From contig NC_073390.1 of the NCBI RefSeq assembly GCF_028641065.1, positions 52,824,001 to 52,888,000 on the forward strand: a DNA stretch of 64,000 nucleotides. Direction: 5' to 3'. Position numbers and translations under genes: made by a program. The notes beneath the pieces are model-generated. The model had not been told where the DNA came from and searched no databases. It saw nothing but the letters and a program-made list of their open reading frames with translations. This document shows, piece after piece, positions 1 through 64,000 of the stretch (position 1 is its first letter; each line of letters opens with the position of its first letter). The stretch comes from Leucoraja erinacea. Its lineage: Eukaryota.

Positions 1-169
1 GTCAAGGCCTTTATTTAAGAATTAATCTGGCTTTGACATCTTGCTGCAGCACCATTGCCACTCTTATTATTTAAATCTCCTTTGATCTACTGTAGTACTC
101 ACAATATATCATGTTTTGTTTAAAAGCAGCTGAATATATTGCCTGCAGCTGTAATTATCAAGAGGTGTA

Positions 170-440
170 ATTACATTAACTAATCTTGTATTCCCTGGAA
201 TTTAAGAAAGCTAACTAGTGATTTGATTGATTTTTGGGGGGATTCTGAATGGAATTGAAAAATATATATTTTTCCCGAGTGGATCGGGATGGAAGGACCC
301 ATTGGTTTAATCAATAGTACATTTATATGTTACAGAGGGAAGATAGTTTATACAGGGTAGTACAGCTCAAAATCTCATACGAATGAATCCCTATCCATAT
401 TTCTATATTCAATGTTCAAATTGAGTGAAATAAGGCTAAT
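170..440 (+). mobile_element. Highly degraded CR1 LINE 3' fragment
   Basis: cttgtattccctggaatttaagaaagc...gtgatttgattga resembles the LYSLEFRRLRGDLIE-coding segment of the younger CR1 copies in this window. Confidence 0.45.
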
Positions 441-867
441 GGAATGTTTGCCCATATTCTTATCTAGGAACCTTTAGCATTTGCCATAACCTTGAGGCCC
501 TGCACACTGAAGAATCCAACGAGGTGCATTTGTAGCCAAAACATCCAGTCTCGAAGTGCTGGTAGAAGTCAAACCTTATCACCTGACCTGCAGTGACCTG
601 ACATCTGCCTTAAAGTCCCCAGAGCTTTGGGATTTTCATAAATTACCAGAGTTTTTTGAGTCAAACTACCAGAGTTTTCAATATATTTACAGGGCTGGAA
701 TAATAAGAAGAGAAGTTTTCCGTAAGTCAATCCGACTTGACCCCATCTGAAAATCCTATGTCCGTCCACCCGGACATTAGACCGTAGAATAGTTATGAAG
801 CACAGAAAAACTTCACCCATTGTTATTGTTGGCATGGTCCACATCTGCGAGAGATAATGGTGTGGTT

Positions 868-1150
868 TTGACATTGTCCTGTGTGGAGGGGAGAATGGTT
901 CCTCTGGGTTTGCCTTTCCTGCTGTGGCTGATTAGGCCTATCGTTGATGGGCAGTCCTTCCCACAGCTTCCACAGGTGAAGTTGTCTCTGGCTGTTGGAT
1001 TGTGGATGGAGTGTGTGCTGTTGCCGTCGGCCATTTTGTGGCATTGGCATCTGGCATCCAAGGTCTTGAATCACATGCTCTCCTGGTGCTTTACACCTGC
1101 CTGGAGGCCCTTTACATGCACACCCATTATGTTCACACCAAACATGAGGC
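868..1150 (-). mobile_element. RTE-clade LINE 3' fragment
   Basis: ORF 813..1061(-) contains FTCGSCGKDCPSTIGLISHSRK, the CxxC...IGLxSHxR C-terminal zinc knuckle typical of RTE ORFs. Confidence 0.6.
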
Positions 1151-1249
1151 ATCTGTCTGTATGAACCCGACTTACCAGCACTTGGTCTATGACCTTCCAT
1201 GCCTTGGCAGTTCAAGCACTCATCTAGATGCTTCTTAAATGTAAGTAGT

Positions 1250-1550
1250 TTGAGTACCAGAGAACATGGGTTTAAGGTGGGGGGGGTGTGGAAAAATGTA
1301 ATAGGAACCTGGGGGAACTATTTTACACAAAAGGTGGTGGATGTACGGAACGAGCTGCCAGAGGAGGTAGTTTGAGTCTGGTACTATCATGACATTTAAG
1401 AGACATTTGGACAGGTACATGGCTAGGATTAGTTTAGAATGCTAAGGGCCAGGCATAGGCAGGTAGAACTAGTATAGAAAGGGCATGTTGGTTGGCATGG
1501 GGAAGTTGGGCCGAAGGGCCTGTTTCCACGCTGCTTGTCTCTACGACTCA
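1250..1550 (+). mobile_element. CR1 LINE 3' fragment
   Basis: tttttacacaaaaggtggtggatgtacggaacgagctgcc, then the tail gggccgaagggcctgtttcc. Confidence 0.8.
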
Positions 1551-2026
1551 AGTTATTTCCAGCATTCAGTGCATTCCTGATTCCAATCACACTCTGGTTA
1601 AAAAAAAAAAAATCTTCCTGAAAACCCCTCTAACTTCTTACTTCCCTTAAACCTTTGGCTCTTGTTTTCCTTTCATTAAAAGTTATATTGTTCTTGGAAC
1701 ATTTACAGCATTGAATCAGCAGCAAGTTCCAGAGGCCAAGGATGTATAAGAAGTAATTATTGTATGAAGAGTAATTCCATTAACTGCGCTTGTACAGAAT
1801 TCCCTGGAAAATAGAAAGTCTCACGTGATTTGATTGAATTTTTTGGATTCAGGATGGAATTGATAAATATATGTTTTTTACCTCGTAGATTTGGGCCAGT
1901 AGAGCAGTGGCCTAAAATCAAAGTTGAAAAGTCATACATCATGGAAACAGGCTCTTTGACCCACCTTGGCCATGCTGAACAAAAGCTCCATCCCTGCTTG
2001 TCCCGATTGCTTGAGTCTGCTCCAGA

Positions 2027-2186
2027 TAGAAACATAGAAACATAGAAAATAGGTGCAGGAGGTGCTTTGAGCCAGCACTGCCATTCATTGTGATCATGGC
2101 TGATCGTCCCCAATCAATAACCCGTGCCTGCCTTCTCCCCATATCCCTTGACTCCACTAGCCCCTAGAGCTCTATCTAACTCTCTA
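2027..2186 (-). mobile_element. CR1 (HER1-like) 3' end with (CTATGTTT)n tail
   Basis: agaaacatagaaacatagaaaataggtgcagg is the reverse complement of the tail on plus-strand copies. Confidence 0.85.
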
Positions 2187-2199
2187 AATCTCTCTAATA

Positions 2200-3545
2200 T
2201 CCCTCTAAACCTTTCCTTTCCATGTACCATTTCAAAATGTGGTCTTTGAACTGTCTTTGAAATCTTGAAATTGTACCAACCTCAAGTATTTCATTTAGCA
2301 GCTCATTCCATATACCTGCCACCCTCTGTGTGACAAAGTGACCTCTCTGGTTCTGATTACATCATTCCCCTCTCATCTTGATTTCTCCACCCTGGGAAAA
2401 AGTTATTGTGTATTCACCCTATCGATTCCCCTCACGATTTTATAACCCTCTATAAGATCGCCCCTCAGCTTCCTGCGCTGCAAGGAATAAAGTCAGAGCC
2501 TACCCAACCTCTCCCTGTAGCTCAAGCCCCCAAGTACTGGCAATATCCCTGTTAATCTTCTATGTACTTGCTCCAGCATAATGGCATTTTCCCTACAGCA
2601 GGGTGACCAAAACGGGACAGAATACTCCAAGATACACAAAATTGCTGGAGAAACTCAGCGGGTGCAGCAGCATCTATGGAGTGAAGGAAATAGGCGACGT
2701 TTCGGGCCGAAACCGAAGGGTTTCGGCCCGAAACGTCGCCTATTTCCTTCGCTCCATAGATGCTGCTGCACCCGCTGAGTTTCTCCAGCAATTTTGTGTA
2801 CCTTCGATCTTCCAGCATCTGCAGTTCCTTCTTAAACACAGAATACTCCAAGTGCAGCTTCACCAAAATCTTGTAAAACTGTAACTTAATGTCCCACTTT
2901 CCAGACTCAATTCCATGATTGATAAAGGCCCGAATATCAAAAGCCTTCTTCACCACCCTATCCACCTGCAACTCCGCTTTCTGAGAGTTATGTACTTGTA
3001 CTCCTAGATCCCTCTGCTCTATAATACTCCTCAGGGCCCTACTGTTCATTGTGAAGGTCTTGCCTGGTATGACTTCCCAAACGCCAACACCTCACAATTA
3101 TCTGAATTAAACTCAATTATCCAACATACTTGACCGGTTGATCAATATCTCACTGTGATAACCATTTTTGTGTTTATGATATCAGTTATCTTAGGGTCAT
3201 CTGCAAAATAACATCATGCCTTGTATATTCACAAGCGCATTGTTAATACAGATGACAAACAACAATGGGCCCAACATTGATCACTAAGGCACACTACTAG
3301 TCACATGCCTCCAGTCCAAAACAACAATCTTCCTCCACCACCCTCTGCTTTCTATCATGGAGCCAATTCTGTATCTAGTTAGTGAAATCCCCGTTGGTCC
3401 CATGCAATCTAACATTCTAATGAGCCGAATCCTATCAAAGGCTTTGCTGGAGTCCATTGAGACTAAACCTCCCGCTGTGCTCTTATCAACCTTCTTGGTT
3501 ACTTCTTCAAAAAACTCACTCAAATTCATGAGACAATCTCTCGCA
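2200..3545 (-). mobile_element. Degraded CR1 ORF2 (RT region), interrupted by a Penelope-derived palindrome
   Basis: ORFs 3284..3562(-) CLMNLSEFFEEVT..MDSSKAFD and 2552..3049(-) QRDLGVQVH..LVKLHLEYSV are CR1 RT motifs. Confidence 0.85.
2632..2837. mobile_element. Penelope-derived fold-back element with partial hammerhead core, 15-bp TSD
   Basis: About 80-bp inverted arms around gtttcgggccgaaacc-gaa-gggtttcggcccgaaacgtc; TSD acagaatactccaag at 2617-2631 and 2838-2852. Confidence 0.8.
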
Positions 3546-3556
3546 CGCAAAACGTG

Positions 3557-3866
3557 CAGCACAGTGGCGCAGCGGTAGAGTTGCTGCCTTACCGCACCAG
3601 AGACTCAGTATCAATCCTGACTACGTGCTGTCTGTACAGAGTTTATACATCCTCCTGTGGATGCGTGGACTTTCTCTGGGTGATCCAGTTTCCCCACACA
3701 CTCCAAAGACTTACAGGTTTGTAGGATAATTGGTTTCAGTAAAATTTGTAAATTGCCCTTGGTGTATAAGATAATGTTAGTGTATGGGGTGAACACTGGT
3801 TGGCACAGACTCGGTGGGCCAAAGGGCCTGTTTCCACACAGTTTGCCTAAACCACGCTAAACTAAA
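3557..3866 (+). mobile_element. HE1-like tRNA-derived V-SINE
   Basis: Head cagtggcgcagcggtagagttgctgcc (A-box-like), V-domain-like core, CR1-like tail gggcctgtttcc and (taaac)n. Confidence 0.85.
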
Positions 3867-3932
3867 ACCCATGCTGAATAGAGCATGGCCATTTATCGGA
3901 AATATTAGAAAATAATTTTTCAAAATTTTTTC

Positions 3933-4224
3933 TTAAGGATAAAGGGGAAATCCTTTAAAACCGAGATGAGAAGAACTTTTTTCACACACAGTGGTGAATC
4001 TCTGGAACTCTCTGCCACAGAGGGTAGTTGAGGCCGTTTCATTGGCTATATTTAAGAGGGAGTTAGATGTGGCCCTTGTGGCTAAGGGGATCAGGGGGTA
4101 TGGAGAGAAGGCAGGTACAGGATACTGAGTTGGATGATCAGCCATGATCGTATTGAATGGCGGTGCAGGCTCGAAGGGCCAAATGGCCTCCTCCTGCACC
4201 TATTTTCTATGTTTCTATGTTTCT
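3933..4224 (+). mobile_element. CR1 3' end
   Basis: FTxRVVNLWNSLP-coding segment, 3'UTR, (ctatgttt)n tail. Confidence 0.9.
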
Positions 4225-5868
4225 AAATGGTGCTGGAAATGTAGAATTCTCTCCAACTACATTTTTGAATGCTCGTTTGATTTCTTATTTAAAATCTGAT
4301 TTAAGTAGATTTTGCTGGATATAATATACAAAACAAGCAAGGTGGAGTACAGGTGGGCAGATGAAGCTGGATACAGAACAGAATCTCTCATGTAAAGAAC
4401 ATAACAAACTCTATTAATTAGTTAAACAGGACTGAGGTGCTGAACGACCTACTTTTCCTTTATTTTAACTCCAGTGAGATTACGACAATGCCTGAGGGCA
4501 AAAAATTTAAAAAAAAGTGAAAACAGGATTTAAATATTATTTTAAAGCAGTTTGTTAATTCTGAACAATCTTTATTAAATTTGCATTTAATCCTTCCATT
4601 CTTAATCATTATATATCCACGTTAAACATCAACTTTATTGCTTCAATCTCAACTTTTCAGGACGTATTGTTTTCTTTCCATTTGGATTATTTAATACACC
4701 AGGGTTTTCACTTTGGCATGTGCACTTTTGCTCAGATAACTGCTCGTTTGCCTGGGGCTAACTAAGAGCAACTCCTCCGATTACAATCGACTCATAAAAG
4801 GCTAAAGTGTCGCAAGCACATAATCCCAATTTACCAAATATACTTCCCATTCATTCCCATTATTTAGCATTCCAACCCCAAGAATAACATTACATACAAA
4901 ACCCCAATCAACAATAAACATTCCAAGTTCTCTCTCCAGAATAAACATCCCAGTACATAAAACATATTCAGCCACATTGCCAAAGATTATTTATTTGTCA
5001 CAGCGTATTTTAATTTTTAAATAATTCATTGAAGAGCATATTATAATTGACCATTTAATTTGATTAATAATAATACATTATGTTATAATTTGAAGGAGAG
5101 ATTTAATTACAAATCTTTATTGAAAATTCATGTTTTCATTGGAAGTTATTCCATAATAATTCATCAGATTTCTCTCCTAATCAGAAGAGCAATTACTCCA
5201 TCCCCAATCTTCCACTCCTCTCCAGATGTTACAAGTAGCCTTTGCACTATAGACTGCTTCCTTGATTTAATCATTTTGGTATGTTATTTTGTCTGTGCCA
5301 CATTATTTCCCTATTTCAACACAAGCTCAATCAAACCATTCATTATCTAATGTATCTGGTTGACTTTTTGATATAAATTCAGTTCCCTCATTTAAGGTTG
5401 TCCCTGCAAGATTTTAGTTCACATCCCTACTTGTAATTCTCCCTGCAATTCCTTTATAATTATTTGATAAATAATGCCTATTATTTTTGCTGATGATAGT
5501 AGTGTTGCGATTTTAGCCATTGTTTGCAAGTGGTGTTATTGTCTTTGCATCTAGACAATATTTGCTGTAATCTTACTTACTCAGATATTCCTTGTGAAAT
5601 TTGATTCTGTTTTAGGTTCGGCCAATATCAATTGCAGTCATTAGTTCGCAATGTATCAACTATGTTCTCTTCAGCCACGTTAACACACTGGATACAACAT
5701 GTATTAATTAGCAATTAGACCAAACCATTAGTATTATGAATGGCAACTTTAAATTATTATTACTATTACTATTATTATGTAACAAATGCTCCACACAGAT
5801 AATTTTGGTGCTAATGGGAAAAACTTTGTTGAATCCATTTTCAAATCTAATTAAAAAAAAACATCACA

Positions 5869-6297
5869 GCTATATTCACTGGAGTTTAGAAGGATGAGGG
5901 GATATTTTATAGAAACATATAAAATTATAAAAGCACTGGACAAGCTAGATGCAGGAAATATGTTCCCAATATTGGGCGAGTCCAGAACCAGGTGCCACAG
6001 TCTTAGAATAAAGGGGAGGCCATTTATGACTGAGGTGAGAAAAAACTTTTTCACCCAAAGAGTTGTGAATTTGTGGAATTCCCTGCCACAGAGGGCAGTG
6101 GAGGCCAATTCACTGGATGGATTTAAGAGAGAGTTAGATAGAGCTCTAGGGGCTAGTGGAGTCAAGGGATATGGGGAGAAGGCAGGCATGGTTTATTGAC
6201 TGGGGACGATCAGCCATGATCACAATGAATGGGGGTGCTGGCTCGAATGGCCGAATGGCCTCCTCCTGCACCTATTTTCTGTGTTTCTATGTTTCTA
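5869..6297 (+). mobile_element. CR1 3' end
   Basis: ORF 5894..6199 ..RTRCHSLRI..FFTQRVVNLWNSLP; (ctatgttt)n tail. Confidence 0.9.
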
Positions 6298-6442
6298 TAT
6301 ATATTTTTTAATCTCAGTTCTCCCAAATGTATTTTTCCTTCGACCTTCTCTGACACATTGGGTGTGCTCATATATATCTTCTCCATGGCATTTGCAGTAC
6401 AAATGTAAGCAAAGACTAGAGGCTGCATATAGCATATTTGAT

Positions 6443-6930
6443 GAAGACTGATTCCTGGGATGTCAGGACTTTCATATGAAGAAAGACTGGATAGTCTCGG
6501 TTTGTACTCTCTAGAATTTAGAAGATTGAGGAGGGATCTTATAGAAACTTACAAAATTCTTAAGGGGTTGGACAGGCTAGATGCAGGAAGATTGTTCCCG
6601 ACGTTGGGGAAGTCCAGAACAAGGGGTCACAGTTTAAGGATAAGGGGGAAATCTTTTAGGACCGAGATGAGGAAAACATTTTTCACACAGAGAGTGGTGA
6701 ATCTCTGGAACTCTCTGCCACAGAAGGTAGTTGAGGCCAGTTCATTGGCTATATTTAAGAGGGAGTTAGATGTGGCCCTTGTGGCTAAAGAGATCAGGGG
6801 GTATGGAGAGAAGGCAGGTACAGGATACTGAGTTGGATGATTAGCCATGATCATATTGAATGGCGGTGCAGGCTCGAAGGGCCGAATGGCCTGCTCCTGC
6901 ACATATTTTCTATGTTTCTATGTTTCTATG
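6443..6930 (+). mobile_element. CR1 3' end (young subfamily)
   Basis: ORF 6460..6831 GLSYEERL..LYSLEFRRLRRDLIETYKI..; (ctatgttt)n tail. Confidence 0.92.
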
Positions 6931-7248
6931 TAAGAGCAGAACACTGTAAAAGTATGTTGCAGAAAACTAATTCTATGACATGCCTGTGATTGTACTGGAA
7001 GATAAAGAATTATATTTTGTTTAAAGTGGTGATGGAGTCTGTATTAGTTCTATTGTGAACTGTAAATAAGGTTCATGCTTTGGTTATTGATTATAATTCA
7101 GGGCATATTTTTGCGTCTTCAAAGTAGTCTTGATGCTGCCTTCCCCTGGGATGCCAGCTCCTAATGTATGGGCATGGCCAAGTGCTGCCTGATGCAACTC
7201 AGGGCCTCCATCGGTGGCTAGCCACACTCACCCAAAACAGAACAAAAT

Positions 7249-7545
7249 GGCACAGTGGTGCAGTGGTAGAGTTGCTGCCTTACAGCACCAGGGACCCCGT
7301 TTCAATCCACACCACGTGCGCTGTTTGTACCGAGTTTATACGTTCTCCCTGTGGCCATGTGGGTTTTCTCCACGAGCTCCCACATTCCAAAGACGTACAG
7401 GTTTGTAGGTTAATTGGCTTTGGCAATAATTGTGAATTGTCCCAAATGTGTAGGATAGTGCTAGTGTACAGGGATCGATGGTTAGCGCAGACTCGGTCGG
7501 CTGAAGGGCCTGTTTCCGCACTGTATCTCTAAACTAAACTAAACT
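7249..7545 (+). mobile_element. HE1-like V-SINE
   Basis: tRNA-like head, gagtttatacgttctccctgtg core, tail ctctaaactaaactaaac. Confidence 0.88.
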
Positions 7546-7546
7546 C

Positions 7547-8200
7547 TACACCGGACGAACGTAGTAGGTGAAGCAATATCTGCGGAGGCAAAAGATGTAA
7601 GTTGATAGAAACATAGAAACATAGAAAATAGCTGCAGGAGGAGGCCATTCGGCCCTTCAAGCCAGCACCGCCATTCATTGTGATCATGGCTGATCGTCCC
7701 CAATCAATAACCCGTGCCTGCCTTCTCCCCATATCCCTTGATTCCACTAGCTCCTAGAGCTCTATCTGACTCTCTCTTAAATCCATCCAGTGACTTGGCC
7801 TCCACTGCCCTCTGTGGCAGGGAATTTCCACAAATTCACAACTCTCTGGGTGGAAAAGTTTTTTCTCACCTCAGTCTGAAATGGCCTCCCCTTTATTCTA
7901 AGACTGTGGCCCCTGGTTCTGGACTGGCCCAACATGTTTCGGGCCAGGGCACTTCATCAGGACAACGAGGAAGGAGCAGAAATGGCCAGTATGTAGGAGT
8001 ATGAGGGAGGGGTGCGTTACAGGATGGAGGCAAGAGTTGGATGGAGTGGCGATTCGGGGCTGGATGGGATGATGGGGGGAGGTAAACAAAGGGAGAAAAA
8101 AGTTAGGTGAGGAGGTGAATGTGTGGGGAAGGATAAAAACAAGGAATGTGGGGAATCTGACATTAGAAAATTCAGAGAAGAGCATGGAGAGCCATGGAGG
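7547..8200 (-). mobile_element. Penelope-like element 3' region with hammerhead core, split by a CR1 insertion
   Basis: Minus strand reads ..SEFSNVR (like the NIEFSNF-type C-terminus of vertebrate PLE GIY-YIG ORFs), then a pyrimidine-rich UTR, then cctgatgaagtgccctggcccgaaac (7936-7961). Confidence 0.65.
7606..7934 (-). mobile_element. CR1 3' end nested in the PLE
   Basis: Reverse (ctatgttt)n tail plus CR1 C-terminal coding sequence. Confidence 0.88.
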
Positions 8201-8681
8201 TCCAGTAACATCATTGTCAAAGCTGTCACTGATTTTCAATGTTCGTGAATGTCTTTAATATTGAAAAACACCTGGAAAACATTAAATATAACATTAAAAG
8301 TTTAACATTTTGAAACAATTAAATGGATATAAACCAACTAACTTGAGAGGTCTACTTCTCAGTGCACGGGCTTGCCGTAACTGCAGAGGTTTTCGTAGAA
8401 CGGTTGAATTCAAAGCAGGGACCAAATTGTAGCACAGATTCAGCTAGCAGCTTAGCTGACCCAATGGCAGATGCCATTGCAGGTTTAAGGCTGCAGCCGT
8501 GTCTGACCTCACAACCAAAGCACAGCGGTCGGAGCAGAATATCCGCCCTTAGTCATTGAGGTCTGAGAAATAATTATATGGAAATGACGGGCGGAATTGT
8601 TGAGATCAAGCATTACCCAGAGGTAAAAATGAATAATTCGTAAATGTTATACAGCTAAGAATTATTTTGTTAGATGAAGGT

Positions 8682-9115
8682 CAGCACAGTGGCGCAGCGG
8701 TAGAGTTGCTGCATTACGGTGCCAGAGACCTGGGGTTCGATCCTGACCTCAGGTGCTGTATGATCAGAGTTTGTATGTTCTCCCTGTTACCAAGTGGGCC
8801 TTCTCTGGATTCCTCCCACATTCCAAGGACGTTCAAATTTGTAGGTTAATTAGCTTCTGTAAATCGCCCCTGGTGTGTAGGATGTGAGCGTGGGATAACT
8901 TTGAACTAGTATACGGGTATCGATGGTTGGCGTGGCCCCGATGGGCTGAAGGCCCGGTTTCCATGCTGCATCGCTGAACTAAACTATCCACAGTTAGCCA
9001 TGGATAGGAAACGTTTAGAGGGATATGGGACCAAGTGCGGGCAGGTGGGACTAATGTAGAAGGGACATCTTGGTCGGCATGGGCAAGTTGGGCCGAAAGG
9101 CCTGATTCCACACTG
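8682..9115 (+). mobile_element. HE1-like V-SINE followed by a short CR1 tail
   Basis: cacagtggcgcagcggtagag...gggttcgatcc (A and B boxes); SINE tail near 8985; CR1 3'UTR 8998-9115. Confidence 0.85.
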
Positions 9116-10592
9116 TGATGAGCAGCAGAATTATGATCCTTAACTTTCTGTAAAAATAATTCTGAGGCTACACATACTTGTTATTTGTGTGAAAATGCCA
9201 CTGGAACTTAAGCAAGGTTGGATGTGCCATTAGTGATGGAAATTCAAAAGATGCCCGCAGAATTGTGCCACACTGCCACTGGTCTCACAGGAGGACCTGT
9301 CAGTGTTTTGCTCACCATTCCAATGCAGGAAACAACTTTCCTCTAACTTGTGTTATGGATATAAACCAAGCTCTCTGCAGAAAGTTAGAGTTGGTCTCAA
9401 GTGGCACAAGAGTCGTTTTAAAGTTTGTGCTTATTTAACTAAAACCTGTCAGTAGCTGCCAGAGATTATTTTAATGATGATTTAATTGTTAGTTACTGTC
9501 AAAAACTTCCCTGCCATTAAAAATTAACCATTACAAAGATAGCGCCTATTTTCGTAACTATAGAATATCGTCGGATTTTTATTAAATCTAAAATTAAATA
9601 CCTTTCAATATTATTTTTACTACCTCTATTTTCTCCGTCTATATTTTCATTCAACCAATCTTTTTGTTTAAATTTGTTTTTCACAATCGACCTAACTAGA
9701 CCCCAACTCCAATTGACATGCCCTTCCCAATACTTGCACGGTGCATTTGAAAACCTTTCAATGTGATCACGGAGGCAGACAGTTATTTGACCTGTTCATT
9801 CACTCCCCTGCTCACCTCACTGTGAATTTTTCCAGCCACACTTCCAGCAATCTGCCATGCAAAAATATTGGGAATTAAATAAGAACGGACAGCTCTAATC
9901 CATCACAGGCACCGTGAGTTTAATTCCTACAGCATATCATGGCCAATAATAATTCAGGAAGAATCAAACAGATGATTTTTATAAAACATTTGCTATTTCT
10001 GTAGGAAGGAAAAGGAAGAATAAAAAGACAGACAGAATTAAAAAAAAAATTCCTGGCTCTCTCGAACCCTCCACCTTCGTATGGTTTTGTTTTTGAATCC
10101 TTCTTATCCCGATGTACCATCTTGCATAGTTCTACTCCTGAATGACCCTCCCTGAGCTAATTCATTTCCAAGGCCAAATATCATTCCCCTTCTGAATGAC
10201 AACTGTTGATCTAGTTAGACCAAAAAAAAAGTAAAAAAGCCTAGAAATGTTCATCAGGAGATATGATGGGTCAAATTCAATATAGTTGCAACACGTTGCT
10301 TTTTCTTGCACTTGATGTTGAGGTGAAAAAGGTTTATCTATTTTGTTTTTTAATTGTATCAACATCACCATTAAAATCAGGGAAATAATATTCTAAACAT
10401 TTTTCTGCCTGCATTTCTGTTAGTAACTGCTGAGATCTAATATTGTGCCAATTTTCTAAAACCTGCACACAAGCAAATCCAGTCACACTTTTTCACACAT
10501 TCAGTGATTTTTTTTAAAAATCAAGGACATTTATTAACTAAAAAAGGAAAACAAGCCCAATCCTCTCAGATAACTGAACGTCTGGCAAAAAC

Positions 10593-10594
<2 letters not shown>

Positions 10595-10627
<33 letters not shown>
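10595..10627. repeat. Poly(C) run, 33 nt
   Basis: Read directly. Confidence 0.95.
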
Positions 10628-10633
<6 letters not shown>

Positions 10634-11794
10634 GGAATGAGGAATAAAAGCATCTACAAACTCCACCAACTTTTTGGAGCAGTTGGAATGCTTCAGGAAA
10701 CAGAGGGGATACACACCTCAGCGTGGGGGGCTTCCTCACTTTGTACACACAGCTTCCCACATCACACAGATCATTGTCTGAAAACTGAAGACTCAGGCAA
10801 AATTCCCTTCCATTAAAATGGCCGCCAGGAAACTGCACAGCGTTTCTGTGGAGCAGACAACATGTTTATCTTTCTTATCGCCAGCGGAAACCTATGGGAA
10901 GCTGTAGACCATTCCCTCAGCCTGTCCCCTGTCACATAATTGTGCTACATTACACAAAATGGATCAGACTCTTAAGCTAATTAGTCGACAATACCTCCTT
11001 CTAAAATAAGTGGGGCTTCCTTTCTTGAACTTCTGAAGACAATGAAGTACAAAGATTAAAAGGAGTAATTGTTCTCGAGAAAAGAAAATATGATATGCCT
11101 CCAAATGTCTATTGGTAAGGTGAATAATTGCTGCAGTGTGCCAAAAATCCAAGTCTTTGAGGTTTTTGAACAGAAGCCAATTTTTCACAGGCTATAGAAT
11201 GGCCTCCAGCATGGATTAAAATAATATTTACCAGCACTTTATACACTTTAGTCACTTTTGTTTGTAACCTTTACGTTCTTTATAGGCATGTGTTTTATAT
11301 AAATCATTATTGACGAAACTAAACAATACATTGTCAAGAGTCGGATCTAGCAACCAATTATCTGTCCATTGCTTGATGTTCAGCTCATATTTCAAACTGA
11401 AGTGACCTGTCTTAAAATAGCATGCGGAATAGGTAAAGATCATTTACTCCTCTAATGGGTTCTGTTGAAGCTATATTTTATGAAAGCAAATTAAATTTAT
11501 TATTAATCAACAATTTTGGATGTGGAAACCAGACTATGATTCATTAGCTTACGGGACAAATAACCAAGGAAAAATCAACAAGAAAATATATTAAAAATTT
11601 CAAAATTATTGTATTTTGTTAAAAAAAAAAGTATAAACATTTTTAATGTCCTGACATTCCTGAAATGGTTTATCTTTTTCCTTCTTTATTCCCATTTGTC
11701 GTACCACAGTAGAGGTCCTCAGAAAACCTTATCAGTAGCCATTATTTGAATGGAGGTTTAATAGTAAGCAAGTAGTCATTTCAACATATAACAG

Positions 11795-12860
11795 AGAACA
11801 AAGAACACTGCAGCATAAGAACAGACCCTTCAGCACACAATGCCTGTGCCGAACATGATGCCAAGATCATCACTTCTTCAGACGAAGAAGGGTTTCGACC
11901 CGAAATCTCGCCCATACCTTCTCTCCAGAGATGCTGCCTGGCCCACTGAGTTACTTCAGCATTTTGTGTCTATTTACCATCTATCTAATGTTGCCAGGTG
12001 CATGCTTGACTTAAATTCTATCTTCCATTCCTCCGCCCATTTCAGCAACTGTATACTTTGATAGCTTTCCCACAGCCCACGACTCCAGCAATCTTGCAAT
12101 AACCCATAACCACCAATTCCCTGCATAACCATATACCTATCGAAAATTATTTTAAATGCTGCTAACATATCAGCTTCAACCACCAATCCCAGCAGCGTGT
12201 TCCAGGCACTCACCACTCTCTGAAAAAAACGTACCCCCCACATCTCCTTTAACGTTGGCCCCTCTCACCTTAAAACTATGCCTTCTAGTATTAGATTTTT
12301 CCATCCTGGGAAAAAGATTCTGACTGTCTACCCTCTCTAAGCCTCTCGTAATTTTATATACTCCTATCGGGTCTCCTAGCAAACTCCAGCATTCCGGAGA
12401 AAATAATCCAAGTTTGTCCAACCTCTCCCTGTAGCTTCTGGCCCCTAATCCAGGGATCATTCTAGTAAACCCTCCTCTGCACACTTTCCAAAGCCTCCAC
12501 ATCATTTCTGTACTGGAGTGAGCAAAACTGCACTCCATACTCAAAATGTGGCCTATCTAAAGCCCTATAAAGGTGCTCACCAAAGATAGACACAAAATGC
12601 TGGAACAACTCAGCGGGACAGGCAGCATCTCTGGAGAGAACGGGTGACATTTTGGGTTGAGACCCTTCTCCTATAAAGGTGCATCTTGACATCCTGACTC
12701 TTATACTCAATGCCCCAGCCTATGAAGGCAAGAATACCACATGCCTTCTTTACCACACACTTGCTTGGATTAAATTCCATCTGCCATTTCTCTGCCCATT
12801 TCTGCAGCTGATCTATATCCAGCTGTATATTTTGACAGCCTTTCTCACAGTTCACGAACC
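11795..12860 (-). mobile_element. CR1 ORF2 3' fragment with two PLE-derived inserts (about 11872-11975 and 12577-12669)
   Basis: ORFs 12176..12544, 12462..12710 and 12610..12855(-) carry CR1 motifs (WAEKWQMEFN, RPHFEYGVQF); second insert has TSD cctataaaggtgc at 12564-12576 and 12670-12682. Confidence 0.85.
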
Positions 12861-13380
12861 CAGCAATCTTGTTCTACCGGCTATCAAATTTGAGTTGGCA
12901 TGATTGCATCTTATTTCTATTATCCAAGAGGAATCACAGGAATGTGACTAAGAATCAGTAAGAATCGGTAAAATTACTTATGCATCCTGTAGTTCAGAGA
13001 TCAAGGTGACATCTCAATATAGCTCCGACTGTGAGTTTAAGATAAGCGTACAGTTTGGACCGGAACATCGGCCTGGTTTACACATTTTCATTCTAAATTA
13101 TGTAGTGCAGATTTAGAGTTAAGTAGAAGGGGCTCATCAAATCCAATTCAATAATTTTAATATTTAAGTAATTTCAAAATAACATGCATTGCCTCACTGA
13201 ATGTGCCTCTATACAATTGCAATAGTAAAGCTAAAGAAAAAATCTTAGATGTTAAATAATTTAAGCTAAATAAATATGCAAACAGAAATTAATTGCACAT
13301 ATCAAAATACTATACAATAAATCTGTTATTGTAGAAATATTGAGCAAAATGTTTGCATCTTGCCGTTGTGGAGGTGATTA

Positions 13381-13394
13381 CCAGCAGGGGGCAG
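13381..13394 (+). promoter_or_regulatory. Candidate CTCF site (forward)
   Basis: ccagcagggggcag matches the core CCASYAGRKGGCRS exactly, in non-repeat DNA. Confidence 0.55.
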
Positions 13395-13664
13395 ATGCTA
13401 ATATTTTTGTAGCATAGGTTTTTTTTGAGCAAATTAACGCAGCCATATTAATAGTTTCTTTCCTGGCTTCCGAACCAATTCTGAGTGGATGCAATGGCAG
13501 TGCACACAACACTATTCCACTCCATGCAACTAAAGGCAGATTGAAAGCGTATAGCACCAAAACATAAATAACCAAACCAGTTTTAAGAGAGGGTTTTAAT
13601 GACCAAAAGCTACCCCCTAGTCATTTGTCAGGCACTTTGCTGGAGAAATCAATAAAACCTATAA

Positions 13665-13784
13665 GGGTCTCAACCCGAAATGTCACCCATTCCTTCTCTC
13701 CAGAGATGCTGCCTGTCCCGCTGAGTTACTCCAGCATTTTGTGTCAACCTTCGATTTAAACCAGCATCTGCAGTTCTTTCCTAC
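13665..13784 (+). mobile_element. PLE-derived short element, 10-bp TSD
   Basis: gggtctcaacccgaaatgtcaccc...ctac flanked by aaacctataa at 13655-13664 and 13785-13794. Confidence 0.75.
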
Positions 13785-13969
13785 AAACCTATAAACCTGT
13801 ACGTCTGTTGGAGTGGGACCCGGTGAAACCCCACGCTGTCACGGGAAGAATGTATAAACTGTAAGCGCTGACAGCAACTCTAGTGCTGCGCCATCGAGCT
13901 TTGAAAAAACTGAAGGCCATGGCCATCAAAGGGGAAAATACTCCAATGGTTGGAATCACATCTTGCACA

Positions 13970-14192
13970 AAGAAGGAACTGCAGATGCTGGAAAATTGAA
14001 CGTACACAAAAATGCTGGAGAGACTCAGCGGGTGCAGCAGCATCTATGGAGCGAAGGAGATAGGCAACGTTTCGGGCCAAAAAACCCTTCGGGTTTCCTG
14101 TCTGAAGAAGGGACTCGGCCCGAAACGTTGCCTATCTCCTTCACTCCATAGATGCTGCTGCACCCGCTGAGTTTCTCCAGCATATTTGTGTA
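13970..14192. mobile_element. PLE-derived palindrome with intact hammerhead core
   Basis: Inverted arms; ctgaagaagggactcggcccgaaacgtt at 14102-14129. Confidence 0.8.
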
Positions 14193-14297
14193 GGGAGATG
14201 GCTGTGGTTGATAGAGGTCAAACATTCCAGCCCCAGGTCTAATCATATTCAGCAAGACCTATACAACATTCAGACATAAATGGTAAATAAATGGCCC

Positions 14298-14340
<43 letters not shown>

Positions 14341-15672
14341 AAAAAGGCAATGGCCATTTCCAATAAGAAAAAAAATCTAGACACAAGGAACTGCAGATGC
14401 TGGTTTACAAAAAAAAACCCACAAAGTGCTGATGTTTAATGAGTCAGTCTGAAGAGGGGTCTCGACACAAAAGGCCGCCAATCCATCTTCTCTGGAGATG
14501 CTGCCTGACCCACTGAGTTACAGTAGAAAAAATCCAATGGCCCACTCTTGAAAATTAATAGCAGTTCAATCACTGACCAACTACTGACCAAAACATCACA
14601 CTGGACCTGTTGAATAAATTCTGCATCTGTAAGATGAAACCAGATAGTCGATGCACTGTGCAAAGTAACTTAGCTACTGACACCACAAGAAACCTCTCCA
14701 CCATCTATAAAGGTACTCATTAGGAATATGAATGAATATTCTTCACTTGTCCAGATGAATGCACATCCAATAAATAACACTCATGAAGTACCCCAATCAA
14801 GGGAAAAGTGCTTACATGAATAACATTGAAATATCTATCCTCACCTCCATCTAGACAACGCATAGCTGTTATACATTGGGCACTCCCAAACCTATAGTTT
14901 CCACCACCAAAAAAGGCTGTGTTCACACACCATCTTAATTTAAATGTAATTTACCAATTCCTCATCATTACTAGTTCTAAATCCTGAAATTCCCTACCAA
15001 TCAGCATTGTTGGTATCTTCAGTGTAAGGACAGAATGGCAGCATCAAGAAAGTGGCTGGTCACCACACTTTCAAAGTCAATTAGGGGTGGACATTAAACA
15101 CTAGTCTTGCTGTCTATGTCCCACACTCCCCCCCCCCCCCAAAAAAAAAAAAGAAATAACAGCTCTAACTCTGCAAATGCACCTCTCCCATGAAAATGGA
15201 ATTTATTTTCACCATCTGTCCAACCACCATCGACATTCCGTCTCGTCTCGCTACATGTTAGTACCCTCATTCACTTCCTAAATTAACAAATGTTCATCTG
15301 TGCGACACATTGCAATAACTTCACTTAATGAACTCCTCTTTCCCTGGTTTTTTTTTTTCAAGGGAAGCAACCTACTGGAGAGAGAGAGAGAGAAGTAGAG
15401 ATGGTTCACCCGCCATTAACTGATCAACAGCTGCAACATGGGCGAGACCTTATCGTGCGGATGGGGGCGAGGGAGTGGATGGACGATTGTTAACGGGGGA
15501 GCAGCAGTAAAGCATGTACGAGGCAATGTAAGACATCTCATCCAATTTCTTCACGCTGGTGAAAAGATTTCTGCAGAACATAGAACTGTACAGCACAAGT
15601 GCAGGCCATTTGGCCCTCAATGTCTGTGCTAAGCATGATGCCAAATTAAAGTAATTCCTTCTGCGATATATA

Positions 15673-16102
15673 TAGAAACATAGAAACATAGAAAATGGGT
15701 GCAGGAGGAGGCCATTCGGCCCTTCGAGCCAGCACCGCCATTCATTGTGATCACGGCTGATCGTCCCCTATCAATAACCCGTGCCTGCCTTCTCCCCATA
15801 TCCCTTGACTCCACTAGCCCCTAGAGCTCTATCTAACCCTCTCTTAAATCCATCCAGTGGTTTGGCCTCCACTGCCCTCTGTGACAGGGAATTCCATAAA
15901 TTTCCAACTCTCTGGGTGAAAACGTTTTTTTTCTCAACTCAGTCTTAAATGACCTCCCCTTTATTCTAAGACTGTGGCCCCTGGTTCTGGATTCGCCCAA
16001 CATTGGGAACATTTTTCCTGCATCTAGCTTGTCCAGTCCTTTTATAATTTTAGATGTTTCTATAAGATCCCTCCCCTCATTCTTCTAAACTCCAGTGAAT
16101 AC
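15673..16102 (-). mobile_element. CR1 3' end
   Basis: Reverse (ctatgttt)n tail; same subfamily as 5869-6297. Confidence 0.9.
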
Positions 16103-16284
16103 ACTATCACTCCATTTCCCACATATCCATGTGCCAATCTAAAAGCCTCTTAAATGCCACTATCGTACCTGCTTCCACCACCATCTTCCAGACCCTGTAC
16201 TGAGGGAAAGCACTCTAGTGAGCTACATCTCTGTCTTGTGTTTAGCTGCAGGCTTCTCAAGTTCCTTTGGTCTTTTAGTAAATA

Positions 16285-16590
16285 AAAGATACAGTATGGA
16301 AACAGGCTCTTCAGCTCAGCTAGTCCACACCATCCACCAATCACCTGTTTTCATTAGTTTTATGGTATCTCACATTTGCATCCACTCCCTACACACTAGG
16401 GGTAATTTGACCCAATTGAAACCCATACGCCTTTGGGATGTGGGAGGAAACTGGAGCACCCGAAGCAAACCCGTGCAGCCACAGGTAGAACGTGCAAACT
16501 CTACACATGCAGCGCCTGAAGCCAGGATTGAACCCGGGTTCATCAGAGCAGTGGGGCAGCAGCACTACCTGCCGCAGTGCCACAGCGTGG
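16285..16590 (-). mobile_element. HE1-like V-SINE
   Basis: Reverse head (ggattgaacccggg..gcagcactacctgccgcagtgccac) and reverse tail ggaaacaggc. Confidence 0.8.
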
Positions 16591-16911
16591 TGTGTTTTGA
16601 TCACAGCCTCCCTCCAGGTCCCAGAGTTTAGCTGCACATGCAACATCCATTGTGATGTCTGCAAATGTGAGACCATGTTGTGGGGATTATATTGCATTTC
16701 AAGCTTCAATGCATTCCAGGGGCAGAAGTACCGCAACTGCGGATCTGACTGGGATTTGCTAATTCAACACAGGTTGATAAATCTTTCTCTGTGGAAGGCT
16801 CAGCAAACGCCGTACAACTTCAGGGTTCATTCAAACATGTTAGAGTTATTCAGGTGTTCGGAGACAGTAAAACCAATGTTTAGCTCGAGCCCTGGGACAC
16901 TGCATTGAATC

Positions 16912-17042
16912 TGTCTGAAGAAGGTTCTCGACCCGAAACATCACCTATTCCTGTTCTCCAGAGATGCTGCCTGACCTGCTGAGTTACTCCACCATTTTGT
17001 GTCTATCTTCGGTGTAAACCAGCATCTGCAGTTCCTTCCCTC
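16912..17042 (+). mobile_element. PLE-derived element with hammerhead core
   Basis: ctgaagaaggttctcgacccgaaacatc starting at 16915. Confidence 0.75.
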
Positions 17043-17229
17043 ATGTTTCTTTATGACAGCCTGAATAAGGTTCCCAGTGCAGTTGATGTTCATTACATTT
17101 TATAGATAGCAATTTCAAATCTGTATAAAATGTGTCCACCACCTGTCAATAGTAGTTAAACAATTCAATTTACTTTATAGAACAAGTGGTATGTTTACAA
17201 CATTTAATAAACATTAGGAGAGTACATAG

Positions 17230-17745
17230 ATCAAGGAATTGTGCAGCACACAGGAAAAGATCCTTTGGCCCACAATCTCCAGGCTGAATATGGGACCAAG
17301 TTAAACAAATCCCTGCCTGCATGTGATCCATATCCCTCTGCATATTTACATGCCTATCGAAAGCCTCTTAGATGCCATTATCGTATCTGCCTCCTTCACA
17401 ACCCTGGCAGTGCATTCTAGGCACCGACCATTCTCCGCCCAAAACGTACCCTGCACATGCACCCTGTACCCTGCACTCTCTCACCAGGGACTAACTCTAC
17501 AGAACGTTTTTCCTTCTATTATTTATTATGCAAAAGAATATGTGTGTTATGATTGCCCTAATTTGTTTGGTTGTTTTTTGTTGTTTGTCCTTTCCATTGC
17601 CACTTTCATTTCCTGCACATCTCGTATGTGTATGTGACAAATAAACTTGACTTGACTTGGCCTTTAAACTTTGCCCCCTCACCTCACAACACAACTATGC
17701 CCTCTAGTCTTTGACGTTTCCACCCTGGGAAAGAGGATCTGACTC
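17230..17745 (-). mobile_element. CR1 3' fragment with a plus-strand Rex1-type tail inserted (about 17480-17659)
   Basis: CR1 reverse 3' sequence; insert ends gtgacaaataaa-cttgacttgacttg. Confidence 0.65.
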
Positions 17746-18289
17746 GGAAAGGTTTCGAGGGATGCAGGCCAAGCGCAGGCAGGCGGGATTAACTCAGTCA
17801 GGCCACTTGGTCAGCATGGACAAGTTGGGCTGAAGGGCCTGCTCCATGCCGTATAATTGTGACTCCGTGGCTTTAATGAAGTAGTTTTGCTGAGTCACTT
17901 AATATGCTTGCTGTTGCAGTACATTAATGATTTATCCTTGTGACTAATTAATTTGTACTTAGAGCTGAGGGTGTGATAATGAAGCCTGCTGTGAACACAA
18001 ACATTGGGTTTGTGGTTGAAAGCTGGGCACTGCTGAGATTTATGGCTGGGCTGAATAGAGACAAATAGAATTTAATCTACGTCTAAAGTTTAAGGGAATG
18101 CATTTGAGGAAGTGCAACAAGGCAAGATATACACAAGCGGGAGGGTGTTGTGGAGAGGACAGAGCAAAATATATGTTCATCGATTCTTTGATGTAGGTGA
18201 ATGGTCACTAAAATGGTTTCAAAATGCATTGTGGAGATGGATGGACAGAGCAATGGACTGGAATGTCCCGTTTGTAGTATTTCATGCTT

Positions 18290-18740
18290 TGATTCTTTGA
18301 TGTAGGGGGGACTTGATAGAATGGTCACTAGACAGAGTTGATGTGGACAAGCTTTTCCCTTTGAGAATAGGGAAGATTCAAAAATGCATTGTAAGAAATG
18401 AATTATGACAGAACATATGAGGGGGAACTTCTTTACTCAGAGAGTGGTAGCGGTGTGGAATGAGCTTCCAGTGGAAGTGGTGGAGGCAGGGATCATTGGA
18501 CAATTGTAGGCATTTGTAGGGTATTGAAGATCTGGTATTTGCAAAACTAGATAAAAAAAGAAGTGCTGGTAAGATTGAAATCAATGGACTTCAAGGGATA
18601 CACACTGACACAAAGGAATTGTAGGGCCAAGATGGCCTGTTTCCGTGCTGTAATTGTTATATGGTTATATGGTTATAAAAGAAGTGCGGGTAAGATTGAA
18701 ATCAATGGACTTCAAGGGATAAACACTGACACAAAGGAAG
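18290..18740 (+). mobile_element. Mosaic CR1 ((ATATGGTT)n-tail subfamily) interleaved with duplicated flank
   Basis: Pieces match the 31052-31662 copy and alternate with local duplicated sequence. Confidence 0.7.
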
Positions 18741-19039
18741 ATGGTTGATATCGTAAATTGGCATAATTGAGATATTACTGCGGGAATTCTTCATAGTTCA
18801 TAGTTTCCAGTACTCCTCAACTGGGTTGGAGAACATTGATGCAGGAGCAGATGGATAACAGTTTAAAATCATGCCACAGTGATATCAGGGAAAGGTCATC
18901 TCCAAAATGGGAAGGTCCAACCACTTCTACTTGACGTTCCAAGGCCATTCTTATGGGTGGGAGTGGCATGGGGCATAACAGCAGGATTTAAGATAGAGCA
19001 ATGACATGCAAATCGTGGCTAGATTTGGCAAATCGTGGC

Positions 19040-19530
19040 TATTGTAAATGGCTCACCTCCTGACATCCTAAAGCATTTCCACCAACAACAAATCAGAAAT
19101 TGTTAATGCAGTGGAATATTTCCACTTGAGTTCTACTCCAATAGTATTCAAGACGTTTCGCAACATTTAGGAAAAAATAAACCTTATTTTTGGTATCTCA
19201 ACCAAGATTATCGAGATTCATTCCCTTCGAGATCAGTGTCCTGTGATTGCATTGTTTACCATTCGCAAAATGCACTGCAGTTACATATCCAGGCTTCTCG
19301 GATATCACCTCCAAAGTCTCAGGACTATACTAGCTAGAAGGACAAGGGTGGCAGGAGCATGGAGTCACCACCATCTCCAGGTTCCCAGCCAAATCACACA
19401 CCATCCTGATATGAAAATATATCACTGTTCCTTCAAAGTCGCTGATCTGAAATCCTAGAATTCCCTCCCCAACGGTACAATAAAAGTTCCATTCTCTGAA
19501 GGACTGGGATGGTTCAGGAAGGCAGTTCAT
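19040..19530 (+). mobile_element. Old CR1/L2-group LINE 3' remnant
   Basis: Similar to 14700-15110 (aaatcctagaattccctccccaac..ggttcaggaaggcagttcatca). Confidence 0.55.
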
Positions 19531-19639
19531 CATTGAGCAGGGAGGACATGCTGGGATTGTTCACAGCGATTGTCAGACCTGGGCATTGTACACCACATCC
19601 GATTGCATTGATGGGGCTGCAGCGGAGAATCTGGAGGAT

Positions 19640-20110
19640 TGGAGGAATAGTATCGGGTAGACGCGCAGAGTCTCTTCCCCAGAATCGAGGACCAGAGGAC
19701 GTAAGGTTTAAGGTGAAGGGGAAAAGATTTAATAGGAATCTGAGTGGTAACTTTTTCACACTAAAGGGTGATGGGTGTATGGAACAAGCTGCCAGAGGAG
19801 GTAGTTGAGGCAGGGACGACCTCAACATTTAAGAAACAGTTGGACAGGCCTTCTTCTTGTCGAGTCCACACACAAGATTAGAAGTTGTTCAGCCAGAGCT
19901 GAAAGCACTTCTCGGCATCTGCACAATGGTGTCTGCCTTGTCGCTTCTTGTGCGCGGCGGTGGAAAGATTGGTGGAGACCTGAACACTCTTTCCTGGACC
20001 CCAGTTAGACAGGTACATGGATAGGACAGGTTTGGAGGGATTTGGACCAGTGTAGCTGGGACATGTTGGTCGGTGTGGGCAAGTTGGGACGAAGGACCTG
20101 TTTCCACACT
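19640..20110 (+). mobile_element. CR1 3' fragment
   Basis: RFKVKGKRFNRNLSGNFFT segment; tail gaaggacctgtttccacac; contains an unrelated insert near 19850-20000. Confidence 0.75.
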
Positions 20111-20149
20111 ATGGCCTTTCCATGTGGATATTACCAGGACTGAAAAATT

Positions 20150-20282
20150 GTGTAGGAAGGAACTGCAGATGCTGGTTTACACTGAAGATAGACGCAAAAA
20201 GCTGGAGTAACTCAGCGGATCAGGCAGCATGTCTGAAGAAAAGGAATAGGTGATGTTTCAGGTCAAGACCCTTCTACAGACT
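20150..20282 (-). mobile_element. PLE-derived element
   Basis: gtaggaaggaactgcagatgctgg...gtttcaggtcaagacccttc. Confidence 0.75.
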
Positions 20283-20618
20283 AAAACATTGTAGCTATGA
20301 GAAAGATGATATGTGCTAGTGTCGTTTTCTTGGATAGGGGGAGGCTGAGGAAAGAGTTAATTAATGTATATTAAATTAACAAAGTAAAACGGAAGGACAT
20401 ATTTAATTTACATGTGTCAGAAACCAATAAGCATCCATTGAAAGTAATTGGTTAAACGATTAGAGGGGAGATAAGGGAAATAGTTTTTATGCAGAGGGTA
20501 GTAGGTAACACTAGCTGAAAGGGTTGTAGAGGCAGAAATCCTCATCATATTTAAACATATGGCTTTTCGTGAAGAGCTGTAAGCTGCGGGGCTCTAAATT
20601 AGAGGAGAAGTGGCATGG

Positions 20619-20734
20619 AAAAATTTGTATAGTCTCCGAAAATGTCGGATGAATTTTGTTTGTTTGAATGGTTCAGGAATTGTATATATTTATCAATTGA
20701 ATAAAGTCTATTTTGAAATAAATTAAAAAAAAAA
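20619..20734 (+). mobile_element. L1/Tx1-type 3' end with poly(A) and 18-bp TSD, inside an old CR1 (about 20290-20815)
   Basis: aataaagtctatttt..poly(A); TSD agaggagaagtggcatgg at 20601-20618 and 20735-20752. Confidence 0.8.
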
Positions 20735-20949
20735 AGAGGAGAAGTGGCATGGGTCCATTTGCAGACTTATGGTCATGGTTGGCCATGGTTGGTCAAATGG
20801 CTTATTTCTGTGTCATAACCTTTTCCTCACACGATGATCGACTCTATGTCAATCTCTGTCATTTGACAGTTACTTGCGATCGAGGATGATTTGACTCTGC
20901 CCTGGTTTTCTTGGCTTTTGGGGTGACTTAGGACTTGAGAATTTAGGCC

Positions 20950-21232
20950 TTAGAGATACAGTGTGGAAACAGCCCACCGAGTCAGCAATTGGCCAGCAAT
21001 CACCCGTACATTAACACCATCCTACACATTAGGGACAAGTTAATTTTTTAGCCAATTAACCTACAAACCTGTACGTCTTTGGAGTGTGGGAGGAAACCGG
21101 GGCATCCAGGGAAAACCCACGAGGTCACAGGGAGAACGTACAAACTCCGTACAAACAGCGCCTGTAGTCAGGATGGAACCCGGATCTCTGGCGCTGTCAG
21201 GCAGCAGCTCTACCGTTGCTCCACTGTGCCAC
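20950..21232 (-). mobile_element. HE1-like V-SINE
   Basis: Reverse head ggcagcagctctaccgttgctccactgtgcc; core ggagaacgtacaaactcc. Confidence 0.88.
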
Positions 21233-23059
21233 CCACAAATGGGGCAACAGAGGACACTTTCCACAATTTGGGACCAAAGTCAAGGGCCAAGAGTGTTTAA
21301 TTGTCATATTGCTGATAACGGAACAATGACATTCTTACTTGCAGCATCATTACAGGACTATCAACACAGTACTCATAGATAACACAAGAAACAAAAAAAA
21401 CCTCAATAAATTAAAAATCCCCAATATTATGACAATACTAAGTGCAACCAAGACAGTTCTGGACTAAACACTAGTTGGGTTAGTGGTTGCATTGTACATG
21501 ATGGGATGGGTGGATGGGCAGTTTGTGACATGGTCTACCCATTATCTATTTACACCAGGTTTCCGTATGCTCCTGATGCATTCACTCGAAGATCTCAATA
21601 CCATTTCAATTGCTCCTTCTCCACTCTGAGTGGTGTTGGGCTGGGGATTTTCAAGAAACATTGCATATCGCTTTCTTTTTTATCTTAACTGAGTCTTCAA
21701 AGTACAGTTGTTACTAAATTCAGCGCAACACATTCTTGTTTTTTATATCAATAATCAGTGTAGCTGTTGATGAAAGCTCATTGACTGAAAGTTGCATGTT
21801 CGTCTCTTTGATTTGACTGCAAATTTCCAGTGTTTGCATTTGACACAGTGCAGTTTGGTCTCTCTACCGGAAGTGTTTTTATTTTGAAGAGGGTCTCTGT
21901 GCTGAATAAACAAAAAAGTTGCACAAACTAATCCACTTCAGCTGTTGCCCAGAGACTGTGGCGTGAATGTTGGGGTTTTATACAAGTGAGCAAAATTAGG
22001 AGCATGGTTCGAATCTATTGTTAGCGACAAAGTTGCCTGTTTAGCACCGAAAATGTTACTTTCCCCCCTCTGTTTTTCACATATACCTAATACTTCTTTA
22101 TTGAAATATTATTGCGGGATATATTGGTATTATTAAACAACCATTTTTACAAGAAAACATAATCTCCGCCAACAAAAACATCAAATAAATCCAATGAGTA
22201 AAATAAAATGAGAGTGGACCCTGCATATAGCCGGTTTTAAGACGCTAAAGACTGGACAATACTGGGAAGATTGTTACAACTTCAAATAGAGCTATGAAGA
22301 ATTTTGGAAACCACAACATAGTCACTGTTCACCATATCACCAGATATTGACCTTTCTTAAGGAAACCGAAGTAAATGCAAAAACATTTCAATAAATGTTT
22401 CCAGACATTTGGAAGAGCATCACTCAGCAACCTTGTCCTTGACCTCATAATGTGTAGATGTTCAGAACCGAAGGAAATATCTGATGCTTCCTTATAAAAT
22501 CGTTTAACTGTTCATGCATAGTTCATTTGTGCTAGTAAAAGGGAGAGGAATGGAAACTGTTATTCATCTGGCAATGATGCTTGGAAAACAAAACATGTGA
22601 TTTTGACTTTCCACAAGGCAACGCATCTTATTCTGATATTTCAAATTAGACTTGTTTCCTTTATAGCAAATTCAGGCATAACCCTTTTAAACGGCTGTAA
22701 AATATCTTTCAGCAAATGCCAACTGAGTCTAACTGAGATTTCCTTGCTCTATTCACCGTGATCTCTTTGTGTTCTTCTCAGAAATGCGGGGTAACTTTTA
22801 TTTTTTACAAGAGAGCCTAGAATGTCTGGAAGGGTGCCGAGGATGTGCTGTCAGGCCAAGTGTTGGTGGAGGCAGATATGATAGTGGCATTTTGATAGGC
22901 AAATGTATATGCTGAGAATGGAAGAACATGGATCACTTGCAAGCAAAGGAGATTAATTTAACTTGGAATCACGTTTGGCATGGACATTGTGGGCTGAAGT
23001 GCCTGCTTCTGTGCTGTACTCTTCTATGTTCTATCTTCGAAATCTGGATGGCTGGGGTA

Positions 23060-23920
23060 CTGTGAGCAAATTTGGGCCCCATATAAAATTATAAAAGGAC
23101 TGGACAAGCTAGATGCAGGAAAAATGTCCCCAATGTTGGGCGAGTCCAGAACCAGGGGCCACAGTCTTAGAATGAAGGGGAGGTCATTTAAGACTGAGAT
23201 GAGAAAAAAATTTTCACCCAGAGAGTTGTGAATTTATGGAATTCCCTGCCACAGAGGGCAGTGGAGGCCTATTCACTGGATGGATTTAAGAGAGAGTTAG
23301 ATAGAGCTCTAGGGGCTAGTGGAGTCAAGCGATATGGGGAGAAGGCAGGCATGGGTTATTGATAGGGGACGATCAGCCATGATCACAATGAATGGCGGTG
23401 CTGGCTCAAAGGGTCGAATGGCCTCCTCCTGCACCTATTTTCTATGTTTCTATGAAGGATGTGCTGGTTCTGGTGAGGGTCCAGAGGAGATTTACAAGAA
23501 TGATTCCAGGAATGAGTGGGTTAGCATATGATGGGCATTTGACAGCAATGGGCCTATACTCGCTGGAGTTTAGAAGGTTGTGGGGAGACCTCATTGAAAC
23601 TTATAGAATAATGTAAGGCATGGATGTGGAAAGGATGATTCCACTACTGGGAGAATCTAGGACGACATGTCATAGCCTCAGAAGTAAAGTAGGCTCTTTT
23701 AGAAAGGAGGTGAGGAGGAACTTCTTTAGTCAGAGGGCAGTTAAGGCCCTCATTGCCACAGAGGGCTGTGGAGGCCAAGTCAGTGGATATTTTTAAGGCA
23801 GAGAGACAAACTCTTGATTAGAACGGGTGTCAAGGGTTATGGAATTAAGGCAGGAAAATGGGATTAGGAGGCTGAGATCAGCCATGATTGGATGGCTGAG
23901 TAGACTCGATGGGCTGAATG
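23060..23920 (+). mobile_element. Older CR1 3' fragment with a younger CR1 nested at 23082-23454
   Basis: ORF 23392..23616 ..RVQRRFTRMIPGM..; the nested copy ends in (ctatgttt)n. Confidence 0.85.
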
Positions 23921-24469
23921 GAAAGTGAACATGAGCTTGTGGATGCATCAATTACACATTATTATCCAAAAGACCAAACATATCAAATTGAAATATATAA
24001 TGAGAATTACAAAAAAATGTTTTAATCCTTAGTCACTTTGGTGCAAATGTGTCCTGATAATCAAGCACTTGTTATCTCGAAAAAGATGGGAAAATGTTGA
24101 TGAATTTTAGTTGAGATTTCAAAGCCCAAACACACTTCAGCAAGACCATCGTAGGTTGTTGGGGAATGACTGTGCTCCAAGGAACTTATTCAACACTTAT
24201 AGATATTATAGCTTCAGACAATGTACATTCAAAGAAATTAAACCTTTAAGATAAGATGATAAAAAATTGTCACGGTTTTGTGGCCCAAGGATTGTAGAGT
24301 TTCTCATTTACATTTTCTTTGAGTTAAATTAAGGCATTGCTAATTAAGCAGAGTGAGACTTGAAAATGTTACTGTGCAAGGAGATCTGGAGATTCTTTTT
24401 GAAACTCAACAATAATTAGGAAGCCTAATTAAAAGTTGGCCTTTATTATAGTGGATGGGGTACAGATTG

Positions 24470-24958
24470 GAAGCGGGACTTTTGGCCCACCACATCCCCG
24501 CTGACCAATGATCACCTGTACACTAGTTCTGTATTATTCCACCTTTGCATCCTACACACTAAGGTTAATTCACAGAAGCCAATTAACCTGCAAATCTGGA
24601 TAGACACAAAAAGCTGGTGTAACTCATCGGGACAGGCAGCATCTCTGGAGAGAAGGAATGGGTGATGTTTCGGGTCGAGACCCTACTTCCCACTGGTTCC
24701 TTCTCATCAGAGATGCTGCCTGTCCCGCTGAGTTACTCCAGCTATTTGGGTCTCTCTTTCGTTTAAACCAGCATCTGCAGTTCCTTCCTACACATTTAAC
24801 CTACAAACCTGCACGTCTTTGGAATGTGGGAGGGAATCAGAGCACCCACACAATCACAAAGAGAACCTACACACTCTGTATAGAAGCAACCATGCTCAGG
24901 TCAGGCCCGGATCTCTGGCGCTGTAAGGCAGCAACTCTATCGCTGCGCCACTATGCCA
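24470..24958 (-). mobile_element. HE1-like V-SINE interrupted by a PLE palindrome (24599-24795)
   Basis: Reverse SINE head at 24910-24958; insert flanked by a 16-bp imperfect TSD ttaacctRcaaaYctg at 24583-24598 and 24796-24811. Confidence 0.8.
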
Positions 24959-24993
24959 CACAAAAACACATTCAGTTTTGATGCAACTTCATG

Positions 24994-25096
24994 GTTGGCA
25001 GTTCAGTCACTCGGGCCTGGTGGGCTGGCAGCTCAGTCACTCAGGCCTGGTGGGCTGGCAGCTCAGTCACTCAGGCCTGGTGGGCTGGCAGCTCAG
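24994..25096. repeat. 30-bp minisatellite, about 3.4 copies
   Basis: Unit ggctggcagctcagtcactcaggcctggtg. Confidence 0.9.
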
Positions 25097-25419
25097 AAAC
25101 TGCCAGATATTCTGCCCAAAACACGTGAGAGACTGTGAGAGAGAAGGGAGAGAGGGTGGAGAATCAATTTTAGACATTTGTCATCTTTTTCTGCAAATCA
25201 CAGCAATAAAGGAGGAAAGTCTATCCTGGCCTGCATCTCACATGGAGCCAATGAAGGGAGGAAGAAAAATACTGGGGTGAGGTTTAATACTTGCAGGGGA
25301 AATGCTTACTGATGGGCCAAAGGGACTCCACCTGGGCTAGTACAGGCCTGATGGGCCGAAGGGGCTCTTTAAAAATAAAGCTAAGTGTATACTCAGTAAA
25401 AGGCACTTTTTCTGGATTT

Positions 25420-25922
25420 TCCTGGCCTTGCGTGCCGAAATTAGTGGTTTCAGGCAGGCCAAAGGATAGGTTTCTCGGTTAATAGGGGCCTTGCGTGCTG
25501 AAATTAGTGGTTTCAGACAGGCCAAACAACTAATTTCATTTCATTTCCATATCCATTTCAAGCACAGGGCAGGCCAAACAACTAATTTCATTTCATTTCC
25601 ATTCAAGCACAGGGCAGGCCAAATCCATTTTCATTTCCATTTCAATTTCAAGCACAGGGCAGGCCAAATAACTAATTGCATTCTCATTTCCATTTCCATT
25701 TCACTTTTAAGCACAGTCTGGCCAAAAAACGCATTGCATTCTCATTGCCATTGCCATTTCCATTTCAATTTCAAGCACAAGGCAGGCCAAACAGCTCATT
25801 GCATTTTAATTTCATTTCTATTTCCATTGCAGTTTCAAGTACAGGGCAGGCTAAACAGCACATTGCAGTTTCATTTCATTTCCATTTCCATTGTAGTTTC
25901 AAGCACAGGGCAGGCCAAACAA
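25420..25922. repeat. Degenerate 40-65 bp tandem array
   Basis: Recurrent ttcaagcacagggcaggccaaa plus (tttca/ttcca)n. Confidence 0.85.
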
Positions 25923-26724
25923 CTCAATGAATTTTCATTAAGGGCTAACAAATCATTTATTGCAAGTGTATTGCAGACTCACAGTTCAGTTGATTCACAG
26001 CTTAGAATCACAGTTGTGGTCTCTCCCTCGCAATCTTCCAGAGTGACTGACACACGTCCAGGCATCTGGGGTTTTATAGTCCTGCCCCCCCTGTAGGCGG
26101 CGCTATCTTCATCATGGTGATTGACAGGCAAGAGGACTAATCAGCTGATCTCAAGCTTTTTTAAACACTCATAACTTTTTTATTTTTCATCGATCGAAAA
26201 AATTATCGGGGCTGCCTCAGCGGAGGAGGGCTGTGAGTAAGATGGCCAAAAATCATAGTGATATAGGGTAGTGCTTTTTCTAAAATCAATATACAGCGCA
26301 GAAAGGAAGTGGTCAAGATGAGACTTTTAGTTATATAGATGGAGAAAAGGTGGCAAGGTGAATTTTGGACTCGCAATAAAAAGTTTTTTTCCCTGTAGAA
26401 TTTTCAAAAATAAGGGTATATTTACTAATTTTGTTTATATTTGTCATAGTAAGCTAAAAATACTAAATGCAGGATATTACATTGTTTAATAGAGTATCAC
26501 TGCACATGTCAATAAGTAATTGCTTTCCAATTTCAATGGCTGTCTGCGGTGAAACTGACAACCTCTTCTTAAGAAGACAATGTTATCTGATTACTGTATG
26601 GAAACATTTTCTTTCTCCTTAGACAGTTTGTTTTTCGCAAGACAGCTTTTTTTTCTTCTGTATGTCAATTTCCAAAGTAACTTTTAAGTAATACAGGTAC
26701 TTTAATCCTGATCAAAATCAGGTT

Positions 26725-27098
26725 AACCATATAACCATATAACCATATAACAATTACAGCACGGAAACAGGCCATCTCGGCCCTACAAGTCCGTGCCGAA
26801 CTATTTTTTTTTTTTCCCCTTAGTCCCGCCTGCCTGCACTCATACCATAACCCTCCATTCCTTTCTCATCAATTGCCTATCCAATTTATTTTTAAATGAT
26901 ACCAATGAACCTGCCTCCACCACTTCCAATGGAAGCTCATTGTCTGAGTAAAGAAGTTCCCCCCTCATATATCCCTAAACTTCTGTCCCTTAATTCTGAA
27001 GTCATGTCCTCTTGTTTGAATCTTCCCTATTCTCAAAGGGAAAAGCTTGTCCACATCAACTCTGTCTATCCCTCTCATCATTTTAAAGACCTCTATCA
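26725..27098 (-). mobile_element. CR1 3' end, (ATATGGTT)n-tail subfamily
   Basis: aaccatataaccatataaccatata; matches 31052-31662 with internal deletions. Confidence 0.85.
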
Positions 27099-27764
27099 TT
27101 TGGCCCACAAAATGAAAATGTTGCCTAATTCATCAATTGCATTATATAGCCAATTTGTGGTATGGATATACTGTGCATTATATAGCAGGGCTATGTGTAC
27201 TTGCCTTGAATGCAATGCAGATGAGGTTCAATGGTAGATTACTGAGATGAAGAGGTTGATGAATAATGGGAAGTTGAGCAACTTGGATCCATAATCTTGG
27301 GAGTATCGAAGCATGAGATGTGCTGGCAAACATTTACCTACAAGGGAATCAAGGGTTAGATGTCATGATGTTGAACCAAAGATTGGATGAATTACAATCT
27401 TATTGAATGATGGAGCAGACTTTGTGGGCCAATTTTATTGTTTTTATGTTATTCACATTTTGAATCTTTATCGTAGGTTTTCCAGCACAACTATTTATAA
27501 AATTAGGATAACAAACAAGGTAGAAAGAATAACTATCTGGGTTAAGACATAACTATTGTATATGCAAAGCAGTAACAATAGAACACCTATATCCATGAGC
27601 AACTGTAAGCTTTGTGCCAGACCTCACGAGGCTTTTTCCATTGAAAGTAGTTTGTTCTCTCACATTCTTCAGATGAAGTTGCCTCAGGTTGATCATCTTT
27701 TCTTTTAATAGAAACTTGAGTGGCTTTAGAATCTGGGATTCAGAGTCAGGTCTCCCTGTTGGGC

Positions 27765-28445
27765 AACACAGTGGCACAGCTGGTCGAGCTGCTGCCTCAG
27801 AGAGCCTGACCTCGTGCTCTGTCTGTGTGCGGTTTCCACATTCTCCCTGTGACCACGTGGGTTTCCTCCGGGTGCTCCGGTTTCCTCCCACATCCCAAAG
27901 ATACGCAGGGTTGTAGATTGATTGGCTTCTGTTAACTGTCCCGAGTGTGTAGGGAGCAAATGCAAAAAGTGGAATAACACAGAACTACAGGTTCTAGAGG
28001 GTGGTGAATTTGTGGAATTCATTGCCACAGGTGGCGGTGGAGGCCAATTCATTGGGTATTTAAAAAAAGGAGATTGATAGGTTCTTGAAGGGCATCAAAG
28101 GTTATGGAGAGAAGGCAGGCGAATGGGGTTGTCAGGAGAGAATGCATCAGCCACGATCGAAGGGCGGAGCAGACTCGATGGGCCAAATGGCCTAATTCTG
28201 CTCCTATATCTTATGGTCTTATGAGTGATCGATGATCAGAGTTGTATTGTATTGTATTGTATTGTATTCAAATTTATTGTCGTTGTCTCAATTAGAGACA
28301 ACAAAATTAATTTCCCTTTACAGTCAGTATCATACAAATAAATAAATAATAAATATTAAAACATATTAAAAAAATAAAATAGAATTTAAAAAAAAATTTC
28401 AAGAGTGGGCCAAAGGCTCGGTTTCTATGCTGTATATTTCAATCA
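27765..28445 (+). mobile_element. HE1-like SINE split by a CR1 tail (about 27995-28223) and a minus-strand Rex1-type tail (about 28241-28395)
   Basis: SINE head near 27765; (ttgta)n followed by tttattgtc; SINE tail resumes gtgggccaaagg at about 28405. Confidence 0.7.
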
Positions 28446-28884
28446 ATTCAAACTGTGATTTGCTGTTGTGTTACACATCTTGCCCTGGAATGAAAATAAA
28501 GTGTCAACTAAATCCATGACCACCCATGTACCTCAGTATAATGAAAAATGCCTGATCTGACATTCTGTCATTGCTTCTGCTAACTTTATAACATAATGTA
28601 TTTCTTTAAAATTGATTGTGGGTGACATTTTATAGAGGCAATCAAGCATTTATTTCCCAGGATTTATTGTGGGTCTGAAAGGTCAACTAGTTAACAGCTC
28701 AATCAAACAACTTTACATTGCATTAGAACACAATAAATAATTTGTGTGATTATTTAACTGAGATGTAAGGCAGGTAATATTACAACGTAGCAACAAGGTT
28801 TAGGCAACTGTTTGAAGGATTTTCTTGAAACTTTGACACCATCTAATATTAATTTATGTAAATATTGGTGCCGGGTCCATTACA

Positions 28885-29110
28885 GACAACAGACAATAGA
28901 CAATAGGTGCAGGAGGAGGCCATTTGGCCCTTCGAGCCAGCACCGCCATTCAATGTGATCATGGCTGATCATCCCCAATCAGTACCCCGTTCCTGCCTTC
29001 TCCCCATATCCCCTGACTCCACGATTTTCAAGAGCCCTATCTAGCTCTCTCTTGAAAGCATCCAGAGAACCTGCTTCCACCACTCTCTGAGGCAGAGAAT
29101 TCCACAGACT
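28885..29110 (-). mobile_element. CR1 3' end, (CTATTGT)n-tail subfamily
   Basis: agacaatagacaataggtgcagg; ORF 28979..29188(-) ..WNSLPQRVVEA.. Confidence 0.88.
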
Positions 29111-29119
29111 ATTGTTTAT

Positions 29120-30300
29120 CATGTATATTAATAATGTGAGTGAGAATGTACTTGGCATGGTTAGCAAGCTTGTGGATGACACCAACATTGGTGGCAGAGT
29201 ATGGAGTGAAGAAAGCCGTCTAAGGTTACAACAGGTTCTAGAACAATTGCAATAGGACCATTGAATGGCAAATGGAATTTATCTCTGACAAAGTGCAAAG
29301 TGCTTCCATTTTGATAAGTTAAACCAGGGCAGGATTTACACAGTAAATGGCAAGTCTCTGGAGAATGTTGTAGAACAAAGAGATCCTGGGGTACAAGAAA
29401 ATAATTCGCTGAAAGTGGGGTCTTGGTCAAAACACTGAGTACAAGAGTCGGGATCACATTTTACAACGGTACAAGACGTCAGTGGGATCATACTGAGATC
29501 ATGTATGCAGTTGTGATCAGCCAGCTACAGACTGGAAAGTGCACAAGAAAGATTTACAAGAATGTTGCCAGGACTGGAGGGCTTGAGCTATCAGAAGTGG
29601 CTGGATAGGCTGTGTCTATCTGGATAGGCTGCATCTAGTCTTGATAAGACTAGGCTTGTATTCACTGGAGTTTAGAAGGGTGAGGGGGTGATCTTATAGA
29701 AACATATAAAATTATAAAAGGACTGGACAAGCTAGATGCAAGAAAAATGTTCCCAATGTTGGGCGAGTCCAGAACCAGGGGCCACAGTCTTAGAATAAAA
29801 GGCATGCCAATTAAGACTGAGATGAGAAACTTTTTCACCCAGAGAGTTGTGAATTTATGGAATTCCCTGCCACCGAGGGCAGTGGAGGCCAAGTCACTGG
29901 ATGGATTTAAGAGAGAGTTAGATAGAGCTCTAGGGGCTAGTGGAGTCAAGGGATATGGGGAGAAGGCAGGCACGGGTTATTGATAGGGGACGATCAGCCA
30001 TGATCATAATGAATGGCGGTACTGGCTCGAAGGGCCGAATGTCCTCCTCCTGCACCTATTTTCTATGTTTCTATGTTTCTATGTCTATATTCCCTGGAGT
30101 GTGGGAGGCAGACAGATGAGCTTATAGAGTTTATAAATTCACGAGGGACATTGATATTGTGAAGGGTCACAGTGTTTCTCCCAGGGTAGGGGAGAGGGGA
30201 AAAATGTAAAGAGGATTTCCTCACACAGAAGGTGGTAGGTAAATGGAACGAGCTGTTGGTGGAAGTGGCTGAGGCAAGTGCAATTACAACTAAAAGTCAT
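29120..30300 (+). mobile_element. Old CR1 RT fragment with a young CR1 nested at 29648-30083
   Basis: agcaagcttgtggatgacacc (degenerate KFADDT); ORF 29747..29983 is a CR1 C-terminus. Confidence 0.85.
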
Positions 30301-30341
30301 TTAGACAGAGACCAGAAATAGAAAGATCTAGAGAGAGGAAT

Positions 30342-30550
30342 GTAGAAACAAACAACTGCAGATGCTGATTTACACAAAAGGACACACAGTGCTGGAGTAA
30401 CTCAATGGGCTGTATCTCTGAAGAAAATGGATTGGTAACATTTCAGGGCAGGACCCTTCTTCAGTCTGAAGAAGAGTCCTGACCTGAAACATCATCTATC
30501 CATGTTCTCAAGAGATGCTGCCTGACCCGCTGAGTTATCCAGCACTACAT
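30342..30550. mobile_element. PLE-derived palindrome with back-to-back hammerhead cores
   Basis: Centre ggacccttcttcag-t-ctgaagaagagtcc at 30451-30479. Confidence 0.75.
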
Positions 30551-30675
30551 TTGTCAAGGTTTGGAGAGATACAGGCCAAACATAGGCAAGTGGTGATGGA
30601 CCAGCTCAGGAAGGCAACTTGGTCAGCATGGACGAGCTGAACCGAAGGACCTGCTTCCATGCAGCACAAGCCTAG

Positions 30676-31952
30676 TGGGCCTGGAATGGCGACTGTCAGA
30701 TTGGAACACACACACACACATCGCTTCCTTCACCAGCCAGTTATGCAGGCGGGGGACAAGGCAAGCGGGGGGAGCGCTGCCTGAGTGAAATTCACACAGT
30801 GCAAAGCCAGGGTGTTACTGGGGTGAAAAGGAAGGTTGGCGCTGTAATTAAGACGGCAAAGCACAGTGTACGGTAAGTCCTTTAAAAGAGGGTGGAGAGA
30901 GGGTGACAAGAGGTAGAAATGGGAAGAAGGAGAGATAAGGAGTGGGGACAACTTTTAAGAAGCCAGAGATACACGGCGGACATTAACATTACCGGTCGGT
31001 TATCCTTGGTTCTGAAAACCACTGCTTACGGTTTTTTTTCCCCCATGACCCGTTGAGTATAGAAGCTGGGATGTAAAGTTAAAATTGTACAAGGCATTGG
31101 TGAGACCAAATCTGGAGTATGGTGTACAATTTTGGTCGCCCAATTAAAGGAAGGATGTCAACAAAATAGAGAGAGTACAGAGGAGATTTACTAGCATGTT
31201 GCCTGGGTTTCAACAACTAAGTTACAGAGATAGGTTGAATAAGTTAGGTCTTTATTCTCTGGAGCGCAGAAGGTTAAGGGGGGACTTGATAGAGGTCTTT
31301 AAAATGATGAGAGGGGTAGACAGAGTTGATGTGGACAAGCTTTTCCCTTTGAGAATAGGGAAGATTCAAACAAGAGGACATGACTTCAGAATTAAGGGAC
31401 AGAAGTTTAGGGGTAATATGAGGGGGAACTTCTTTACTCAGAGAGTGGTAGCGGTGTGGAATGAGCTTCCAGTGGAAGTGGTGGAGGCAGGATCATTGGT
31501 ATCATTTAAAAATAAATTGGATAGGCATATGGATGAGAAGGGAATGGAGGGTTATGGTATGAGTGCAGGCAGGTGGGACTAAGGGGAAAAAAAGTTGTGT
31601 CGGCACGGACTTGTAGGGCCGAGATGGCCTGTTTCCGTGCTGTAATTGTTATATGGTTATATGAGACAATGGAATTCACTGGTCAGCACGGGATACAACC
31701 TACAAGAACCTACAAACTCCTGGCAACCCACTAGGACCTCCTGGAGACACACCTACGGCACGAGAATTCTCGCTACTCTCCATGGCGGCTTCATTCTAGT
31801 CGTTCTAGACTATAGTGAGGTTGCGACAAGTTCCCAGAATGCGGGAACTCCTCACGACCATGAAGGCGACTCCCCGGCAACTACCTGAGAACATGTGGTG
31901 ACCATGTGGCGACCCCATAGTCTCCTGCAGTCGCCTAAGTGGGACAGGCCCA
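30676..31952. mobile_element. TIR element (PIF/Harbinger-like) interrupted by a CR1
   Basis: Right TIR cagtcgcctaagtgggacaggccca; degenerate left TIR tgggcctg..ggcgactg; flanks tag/taa. Confidence 0.6.
31052..31662 (+). mobile_element. CR1 3' end, (ATATGGTT)n tail
   Basis: ORF 31196..31582 LSYRDRLNKLGLYSLERRRLRGDLIEVFK.. Confidence 0.92.
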
Positions 31953-32064
31953 TAAGACTCTTTACATCATTTGTTATTAATATGACAGAAGCAACAACTC
32001 AAATCATAATATAACTGGCAGAGGCTTCAGAATACAATTTTCAATTGTATTTAATTCCTCTCAT

Positions 32065-32333
32065 AATTACAGCTCCAGAGACATGGGCCAGATCCCGACT
32101 ACAGGCGCTGTCTGTACGGATTTAATACGTTGTCCCCCTGACCTGCGCGGGTTTTCTCTGAGGTCTAACGGTTTCTTCCCACGCTCCAAAGACGTACAGG
32201 TTAATTGGCTTAAATCTAAAAATTTCCCTAGCGTGTGTAGGGTAGTGTCAATGTGCAGGGACAGACTGGCCGGCACAGACCCAGTGGGTGGAACGGCCTG
32301 TTTCCACACTGTATCTGTAAACTAAACTAAACT
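32065..32333 (+). mobile_element. HE1-like SINE (5'-truncated)
   Basis: V-domain-like core; tail taaactaaactaaacta. Confidence 0.8.
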
Positions 32334-32816
32334 AATAGGTAAAGACAACAGAGACAGGCTGTTTGGAATAGATGGATGCATGACTGATTCTAAGTCGATG
32401 TATGTTTACACAACCCCTCAGATGGCAGTGTACTCATTGATGACAATTGGATTAGAAAAGAGTAAAATCAATTGGATTCCTGATTTTTATAATTATCCTA
32501 TTAGTGCAGAGTAGATACACAGGGTCAAGAATGGTTGTAGTTCCAACAACTGATAGTACAGCCATTTAGACAGGATTTTGAATGGTTGTTAACAAAATAA
32601 AACGGTGGAGTGGGAAGCGCTTGTTTGTGTAATATTGTTATTAATATAGTCTTGCATTTCTGCAGTTGTTCAATGATTTAATATCTGATTTCTTTTATTG
32701 GGGAAACAATATAGGTTTCAAGTGATGTTTTACCATATTCCACAATGTTTTGGACACCAGTGCAAGAAAATTTAGAGTAAATTGATATTAGGTCTACTTT
32801 AGTATTTGGACATTTA

Positions 32817-33112
32817 TTTTAGTTTAGAGATACAGCGTGGAAACAGGCCCTTCTGCCCACCAAGTCCACGCCGACCAGCGATCTCCGCACACTAACGCTG
32901 TCCTACACGTACTATGGACAATTTTTACCAAGCGAATTAACCTACAAACCTGCAAGTCTTTGAAGTGTGGGAGAAAACTCGAGCACCCAGACAAAGCGCA
33001 CACAGGTCACGGGGAGAACGCACAGACTCCGTACAGAGAACACCCATAGTCAGGATTGAACCCGGACCTCTGGCGCTGTAAGGCAGCAACTCTACTGTTG
33101 CGCCACTGTGCC
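32817..33112 (-). mobile_element. HE1-like V-SINE
   Basis: Complete reverse head, core and (gttta)n tail. Confidence 0.9.
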
Positions 33113-33371
33113 GGCATTTTTTGAATCTCTAAAATATGTTTTAAAATTATGCAACCTGCCAGATTTAATTCCATTCTGTATCTTTAGTGTTATTATTACA
33201 TAATCTTTAAAAAAACCCCACCAATTTTCGAGTTTTTTAAATAAATTCCCTTAAACACTAATTTCACCAAGGAGTTAATGAGCTAATCTCAAACATTCAG
33301 CCATCTTTTGACTACATCTTGAGCTGCCTTGGAGATTTAAACTAAAAGTTTCAAAGTTTTAGATTAGTTTA

Positions 33372-33692
33372 TTTAGTTTAGTGATACAGCATGGAAACAG
33401 GCCCTTCGGCCCACCGTGTCCACACTGACCATTGATCAACTGTTCAAACTATTCTACCTTAGACAATCTCGCATTCACTTCCAATGCACCAGAGGCATTT
33501 TCACAGAGCCCAATTAACCTACAAACCCGCACGTCTTTGGGATGCGAGAAGAAGCCGGAGCACCCGGAGGAAACCCGCGCGGTCATAGGGAGAACATGCA
33601 AACACTACACAGACAGCAAGCCGAGGTCAGGATCGAACCCGGGTCTCTGGCGCTGTGAGGCAGCTGCTCTACCAGCTGTGCCACTGTGCCAT
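33372..33692 (-). mobile_element. HE1-like V-SINE
   Basis: Reverse B box ggatcgaacccggg; reverse tail ggaaacaggcccttcggccc. Confidence 0.88.
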
Positions 33693-34562
33693 CCTAGACT
33701 TATGCAAGTTAGTAAATCTTTTCAAAATGTATATCTGTTTTAGGACAATGGTGTGCTATCCTGCAATCATAATCTTGGAATTATGCAGCAGTTAGACATT
33801 GTTGGATCAACATATTAAAGTATGTTGATCAGATTTTAAATTATTAGTAACTATTTCATTAAAATCTCCCACAGAGCAGCTGTAAGCCATTAGATCCATA
33901 GTTTATTTCTGTCTAATCTTAAAGTTCAGGAACTTTGGAAAAAATATGTTTATTGCAAATTTAAGCAAGTTAGATTTGAATGGCAAATTCTAGCCTGCCA
34001 TTAAAATGAACTGCTTTGAATGCTGTCATTTTATATTTTTTAGTTAAGTACTTGCTGCCACAGACACAATAAAATAAATGCTGATTGCTGTCGTTGTGGG
34101 GTTGTTTCCATGGAGACTAACACATTGTGATACAGGTTTAGCCTTGGATTTTTCTATTTATGTTAAGATGGGATGATACACAATTGGCAACGCACACCTA
34201 AAATCTAGCTAAGTTCTGCAGGGCTTTGTCTGTAAAATGAGAGCCACACTTTTCAGTAAATGTGGTTTGAGATTAATTACAGATTGAATGTATTTTACAT
34301 TTTCATTTTCATTTACATTCATTTTACAAGCAAAAAGGGGATAAGTGGGGTTGAGAGGGAAAGACAGACCAGCCATGATTGAATGGTGGAGTTGACTTGA
34401 TGGGCCGAATGGCCTAATTCGACTCCAATAACTTTTGAAAGAGGAAATGCAGTAAATTAAAACGTTTCAGTTTAAACAGATGATTTCTCAAATGGCATTT
34501 TGCTTCTTGAATCTCTTGACCGTGAAACAGGCGAAGCAACTAGATCCCGCTAATTAGTTTTC

Positions 34563-35195
34563 ATAGAAACATAGAAACATAGAAATTAGGTGCAGGAGTA
34601 GAGGCCATTCGGCCCTTCGAGCCTGCACCGCCATTCAATATGATCATGGCTGATCATGCAACTCAGTATCCCGTACCTGCCTTCTCTCCATACCCTCTGA
34701 TCCCCTTAGCCACAAGGGCCACATCTAACTCTCTCTTAAATATAGCCAATGAACTGGCCTTGACTACCCTCTGCGGCAGAGAGTTCCAGAGATTCACCAC
34801 TCTCTGGGTGAAAAAAGTTCTTCTCATCTCGGTTTTAAAGGATTTCCCCCTTATCCTTAAGCTGTGACCCCCTGTCCTGGACTTCCCCAACATCGGGAGC
34901 AATCTTCCTGCATCTAGCCTGTCCAACCCCTTAAGAATTTTGTAAGTTTCTATAAGATCCCCTCTCAATCTCCTAAATTCTAGAGAGTATAAACCAAGTC
35001 TATCCAGTCTTTCTTCATAAGACAGTCCTGACATCCCAGGAATCAGTCTGGTGAACCTTCTCTGCACTCCCTCTATGGCAATAATGTCCTTCCTCAGATT
35101 TGGAGACCAAAACTGTACGCAATACTCCAGGTGTGCTCTCACCAAGACCCTGTACAACTGCAGTAGAACCTCCCTGCTCCTATACTCAAATCCTT
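34563..35195 (-). mobile_element. Young CR1 3' end
   Basis: Open ORF 34663..35220(-) EYRSREVLLQLYRVLVRAHLEYCVQFWSP..GTGY; tail intact. Confidence 0.93.
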
Positions 35196-35299
35196 TTTCA
35201 TTCCACTTGTTTAATTTCACAATGATTGGGGCAACATATATTGTGTGTAACCCTTGGTCAGTAAGTCCCCTTTTCCAGCTTTCTTCTCTCCCACTTCAA

Positions 35300-35450
35300 A
35301 CAGTGTGAAGAAGGGTCTCGACCCAAAACAACAGCTATCCATCAACATCACCTATCCATGTTCTCCAGAGATGCTGCCTGTCCTGCTGAGTTACCCCAGC
35401 ACTTTGTGCCTTTTAGTATATTAATTAGCATTTGCAGATCCTTTGTTTCA
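35300..35450 (+). mobile_element. PLE-derived element (degenerate hammerhead core)
   Basis: gtgtgaagaagggtctcgacccaaaac..gagatgctgcc. Confidence 0.7.
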
Positions 35451-35622
35451 ACTTCTTCAGTGGTCATTCAGCTTTGGAGTCAGAGAGTTGGGAACTCAAG
35501 CCCATGGCCGTGAATTGTGCACATAATCTGGGCTGGCAACACAATGAGGGAGTTGCCATCATGTGTGAGAGTTCTTAACCTGCTCTGTTGATTGCATGTA
35601 ATGATTAGACAATCACTACGTA

Positions 35623-36135
35623 AGGGTCTGTCCCACTTACGCGACCTTGGCTCGCAAATTACGCGACCTCGTGGTCGCTTGAGGCGTACGGGCACCGTAT
35701 GGCAACGCGGGGCCGGTCCCACTTAGAAGCGCAGAGTTGTGCGAGGCTGGTCCCGACATCGTGCGGGGCTCCGAAATTCCTGCAGTGACTGAAATCTTCG
35801 CGCGCCAACGGCCTGTCGCCCCGCGTATGCACGCAGGCGCATTGTAGTCGTACGCAGCGTCTTGACGTCGTACACAGCATCTTGACGGCGTACGCCTAAC
35901 GCGTGGCATTGCGTGATGACATCACCGCCCGGCGTGGCGTTGCGTGATGACGTCACCGCCCGACACTGTGCGACGCCCAAATTCAGTCGGCCCGCCACCT
36001 GCCCAGCTGATTTGTAAGTATGACGTAAATGACGTCACGCGTGAATTTAGCGCGAAATTAGCGCGAACTTCGCGTGAACTCCGCATCCGGTTGGTCGCGC
36101 CAAACGCACGCAATCACGCAAGTGGGACAGGCCCT
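35623..36135. mobile_element. CpG-rich MITE (PIF/Harbinger-like)
   Basis: TIRs agggtctgtcccactt and aagtgggacaggccct; no coding capacity recognised. Confidence 0.75.
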
Positions 36136-36960
36136 CTAGCCAATGTCAACTATCAACATATCAGATTAATACATCACTGATGTACGTGAAACCTTACTGC
36201 CTATATACTGGTTGTTGAATGTTTCTATGTTAAAGCACAAGCATTTATAACTAACCAATTATAATATTGTGAAATACTTCGGAATGAGGCCATGAAAAAT
36301 GCTATGTAACTAATTCTCATGATTCCTTCCATTCGAATTGCAAGCGGAAACTAAATTGCCACTGGTTTTTGTTTTCTGGTTCGAAAAATAATTTGTGGAT
36401 TTTAGACAAAGAAGAAAAGGGATCCTCAGGTGCTCTAAACTTGACACTGCATGTGTTTTTGAAAGTTAACATCCAAAAATGAATAGATTGAGGTCAGGAT
36501 AGATGTTTAAACTAAGATTCTCAAATCTATAACCCAGTGTGCTATCATTACACACATTTTAGGCTACAAGGCAATATATAGATTGACCATGGGAACAGGC
36601 CCTTCAACTCATCAAGTCCACACCAACCAACAAGCTACCCATTAGCACAAATCCTACATCCCAATTGTGGCCAAACTTGATGTTTTTGTTTTGTTAGGGT
36701 TTTATTTACTGGGCTCATTGTTCTCAATATTTTGCAACTCCTGGTATTCCCGACTGCATTCCCAATGGAACCAGAGCTTGTACAGGTCCAACTTTGTAGC
36801 CTTGTAATTTGTAGCTCTTCTTCCGACTGCTATGGAGGAATATTGAGACATCAGCTGAGAAGAGTAGGCGGTATTCAGGAAAAGGTTTGTTCCCCACGTT
36901 TAACATGCTGCAATATGTATGTATGGGGTTTGAAGTCAATATTGAGGCCTTCCAGAGTTA

Positions 36961-37186
36961 TGTCCCTGTCCCACTTAGGAAACCTGAACGGAAACCTCTG
37001 GAGACTTTGCGCCCCACCCAAGATTTCCGTGCGGTTCCTGGAGGTTGCAGGTGGTTGCCGGAGGTTGCAGGTAGTGGAAGCAGGTAGGGAGACTAACAAA
37101 AACCTCCGGGAACTGCACGGAAACCTTGGGTGGGGCGCAAAGTCTCCAGAGGTTTCCGTACAGGTTTCCTAAGTGGGACGGGGGCT
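36961..37186. mobile_element. Palindromic MITE
   Basis: About 85-bp inverted arms starting tgtccctgtcccacttaggaaacctgaacgg. Confidence 0.85.
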
Positions 37187-37735
37187 TTGATTAATCTCCT
37201 CCACCCACGTACATACCAATAGGTTGCCACTACCTCTTGTACGTGTGTTCTGCTGGTGGGACAGAACAGACCTAGGGATTGCGATGAATGAGTCTGACGT
37301 TATCTGATTCTTCGAGTGCTACCAGGCCAATACTTGATTATCTCTAATTTGTACAGCAATCTCAGATGTCAGTGGGAAGGTGAATTTTAGGCAAATCTTG
37401 CCCTGACCAAATTTAGAGCTTCGGTCAATACAGGGTATTCAATTTGATTTGGACTTTTTCTGCTTTAACATTGTAGTTATGAGATAACTAAATGTTTTTT
37501 CTAAACCATTTTAGAGGGCATTTAAAAGGTGACTAGTTTTCACAGATCTAGAGTTACTGGTACTTAAAGCACAGGGTGGCAAATTTTCTTTCCTGAATGA
37601 TGTTTTTGCACCAAATGTTTTTTTTATAACATTGCATACTTTAAAAATGTAATGTTATTAATATAAAATGAATTTAAATTCCACAGCCACCACATTTTTC
37701 CCACCACGTTTTAAATCCTGGCCTCTGGGTTACTA

Positions 37736-37998
37736 GGTAGACAAAAATGCTGGAGAAACTCAACGGGTGCGGCAGCATCTATGGAGCGAAGGAAATTGGC
37801 AACGTTTCGGGTCGAAACCCTTCTTCCGAAAACCCTTCTCTGGGTTACTAATCTTGTTCTATTTTTTTGCTATTGTGCATTTTCACAATGCCTTTGGAAA
37901 AATATTTAATTCCTTTCTCGACCCGAAACGTTGCCTATTCCTTCTCACAATAGATGCTGCCTCACCTGCTGAGTTCCTCCAGCATTCACTTCTACCCT
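37736..37998. mobile_element. Two PLE-derived arms; first (37736-37837) has a 13-bp TSD
   Basis: TSD ctctgggttacta at 37723-37735 and 37838-37850; second arm at about 37915-37998 in opposite orientation. Confidence 0.75.
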
Positions 37999-38002
37999 TA
38001 AA

Positions 38003-38440
38003 TTATTTTTTTAAATTATTTTTAAAATATGTTTTATTAGAAGAAAGTACAATAATGCAGTACATAAGTACCTAATACATAATGAGATATTACAGTTCAT
38101 GTACAACTTCTTGTTTCAAATTTAACGGAATAGAACAGAAAATGAGACAAGCCAAGATAGAGAAGTATCATAAGCCGTGATGATAGTGTTAGATCGTCAG
38201 ATGGTAAAGGAAGCCCGAAGAAAAGGTAGAAGGGGATAAAAAGAAGAGAAAAAAAAGAGATAGAGAGAAAGAAATGAATTACAAATTCCTCTTCAATCTC
38301 TTTATTCACCCTTCACCCGAATCTGAAACGTTTAATTTCTAAGGTTATGTTGCACCATATGCTTGTGAAAAGTTGATAAAAGAATACCAAATCATTAAGA
38401 ATTGTTCTGCGTTCCTGAAATGAGGAGTCTCATTTCTACC
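38003..38440 (-). mobile_element. L1-clade LINE 3' end
   Basis: Minus strand encodes EMRLLISG../QFLMIWYSFINFSQAYGAT (L1 ORF2 C-terminus-like), then a pyrimidine-rich UTR and ttctaataaaa. Confidence 0.6.
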
Positions 38441-39209
38441 TTTAATTTCTTTAAAACATTTGTGCCATATACTCAAATAAAATCCATTTTATAAATCTGG
38501 ACCAACAAAATCACCTCCAGTATTTCCATCAGAATTCAACGGCATTTGTTCTCAATCTGAATTCAACGTGTCATGTTAGTTTTTGACCTGTAAATGTGCA
38601 GAATCCACTTTAAAACTGTACCATAATATAATTCCCAGCCCTTTCTTTGGCATATGCAACCAAGACATTCAGTCAGAATGCCCTGGTAACTGAAGCTCGT
38701 ATGTCAATTAGTCTTGCAATATAATTACTCTGCAATCCTTTTGTTAAATTATAATACCTCTCTTTGTTTTGCCAAAATAATCACTTGGTGATTATGGATC
38801 AAGGATTATTTCTTCATGTTAAAAGTAAATAATTGGGGAAATGAAGCTTTGAAACACTTGTTCGCTGGCTTCATCCTCATAATAGCAAAGGGCATCAATC
38901 AATGAACAACATTTCATTATCAAAAGTTCTTATGCACAATATTTGACTTTTAAATATATACAACTTGAAATAAATACCAAACATTGGCTTATAAACGCTT
39001 GAAATTAAGTACACATCCTGGTGTTCCTTAAACAGCTTATCCATGCATAGCTTGTTTGAAACAGTGTGTACAATGGCAAAATATATAGTAAATACACTTT
39101 TAGGAATGCACTTAAAATGTCCTTTGTTGATAAAATTTCCATCCAAGTTTTACCTGATAATATAATGATTGGAAAAGAACGATGAATGTTTGCATTACAA
39201 TCATGAATT

Positions 39210-39670
39210 GCTAGGCTGTTGCCAGAACTCGTGGGTCCGGGCTGTAGGGAGAGGTTGAGTAGACTGGGACTCTATTCCCTGGAGTGCAGGGGGATGAGGG
39301 GTGAATTCATAGAGGTATACAAAATCATGAGAGGAATAGATCAGGTAGATAGATGCACAGTCTCTTGCCCAGAGTAGGCGAATTGAGGACCAGAGGACAT
39401 AGATTTAAGGTGAAGGGGATAAGATTTAACAGGAATCTGAGGGGTAACTTCTTCACACAAAGGGCGGTGGATGTGTGGAAAAAGTTGCCAAAGGAGGTAG
39501 TTGCAACTGGGACTGTTTAAGAAACAGTTAGACAGGTACATGGATAGGACAGGTTTAGAGGGATATTGACCAAACACAGGCAGGTGGGACTAGTGTAGCT
39601 GGGACATGTTGGCCAGTGTGGGCAAGTTGGGCCGAAGGGCCTGTTTCCACACTGTATCACTCCATGGCTC
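39210..39670 (+). mobile_element. CR1 3' fragment
   Basis: ggactctattccctggagtgcagg..tail gggccgaagggcctgtttcc. Confidence 0.85.
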
Positions 39671-40757
39671 CACTACATCATAATGGCTGAAGGAGATTTA
39701 TGCAATGGATTCTTTTTTTGGTGACGTGCGGATGCTGTTATTTACAAAAATCAGTGTTTAGCTGATTCTACACTTGTTTCAGTATTTCACAGATGGGGAA
39801 ATTGTTCTCAGCACTTTGCCAAATTGCTTTTTATTTGATCCTAATTTATATATCCTATTGACTTTGGACTTGCAATAGGTCCATCTGACCTTTCTTTATA
39901 CAGAGTTTAGAACTTTACAGAGTTTAAAAATCACACAGTCCTAACATAGACACAGAGGTGCAGCATTAAAATGGGATATTGGGAAATATGTAAGACTAAA
40001 TGTGAGATAAATGGCATAGTTATTTATTTCAGAGGGAGAAAGATAAGTGACATATTAAGAGAGAAATAAGATCTTTGAAGTAAACAATACAGAATTGTGA
40101 ACACTTTTTAAACCAAGAGGGAGACATATATCCATCTCCAAGACCAACATCAAAGCTATTCCATATTTTGGGATCAAATTCTATCTTGTCAAGAAGGCAC
40201 ATATTGTTGAGGCACTCACCTTTTGACCAGCACCATCTAAACACTCAAGCACGTTACTTTAAAAACTTTACACCAAGGGCATTTATATCTTGAGAGAAAC
40301 AGCGCACGGGATTTTAAATATGTTGCTTTTGTTTGGGTACATACAAGTATTGCACATTTCCTTAATATTTAGATTATACTGTAGGAGCACATGTGTCCTC
40401 AACTTCACATTGTACATTTTTAAAGAGGTGGTGAAGAGAGTGAATCAGAGACATATACAAACATACATATACATATACATATATATATATATATAGGGAA
40501 GAACTGTAGATGCTGGTTTAAATCGAAGGTAGCAGGGGAGAGGGATTGATAAATTGGGAGTATAAAGGTAGAGTTAAAGGGGAAGTGAGTACAGGAAAAG
40601 TTACAAAAGATTCCCGAATTAATGGGAAGGAAAGTTTGAGAAGGGATAAGAAGAGATAAGAGAGTAAGGTCAGGGCCAATGGTGACCGGTATGAGAGGGG
40701 AGGTGAATGCCAAAGTTAAAGTTATGTATATGAATGAGCGAAGTATAAGAAATAAGG

Positions 40758-41260
40758 TAGAAACATAGAAACATAGAAATTCGGTGCAGGAGTAGGCCAT
40801 TCGGCCCTTCGAGCCTGCACCGCCATTCAATATGATCATGGCTGATCATCCAACTCAGTATCCCGTACCTGCCTTCTCTCCATACCCTCTGATCCGCTTA
40901 GCCACAAGGGCCACATCTAACTCCCTCTTAAATGTAGCCAATGAACTGGCCTCGACTACCCTCTGTGGCAGAGAGTTCCAGAGATTCACCACTCTCTGTG
41001 TGAAAAAAGTTCTTCTCATCTCGGTTTTAAAGGATTTCCCCCTTATCCTTAAGCTGTGACCCCTTGTCCTGGACTTCCCCAACATTGGGAGCAATCTTCC
41101 TGCATCTAGCCTGTCCAATCCGTTAAGAATTTTGTAAGTTTCTATAAGATCCCCTCTCAATCTCCTAAATTCTAGAGAGTATAAACCAAGTCTATCCAGT
41201 CTTTCTTCATAAGACAGTCCTGACATCCCAGGAATCAGTCTGGTGAACCTTCTCTGCACT
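40758..41260 (-). mobile_element. Young CR1 3' end nested in the CR1 endonuclease domain
   Basis: ORF 40855..41259(-); nearly identical to 34563-35065; aggt repeated at both junctions. Confidence 0.92.
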
Positions 41261-42160
41261 AGGTGGATGAGCTTGAGGCACAGTTAGAAATTTGATGTTG
41301 TGGGAGTTCCAGAGACATGGCTGCAAGAAGACCAGGGCTGGGAACTGAATATTCAGGGGTATACCACCTATCGAAAAGACGGACAGGTGGGCAGAGGGGG
41401 TGGGGTAGCCCTGTTGGTAAGGAATGAAATTCAGTCCCTTGCGGGGGGTGACAGAGAACCAGGTGATGTAGTCAGTATGGATAGAACTGAGCAATTACAA
41501 GGATAAAAAGACCCTAATGGGAGTTATCTATGACCCTCCAAACAGTAGCCTGGATATAAGGAGCAAGTTGAATCAGGAGTTAAAATTGGCATGTAGCAAA
41601 GGCAATGGTACGGTGGTACCAGAGCCTACCAGGGAGAAGGCAATTCTGGATTTAGTCTTGTGTAATGAACAGGACTTGATAAAGGAACTCAAGGTAAAGG
41701 AGCCATAAGGAGGTAGTGACCATAATATGATGTTTTAATCTGCAATTTGAGAGGGAGAAGGGAAAATCGGAAGTGTCAGTATTACAGTTGGGCAAAGGGG
41801 ACTATGGAGGCATGAGGGAGGAGCTGGCCAAAGTTCACTGGAAAGATACCCTAGCAGGGATGACAGTGGAACAACAATGGCAGGTATTTCTGGGAATAAT
41901 ACAGAAGGTGCAGGATCAGTTCATTCCAAAGAGGAAGAAAGATTCTAAGGGGAGTAAGAGGCGACCGTGGTTGACAAGGGAAGTCAAAGACAGTATAAAA
42001 ATAAAAGAGAAATATAACATAGCAAAGATGAGCAGGAAGCCAGAGGATTGGGAAACTTTTAAAGAGCGATAGAAAATAACTAGAAAGGCAATACGGGGAG
42101 AAAAGATGAGGTACGAAGGTAAGCTAGCCAAGAATATAATGGAGGATAATAAAAGCTTCT

Positions 42161-42391
42161 GTTTAAGAAGGAACTGCAGATGCTGGAAAATCGAAGGTAG
42201 ACAGAAATGCTGGAGAAACTCAGTGGGATAGGCAGCATCTATGGAGCAAAGGAAATAGGCGCTGTTTTGGGTGGAGACCCTTCTTCAGACCCTTTTTCTT
42301 CTGAAGAAGGGTCCCAACCCGAAACATCACCTATTTCCTTCGCTCCATAGATGCTGCCTATCCCGCTGAGTTTCTCCAGCATTTTTGTCTA
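42161..42391. mobile_element. PLE-derived palindrome with hammerhead core
   Basis: ctgaagaagggtcccaacccgaaacatc at 42301; inverted arms. Confidence 0.8.
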
Positions 42392-42762
42392 GAAACATAG
42401 AAACATAGAAATTAGGTGCAGGGGTAGGCCATTCGGCCCTTCGAGCCTGCACCGCCATTTAATATGATCATGGCTGATCATCCAACTCAGTGTCCTGTAC
42501 CTGCCTTCTCTCCATACCCTCTGATCCCTTAGCCACAAGGGCCACATCTAACTCCCTCTTAAATATAGCCAATGAACTGGCCTCAACTACCCTCTGTGGC
42601 AGAGAGTTCCAGAGATTCACCACTCTCTGTGTGAAAAAAGTTCTTCTCATCTCGGTTTTAAAGGATTTCCCCCTTATCCTTAAGCTGTGACCCCTTGTCC
42701 TGGACTTCCCCAACATCGGGAACAATCTTCCTGCATCTAGCCTGTCCAACCCCTTAAGAAAT
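42390..42762 (-). mobile_element. Young CR1 3' end
   Basis: ORF 42468..42749(-); reverse (ctatgttt)n tail. Confidence 0.9.
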
Positions 42763-43399
42763 TTACGTTCGTAAAAGCTTCTATAGGTATTTAGTAAAAG
42801 CTTCTATAGGTATGAGAAGATTAAACAATTAGAAGACAAATAGAAGACAGGCAGACACAGGTGAATTTATTATAGGGAACAAGGAAATGGCAGACAAGTT
42901 GAACAGGTACTTTGGATCTGTCTTCACAAACGATCTCCCAGATGTACTAGAGGCCAGAGGACCTAGGGTGACGGAGGAAGGAAATTCACATTAGGCAAGA
43001 AATTGTATTGGCTAGACTGATGGGACTGAAGGCTGATAAATCCCAGGGCTTGATGGCCTACATCCCAGGGTACTTAACGAGGTGGGACTGAAGGCTGATA
43101 AATCCCAGGGCTCGATGGCCTACATCCCAGGGTCATTTGCGGCACATTTGGATAGCAGTAACTGGATAGATCCAAGTCAGCATGGATTTACAAAGGGTAA
43201 ATCATGCTTGACTAATTTTCGGGAATTTTTTGAGGATGTAACTGGGAAAATGGACAAGGGGGAGCCAGTGGATGTAGTGTACCTGGACTTTCAGAAAGCC
43301 TTTGATAAGGTCCCACATAGAGCACATGGTATTGGGGGTAGGGTCCTGACATGGATAGAAAATTGGTTGGCAGACAGAAAACAAAGAGTAGGGATTAAT

Positions 43400-43504
43400 C
43401 CAGTGGGCGGCGCGACTCGCGTCGCAGCAGCCTCTGCAGTCCGTCTGTCTTTTTGTTATTTTTTGTCCCGTTTTAATGTAGTTTTTATTTTTTTTTTTTT
43501 GATG

Positions 43505-43543
<39 letters not shown>

Positions 43544-44277
43544 TGTGGGGGGGGGGGGGGGGGGAAACTTTAAAAAATTTTCCCCTGCACGGAGAACCCA
43601 ACCTTTCCCTGTCGGGTCTCCGTTGTCGTTGGGGCTGCACCGTGGAGCGGCCTCCAGCAGGAACAACCTGGGGCTCCAGTCACGGAGCTGCGGACCTACT
43701 CACCATCACGGAGCTGGCCGAGTCCGGAGCGGGAGGAGCGGTGGTGGCGCGCTGCTGCGACCCGACCCCCGGAGATTCGGAAGCTTACCGCAGGTCTGGT
43801 GGACAGTGACACCGGGAGCCCGCGGGTCCCTGCTGGGAGACCGCTTTTCGGGGCTTCCGCAACGGCGACTTCTCCCGCCCGAGTAGCGGGGTCGAGGATG
43901 ACCTGGAGCGGGGCCTTACATCATCGCCCGGCGTGGCTTCAACGGCTGCGGGACTTTGCCAGCGCCCGCCCGGGGCTCCAACAACAAGACCCGGAGCGCG
44001 GCCTTGCATCACCCGGCGCGGCGTTAATGGCCGCGGGACAATTGTTATCGTCCGCCGGGGGCTCTGACTTTGACTCTGACATCGGGAGGAGAGGGAAGTG
44101 CAGGGGAGAGATAAGTTTTTTTGCCTTCCATCACAATGAGGAGGAGATGCGCTGTGATGGATGTCTGTGTAAATTGTGTTGTGTCTTGGGACTTTTTTTT
44201 CTTGTATGTATGACTGCAGAAACAACATTTCACTTGAGCCTCTATGAGGTTCAAGTGACAAATAAATTGTATTGTAT
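43400..44277 (+). mobile_element. CpG-rich non-autonomous retroposon with a Rex1-type 3' end
   Basis: Splits CR1 at gggattaat|gggtcc with TSD ttaat at 43395-43399 and 44278-44282; ends hairpin + gacaaataaa + (ttgta)n. Confidence 0.7.
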
Positions 44278-45324
44278 TTAATGGGTCCTTTTCATAATGG
44301 AAGGCAGTGTCTAGTGGAGTACCGCAAAGCTCAGTGCTGGGACCGCAGTTATTTACAGTATACATGAATTATGTAGATGAAGGGATTAAAAGTAACATTA
44401 GCAAATTTGCAGATAACACAAAGTTGGGTGGCAGTGTGAACTGTGAGGAGGATGCTATCAGGATACAGGGTGACTTGGACAGGTTGGGTGAGTGGGCAGA
44501 TGCAGTTTAGTGAGGATAAATGTGGGGTTATCCACTTTGGTGGCAAAAACAGGGTGGCAGATTATTATCTGAATGGTTTCAAGTTAGGAAAAGGGAAAGT
44601 ACAACGAGATCTGGGTGTCCTTGTACATCAGTCACTGAAAGTAAGCATGCAGGTAAAGGAGGAAGTAAGCTAAAGGCATGTTGGCCTTCATAACAAGAGG
44701 AGTTGAGTATAGGAGCAAATAGGTCCTTCTGCAGTTGTACAGGTCCCTGATGAGACCACACCTGGAGTATTGTGTGCAGTTTTGTTCTCCCAATTTGGGG
44801 AATGACATTCTTGCTATTGTGGGAGTGCAGCGTAGGTTCACGAGGTTGATCCCCAGGATGGCGGGACTGTCATATGTTGAAAGAATGGGTCGACTGGGCA
44901 CGTACACACTGGAATTTAGAAGGATGAGAGGGAATCTTATTGAAACAAATAAGATTATTAAGGGATTGGACACGCTAGAGGCAGGAAATGTTCCCAATGT
45001 TGGGGGTGTCCAGAACCTGGGGCCACAGTTTAAGAATAAGGGGTAGGCCATTTAGAACAGAGATGAGGAAAAACTTTTTCACACAGAGACTTGTGAATGT
45101 GGAATTCTCTGCCTCAGAAGGCAGTGGAGGCCAATTCTCTGGATGCTTTGAAGAGCGAGTTAGATAGAGCTCTTAAAGATAACGGTCAAGGGATATGGGG
45201 AGAAGGCAGGAACGGGGTATTAATCGTGGATGATCAGCCATGGTCACAGTGAATGGCGGTGCTGGCTCGAAGTACCGAATGGCCTCCTCCTACACCTATT
45301 GTCTATTGTCTATGGTCTATTGTC

Positions 45325-45680
45325 TAGACACAAAATGCTGGTGTAACTTAGCGGGACGGCAGCATTTCTGGAGGCAAGGAATGGGTGATATTTTGGGTCG
45401 AGGCCCTTCTTCAGACTGATGTCAGTGGAGTGGGCAGTTCAGAGATAAAATGTAGCCGGAGACTGTAAGACTGGTAAGCGAACTGGGAAGGGGGAGGGGA
45501 TACGAAGGGAACTGCAGATGCTGGTTTAAACCAAAGATAGACACAAAATGCTGGAATACCTCAGTGGGACAGGCAGCATCTCATCTCAAACTGCAGAAAG
45601 TTCTTGACCCAAAACGTCACCCATTCCTTCTCTCCAGAGATGCTGCCTGTCCCGCTGAGTTACATCAGCAATTTGTGTCA
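45325..45680. mobile_element. Cluster of PLE-derived segments
   Basis: gacacaaaatgctgg..gggtcgaggcccttcttcagac, followed by further arms. Confidence 0.7.
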
Positions 45681-45682
45681 AG

Positions 45683-45685
<3 letters not shown>

Positions 45686-45729
<44 letters not shown>
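45686..45729. repeat. (TA)n microsatellite
   Basis: Read directly. Confidence 0.95.
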
Positions 45730-45732
<3 letters not shown>

Positions 45733-45840
45733 GGGGAGAAGGCGGGATACTGATTGTGGATGCTCAGGCATGATCACAGTGAATGGCTCGAAGGGCTGAA
45801 TGGCCTACTCCTGCACCTAATACATATATTTATAATTCAT

Positions 45841-46029
45841 AGGTACACAAAAAAGCTGGAGAAACTCAGCGGGTGCAGCAGCATCTATGGAGCGAAGGAA
45901 ATAGGCAACGTTTCGGGCCGAAACGTTGCCTATTTCCTTCGCTCCATAGATGCTGCTGCACCCGCTGAGTTTCTCCAGCTTTTTTGCATACCTTCGATTC
46001 TCCAGCATCTGCAGTTCCTTCTTAAACAC
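45841..46029. mobile_element. Near-perfect PLE-derived hairpin, 14-bp TSD
   Basis: Arms centred on aacgtttcgg-g-ccgaaacgtt; TSD tatttataattcat at 45827-45840 and 46030-46043. Confidence 0.85.
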
Positions 46030-46870
46030 TATTTATAATTCATCCTTGATTCTGCTTATATTTATTTGTTTGATGGAGGTACCTGAGATGATCTTGGGTA
46101 TTGAACACAATTACAGATTCAGAAACAGTATTTTGTGTACATTTTTGGGACTTTTGTTAAATGCAAAATTTTGCTTTGGATTTTGCTATCTCCACAAATT
46201 CTTATATAATCACAATCTTTATGATATCAGTTGATTACATATTTCAGCAGAAGAGCCGGTATCATTTCCTATTAAAACATAGATTGCCTACTTTAACCTG
46301 TCCTTGAAATACGATCACTCCTTCATTAGTGAGATCGTGCATTTCAGTTTTTAACTCCAATTACTGTCCAAGACACAATCAGGAGACTGGCCATTTTCAC
46401 AAAAAAAGTTAAAATGACTTCACATTTTATATACACCCTTGACATTTTTTCATTACCAATACTTAGTAAATGCAATAAAGTGTTGTATTTTCTAAAAACG
46501 AATCACACTGCATCATTTAATTAGTGTGTACAATTCAATGGAACCACTGAAAGGATTTTCATATTAATTGCACTTCGTGAAATCAACGTGTTAAAGGGAT
46601 TGACATTTCTATCATTGTATTATCCTAGCATTTTTTTTACATAGGTGGTTTAATTTTTTTGTCAGCACATTAGGAATAATTTAAGTTCAATCCCTGTCGG
46701 CAGGATGGGTGTAGGAGAGCAATTAAAACTGAAAAGCTCCGTTTTTGCTCCATTTTCACCTATCTATATTTTTAATGCTTGTTTTGGAACTGGGCCTCTC
46801 ATTAATAAATGTAAATTGGGGTTGTATCAAATACCTGAATCTTAGATGCAACTTTACAGTCCGGTGAGAT

Positions 46871-47500
46871 ATGTTCCTCGGGGTACACATCTCGGAGGAT
46901 CTGTCCTGGTCCCTCAACACCTCCACGCTGATCAAAAAGGCGCAGCAGCGCCTTTACTTCCTGAGGAGGCTCAAGAAAGCCCACCTGTCCCCCCGGATCC
47001 TGACCAACTTTTACCGCTGTACCATCGAAAGCATCCTGACCACCTGCTTCACGGTATGGTACAGCAGTTGCACCGTAGCGGACAGGAAGGCACTACAACG
47101 GGTGGTGAAAACCGCTCAGCACATCATCGGTGCCCCGCTCCCTGCCATGGATGCCCTCCACCGAAAACGGTGTCTGAGACAGGCCGGGAAGATCATTAAA
47201 GACCCATCACACCCCAACCATGGACTGTTTGCCCTCCTCCCATCAGGGAGGCGGTACAGGAGCCTCAGGTCACGTACTAGTAGGATGAGGAACAGCTTCT
47301 ACAACAACACTATCACATTGCTGAACTCGGAGTCCCGCCGATAGATTTCTCCAGTCTCTCCGTCCACATTGTTTGCTTATTCTGTATTTTTTATTTCTAT
47401 ATTGCACTGTTACTACAGACTGACGCTAAACTGCATTTCGTTGTACCCATACTTGTATCTGTGCAATGACAATAAAGTTGAATTGAATTGAATTGAATTG
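46871..47500 (+). mobile_element. Rex1/Babar LINE 3' end
   Basis: ORF 46871..47344 [49 protein letters not shown]; tail aataaa(gttgaa/ttgaa)n. Confidence 0.92.
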
Positions 47501-47568
47501 ATAGAGAGACTGAACGAGTGATGGGGAATGGATTGAAGACAATCCCTTCAGCTGCTAATTCCCAGAAC

Positions 47569-47898
47569 GGTGGCATAGTGAGTGATGCAGCAGTAGATTT
47601 GTTGCCTTACACTGTGCCAGAGACTGGGTTCGATCCTGCCTATGGGTGCTGTCTGCATGGAGTTTGTACGTTCTCCCTGTGACGGCGTGGGTTTTCTCCG
47701 GGTGCACTGGTTTCCTTCCCCATCCCAAAGGCATTCCGGGTTTGTAGGTTAATTGGCCTCTGAAATTTCCCCTAATATGTGTGGAGTGGTTGAGAAAGTG
47801 GGATAACATAGACCTCGTACAAACAGCTGATTGGTGGTCACCGAGAATTTGGTGGGTGGAAGGGCATTTTTGTAATGCTACATCTCTACACTAAACCA
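47569..47898 (+). mobile_element. HE1-like V-SINE
   Basis: gggttcgatcc B box; ggagtttgtacgttctccctgtg core. Confidence 0.85.
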
Positions 47899-48289
47899 AG
47901 TCACATTCCAGCTTGATCAAGTGTCACCAATTGAATGGTGGATTTGTCTGCTTTAGACGTACTGGATATTCACAGCTCTGCAAGTGTATATGTTGCACAA
48001 ATCAAGAGAAATGTGCTGGAATTAAGCTTAACATTTATAGCAATTCCAGTCTATAATGCAATTGGGCGAGAAATGGCTGGAATGGCCCATCTGGTGGCAA
48101 GTGACGTGAACTGCATTTTTAGCTCACCCTTCAGATCGTTTTGCATTTGTGTCACCTCTTGTTTGAAATGCAAATTGATAATGGCGCATTGCGGCTTTAG
48201 AAGTTCCATCTATGGCTTTGCAAGCTCTGGATTTGACTGCCCTACTGCACTGTAGGTCTGCCACATTCATCCTGTTCTCCATAAAGTTG

Positions 48290-48950
48290 AAGCCATCCAG
48301 AACTCTGCTGCCCATGCTCCAAGCTCCATCAAATTCTATTCATCCATCACCCAGAATCTCTCTCTTGCTGACTCCAGGTCAACTAATGTATTGATTATTA
48401 TGTGGTCTTGCCACTTCCTATTTTGCTTCAGCTATTTAATCTACCGTGTATCCTCTGGTTCTGACCTCTTGCTCATCCCTGACATCAACTGTTCTACAAT
48501 TGGTTGCATCACCTCGAGTTGTCAATGGTCCAAGCTCTGGAATTCCTACCACCCCCCCCCCCCCCCCCCCCCCTCTCCCACTGCCTCCCTTCCAAAAATA
48601 CCCCAATACCTATCTATTGTTTAGGAAAGAACTGCAAATGCTGGAAAAATCGAAGGTAGACAAAAATGCTGGAGAAACTCAGCGGGTGAGGCAGCATCTA
48701 TGGAGAGAAGGAATAGGCGACGTTTCGGGTCGAGACACTTCTTCACACATCAGTCTGATGTATGAAGAAGAATCTGATGTCTGAAGGAGGGTCGGGACCC
48801 GAAACGTTGCTTATTTCCTTCCCTTCATAGCTGCTGCTGCACCCGCTGAGTTTCACCTGCATTTTTGTCTACAATAACTATCTGTCTTCCTTTCTTCCTT
48901 TTGGGGCAACTTAAACAAATATATAATCCCTGACCAAGCTTTTAGACAAT
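48290..48950 (+). mobile_element. Old L2-like LINE 3' remnant containing a PLE palindrome (about 48618-48871)
   Basis: catccagaactctgctgccc..aagctctggaattcc..tgaccaagcttttag; PLE flanked by caatacctatct (48604-48615) and caataactatct (48872-48883). Confidence 0.6.
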
Positions 48951-49059
48951 GAACTCCTGCTCTAATATCTTCTCAATGACATGTTGACATTACTTTTTAT
49001 TCCAGAGCATTTGTGTGAAGAACATTGAGATGGTTTGCTATGATCTTGATTTGAAGAGA

Positions 49060-50430
49060 TAATAAGATTAATGAGAGAATGGCAATGTTATATAAGTGGA
49101 TTTCCAACAAATATTTCATAAAGTGCCTCATAATCAGCTTGCCAGTGAAAATGAAGCCTTTGCATTAAAATGGACAATTTGGGGAAACGGATAAAAGCAT
49201 GGGCCAGTTAAAGTGAATGGTGGTGGTTCCTTGAAAATGGCGAAGAGTTACAATGGTATCTCGCAGGGATCGGTTCTCAGACACTATCAGGATAGTAACC
49301 ACCCATAAATTCAGTTAATGGGGTAACACGTTACATTTCGTTCAAATCACCCTGTGCAAAATTTGGAGGTGAAAGATGCCCAAGGCATTGTGAGCTGTTG
49401 AACAGGCTTTGTATGTACAAAGGTCTCCACCGAGTACAGAGCACAAAACAAGCCATGTAACCTGTCCCCTTGGGAGTGGGGTGATTGTGTGGATGACATG
49501 TGTGGAATTGGGTGAGTTTCAGAGATTCTTGGACCATTGACCAAGATGGTTTAGAACCTGGTTGGGTGGCTTCATGGAGAAGGTGGTCATTAATCACTAT
49601 AGGTGCCCCAACAGCCCGAGAAAGCATTTTCAAATGCATGAGAGCCTGGGCATCATAGAGACAGTGTAGTAAAGCAAAGAATTCTTGTTGAAAGTCTTAG
49701 ACAACACATGTTAGACAATAGCTGGAGTGTGTCCAATTCAGCACTTGCCCTTGGTCAGGATGCGAAGGGCTTCGAGAGACTGTCCTGAAGAATTGCTTCT
49801 TTTAGTCTAGAAATAAGGGACATCGGGTACCTGAAGACCCTTGATGCTGATGACGTAATTGGAGACGCAGTGGTTATTCTCCTGAGATCAGATGTTTGAG
49901 AGAGAAATTGAGGGGAGGGGTTATATGTGGTGGAAATAAACATGACGTTTTTCCAATGGCAGAAGAATAAACCCAATGACACATATTTAAGGTGACTGAA
50001 AGAAGAACCAGAGAAGAAATGGGAAAATTGTAGCAAGCATTTCTGATCTGGAATGCATTACCTAAAACAGTTGAGGAAGCATATCCAATCGCAGCTATTT
50101 AAAAAAAGATGGGTGTATACTTGAAAAAATTGCAAGGCTATTAGGAGAGAGGGAGAAATGTCAAACAGTAGAGGGCACAGGGTTAAGTTGAGAGGGGAAG
50201 TTTAAAGGGGATTGACGAGGCTAGTTTTTCTTTACACAGATAGTGAGAGGTGCCTGGAACGCACTGCTGGGGGAAGTGGTAGAAGCAGATATGAGAGTAA
50301 TGTTTAAGAGGCATTTAGACAGTCACATGAACAGGCAACAAAATTAGGATACAGACCAGGTGCAGGCGGATGGAATTAGTTTAGTTCAGCATTATAGTCG
50401 GCTGAAGGGCCTGTCCTTGCACCATTACTG
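49060..50430 (+). mobile_element. Degraded CR1 fragments
   Basis: gatttccaacaaatatttcataaagtgcctcat (DFQxxFxKVPH-like), GISQGSVL-like segment, later 3' pieces. Confidence 0.6.
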
Positions 50431-50591
50431 TACTGAGGTGGGAAATGCGGCCAACCGGACTTATCTTACAAAGATGGGCTTTGTGAGCTCGATGGCCTCT
50501 TTCTGTGTTACAGAAGTTCAACAATTCCCTAATTAAAGACACTGTGTGAGGTTTGTTGTATAGTTGAGTTTAGTTAAATTGTCATGTTGTC

Positions 50592-51710
50592 GTGGTCACT
50601 CTCGGCCTCCCCACTGTCACATGTGCCTGGATTAAGGATTTCCTCACAAACCGGCCCCAGACTGTGAGACTTGGCCCCCACCTCTCCTCCACTCGCAGGT
50701 TGAGTACCGGTTCCCCACAGGGCTGTGTGCTAAGCCCCCTCTTATACTGTCTCTACACCTACGACTGTGGTCCGGCCCACAACAACAACCGCATCGTCAA
50801 ATTTGCTGACGACACTACTGTGGTCGGACTTATTTCAAAGGGAGACGAGGCAGCCTACAGAGAGGAAGTCCTGAAGTTGACAACCTGGTGCTCAGAAAAC
50901 AATCTGGCTCTGAACACCAGGAAAACAAAAGAGCTCATTGTCGACTTCAGGAGGCACAGCACCGACTTAGCCCCCCTACACATCAACGGCGAGTGTGTGG
51001 AGAGGGTCAACACCTTCCGGTTTCTCGGCGTCCATATCGCGGCTGACATCTCCTGGACGGACAACACGACAGCGGTCATCAAGAAGGCTCAGCAGCGGCT
51101 GCACTTCCTGAGGGTCCTCAGGAAGCACAACCTAGACTCTAACCTGCTGCTGACCTTCTACCGCTCGTCCATCGAGAGCCTGCTGACATACTGCATTACA
51201 GCATGGTATGGCAGCTGCACCATGGCAGACAGGGAGAGGCTTCAGAGGGTAACCAGGACAGCGCAGAGGATCATTGGTTGCCCTCTCCCCTCCCTGATGG
51301 ACATCTACACCTCCCGCTGCCTTAGCAGGGCAAAGAAGATCACCAAAGACAGCTCCCATCCTGCGTTTGGACTGTTCGACCTGCTGCCCTCTGGAAGGCG
51401 CTATAGGTGCATCAAATCCAGGACAAACAGACTCAGGAATAGCTGCTTCCCGAGAATTATATCTACCATGAATTCAAATCCACACATTCACTGACTACAC
51501 CGCCCAACACGGACTTCCATCTGTATATATGTATATATGTATGTAGCGCCGTAGAATTTGTGCACCTATTCCCCCCCCATCTCCCTTCTGTTTTGTTTTC
51601 TGTTTCTTTTTTTTTGTGTAAAATTGTATGTATGCACTGAGTACGAGCAGCTTTCAGTTTCACTGTACATGTATAGTGACAATAAATGGCATATCTATAT
51701 CTATCTATCA
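50592..51710 (+). mobile_element. Rex1/Babar LINE, 5'-truncated, with an open 300-aa RT C-terminal frame
   Basis: [40 protein letters not shown]; tail gacaataaa..(tatc)n; sits inside a minus-strand Rex-type tail (about 50560-51900). Confidence 0.93.
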
Positions 51711-52464
51711 TATCTATGTGTAGAGCAAAAAGCTTTTTTGTTACGTGTTATCCAGTTGGTGAAAAGACAAGCCATGATTACAATCGAGCCGTCCACAATG
51801 TACAGATACAGGATAAAGGGGAGAATGTTTAGTACAAGCTAAAGTCCAGTAAAGTCCGATTAAAGATAGTTCGAAGGTCTTCAATGAGGTAGTTGAGAGA
51901 TTAGGACCTCTCTCTGGTTGGTGTATGGGGTCCAATGAACAACCTGGCAAATGTATTTTTTTGAACAATGTGGGAAAAGGGTGGAGAACAGAAATGGGAG
52001 TTGGAAGGAGGACAAATTAAGCACAGAAAAAGAAAAGCAAAGATTGAAAGCAGAAAGGTACAAACGTTAAAAAAAAAAAGTAGGCTAAGAGGCCATGTTA
52101 ATCTACTTGTTTGCTGGTCCTCGTGATTTTACATGCTGTGTAAATGTGTAAAATGTACCATTGTTCTTGTACAGTATCTGCATTATCATCATGAACAGGA
52201 ACAGTAGAACAGCTTTCACAGGATCCTGAGATTGATGGATGTCAAACGACCAAAATCCATTGAACATTTGCCCTTCAACCCTGATAGTAATACAATGCAA
52301 CTATATGGAGCGTCGTAACTAAAATGCTGAAAGTTAGATAACAAAAACATAAATTAATTTTCAAGAGCAATTCAAACTTTCAGGGGTGTGACTCCCATTT
52401 TTTTCTCTCCTTTCTGGACCAAAGTTGAGAGCATTCCATTTCAGACAATGTTTGTACAGAGATA

Positions 52465-52855
52465 CAAGGATCTGCAGGCGACGGTTTACAAAAAAAAAAT
52501 TTCACAAAGTGCTGGAGTAACTCAGCGGGCCAGTCAACATTTCTGGGAACGTGGATGGGTGACGTTTTGACTTCAGACTGTGGAACGGTCCCGATTCGAA
52601 ATGTTTTGTGTTGGAACCCTTCTTCAATTTGACCAGATTCACATGTGCTAATGTATCAACCCTCAATGCACCAATATCGCATGACACAACAACTTTCAGT
52701 GGAAAGGTTCATGATGAAGTTGGAATCTGTTTGGGCTTTTGTGGCCAGTGGAATGGGTGATCTGTCTGAAGAAGGATCTCGACCCAAAACGTCCTTCTCT
52801 CCAGAGATGCTGCCTGTCCCGCTGAGTTACTCCAGCATTTTGTGTCTATCTTTGG
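52465..52855. mobile_element. PLE-derived arms (inverted, degenerate)
   Basis: gctggagtaactcagcggg.. and ctgaagaaggatctcgacccaaaacgtc at 52766. Confidence 0.7.
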
Positions 52856-53007
52856 CAGAATGGTTGGAGTTGTTTTAGCTCTTATGGAAGTCAACCGTTT
52901 TTCCTCACTGCAAAATCTGTGGACAATTATTGATCAGACATTGATGGGCATTAATTCATTGTTATTTTCCAGTAATCTTGCAGACCTCACGGTACAGAGT
53001 AGAATTA

Positions 53008-53233
53008 TGCCCCTGTCCCACTTAGGAAAGCTGAACGGAAACCTCTGGAGACTTTGCGCCCCACCCAAGGTTTCCGTGCGGTTCCCGGAGGTTTTTGTCA
53101 GTCTCCCTACCTGTTTCCACGACCTGCCACCTCCGGCAACCACCTGCAACCTCTGGGAACTGCACGGAAACCTTGGGTGGGGCGCAAAGTTTCCACAGGT
53201 TTCCGTTCAGGTTTCCTAAGCGGAACAGGGGCA
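53008..53233. mobile_element. Palindromic MITE, same family as 36961-37186, opposite orientation
   Basis: tgcccctgtcccacttagg..cctaagcggaacaggggca; flanks tta/taa. Confidence 0.88.
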
Positions 53234-54579
53234 TAACTGATCAAATTGAGAATGCATGCTTTCTTCTTTGGCCCTTTGGCTGGCAGAGAGAGCAATTATA
53301 AAATAACAGAAGAAATCAACGTAGTTACTTTGATTGTACAGATTATGCAGCTCCCATGTAGCAATAAACAATCTTAATCTTTTAAAGTCAAAGTATTTAC
53401 TCTGATTGCTTTTCATCTCTGCAGTATTTTGTTGGTGAGCATTAAAATTAATACAACTGTTATTGATTTTGCAATAATGCATTTTGTTCTAAATTGGACC
53501 CTCTATCTATCTTGTTTGCAATGCTATCACTGAACAAGTAGATCAAATTATTTAGAAATATAGCTAGCAGATAAGGAAATTGTGAAGACATTTTGAATAT
53601 ACATTTCAACGACTAATTTGGAGTAGGAATTGTTTCTTCCAAGAAGACAAATGAGTCTGTTGACAGCACAGAATAAGCTAACAAGATGGATATCGTATGG
53701 ACAAGTTAGTACGTTTTGATGAAAACCTGGACAAGCACAAAATTACATTAATTTTATGTGGTTAAATACTACCATATTTCTAATCAGTTTTATATTGAAC
53801 ACGTCAAACATGTATCTTTGTTCAGATAGTTACATACAGAGTACACTACAGAAATAGTGATTCTGTGTTTTAAATGTCCATGTGGTAGAATTTGTTTTAC
53901 TGAGTGTTTTACTTGGCTGTGAAATGGTTTAACATTCACTGTAAGAACAAATGTTTTTAGTCCTCTCATTGACTAGAATGACTGTAAATTATATAAAGCA
54001 AAATAAGTATATTTATAATTTTTTCGGTGTAACCAGTCAACATGCTGGACTGCTTTATACTTTAAATTTAGTAACAACTGCAGCGAAATCTGCGTCTAAG
54101 TAAAATTAAATATTTTCCTTGCTACTCTGCTCGGAAACATTTAGTTTGTTTCCAGTAAAGGCCAGGTCTGAAGGCTAACATCATTACACTCAGTATCTGT
54201 GATACAATAGCAGTGTTCCATTCTAAAAATGGTTCCTTTTAGCAAGTTCTACAGATGCAAGGAATTCATTAGATTTCAAGATGATCAGAAAGTCAACTTT
54301 GCCTGACCTATGGTTATTGATCTGTCGAAGTTCATGCGAACACATGTTGAGTTTCATGCATAGAGTGGCATAACTGGTTTAATTTGACTGTGAATACAGG
54401 AATGCATGCAAAGTGGGTTCGAGATGATTGAAAATGATATCTTCTGTAAGTACATATTGCATCTCTACATACTTCATATTCAGTTTGTTATTTTGCAATA
54501 TAGGTGCTGTGCTTCTGTGGGTAAATATGATAGCTGTGTTCAATATTATCGAGACCAATAATATAGCCCTCGTAGTGTT

Positions 54580-54810
54580 GATTGAGAGAGGAGCACTGGT
54601 CAGAAAAGCCGATTGCTCAACTTCGAACAACACCATGGGTAGCATTCTTCATGACCAGGCAGTTCTCTGTTAACTCCCCAATTATGGCACATCCAAGAGG
54701 TTAGCATTTCCTCATAAGTAAACTATTGTGCCAGCCTAGATCAGGTCTAAGACAAACATTGGAACTCACAATTCCCGAACACAGATGAGGGAGACCACCA
54801 GAGTTGGCAC
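54580..54810 (-). mobile_element. Very old DeuSINE (SacSINE1/AmnSINE1-like) remnant
   Basis: cttcgaacaacaccatggg..ggcacatcc..gtgccagcctagatc..ggaactcacaattcc lines up by eye with the Deu domain and tRNA-like part as I recall them. Confidence 0.5.
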
Positions 54811-55826
54811 ATTTTAACTTGGCTAAATTTTACTTTGTTGAATTGACTACAAATCAAAGGTCAACAGACATTTTATCAAGAATGTTATAATGATTCAGCT
54901 CGTTAAATGCACATTCTCTTATTAATCCTTCTTGAACAGTGTTTTGTTTAAATTCTTCCAGCGTCAGACTTTAGAAATAAGTAAATTAAAACAAAAGGAA
55001 CCCTGCTAATTTATTTAATGTGGGCAAACCATAATATATGCACACCTATAGAACAGTTGGTTCTAAATCCGAGACACTAACTCGTAACATTAATTTTTTT
55101 ATTTTTTTATTTAAAGTATTAATATTTGGTTTTAAGATCTGATAAAATATACTAATACTGCAGTAAAATTGCAATAAAATAACTACTTTGCCAATGTTTG
55201 TTATGCTAACACATGCTTAATTAGTTAGTCAAAGATTGGTGTTTAGTATGTTTTGAATGGCAATTTATCATCTTGTGATGAGCTAATTTCAAATATGATT
55301 GCCATTATAATGCTGTATATCTAACCCTTATCAGTAAACTCCAATCGTTTTTGTAATGTTTTTAAGATTATTACTGTTGTTAAGCCTTCTCAGCTGTAAT
55401 TTCCATGTTCCCGTTGTACACATGATATTATGGTTTAACACTAACCAGTACTTCTGCACCTGTGTTTGGGTGTAACATATCTTTCTGACCTTTTGTTAAC
55501 TGCTCCTCCGTTCCACCACTGCCAGAAACTCAACATTAAAATCTGAAAATAAGTCAATCCTCTGGAGATTTACGATTCAAAAGTAGTTACTTTCCTCTGC
55601 CACCTGTTTCGTCAAATAACGAGTTAATATTTTGTAAAGTTGCTATTTTCCCCGTAAGCTTGCTTTCTTTCAATACCTTCGTACAGAAGCGAGATAGTTG
55701 CCGTGATCAGCAACACCAAATGCCACTCTTCAAAATGGGAAAGGAGAAAAGTGAGCATTCTTCAGCATCCATTAGTGGTATACCTATGACGTGAAAGCTA
55801 ATCATGTTGCTTATAGTTCATTGTTC

Positions 55827-56780
55827 GTTGCTCAGTGCATTTTCTGACTCACATGATGGTGTAAAAAGTTTAAAAATTGAGCTCTCTTTCCTCCCTGGAT
55901 AAATTTATGGATTACTTTGCGAAAAATACATTTGGACTTCAATGCCAGTCAAAGGCTGGAAAAACATGTGATATTTTCTTAAGGGTAAAAATAATTGATT
56001 CGGGTTTCCTAATTTTTATTTTAGCTGCCCAATTTCCTTTTCTTTATACTCACAATAAATAGAAATGAGTATCATATTAAAATGCTAATTCTAAATCAGA
56101 AAGTAGAATGCACAAGTCTTAAGAGAACTCTTTACGCATTGTGCACTGATCGCATTGCTCAGCCTTCCCCATTAGGTGTGAAGACATTTTTTCCTGGGCT
56201 TAATGAAACTCGAACGCTGTTGACGGTTTTAGATTTCTTTGCACCACTCAGTCCAGCTGCCTTGCATTGGTTTACTGTTTTCTGCAGAGACCCAATTATC
56301 ATCACCTAATTAATGCTGTACAAGGAAAAGCATTTCCCAACTGAATTGAAGACTCTGAGCAATGTGGTGCACAATGAGTGAAAAGTTCTCTTAAGACTTA
56401 TGGATTCTGCTTTCTGACCTTTTAATATGATACCAATTTCTAGTTATTGCAAATATAAAACAAAGGTAATTGGGGAGCTAAAAAAAAGGGGAAATCAGAA
56501 GAAATTCGTTTTACCCTTAAGAAGATAACAATTGCTTTTCCAGCCTTCTTTGACTGGCGTGAAAGTTCAAATGTATTTTTCAAAAAGTTATGAGTGCATT
56601 TATTCGGGAAGGAAAGAAAGCTACATTTGTAACTTTCTCCACCATCAAGTGAGTAAGGAAATGGTCACTTGAGCAACAAAGAGAAGCTTGATGGTGTAAA
56701 AACTTTCCTTCCTCAATAAATGCACATAACCTTTTTGACAATGCCTTTTGACATTGGGCATAAATTCTAAAAAGGCTGCT
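55827..56780. repeat. Diverged long inverted repeat with a third partial arm
   Basis: 55827-56205 is the reverse complement of 56309-56677 (e.g. aagtcttaagagaact / agttctcttaagactt); 56687-56780 is a further partial copy. Confidence 0.85.
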
Positions 56781-58874
56781 TAGACACAACTTTAGGCATT
56801 GCATTGACTTGGTATTCCCACTGTGGCACTTCTGTTAGGCAGCATTTCTGTCTAACTATTTTAGGAAGCAGTATTAAAAAAATACTCGCCACTTAGAATA
56901 AAATAATGCCTCGATAATAATACAAAAACATTTCTCATTATTTGTAAGATAAAATAATGCAAAATTGATTCCCTGCAATCCCAGGATCAGGACACAATCT
57001 ACGGTGTTACAGGGAATGATTCCTGTTCACTTTTCTTGCCTTGACATCGGTCTTTTACTGTAGCCGACCTTGAAGGATTAGATTACTTGCACTGAGTCTA
57101 CAGTTTTTCTTTAGCAAATAAAATGGGGTTTTTTCTCAAGCTCTCTCAGCCAGTAAAATTATTTGGTATCATTGTTTAATAGACTAGATTAAGCAGAGCA
57201 ACTATGATTTCAACATAAAGCTAAATGTGAAAAAAAGAACAGATAAAATGTTAAAAAACAAGAAGATACATAACAGGATGAGAGGCATTAATTACGATGA
57301 TTGTCGCTGCATCAACAAAAGTCCAATGGAGATTGATTCTAATCATAATAATCTGCGGAAATGCATGTTATCAATGTAGGGAACCTCTCCCCGTTCAAGA
57401 CTGTTTCTTACTCATGTGTGGTTGCTAGAAGGCATCTTATTAACAGGAATCAGAATAGGACATCTCTGGGGGTGCTTGCTTGGATTGTGAGCAGAACACT
57501 TCCTGTGGTCCAGTTCTCCTCCTGGGAAGGGATTAAGATTTGGTACCTAGATTCAACTGGTGTCCTGTTTACCTTTGCCACACACAGATTATCTTCCTGA
57601 AAAAATACATGCTAAAGCATGCATCTGTATTTAGTTAGAAAACAAGGTGCTAAACTCTGTGGCAAAGATTCCAGGAATTCTGGCCGGGATATCACAATTT
57701 AACTTAACATCTAAACTCAAAAGATCAACAATTTTCAATTTACTTAAGACCATTCTGGCAACAAGTTGCAATAGATTTGTTGAGTTGTAAATAATAAATT
57801 AAAAATGGTCTTATTTGTGTTTTTTTTTAAATGCTAACGCTAATGTACAGGAGAGATCTGTTGATTATCTGGTACACCTTCTTTCATTTCCTTCTCCCTT
57901 TGCAAAACCGATGTGACTAACAGATGCGATAAATATGCTTCTGGATGAATTAAGAGTCAAGAGTCAAGAGTATTTATTATCCTATGTACCGAAAGCAGAA
58001 CAGTGAAATTCAGGAGGGGGCTGCAATATTAGAATTGTTTCATTTGAAAATAAATTAAAGACCCCGATTTTTGTTTTTCACAGTGCCGTTTTGCATACTG
58101 GGGATTATCACTGACACCAGGGGTCAGAATTGTTAGTATGAACAAAGATACTGGAGCAAAGCCATAGCTGGGTCAGGTCGCTGTTGGATAATCCCATAGG
58201 GTTTCTCTTTAGGCTGCTGCCACCAAGAAGTTCTGAAGATGGGAAAGGAAAGGGGTTGAACGAAAAGTCCCAGCAAACAAGAAAGCAAATGTGTTGTCAA
58301 TTAGCAGAAATATAAACAAAGTTTATTAAAAAGCCCAGTAATAACTCCTTTCGAAATTTAACACAAAAGGCAGATTATGTGGCAACGGACACAAGGCAGA
58401 ATTTTGCACTAAACATCACTGGAGGTTTGACGCTGCCAGTACTGAACCTGCGGCAAGAGAAAACAAACAACCAAAGTGCTACATGGATACACACTTTGTA
58501 GAACTTAGAATGTCAAATATTGGATAATCTAATGAACTATTACAAACAGTGCTTCAGACACTGGCCACATTTAGTGCTTACAGCGAGATTTCATTTTAAT
58601 AGAATTCCAGTAAGGACTCAAATGAAAATAAATGGTGAGATTAAGTAGATCAACAGCAGTTGTAACAAGAGACAGGTGAATGTTGATTAGAGAAAATACT
58701 GTAGATTTTTGTCCACTTCATTGTGTGGATTTGGCAGGAAACATTATAACAGTGTTGAAAGAAAAATAATTATCTTCAGTCATTCTAGTCATTGAATTTA
58801 CCTTCATATTTACCTTTACAAATGGAATAGCTGAGGATTTATAATGGATAAATAACCTCTTTAATTGTGTTTTT

Positions 58875-59178
58875 GTGAAGATTTGAAAAATTCTCTTTTA
58901 AGGGGCCTTCTCTCCTATTTCTGCTTTCGACTTTTTCTTTTTTTATATATATATACACTTCACATTTTTCTATTCTTTACCATCTATTTTTCCTCTTTTC
59001 CCCCTTTCTATTATTTTTATTTTTCTTGTCTTGCTTACTTCCTTCTCAAAACATAAAACTAGAGGTTTTACATAGAATGGAATACGGTATGACATAGTTG
59101 GCACCTAAAATTAGGTTCCACTGTACTGTTTTGTACTGTATTCACTTCTAATAAAATTTAAAAAAAAAAAAAAAAAAT
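58875..59178 (+). mobile_element. L1-type 3'UTR with poly(A), 10-bp TSD
   Basis: acttctaataaaa + poly(A); ttgtgttttt at 58865-58874 and 59179-59188; similar in layout to 38003-38300. Confidence 0.7.
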
Positions 59179-59705
59179 TTGTGTTTTTTGTTTTGCATCG
59201 CGCAAATGAAAAACCTTTAATAAAAGTTGAATAATTATTTAATGAATGCGGGTGGGAGGGAGGGGGGGGGGGGAAGAGTTACAGAAAACATATTTCCTTT
59301 CTCAGGCATTTGTAATACCAGGTTACTTTAATTAAAAAGACGTTTTGGAAAGGTTCATCATCAGCCCACATCTTTAGATGTTTAAAAACATTCTTTCATT
59401 TAATATTCCACAATTGGAAAAAATGTAAAGTCCACACAATTAAAAATATATTTTTTCTTGAGATATTTGTGAGAGGAAAGTAATCCCACCTATACGCTAG
59501 TAACGGATAAATGGAGTGCAATGCCATAAATAACTATGATGCACTAAATGGGCATCAATTTAAAAAACTAAATCTGTGATGTATGTGTATTTACAATCAC
59601 ATAACCTCTTTGCAGTTTGAATGAAGGTAGAAAAGATATTTCCAGATCGGGTAAATTTGTGCCTCATTGGGAACTTAATTTTAACCTAATTCCTCATAGC
59701 TGAAA

Positions 59706-60350
59706 TGTTTAAGAAGGAACTGCAGATGCTGGAAAATCGAAGGTACACAAAAATGCTGGAGAAACTCAGCGGGTGCAGCAGCATCTATGGAGCGAAGGAA
59801 ATAGGCAACGTTTCGGGCCAAAATCCTTTGTTTTCACGATAATGTGCCAGATGAACTCAAGGATCATAGCCAACAGATTACATGATATGTGTAGAAAGGA
59901 ACTGCAGATACTGGTATACACCAAAGGTAGACACACTAGGCAATAGACAATAGGTGCAGGAGTAGGCCATTCGGCCCTTCGAAGCCAGCACTGCCATTCA
60001 ATGTGATCGTGGCTGATCATCCCCAATCAGTACCCCGTTCCTGCCTTCTCCCCATATCGCCTGACTCCGCTATTTTTAAGAGCCCTATCTAGCTCTCTCT
60101 TGAAAGCATCCAGAGAACCTGCCTCCACCGCCCTCTACCGAGGCAGAGACACAAAATGCTGGACTAACTCAGCGGGACAGGCAGCATCTCTAGAGAAAAA
60201 GGATGGGTGACGTTTCGGGTCAGGACCCTTCTTCAGATTGATGGTATAGGGGAGGGAACTGGAGGTAAGAAAAAGCCAGAACAAAGCAGATGACCAAGGA
60301 ATGGAGATGCCCATAGTAACCCATTGTTGGCTGGGGTGGAGGTATACTTG
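59706..60350 (-). mobile_element. PLE-derived segments with a nested CR1 tail (59935-60147); best-preserved hammerhead core at 60209-60236
   Basis: Minus strand reads ctgaagaagggtcctgacccgaaacgtcaccc. Confidence 0.75.
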
Positions 60351-60543
60351 ATCAATATGAAATGTTAGGTCTAACGTGGACAGTCAGCTTGTGAATGTCC
60401 TTCTGCATTTCTCTTCATAGTAAAATACAGGCCTCAATGTTTGAAGCCTGACCATCGACCTCTTGGAACTTTACGTAATACAATGATCATTACCTTAAAG
60501 CTGCAGCAGAAACATTGTTAAAACTATTCTCTTTTTCTGAAGA

Positions 60544-60557
60544 CTGCCATCTTGTGG
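60544..60557 (-). promoter_or_regulatory. Candidate CTCF site (reverse)
   Basis: Minus strand ccacaagatggcag, one mismatch to CCASYAGRKGGCRS, in non-repeat DNA. Confidence 0.45.
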
Positions 60558-61182
60558 TGGTGTGTTTGCAGATTACTGTCAAGAAAGTGGCATGTTATTT
60601 CCATACACTTGAGCAAGGAATAGGTTAATAACGTGTTCAGCAATGCAGTAACATTTTTCAAGTTGGGAGAAACATTGTAAGGCAATATAATAAAATGACA
60701 AGCTGTGATTTGATGAAAAACAGATATGTTCGTCCATGGAAATTCGGTGTGCAGTTTGACATAGAAAACGGGTACAATGAACTGACAGCTGGGATTACAC
60801 TCTGCCTAGTTTATTTTCGTTGATTTTAAATATTAGTCGTTGTGTAAAATGTGCTGCTGGTTTTCCATTACTCATTTTCATAGCAAATTTCACTCCCAAA
60901 ATTTATTTCAATGAAATTCAAATATTCCAAATTTTAAACGCATCTACCTGCCAAGGAACAGGCAGAGTGCAAATCAATTATCGAACGCAAAATTGCCTGG
61001 TTCTCTCTCGGCACGCAAGGCTAAAAGTGGGGCTTATCTGCTGCTTTTGTTTAAAGTGAGAAGCGAATGCTGACGTTACGTTAAAACCATTTGATAAAAG
61101 TTGCCTTCAGATTACCAGCACCAAATGGGACGGCAGTATCAACTACTTGCGATACCTTGCTCCTTATATATGGTTCCATTGA

Positions 61183-62063
61183 ATAGAAACATAGAAACAT
61201 AGAAAATAGGTGCAGGAGTAGGCCATTCAGCCCTTCGAGCCTGCACGGCCATTCAATATGATCATGGCTGATCATCCAACTCAGTATCCTGTACCTGCCT
61301 TCTCTCCATACCCCCTCCATACCTCCATATCCCTTTAGCCCAGTGGTTCCCAACGTGAGGCGTACGCCCCACAGGGGGGCAATTTGATTTTTAAGGGGGG
61401 CAATTGAGCGCGACTGAGGAGGTCTGGGTCCAAATTTTCGATTTTTTTTTTTTGGGATTTTCCATCAGGTAAACATATGTAGTTTATGTTTCAGATGTTA
61501 TTTTGAGTAAATATTTTTTTTTTGGGGTAAAAAGGTCTTTATTGTGTAGTTATTACATAATCACCGCGCCATCGCTCTTCATGCACGTCGCACGAAGCGC
61601 GCGAGGTCATCGGAGAACCTTATTTATTGAATTGGATTTAGAAATGCGATTCAAAGAGCTTTTGCTAAGTTACCCTTATAATATCTATTTCCTCCATTTT
61701 CTCTCAGGGGAAAGCAAGGGGCATCAGGATTTTAGAGGTGATTAGGTGGGGAATGGCCAAAAAAAGGTTGGGAACCACTGCTTTAGCCACAAGGGCCACA
61801 TCTAACTCGCTCTTAAATATAGCCAATTAACTGGCTTCAACTACATTCAGTTGCAGAGAATTCCAGCGATTCGCCACACTCTGTGTGAAAAAGGTTTTCC
61901 TCATCTCAGTCCTAAAAGATTTCCCCTTTATCCTTAAACCGTGACTCCTTGTTCTGGACTTCCCCAACATCGGGAACAATCTTCCTGCATCTAGCCTGTC
62001 CAACCCCTTAAGAATTTTGTAAGTTTCTATAAGATCCCCCCTCAATCTTCTAAATTCTAGCGG
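61183..62063 (-). mobile_element. Young CR1 3' end split by a hAT element
   Basis: Reverse tail at 61183; ORF 61827..62045(-) RGDLIETYKILKG.. Confidence 0.9.
61341..61780. mobile_element. Non-autonomous hAT (Charlie-like) DNA transposon, 440 bp
   Basis: 14-bp TIR cagtggttcccaac / gttgggaaccactg; perfect 8-bp TSD ctttagcc at 61333-61340 and 61781-61788. Confidence 0.92.
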
Positions 62064-62314
62064 GTAGCGAATAGTATTGAATCAGGTATTTAATGCCAAC
62101 AAAGACACATTTTTACCCATTTTCCAGTCCCCGGAGTGTTTAGTTGAAATGTGGTTCTGGTCTATATGTAGAAAAATATTTAACACAGAAACAAGAAAAA
62201 AAAACCTGTAGTACATCATCTGGGGATTCACAAACTCTCATTATCTATCAGTTAAAACATTATTGGCTTAACCTGTCACATTAGAACACCAATCTAGACA
62301 AGTTATATTAAGAA

Positions 62315-62410
62315 GTCTGAAGAAGGGTTTCCTTCCCGAAACATCATCCATCCTTTTTCTCCAAAGATGCTGAGTAACTCGCTGAATTACTCCAGCACTT
62401 TGTGCCCATC
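62315..62410 (+). mobile_element. PLE-derived element with hammerhead core
   Basis: ctgaagaagggtttccttcccgaaacatc at 62317. Confidence 0.7.
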
Positions 62411-62427
62411 CGAGTAATAGCATTAAT

Positions 62428-64000
62428 TTTTACTTCGGAGTCACGTGAGTGACTACGTGAAGAGCCCGCTCAGCACGCATGCGCGACATTGCGTTCACGC
62501 AGGCAACAGCGACGCAGCGGGAGTCGGGCGCTCCCGCTACAAGCCTGAAGGAAAGGAACGTTAGGTAAGTACTTACCTTCAGTTTAATTTGGACTTTGCG
62601 TTTGTTTTTGCTCCAGGGGGAGCAAAGCAGCAGAGGGAAGCGGCCCCCGTTCGACTCCAGGGAAGGAGCCGACAGTGGAGGGGGGAGAGGCGGCAACGGG
62701 ACCGCACACGCTGCGGTCCACAGACACGGGTGCTGCGCTGATGCCCAGTCCGCTAAAACAGCTGTCTGACCAACAGCAGCGGACTGGAGGGAAATTTAAA
62801 AACCGGCCGGCACCCCTGCAGACTCCCGACAAGGAGACTCGCCGCCCGAGAACCGCTGAAATGCCGCCCGAAAACGGCAGACAGCCTCTAACAGCAAGGT
62901 CAGGACCAACCTCAGGCTGGAGACAGACACGGAAGATGGGATCAGCACTTCAAACAAGAAACAAGAGTGTCTGTTTCTCCAAGCCAGAGGAAGGTCATGG
63001 AGCTAAAAACTCCAGCGAGACTGCCTCAGGAGCAGGGGCAAGTCCGCCAAGGGAGCTAACACTCCCACTCCAGTGCCTAACAACACTGGCCATCTCCCTT
63101 GTCGAGGGATTGATGGGAACCAGAGCTGGGCTGGTCAAGAAGAGGGGTCACTGGCTGAACAACATCGGGAGTATGCTTGAGGTACAGGATCAGGAAGAGC
63201 TGCTGGGTGTGTCCGCTATTTGGCTTCACCACTAGCGAGATGACTTTTCAGTCTCAACTGACGGACCAGCTTACTACCTGTTCTTTTCAAAAAACCTCTC
63301 CAAGACAGGTAGTCATGAGGTGTTGGATTTCATCACGCCTCCCCTAAATTGCATTTACTCAAAGTGCCCACCGTTATTGGGGGGTACATTGAGCATAGCC
63401 TTTAAAAATCCAAATATCTTAAAATGAATTTGATATCCCTGACGTCAGCTATCATTTTCGCATGCTATTTCCAGAGGGTCAGGGTAGTATGGCAAAACAC
63501 CTGACCCTACTGTTCACAGTGCTCTGCAACTTCTCAGGAAGTTATAAAACCTGCCCTCAACTCAAAGATTTTTACAGGACTGTAAGAACGCCGACCTCAC
63601 AACCACAGGTCCTGCTGTCTGGCTAAGTTACCAAACCAAGCCTAAAAAACTGGACGAAGTGTCCAAAATATTTGGCGCAAGAGGGCAGGGTCTGGAATGA
63701 GCACCACACGTAAACCAGTCAGCAGTACCTCTAACGCGTCCACCAGGAGGGTCTACCTCATGGTACTGGTGAAAGCTCGGGGCCTGCATGCCAATCCCGT
63801 AAGCCTTTCAGGCCAGGGCCCAGAGCAGGCCCCATGGAAAAGGCGCCACACCCCAACAAACATCATCCCTACAGACAAGGAACCAGAAACCGAAGAAACA
63901 ACAGTGAAGACAGATAAGTATGGTTCTTACCATCACATAAAGGTGAAGGGTTTGTAATAACAGAGGGGAGGGAATCACACCTGGTTGGGAAGCTATCCTC
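62428..64000 (+). mobile_element. 5' part of a degraded DIRS-like (tyrosine recombinase) retrotransposon, running off the window
   Basis: TTT-initiated terminus tttacttcggagtcacgtgagtgact; CpG-rich leader with splice donor ag|gtaagt; gag-like remnants (QDQEELLGV, TPPLNC/LKVPTV, GQGPEQAPWK); degenerate GGRxHL-type pol start at the window end. Confidence 0.65.

Follow-up and report, generated by a model that had tools for sequence, protein, structure and literature searches.

Dispersed hammerhead-bearing repeats in Leucoraja erinacea are most probably 5'-truncated pseudo-LTR insertions of a Penelope-like element

The short repeats scattered along the 64-kb stretch of DNA analysed here (the window) are, with high probability, 5'-truncated insertions of the 3' pseudo-LTR (pLTR) of an EN-bearing Penelope-like element (PLE), the pLTR bearing a minimal type I hammerhead. 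The parent RT likely made the copies from uncut RNA, and these then decayed without detectable selection. All seven hammerhead cores named in the earlier note were found in place, five on the plus strand (14102, 16915, 30466, 42301 and 62317) and two on the minus strand (7936-7960 and 60212-60236, or 60209 with NUH). A strict descriptor, comprising the core, G10.1-C11.1 and 3/4 stem II pairs, gave 6 matches in the window compared with a mean of 0.03 (max 1) over 100 Markov resamples; the core at 30466 fails this descriptor. With a profile of the element's 3' end, 31 arms were recognized, which form 21 insertions (10 head-to-head pairs and 11 singles; Table 1), in agreement with the earlier estimate of about 20 elements, one per 3 kb.

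The core at 7936-7960 is a different or older remnant outside the main family, since it is matched by neither family model, has G at position 17, and runs directly into CR1-like sequence. In four of the other six named cores (16915, 30466, 42301 and 62317) ACAU replaces the ACGU palindrome; core, ACGU and H17 are all kept only at 14102 and 60236. Of the 31 window arms, 2 keep core and ACGU. Searching the window with Rfam, a check proposed in the earlier note, returned no hammerhead family at E<=5 but hairpin look-alikes only, below gathering scores. Genome-wide, the motif is present as 10,833 exact 31-mers, and the copy number is roughly 5-6 x 10^5 (about half a million).

Table 1. Stubs, pairs and hammerhead cores in the window (offsets are relative to the first base of the core)
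Feature	Position	Strand	Details
Head-to-head pLTR stub pair	2626..2841	.	Left arm from +10, no tail; right from +6, tail; start of core missing in both arms; flanking 14-15 bp target-site duplication
Hammerhead-like core CUGAUGA outside main family	7936..7960	-	G17, no family body, joined to CR1-like sequence
Solo stub	11877..11998	+	From about -5, core damaged
Solo stub	12575..12671	-	From +5
Solo stub	13663..13784	+	From +7, extends into tail
Head-to-head pair	13970..14192	.	Tail on left arm only; core in right arm (14102-14129) keeps core, ACGU, U17 and 3/4 stem II pairs
Decayed stub	14444..14521	+	
Solo stub	16908..17040	+	From -6, tail; core 16915 with ACAU, one stem II mismatch
Solo stub	20148..20283	-	From -1, tail, core damaged
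Head-to-head pair	24578..24795	.	Left from -4; right from +34 with tail
Head-to-head pair	30349..30564	.	Joint exactly at TCAG-T-CTGA palindrome (30461-30469); core 30466 without C11.1
Stub with small internal duplication	35279..35442	+	
Head-to-head pair	37729..38003	.	86 nt separate arms
Head-to-head pair	42157..42406	.	Core 42301 (4-bp stem II, ACAU); tail on left arm only
Longer stub	45323..45501	-	About 87 nt of 3' UTR upstream of core retained; G12 lost
Head-to-head pair	45509..45685	.	Left from +48 with tail; right from -5
Head-to-head pair	45820..46030	.	Joint at stem II/GAAAC palindrome (+11/+11), no core; 14-bp target-site duplication
Head-to-head pair	48613..48880	.	Both cores damaged; tail on left arm only
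Two decayed facing arms	52495..52858	.	179 nt apart
Stub	59704..59837	-	From about +7, tail
Stub with some 3' UTR	60149..60279	-	Best core 60236-60209: perfect stem II, ACGU, C17, 1-bp stem I; predicted cut between 60209 and 60208
Solo stub	62314..62438	+	From -3; core 62317 with ACAU

The same 90-130 nt unit forms the 3' pLTR of a 3.8-kb RT and GIY-YIG PLE. The layout of this element is a 5' region, RT, Cys linker, GIY-YIG, pyrimidine-rich UTR, core, 90-nt body and 35-nt tail, and its copies terminate at two fixed 3' positions, around +92 and +129. Among 30 loci chosen by GIY-YIG protein, a hammerhead core lies downstream, inside the pLTR, in 27 (at 85-122 nt from the stop in 25); the other three keep the body and have deletions within the core. 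RT motifs occur upstream of the GIY-YIG, and the two share one frame, albeit with weak Pfam scores: in an 800-aa frame (locus L231) RVT_1 (E 0.022) and GIY-YIG (E 5e-4) both fall under the Pfam cut-off, and a 152-aa GIY-YIG piece (locus L017) is over it. Top Atlas matches, at 0.98, were RT/HTH_animal/GIY-YIG clusters. The C-X4-C-X2-C linker that precedes the GIY-YIG follows the Neptune/Nematis pattern CX2-5CxxC (PMC8557442). Partial tandems were also observed: in 7 of the 30 loci chosen by 5' DNA, the tail leads into 5' sequence of the element, and pLTRs flank the ORF in 6/10 refetched loci, about 3.8-4.0 kb apart in the five uninterrupted ones. The Penelope origin suggested in the earlier note holds. 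In the long copies that carry RT, the unit follows the stop codon of GIY-YIG. Among 20 + 10 long loci no intact full-length ORF was found (longest frames, 666 and 800 aa), which counts against our explanation. Some PLEs retain a spliceosomal intron close to the 5' end. In this element a donor-like site lies about 35 nt past the tail, and the UTR, considered as an intron, gave one genomic copy; no spliced joint occurred among the matches listed, at an RNA depth too low at this site.

The earlier note had also taken the units for a ribozyme-bearing non-autonomous family. Such a separate family, retrozyme- or SINE-like, would have its own short master RNA and be mobilised in trans by Penelope protein. 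It would agree with the two fixed 3' ends, with the density in dispersed samples (about 0.26 copies per kb), and with the predominance of stubs: when 505 copies were located by body alone in 1,204 kb, 437 (87%) had no UTR recognised by six references that cover some UTR variants only, and began in or just before the core. PLE-derived retrozymes are moreover described in vertebrates, including one cartilaginous fish (10.64898/2026.07.22.740005), and share with the repeats the pLTR origin, the type I hammerhead and short non-coding copies (10.64898/2026.07.22.740005, PMC7229834). However, retrozymes are defined as tandem repeats containing two or more complete hammerheads in succession (10.64898/2026.07.22.740005), whereas the stubs observed here are scattered, occur singly or head to head, and belong to a parent that has an ORF. 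No tandem array of the pLTR unit exists in the window, and a direct neighbour within 80 nt accompanies only 35/505 copies, those inspected being partial duplications. The stub sequence variants are also found behind the GIY-YIG ORF, 5' ends and pair junctions differ from copy to copy, and the copies decay without selection on the core. The proposed non-autonomous family was thus not sustained, and we consider it quite improbable. An ORF-less master RNA identical to the pLTR may have been the source of the stubs.

The head-to-head pairs are asymmetric. In 52 scored pairs, a list that double-counts a few arms and may include duplicated loci, 41 had one tail, 11 had none and 0 had both, while about 8 two-tailed pairs are expected if tails are independent. 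An inverted, 5'-truncated copy with a 30-40 bp tail on one end is the arrangement of EN+ PLEs. Arm identity was 0.83 within pairs vs 0.75 for random pairs, and 182/505 copies had an inverted partner. Fold-back junctions exact at TCAG-N-CTGA numbered 1,107 in the genome, while the control gave 0. Target-site duplications of 14-15 bp flank 2 of the 7 window pairs checked; the other five have no clear duplication, which counts against our explanation. Long terminal inverted arms and target-site duplications would also be expected if the palindromic pairs were MITEs amplified by a DNA transposase, but this reading is contradicted by the single tail, by centres that vary between pairs in place of a shared internal sequence between symmetric TIRs, and by arms made of pLTR sequence. 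We regard it as extremely improbable.

The family retains the hallmarks of a minimal type I hammerhead. C3-A9, G12-A14, A15.1, U16.1 and H17 are the majority state in all three subfamilies, and the G10.1-C11.1 pair is present. So are the extra base after A9 and a palindromic stem III, as the earlier note had read them (extra A, ACGU). Its suspicion of a weak stem I (~2 bp) and doubtful activity was also justified: the family has a 2-bp stem I, and the 'best' copy, at 60236, a 1-bp one, both short of the 4-5 bp of minimal type I hammerheads, and no longer stem I adjoining the cut was found in three window copies and three long-copy references. In predicted folds the hammerhead stems have a probability of at most 0.14, and the preferred hairpin pairs the core with +29..+40. 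Most copies are broken. Core and stem II are intact in 61 of the 201 core-containing copies; G10.1-C11.1 is G-C in 139 and G-T in 27 (CpG decay), CG stands at 15.2/16.2 in 108, and every hallmark is kept in 41.

By the earlier note's own test, the core should be better conserved than its neighbours. This expectation failed in the unbiased set of 68 UTR-anchored copies, where 34 core changes were observed vs 39.7 expected after base matching (p 0.21); catalytic G12 was changed in 20/67 of these copies and a control CpG G in 18/67. The 201 core-containing copies are a biased set, as inclusion required alignment through the core. In these, the raw change rate was 5.1% in the core vs 7.3% downstream (Fisher p 4e-4), and base matching gave 102 changes vs 119.9 (p 0.053); this lower core rate, borderline after base matching, counts against our explanation. 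The copies decay without detectable selection on the core. Since the core is kept no better than base-matched neighbours, the copies are unselected; inactivity of the parent ribozyme does not follow. Individual genomic stubs are likely inactive.

Copies end preferentially just in front of the core. Of the 505 copies, 154 begin at -7..-1 (81 with unique flanks, some of which may be unrecognised UTR, and 60 inverted), an end rate of 0.153 per nt vs 0.008-0.011 at +13..+26 and +30..+44. The pile sits at the TCAG-T-CTGA palindrome, also a fold-back point, and TCAGTCT here presumably fits the initiator consensus. Short cDNA would stop at the hammerhead's front edge, the likeliest reason being that this is where the transcript starts. 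Not all templates began at the pile, since it is 7 nt wide rather than one base, and the upstream pLTR extends 161-567+ nt past it in 4/7 full-length loci. The existence of these long upstream pLTRs also fits an RT stop or fold-back at the hammerhead palindromes on long RNA primed at the 3' pLTR. Inverted copies peak at both palindromes, -5 (20) and +11 (20), and palindromes at inverted PLE junctions have been read as self-priming (PMC3846280). However, 81 of the 154 ends have unique flanks and no inverted partner, and a hairpin would presumably stop the RT 3' of the core (+20..+40) and not 5' of it. We regard an RT stop as plausible without thinking it probable. It competes with the inferred transcript start only, and leaves the identity of the repeats unaffected.

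Had the hammerhead cleaved the element's transcripts in vivo, with cut RNA serving as a real template, some copies should start at +29. Ends at +27..+29 are indeed in slight excess (22/421 at-risk copies, 0.018 per nt vs 0.008-0.011 alongside), and among the first 100 of 2,266 and the first 100 of 1,271 matches, counted by eye, 26 lay at +29, 13 at +30, 9 at +28 and 19 at +31. Two G-U-for-A-U changes in one subfamily also leave stem I and stem II pairable. Yet exact +29 starts occur in 5/437 copies only; the bump lies at +27/+28 next to an almost empty +25/+26 (1 and 0), a shift of calls that CpG decay would produce; about 10 of those 26 reflect deletions or short-repeat joints (ACCC/GCC in stem II and after the cut); and the low predicted probability of the hammerhead stems speaks against cutting. 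Nor was a pile of read starts or ends seen at the cut site among the matches listed, in oligo-dT and single-cell libraries, with a threshold of a fifth of depth that would miss a minor cut product. A cut template is therefore unlikely.

These RNA runs possibly come from an organism other than that of the window. Stub-bearing reads made up about 0.35% of oligo-dT reads in two runs (45,356 and 47,310 of 12.9 million). Depth was 3,000-5,000 per strand over the stub vs 0-25 over the 5' interior (1784-2999), as expected of passenger transcripts. The circular RNA that self-cleavage yields in retrozymes would appear as go-back joints at the cut site; the best-supported joints listed join elsewhere, in oligo-dT libraries, which lose circles. 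Alternatively, the template might have been an antisense RNA with its start at the short end of the stub (about +95), a proposal made for PLEs in PMC3846280. Single-cell reads are 3-7 times commoner on the minus strand over the stub, and a loose end at +96 was found in 355 and 471 reads (consensus agreement 0.48 and 0.41). The loose-end consensus resembles what we take to be a template-switch adapter. A loose end of poly-T in the UTR suggests that oligo-dT primed internally on the antisense strand, which is A-rich; the +96 signal is absent for the other subfamily among the matches listed and may come from one locus, the runs may be foreign to the window's organism, and sense RNA served in the in vitro reaction of the PLE (PMC11167929). 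We consider antisense templating very improbable.

By analogy with the anole PLE (PMC11167929), the parent protein of our pLTR insertions would nick target DNA and begin cDNA synthesis at either of two internal positions, hence the two 3' ends. Priming at the transcript's 5'-proximal pLTR would yield products of about 100-135 nt, and at self-complementary stretches the cDNA may fold back, or two cDNAs anneal, to form inverted pairs. Any cutting by the parent ribozyme would take place in a protein-assisted dimer. We tentatively suggest, at somewhat less than even likelihood, that the hammerhead region served as a landmark of copying rather than as a cutter: transcription would start at the initiator-like palindrome, priming at the 5'-proximal pLTR would mass-produce the stubs, and the ribozyme palindromes would be the turning points of inverted copies.

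Minimal hammerheads (min-HHR) are known from metazoan PLE pLTRs, with thousands of copies in fish, coelacanth and Xenopus (Cervera and De la Pena 2014, PMC4209133); the excerpted text of PMC4209133 names no cartilaginous fish among the hosts. The repeats share with them the CUGANGA/GAAA core, the extra base between 9 and 10.1, G10.1-C11.1, the loopless palindromic 15.2-16.2, mostly dispersed single motifs from truncated PLEs, and opposite-strand pairs. In contrast to Schistosoma min-HHR, stem I has 2 bp rather than 4-5 and stem II 4-5 bp rather than 7-8, and the copy number here far exceeds the reports in PMC4209133. Neptune/Nematis-type EN+ PLEs (PMC8557442, PMC3846280) have in common with the parent a single RT and C-terminal GIY-YIG frame, the linker, partial-tandem pLTRs, inverted 5'-truncated copies, the one-end tail, junction palindromes, an initiator-like pLTR motif and solo pLTRs; unlike in these, short stubs dominate here, with 5' ends piled at the hammerhead front. 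The Anolis Poseidon element PAc (PMC11167929) likewise has two internal RT start sites defining the tail, a hammerhead located about 100-130 nt ahead of these sites, a cut site devoid of RNA-seq ends, and uncut RNA as main template. It differs in clade, in an ORF that starts inside the hammerhead, and in a ribozyme shown to cut with protein help, whereas the ribozyme here is known from sequence.

As a ribozyme finding the case is ordinary, since minimal hammerheads have already been published from PLE pLTRs and the majority of the present copies are broken. The PLE integration route and the role of the hammerhead are questions raised in PMC8557442 and PMC11167929, and such a number of sharp-ended copies lets both be tested by counting. 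If the hammerhead region is indeed a landmark of copying, half a million insertions would form a base-resolution fossil record of PLE integration, perhaps with a small class copied from ribozyme-cut RNA. About a third of copies lie in long hairpins; together with the abundance of stub reads, these may matter for the double-stranded RNA load in these fish.

All seven hammerhead cores for which the earlier note had given positions were found in the window at those places (7/7). A strict descriptor, comprising the core, the G10.1-C11.1 pair and three of the four stem II pairs, matched six times in the window vs 0.03 times in Markov resamples. No Rfam hammerhead family matched the window, which gave only sub-threshold hairpin matches. 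The element's 3' end, used as a profile, recovered 31 arms in the window; by our count these represent 21 insertions, 10 of them head-to-head pairs and 11 single. The core at 7936-7960, which has G17 and adjoins CR1-like sequence, was matched by neither family model. In the 2.19-Gb genome, one exact family 31-mer occurred 10,833 times and its reversed control 0 times. Dispersed samples totalling 600 kb contained 158 copies, which extrapolates to about 5.8 x 10^5 genome-wide. The family stretch is present in at least six organisms, and no indexed RNA record was listed as containing it. CUGAYGA cores were considered as a second family, which was rejected: the 20 inspected of 1,361 matches were point variants of the same family. 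We found no account of this family in the literature; Repbase or Dfam may contain it.

In longer copies, the core is preceded by the last part of a GIY-YIG frame. Among 30 loci picked with a GIY-YIG protein bait (112,889 candidates, 150 scored), the core lay downstream of GIY-YIG in 27 (85-122 nt beyond the stop in 25 of them), and in the remaining three it carried deletions. Further upstream, the long copies have RT motifs and a C-X4-C-X2-C linker, a kind of linker given as a Neptune/Nematis mark in PMC8557442. Walking 5', the pseudo-LTR (pLTR) and tail continued into the element's 5' region in 7/30 loci. pLTRs flanked both sides in 6 of the 10 refetched loci, with a spacing of about 3.8-4.0 kb where uninterrupted. 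None of the 30 long loci had an intact ORF, the longest frame being 800 aa, and the nearest long copies were about 96% identical. Hence what repeats in the window is the 3' end of an EN+ Penelope-like element (PLE) that is old and amplified. The Penelope identity proposed in the earlier note stands, but not the status of a non-autonomous family of its own: the stubs are tied to a GIY-YIG-bearing parent, and a separate non-autonomous master is unlikely. The UTR was also considered as an intron ending at the CAG before the core, which was rejected because the spliced junction corresponded to one genomic copy.

The first GIY-YIG search had returned a different PLE, located at contig ends, which was rejected as the family's parent. 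Its 759-aa RT + GIY-YIG frame is intact at three contig ends; a pattern search of one of these loci, L019, found no hammerhead core, and at another, L020, the element stands beside a long tandem array and telomere-like repeat. Before the PLE frame comes a 433-aa frame whose GDSL-lipase match is weak (E 0.003, below the cut-off), and the element is possibly a young subtelomeric two-ORF element. Among other window repeats, the two-copy palindromic element is unrelated to the hammerhead family, and the frame in the GC-rich repeat had no Pfam match. LINE 3' fragments, CR1-like and RT-bearing, are numerous, and several stubs lie inside or against them.

Locations of the second PLE (contig ends) and of other repeats (window)
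Feature	Location	Details
Different PLE	L019:1560-3839 (G000:C23 start); also L020, L021 (ends of C37, C39)	
Palindromic MITE-like element, 2 copies	window 36964-37183, 53005-53236	arms 83-89 nt, 54 nt apart
Another MITE-like element	window 56015-56487	nested inverted arms, 68 and 51 nt
GC-rich repeat	window 62430-63235	directly after last stub; 215-aa frame
LINE 3' fragments	window 6445-6831, 31148-31582, 34663-35295, 40855-41283, 46868-47344, 50574-51494	
Tandem array	window 25518-25939	periods 45 and 64 nt

With C3 of the core numbered +1 and the preceding base -1, the predicted cut falls between +28 and +29. The 3' ends of stubs lay near +92 or about 35 nt beyond, and loose RNA ends were found at +92 and +129 in runs whose source organism may differ from that of the window. 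Two such 3' ends fit two internal RT start sites, as presented in PMC11167929. The 301 copies found in 804 kb included 58 head-to-head pairs, in a list where a few arms enter two pairs. The tail was present on one arm in 41 of 52 scored pairs, on no arm in 11 and on both arms in 0, and the one-tailed layout is that described for PLEs in PMC8557442 and PMC3846280. Arm-arm identity was 0.83 within pairs vs 0.75 for random copies, and 14-15 bp target-site duplications flanked 2/7 window pairs.

Body-only detection in 1,204 kb yielded 505 copies. Of these, 220 had a unique flank, 182 were inverted, 68 included UTR and 35 stood in tandem. The 5' ends of 154 copies fell at -7..-1, with a density of 0.153 ends per nt vs 0.008-0.011 at +13..+26 and +30..+44. 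This pile lies at the palindrome TCAG-T-CTGA, which is shared by UTR variants that have diverged elsewhere, and exact fold-back junctions centred on it numbered 1,107 genome-wide. A second inverted-copy peak, at +11, lies at the palindrome that stem II forms with GAAAC. For rotifer PLEs, PMC3846280 describes an initiator-like motif as well as palindromes where inverted copies join; we found no paper tying junction palindromes, an initiator motif or piled 5' ends to the PLE hammerhead edge. For this step we prefer, at roughly even confidence, that stubs arise from RNA that starts at the hammerhead front. Alternatively, and somewhat less probably, the RT may stop or fold back there. Uncut RNA would be copied by target priming from two internal sites.

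Signs of cutting at +28/+29 were sought in RNA and DNA. Across four RNA runs (two oligo-dT, two single-cell), from an organism that may not be that of the window, the stub was abundant and the element's 5' interior nearly empty, a pattern that suits passengers within host RNA. No piles of read starts or ends were present among the places listed at a threshold of one fifth of depth. Separately, L231:1661 (+96) had a loose end in 355 and 471 single-cell reads, mostly minus strand, with a consensus resembling the template-switch adapter; these reads may reflect antisense RNA whose 5' ends lie at the short terminus of the stub, or a single expressed locus. In DNA, 5/437 copies started at +29, with a small bump at +27/+28. 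A by-eye tally of the 200 matches listed gave 26 starts at +29, 13 at +30, 9 at +28 and 19 at +31, short repeats accounting for about 10 of the 26; the +29 counts neither confirm nor exclude a cleavage footprint. A recurring +25 start (about a quarter of 100 matches listed) was rejected as a pLTR end, being a 46-nt piece inside another repeat. That repeat family (L280-L289, contig G000:C1) captured +25..+71 of the pLTR, often on both facing arms, 0.2-1.6 kb apart.

The family's core, extra base, G10.1-C11.1 pair and palindromic stem III are like those of the minimal hammerhead in PMC4209133; its stem I has 2 bp only. In one subfamily, A-U became G-U in stem II (33 copies) and stem I (46 copies), and no two-sided changes were seen in the hammerhead stems of core-containing copies. 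Core and stem II were kept in 61/201 core-containing copies, and the palindromic ACGU too in 41; in the window, core and ACGU were kept only at 14102 and 60236. Better conservation of the core than of its neighbours was not borne out. The raw change rate in the 201 core-containing copies (5.1% vs 7.3%, p 4e-4) favoured the core, but the signal vanished in the unbiased, base-matched set of 68 UTR-anchored copies (34 core changes vs 39.7, p 0.21). The catalytic G12, which lies in a CpG, was lost in 20/67 and a control CpG in 18/67. Because the core changed about as base-matched neighbours did and G12 was lost about as often as the control, the genomic copies are under no detectable selection.

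Folding programs, which are blind to tertiary or protein help, gave hammerhead pairs a probability of at most 0.14 in three window copies and three references. These mostly favoured a hairpin in which +29..+40 pairs with the core and stem II; in five of the six, the predicted +3..+12/+29..+40 pairing hides the core, and it could be a ribozyme off-switch. For the dimer that cleavage requires, the nested part was predicted at -7 to -10 kcal/mol (one +4.5), against -21 to -26 when the best dimer was folded (-10 in the +4.5 copy). Dimeric cleavage was described by Lunse et al., as related in the review PMC6765202. To cut, the ribozyme of the parent would have to dimerise and would probably need protein as well. 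The data show the layout, ends, pairs, palindromic junctions and lack of selection on copies. In conclusion, both the element from which these stubs derive and the motif they carry are of known kinds.

What the first reader, a model, noticed from the sequence alone, without database searches (positions are those of the whole stretch)
55827..56677. Old 850-bp imperfect palindrome in unique DNA
Two arms of about 370-380 bp (55827-56205 and 56309-56677) with a spacer of about 100 bp are collinear reverse complements along their length. Examples: gttgctca/tgagcaac, aaaaatacattt/aaatgtattttt, ttcttaagggtaaaa/ttttacccttaagaa, atcatattaaaa/ttttaatatgat, aagtcttaagagaact/agttctcttaagactt, cattgctcag/ctgagcaatg. 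Many mismatches and indels make it far older than the MITEs here. It could be an ancient palindromic repeat (Eulor/UCON-like) kept by selection, or a long RNA duplex for ADAR editing, small RNAs or splicing control.
Basis: partly seen in the sequence, partly recalled or inferred. Interest (0 to 1): 0.7.

Follow-up and report, generated by a model that had tools for sequence, protein, structure and literature searches.

The report
Decaying fold-back duplication upstream of foxl2
This 860-base mirror-image stretch about 81,000 bases upstream of the foxl2 gene is real, was found at only one place in the genome and is shared with related species, but those relatives have lost or eroded parts of either arm, so it is likely an old DNA-copying accident that is decaying rather than a conserved RNA hairpin.

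Summary
The palindrome is real: arms 55822-56162 and 56355-56682 pair at 264 of 322 sites (82%); score 922 against a shuffle maximum of 127. It is single-locus in a 2.19-Gb genome, non-coding, has no Rfam match, and lies between divergently transcribed foxl2 (81 kb) and mrps22 (403 kb). Four related organisms carry the locus, so it is old (arm divergence about 3-4 times the split to organism F). The duplex is not conserved. Organisms F and G lack 222 bp of the left arm, this genome lost 11 bp of the right arm, and D lost 12 bp. D shows 11 pair-restoring against 8 pair-breaking differences and no compensatory change. G-U pairs are 14 on each strand, and the substitution rate equals the flanks (5.4% in both). 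A third, 60-90 bp inverted copy of the right arm's tip points to repeated local fold-back copying. Best reading: an old template-switch inverted duplication decaying without selection on pairing (0.7). Weak, after-the-fact hints (slower right arm and spacer, faster left arm) leave open that one arm plus the spacer is a foxl2 regulatory element.

The parts
55822..56162 (+). Left arm (341 bp); the faster-changing arm in two comparisons, likely the dispensable copy
   Evidence: E differs at 30 of 308 sites here against 7 of 199 in the right arm
55917..56138 (.). 222 bp of the left arm that organisms F and G lack (3-letter microhomology at the joint); present in A, D, E
   Evidence: table 5 (X14, X17), tables 2, 5, 8; 82% alike to the right arm, so older than the A-F split and lost in F/G
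56163..56207 (+). Weak inner extension of the left arm (pairs with 56310-56354 at 22 of 45)
56163..56354 (.). Spacer (192 bp, 42% G+C), single copy; 1 difference in organism D
56355..56682 (-). Right arm (328 bp); likely template of both other copies; this genome lacks 11 bp behind 56416 that D, F, G keep and that pair with the left arm; D lacks 12 bp at 56588
56687..56778 (+). Third, partial copy of the arm's outer part, folded back from the right arm's tip (clear to about 56745, weak beyond)
   Evidence: nhmmer E 2e-4; score 156 against the right arm (300 shuffles, maximum 101) but 87 against the left arm (maximum 109); 38 of 40 alike to the right arm in organism E (table 8, my reading of record 3)

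Best explanation
This is a single-locus inverted duplication, likely made long ago when a replicating or repairing polymerase folded back and copied about 340 bp of neighbouring DNA in reverse, and its arms are now drifting apart, likely without selection on base pairing. Shown: the arms, their presence in four relatives, lineage-specific deletions in either arm, balanced pair-breaking, and a second small inverted copy at the right arm's tip. Inferred: the template-switch origin; the right arm as template and the left arm as free copy; a later second fold-back making the third copy; an age of about 3-4 times the split between this genome and organism F (0.21 / 0.054).
For: Single locus: DNA searches found only this place; two 32-34-letter patterns with up to 3 mismatches and one 26-letter pattern with up to 2 hit only this locus; two shared 15-mers had 1 and 4 other hits against 8 and 10 for the reversed controls, none extending; the same DNA search finds 2527 candidates for a neighbouring MITE-like palindrome. 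Duplex not kept: F and G skip 55917-56138, which cuts predicted long-range pairs from 290 to 111; this genome lost 11 bp and D lost 12 and 2 bp of the right arm. Of D's 25 listed differences (of 27 in the piece) 11 restore a pair, 8 break one, 1 is a mismatch in both, 5 lie outside aligned pairs; no change at both partners in D, E or F among the 40 listed rows. Of the 19 pair-changing differences 5 leave G-U on the plus RNA, 5 on the minus RNA, 9 neither; whole duplex 14 and 14. F differs at 38 of 709 sites over the palindrome and 165 of 3070 in the flanks, both 5.4% (flank counts by subtracting). Perfect blocks are no longer than chance (longest 16, permuted mean 21). The third copy shows that fold-back copying has likely happened here twice. 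Template switching is known to create inverted repeats and hairpins without selection (PMC5453318, abstract seen).
Against: The origin cannot be seen directly: junction microhomologies have decayed and no pre-duplication allele was found. 340 bp with a 100-190 bp spacer is larger than the small inverted triplications of PMC13334657 (median inverted fragment 160 bp, spacer 30 bp), and the third copy does not run on as a full direct copy, so a plain triplication does not fit. No neutral baseline is available: the flanks may themselves be constrained, so 'same rate as flanks' is not 'neutral'. E shows 16 pair-restoring against 6 pair-breaking differences among 27 of 41 listed (p 0.05), which could mean slower decay or arm-to-arm conversion in E. 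D shows no left/right asymmetry (13 of 341 against 11 of 328). An extinct transposon family more than about 20% diverged would likely be missed.
Confidence: 0.7

Rival explanations
1. The last recognisable copy of an extinct non-autonomous DNA transposon with 340-bp terminal inverted repeats and a 190-bp core, or a very old mirror-image Penelope insertion.
For: The shape (long arms, short core) is that of fold-back elements, and this genome is full of palindromic elements. Earlier notes report mirror-image Penelope insertions of similar length in this genome (unchecked).
Against: No second copy; a two-armed relative at 12% divergence would be missed about 12% of the time and five of them practically never (assuming the mismatch search is exhaustive). 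No target-site duplication or sharp terminal motif by eye; no hammerhead core in 3192 bases around it; 0 of 27 short frames match Pfam.
Confidence: 0.15
2. The right arm and spacer are part of a long-range foxl2 regulatory element under sequence constraint; the left arm and third copy are by-products that can be lost. This can be true together with the best explanation; as a rival it says the locus matters.
For: Lies in the 485-kb desert 81 kb upstream of foxl2; distant upstream deletions disturb FOXL2 in people and goats (PMC2689649, passages). The two stretches beside the arms are the 4th and 5th longest repeat-free runs in 464 kb. D has 1 difference in the 192-bp spacer against 24 of 669 in the arms (p 0.026); the left arm changes faster than the right in E (p 0.008) and F (12 of 127 against 26 of 582, p 0.03).
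Against: All three tests were chosen after seeing the data; E and F share changes and are not independent; D shows no arm asymmetry; right arm plus spacer in F (4.5%) does not differ from the flanks (5.4%, p 0.42). No chromatin or reporter data, and no distant vertebrate genome could be searched.
Confidence: 0.1
3. A transcribed long hairpin (non-coding RNA) kept for A-to-I editing or small RNA production.
For: Either strand would fold into a very stable hairpin if transcribed: -392 and -384 kcal/mol, z -19 and -24 against 20 shuffles each.
Against: Stability follows from any inverted repeat and is equal on both strands; G-U 14 and 14; arm deletions in A, D and F/G; no compensatory change. In 12.9 million reads (about 5 in 100 of one oligo-dT run, tissue not given) 2 reads were laid, both only partly and running on unlike, so none from the locus (weak, one run). 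Both neighbouring coding genes point away.
Confidence: 0.05

Closest known systems
Local template-switch events (four-point model, Loytynoja and Goldman 2017, PMC5453318; abstract and opening seen)
   Same: Single-locus inverted copy of nearby DNA that creates a hairpin without selection; the short third copy fits best
   Different: The main arms (340 bp) are much longer than the short mutation clusters that paper treats; the event is too old to show switch points
Small inverted triplications, DUP/IN/DUP (PMC13334657; abstract and sections 2.3, 2.4 seen)
   Same: Plus/minus/plus order of three copies, a 37-bp gap between the paired parts at the second turn, sizes of hundreds of bases
   Different: Third copy is partial and closer to the middle copy than to the first; no second copy of the spacer; first spacer 100-190 bp
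Eulor/UCON ancient conserved repeats (PMC5753468; passages seen)
   Same: Old, non-coding, near a developmental gene
   Different: Those are low-frequency repeat families shared across vertebrate groups; this has one locus and no excess conservation
FOXL2 upstream regulatory domain with conserved non-coding sequences and PISRT1 (PMC2689649; passages seen)
   Same: Same side of the orthologous gene, same gene desert towards mrps22
   Different: The human smallest critical region lies 283 kb upstream; homology of this element to any human sequence was not testable

Membership tests
MITE / non-autonomous DNA transposon | Dispersed copies in the genome | tested here: not met
   positive control; blind beyond about 20% divergence
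MITE / non-autonomous DNA transposon | Terminal inverted repeats | tested here: met
   arms of about 340 bp, but any inverted duplication meets this
MITE / non-autonomous DNA transposon | Target-site duplication | tested here: inconclusive
   none seen at the outer ends; age could have erased it
Eulor/UCON ancient repeats | Low-frequency repeat family (several loci) | tested here: not met
   one locus
Eulor/UCON ancient repeats | Conserved above surroundings | tested here: not met
   38 of 709 against 165 of 3070 in F
Eulor/UCON ancient repeats | Match to a Repbase/Dfam consensus; shared with bony vertebrates | not testable with these tools
   no repeat library or other vertebrate assembly is held
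Conserved RNA duplex (ADAR or Dicer substrate) | Both arms kept, compensatory or G-U-biased change | tested here: not met
Conserved RNA duplex (ADAR or Dicer substrate) | Transcribed and edited or diced | tested here: inconclusive
Small inverted triplication (DUP/IN/DUP) | Two flanking direct copies around an inverted fragment | tested here: inconclusive
   plus/minus/plus order present but third copy covers only model positions 32-141 of 359 and does not continue
Small inverted triplication (DUP/IN/DUP) | Short reverse-complementary junctions (about 6 bp) | not testable with these tools
   junctions too old; no pre-event allele
Local template-switch inverted duplication | Single-locus inverted copy of adjacent sequence | tested here: met
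Local template-switch inverted duplication | Outgroup with the unduplicated state | not testable with these tools
   all 4 informative relatives (D, E, F, G) postdate the duplication
Penelope mirror-image insertion | Abundant parent family, hammerhead-bearing pLTR, target duplication | tested here: not met

The most novel reading that the evidence does not exclude
The right arm and spacer are a long-range foxl2 enhancer that has twice been copied by fold-back, and skate-like lineages differ in keeping or deleting the extra arm, giving natural variation in enhancer dose or shape at a gene for ovary and head development.
Probability: 0.1. Interest if true: 0.5.

Novelty: new member of a known kind. 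Interest (0 to 1): 0.2.

Why it matters
As it stands it is an ordinary result: a striking hairpin (z about -20) that comparison with relatives shows is not maintained, and a reminder that arm mismatch alone neither dates a palindrome nor shows selection. It is a tidy natural record of how a 340-bp inverted duplication decays in a slowly changing vertebrate genome. It would matter more only if the spacer and right arm prove to be a foxl2 enhancer, because the F/G deletion would then be a ready-made natural test.

Tried and rejected
Rfam: 0 matches at gathering score in the window; 1 chance-level match, E 0.64, in 55300-57300. Coding: 0 of 27 frames of 25 aa or more over the element match Pfam. 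High-copy MITE: rejected. Metagenome scan with a 24-letter spacer word: 0 matches, uninformative. No RNA holder listed. Runs X3 (organism B) and X6 (organism C) covered only the right part or almost nothing: a hole proves nothing, so they are not used. Two short contig pieces in X13 (records 4 and 6, 33-36 letters, loose on both sides) are treated as chance or paralogous and not used. Polarity counts for F are not used because only 13 of 31 differences were listed and those were the shared ones. Full inverted triplication: third copy does not continue. Other low-copy-looking palindromes within 464 kb are unrelated in sequence. Look-ups of earlier findings near the place, by sequence and by words gave nothing. 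Paper searches: 8 run; none of the listings describes this element, but the library lacks most subscription papers and I opened no supplements, where lists of conserved elements near foxl2 could bear on the enhancer reading.

Full report
Observation. The inverted repeat is there. BLAST of the window against itself gives 55824-56162 against 56355-56680 at 76% with gaps, E 9e-65. A local alignment scores 922 against a maximum of 127 in 200 shuffles. The strong arms, 55822-56162 and 56355-56682, pair at 264 of 322 sites with 7 gaps, 28 transitions and 30 transversions, K2P 0.21. The inner 45 bp on each side pair at 22 of 45 and the innermost 51 at 12 of 51, so the spacer is 192 bp, or about 100 bp if the weak extension counts. 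All 6 of 6 quoted motif pairs are present. A third partial copy of the outer part of the arm follows the right arm at 56687-56778 (E 2e-4); it matches the right arm above chance (156, shuffle maximum 101) but not the left arm (87, maximum 109), and nothing beyond it continues the likeness.

Setting. The window is C14:52,824,001-52,888,000 of a 2.19-Gb genome. I fetched 200 kb on each side. A single-exon forkhead frame on the minus strand matches human FOXL2 best (E 4e-65; next FOXC2 8e-43), with its start 80.9 kb from the left arm. MRP-S22 exons begin 403 kb beyond the right arm on the plus strand, and PI3K Ras-binding-domain hits lie beyond foxl2. The element is therefore in the desert between two genes that point away from it. 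Pfam scans of 76 window frames and 150 flank frames (of 625 low-repeat flank frames of 55 aa or more) found only foxl2, reverse-transcriptase pieces, an ALKBH8_N match beside them and two weak hits under cut-off; small-exon genes and non-coding RNAs are not excluded. That the organism is a skate-like cartilaginous fish is recalled from its repeats and echoed by earlier unchecked notes; I did not test it.

Copy number. DNA searches with either arm or the spacer return only this locus. Two patterns of 32-34 letters with up to 3 mismatches hit only the two arms; a 26-letter pattern with up to 2 hit only the right arm. Two shared 15-mers had 1 and 4 further hits, fewer than the reversed controls (8 and 10), and none extended. 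The same DNA search found 2527 candidates, the best 96-98% alike, for another palindrome 73 kb away. That control also shows that diverged arms do not date an element: its arms are 69% alike with gaps, yet the family is young. By calculation a two-armed relative at 12% divergence would be missed 12% of the time and at 20% divergence 64% of the time, so only a very old family can hide.

Relatives. Of 24 listed runs, 20 hold the stretch, from organisms A to G. I laid 7 of the 24; B and C gave too little cover to use. F and G both skip 55917-56138, 222 bp of the left arm, on long contigs with a 3-letter overlap. D and E keep that part, and it is 82% alike to the right arm, far more diverged than A and F are (5.4%), so it is an old part lost in F and G. 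D, F and G carry 11 letters behind 56416 that pair with the left arm and that this genome has lost; E shows a variant of them; D has lost 12 letters at 56588 and 2 at 56557. Symmetry has thus been broken independently in at least three lineages. The F/G loss alone cuts predicted long-range pairs from 290 to 111.

Selection on pairing. D is the clean test, with both arms and 25 of its 27 differences listed: 11 restore a pair that A lacks, 8 break a pair that A has, 1 is a mismatch in both, 5 lie outside aligned pairs; no pair has changed on both sides in D, E or F among the 40 listed rows, with 23 rows not shown. The 19 pair-changing differences split 5, 5 and 9 between G-U on plus, G-U on minus and neither; the whole duplex has 14 G-U on each strand and folds equally well either way (-392 and -384 kcal/mol). 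E leans the other way, 16 restoring against 6 breaking among 27 of 41 listed (p 0.05), which may reflect faster decay on the line to A or conversion in E. F differs at 38 of 709 sites across the palindrome and 165 of 3070 in the flanks. Perfect blocks are no longer than permutations give. In one oligo-dT run (12.9 million reads, about 5 in 100 of the run) no read came from the locus; this is weak. No Rfam family matches.

Asymmetry. The left arm changes faster than the right in E (30 of 308 against 7 of 199, p 0.008) and F (12 of 127 against 26 of 582, p 0.03) but not in D (13 of 341 against 11 of 328); the spacer has 1 difference in 192 in D against 24 of 669 in the arms (p 0.026). These tests were chosen after seeing the data and E and F are not independent. 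They fit a parent sequence (right arm, spacer) and a free copy (left arm), the one deleted in F and G. In E the third copy is 38 of 40 alike to the right arm (table 8, my reading of record 3), against 35 of 41 in this genome, so it is likely younger than the main duplication and also decaying.

Mechanism. Shown: single locus, three copies in plus/minus/plus order, presence in four relatives, independent arm losses, no covariation. Inferred: a polymerase folded back and copied about 340 bp in reverse, some 3-4 times earlier than the A-F split; a later short fold-back at the right arm's tip made the third copy; since then the arms have drifted. Template switching is reported to create such hairpins without selection (PMC5453318, abstract and opening). 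Small inverted triplications have a like order of copies, median inverted fragment 160 bp and spacer 30 bp (PMC13334657, abstract and two sections), but the third copy here is too short and too close to the middle copy for a single such event. Eulor and UCON are low-frequency repeat families shared across vertebrate groups (PMC5753468, passages), which this is not by the tests available.

What stays open. The region upstream of human FOXL2 holds long-range regulatory sequence (PMC2689649, passages), the element sits among the longest repeat-poor stretches of the 464 kb examined, and no neutral baseline was available, so the flanks and the right arm may be under some constraint. An enhancer role for spacer and right arm is possible but untested (0.1). 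An extinct transposon relic cannot be excluded (0.15).

Verdict. Real, old, single-locus inverted duplication that is decaying; not a conserved RNA duplex and not a repeat family by these tests. New member of a known kind; interest 0.2.

Noticed in passing
L013:5580-6570 (C14 about 52,953,580-52,954,570): About 1-kb G+C-rich palindromic element with TA at both ends; arms only 69% alike with gaps, yet 2527 candidates genome-wide and best copies 96-98% alike: a young family that moves with diverged arms.
   Followed up: partly
G000:C14:52,539,734-52,539,949 and 52,593,048-52,593,263: Two PI3K_rbd hits 53 kb apart on the same strand with the same model span and frame length: possible tandem or assembly duplication of a pik3cb-like exon.
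   Followed up: no
L029:4001-5146 (minus), C14:52,798,001-52,799,146: Single-exon foxl2 orthologue in the longest repeat-free run (4549 bp) of the 464 kb examined.
   Followed up: partly
window 57952-58011: 60-bp piece of a high-copy repeat (summed depth 450-670 in four relatives) that the self-comparison of 464 kb did not flag.
   Followed up: no
window about 55800-55815: Organism D's contig has other letters just outside the left arm's tip, likely a lineage-specific insertion (table 7).
   Followed up: no
window 50574-51491 and 46868-47341: Reverse-transcriptase fragment with a strong Pfam ALKBH8_N match in the same frame, and a second ALKBH8_N match; likely 3' pieces of a LINE.
   Followed up: no
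L018:4570-5329; L046:2204-2561; L039:9305-9886: Other palindromes that are rare within the 464 kb; unrelated in sequence to the finding; L039 shares its core with L023:4700-4960.
   Followed up: partly
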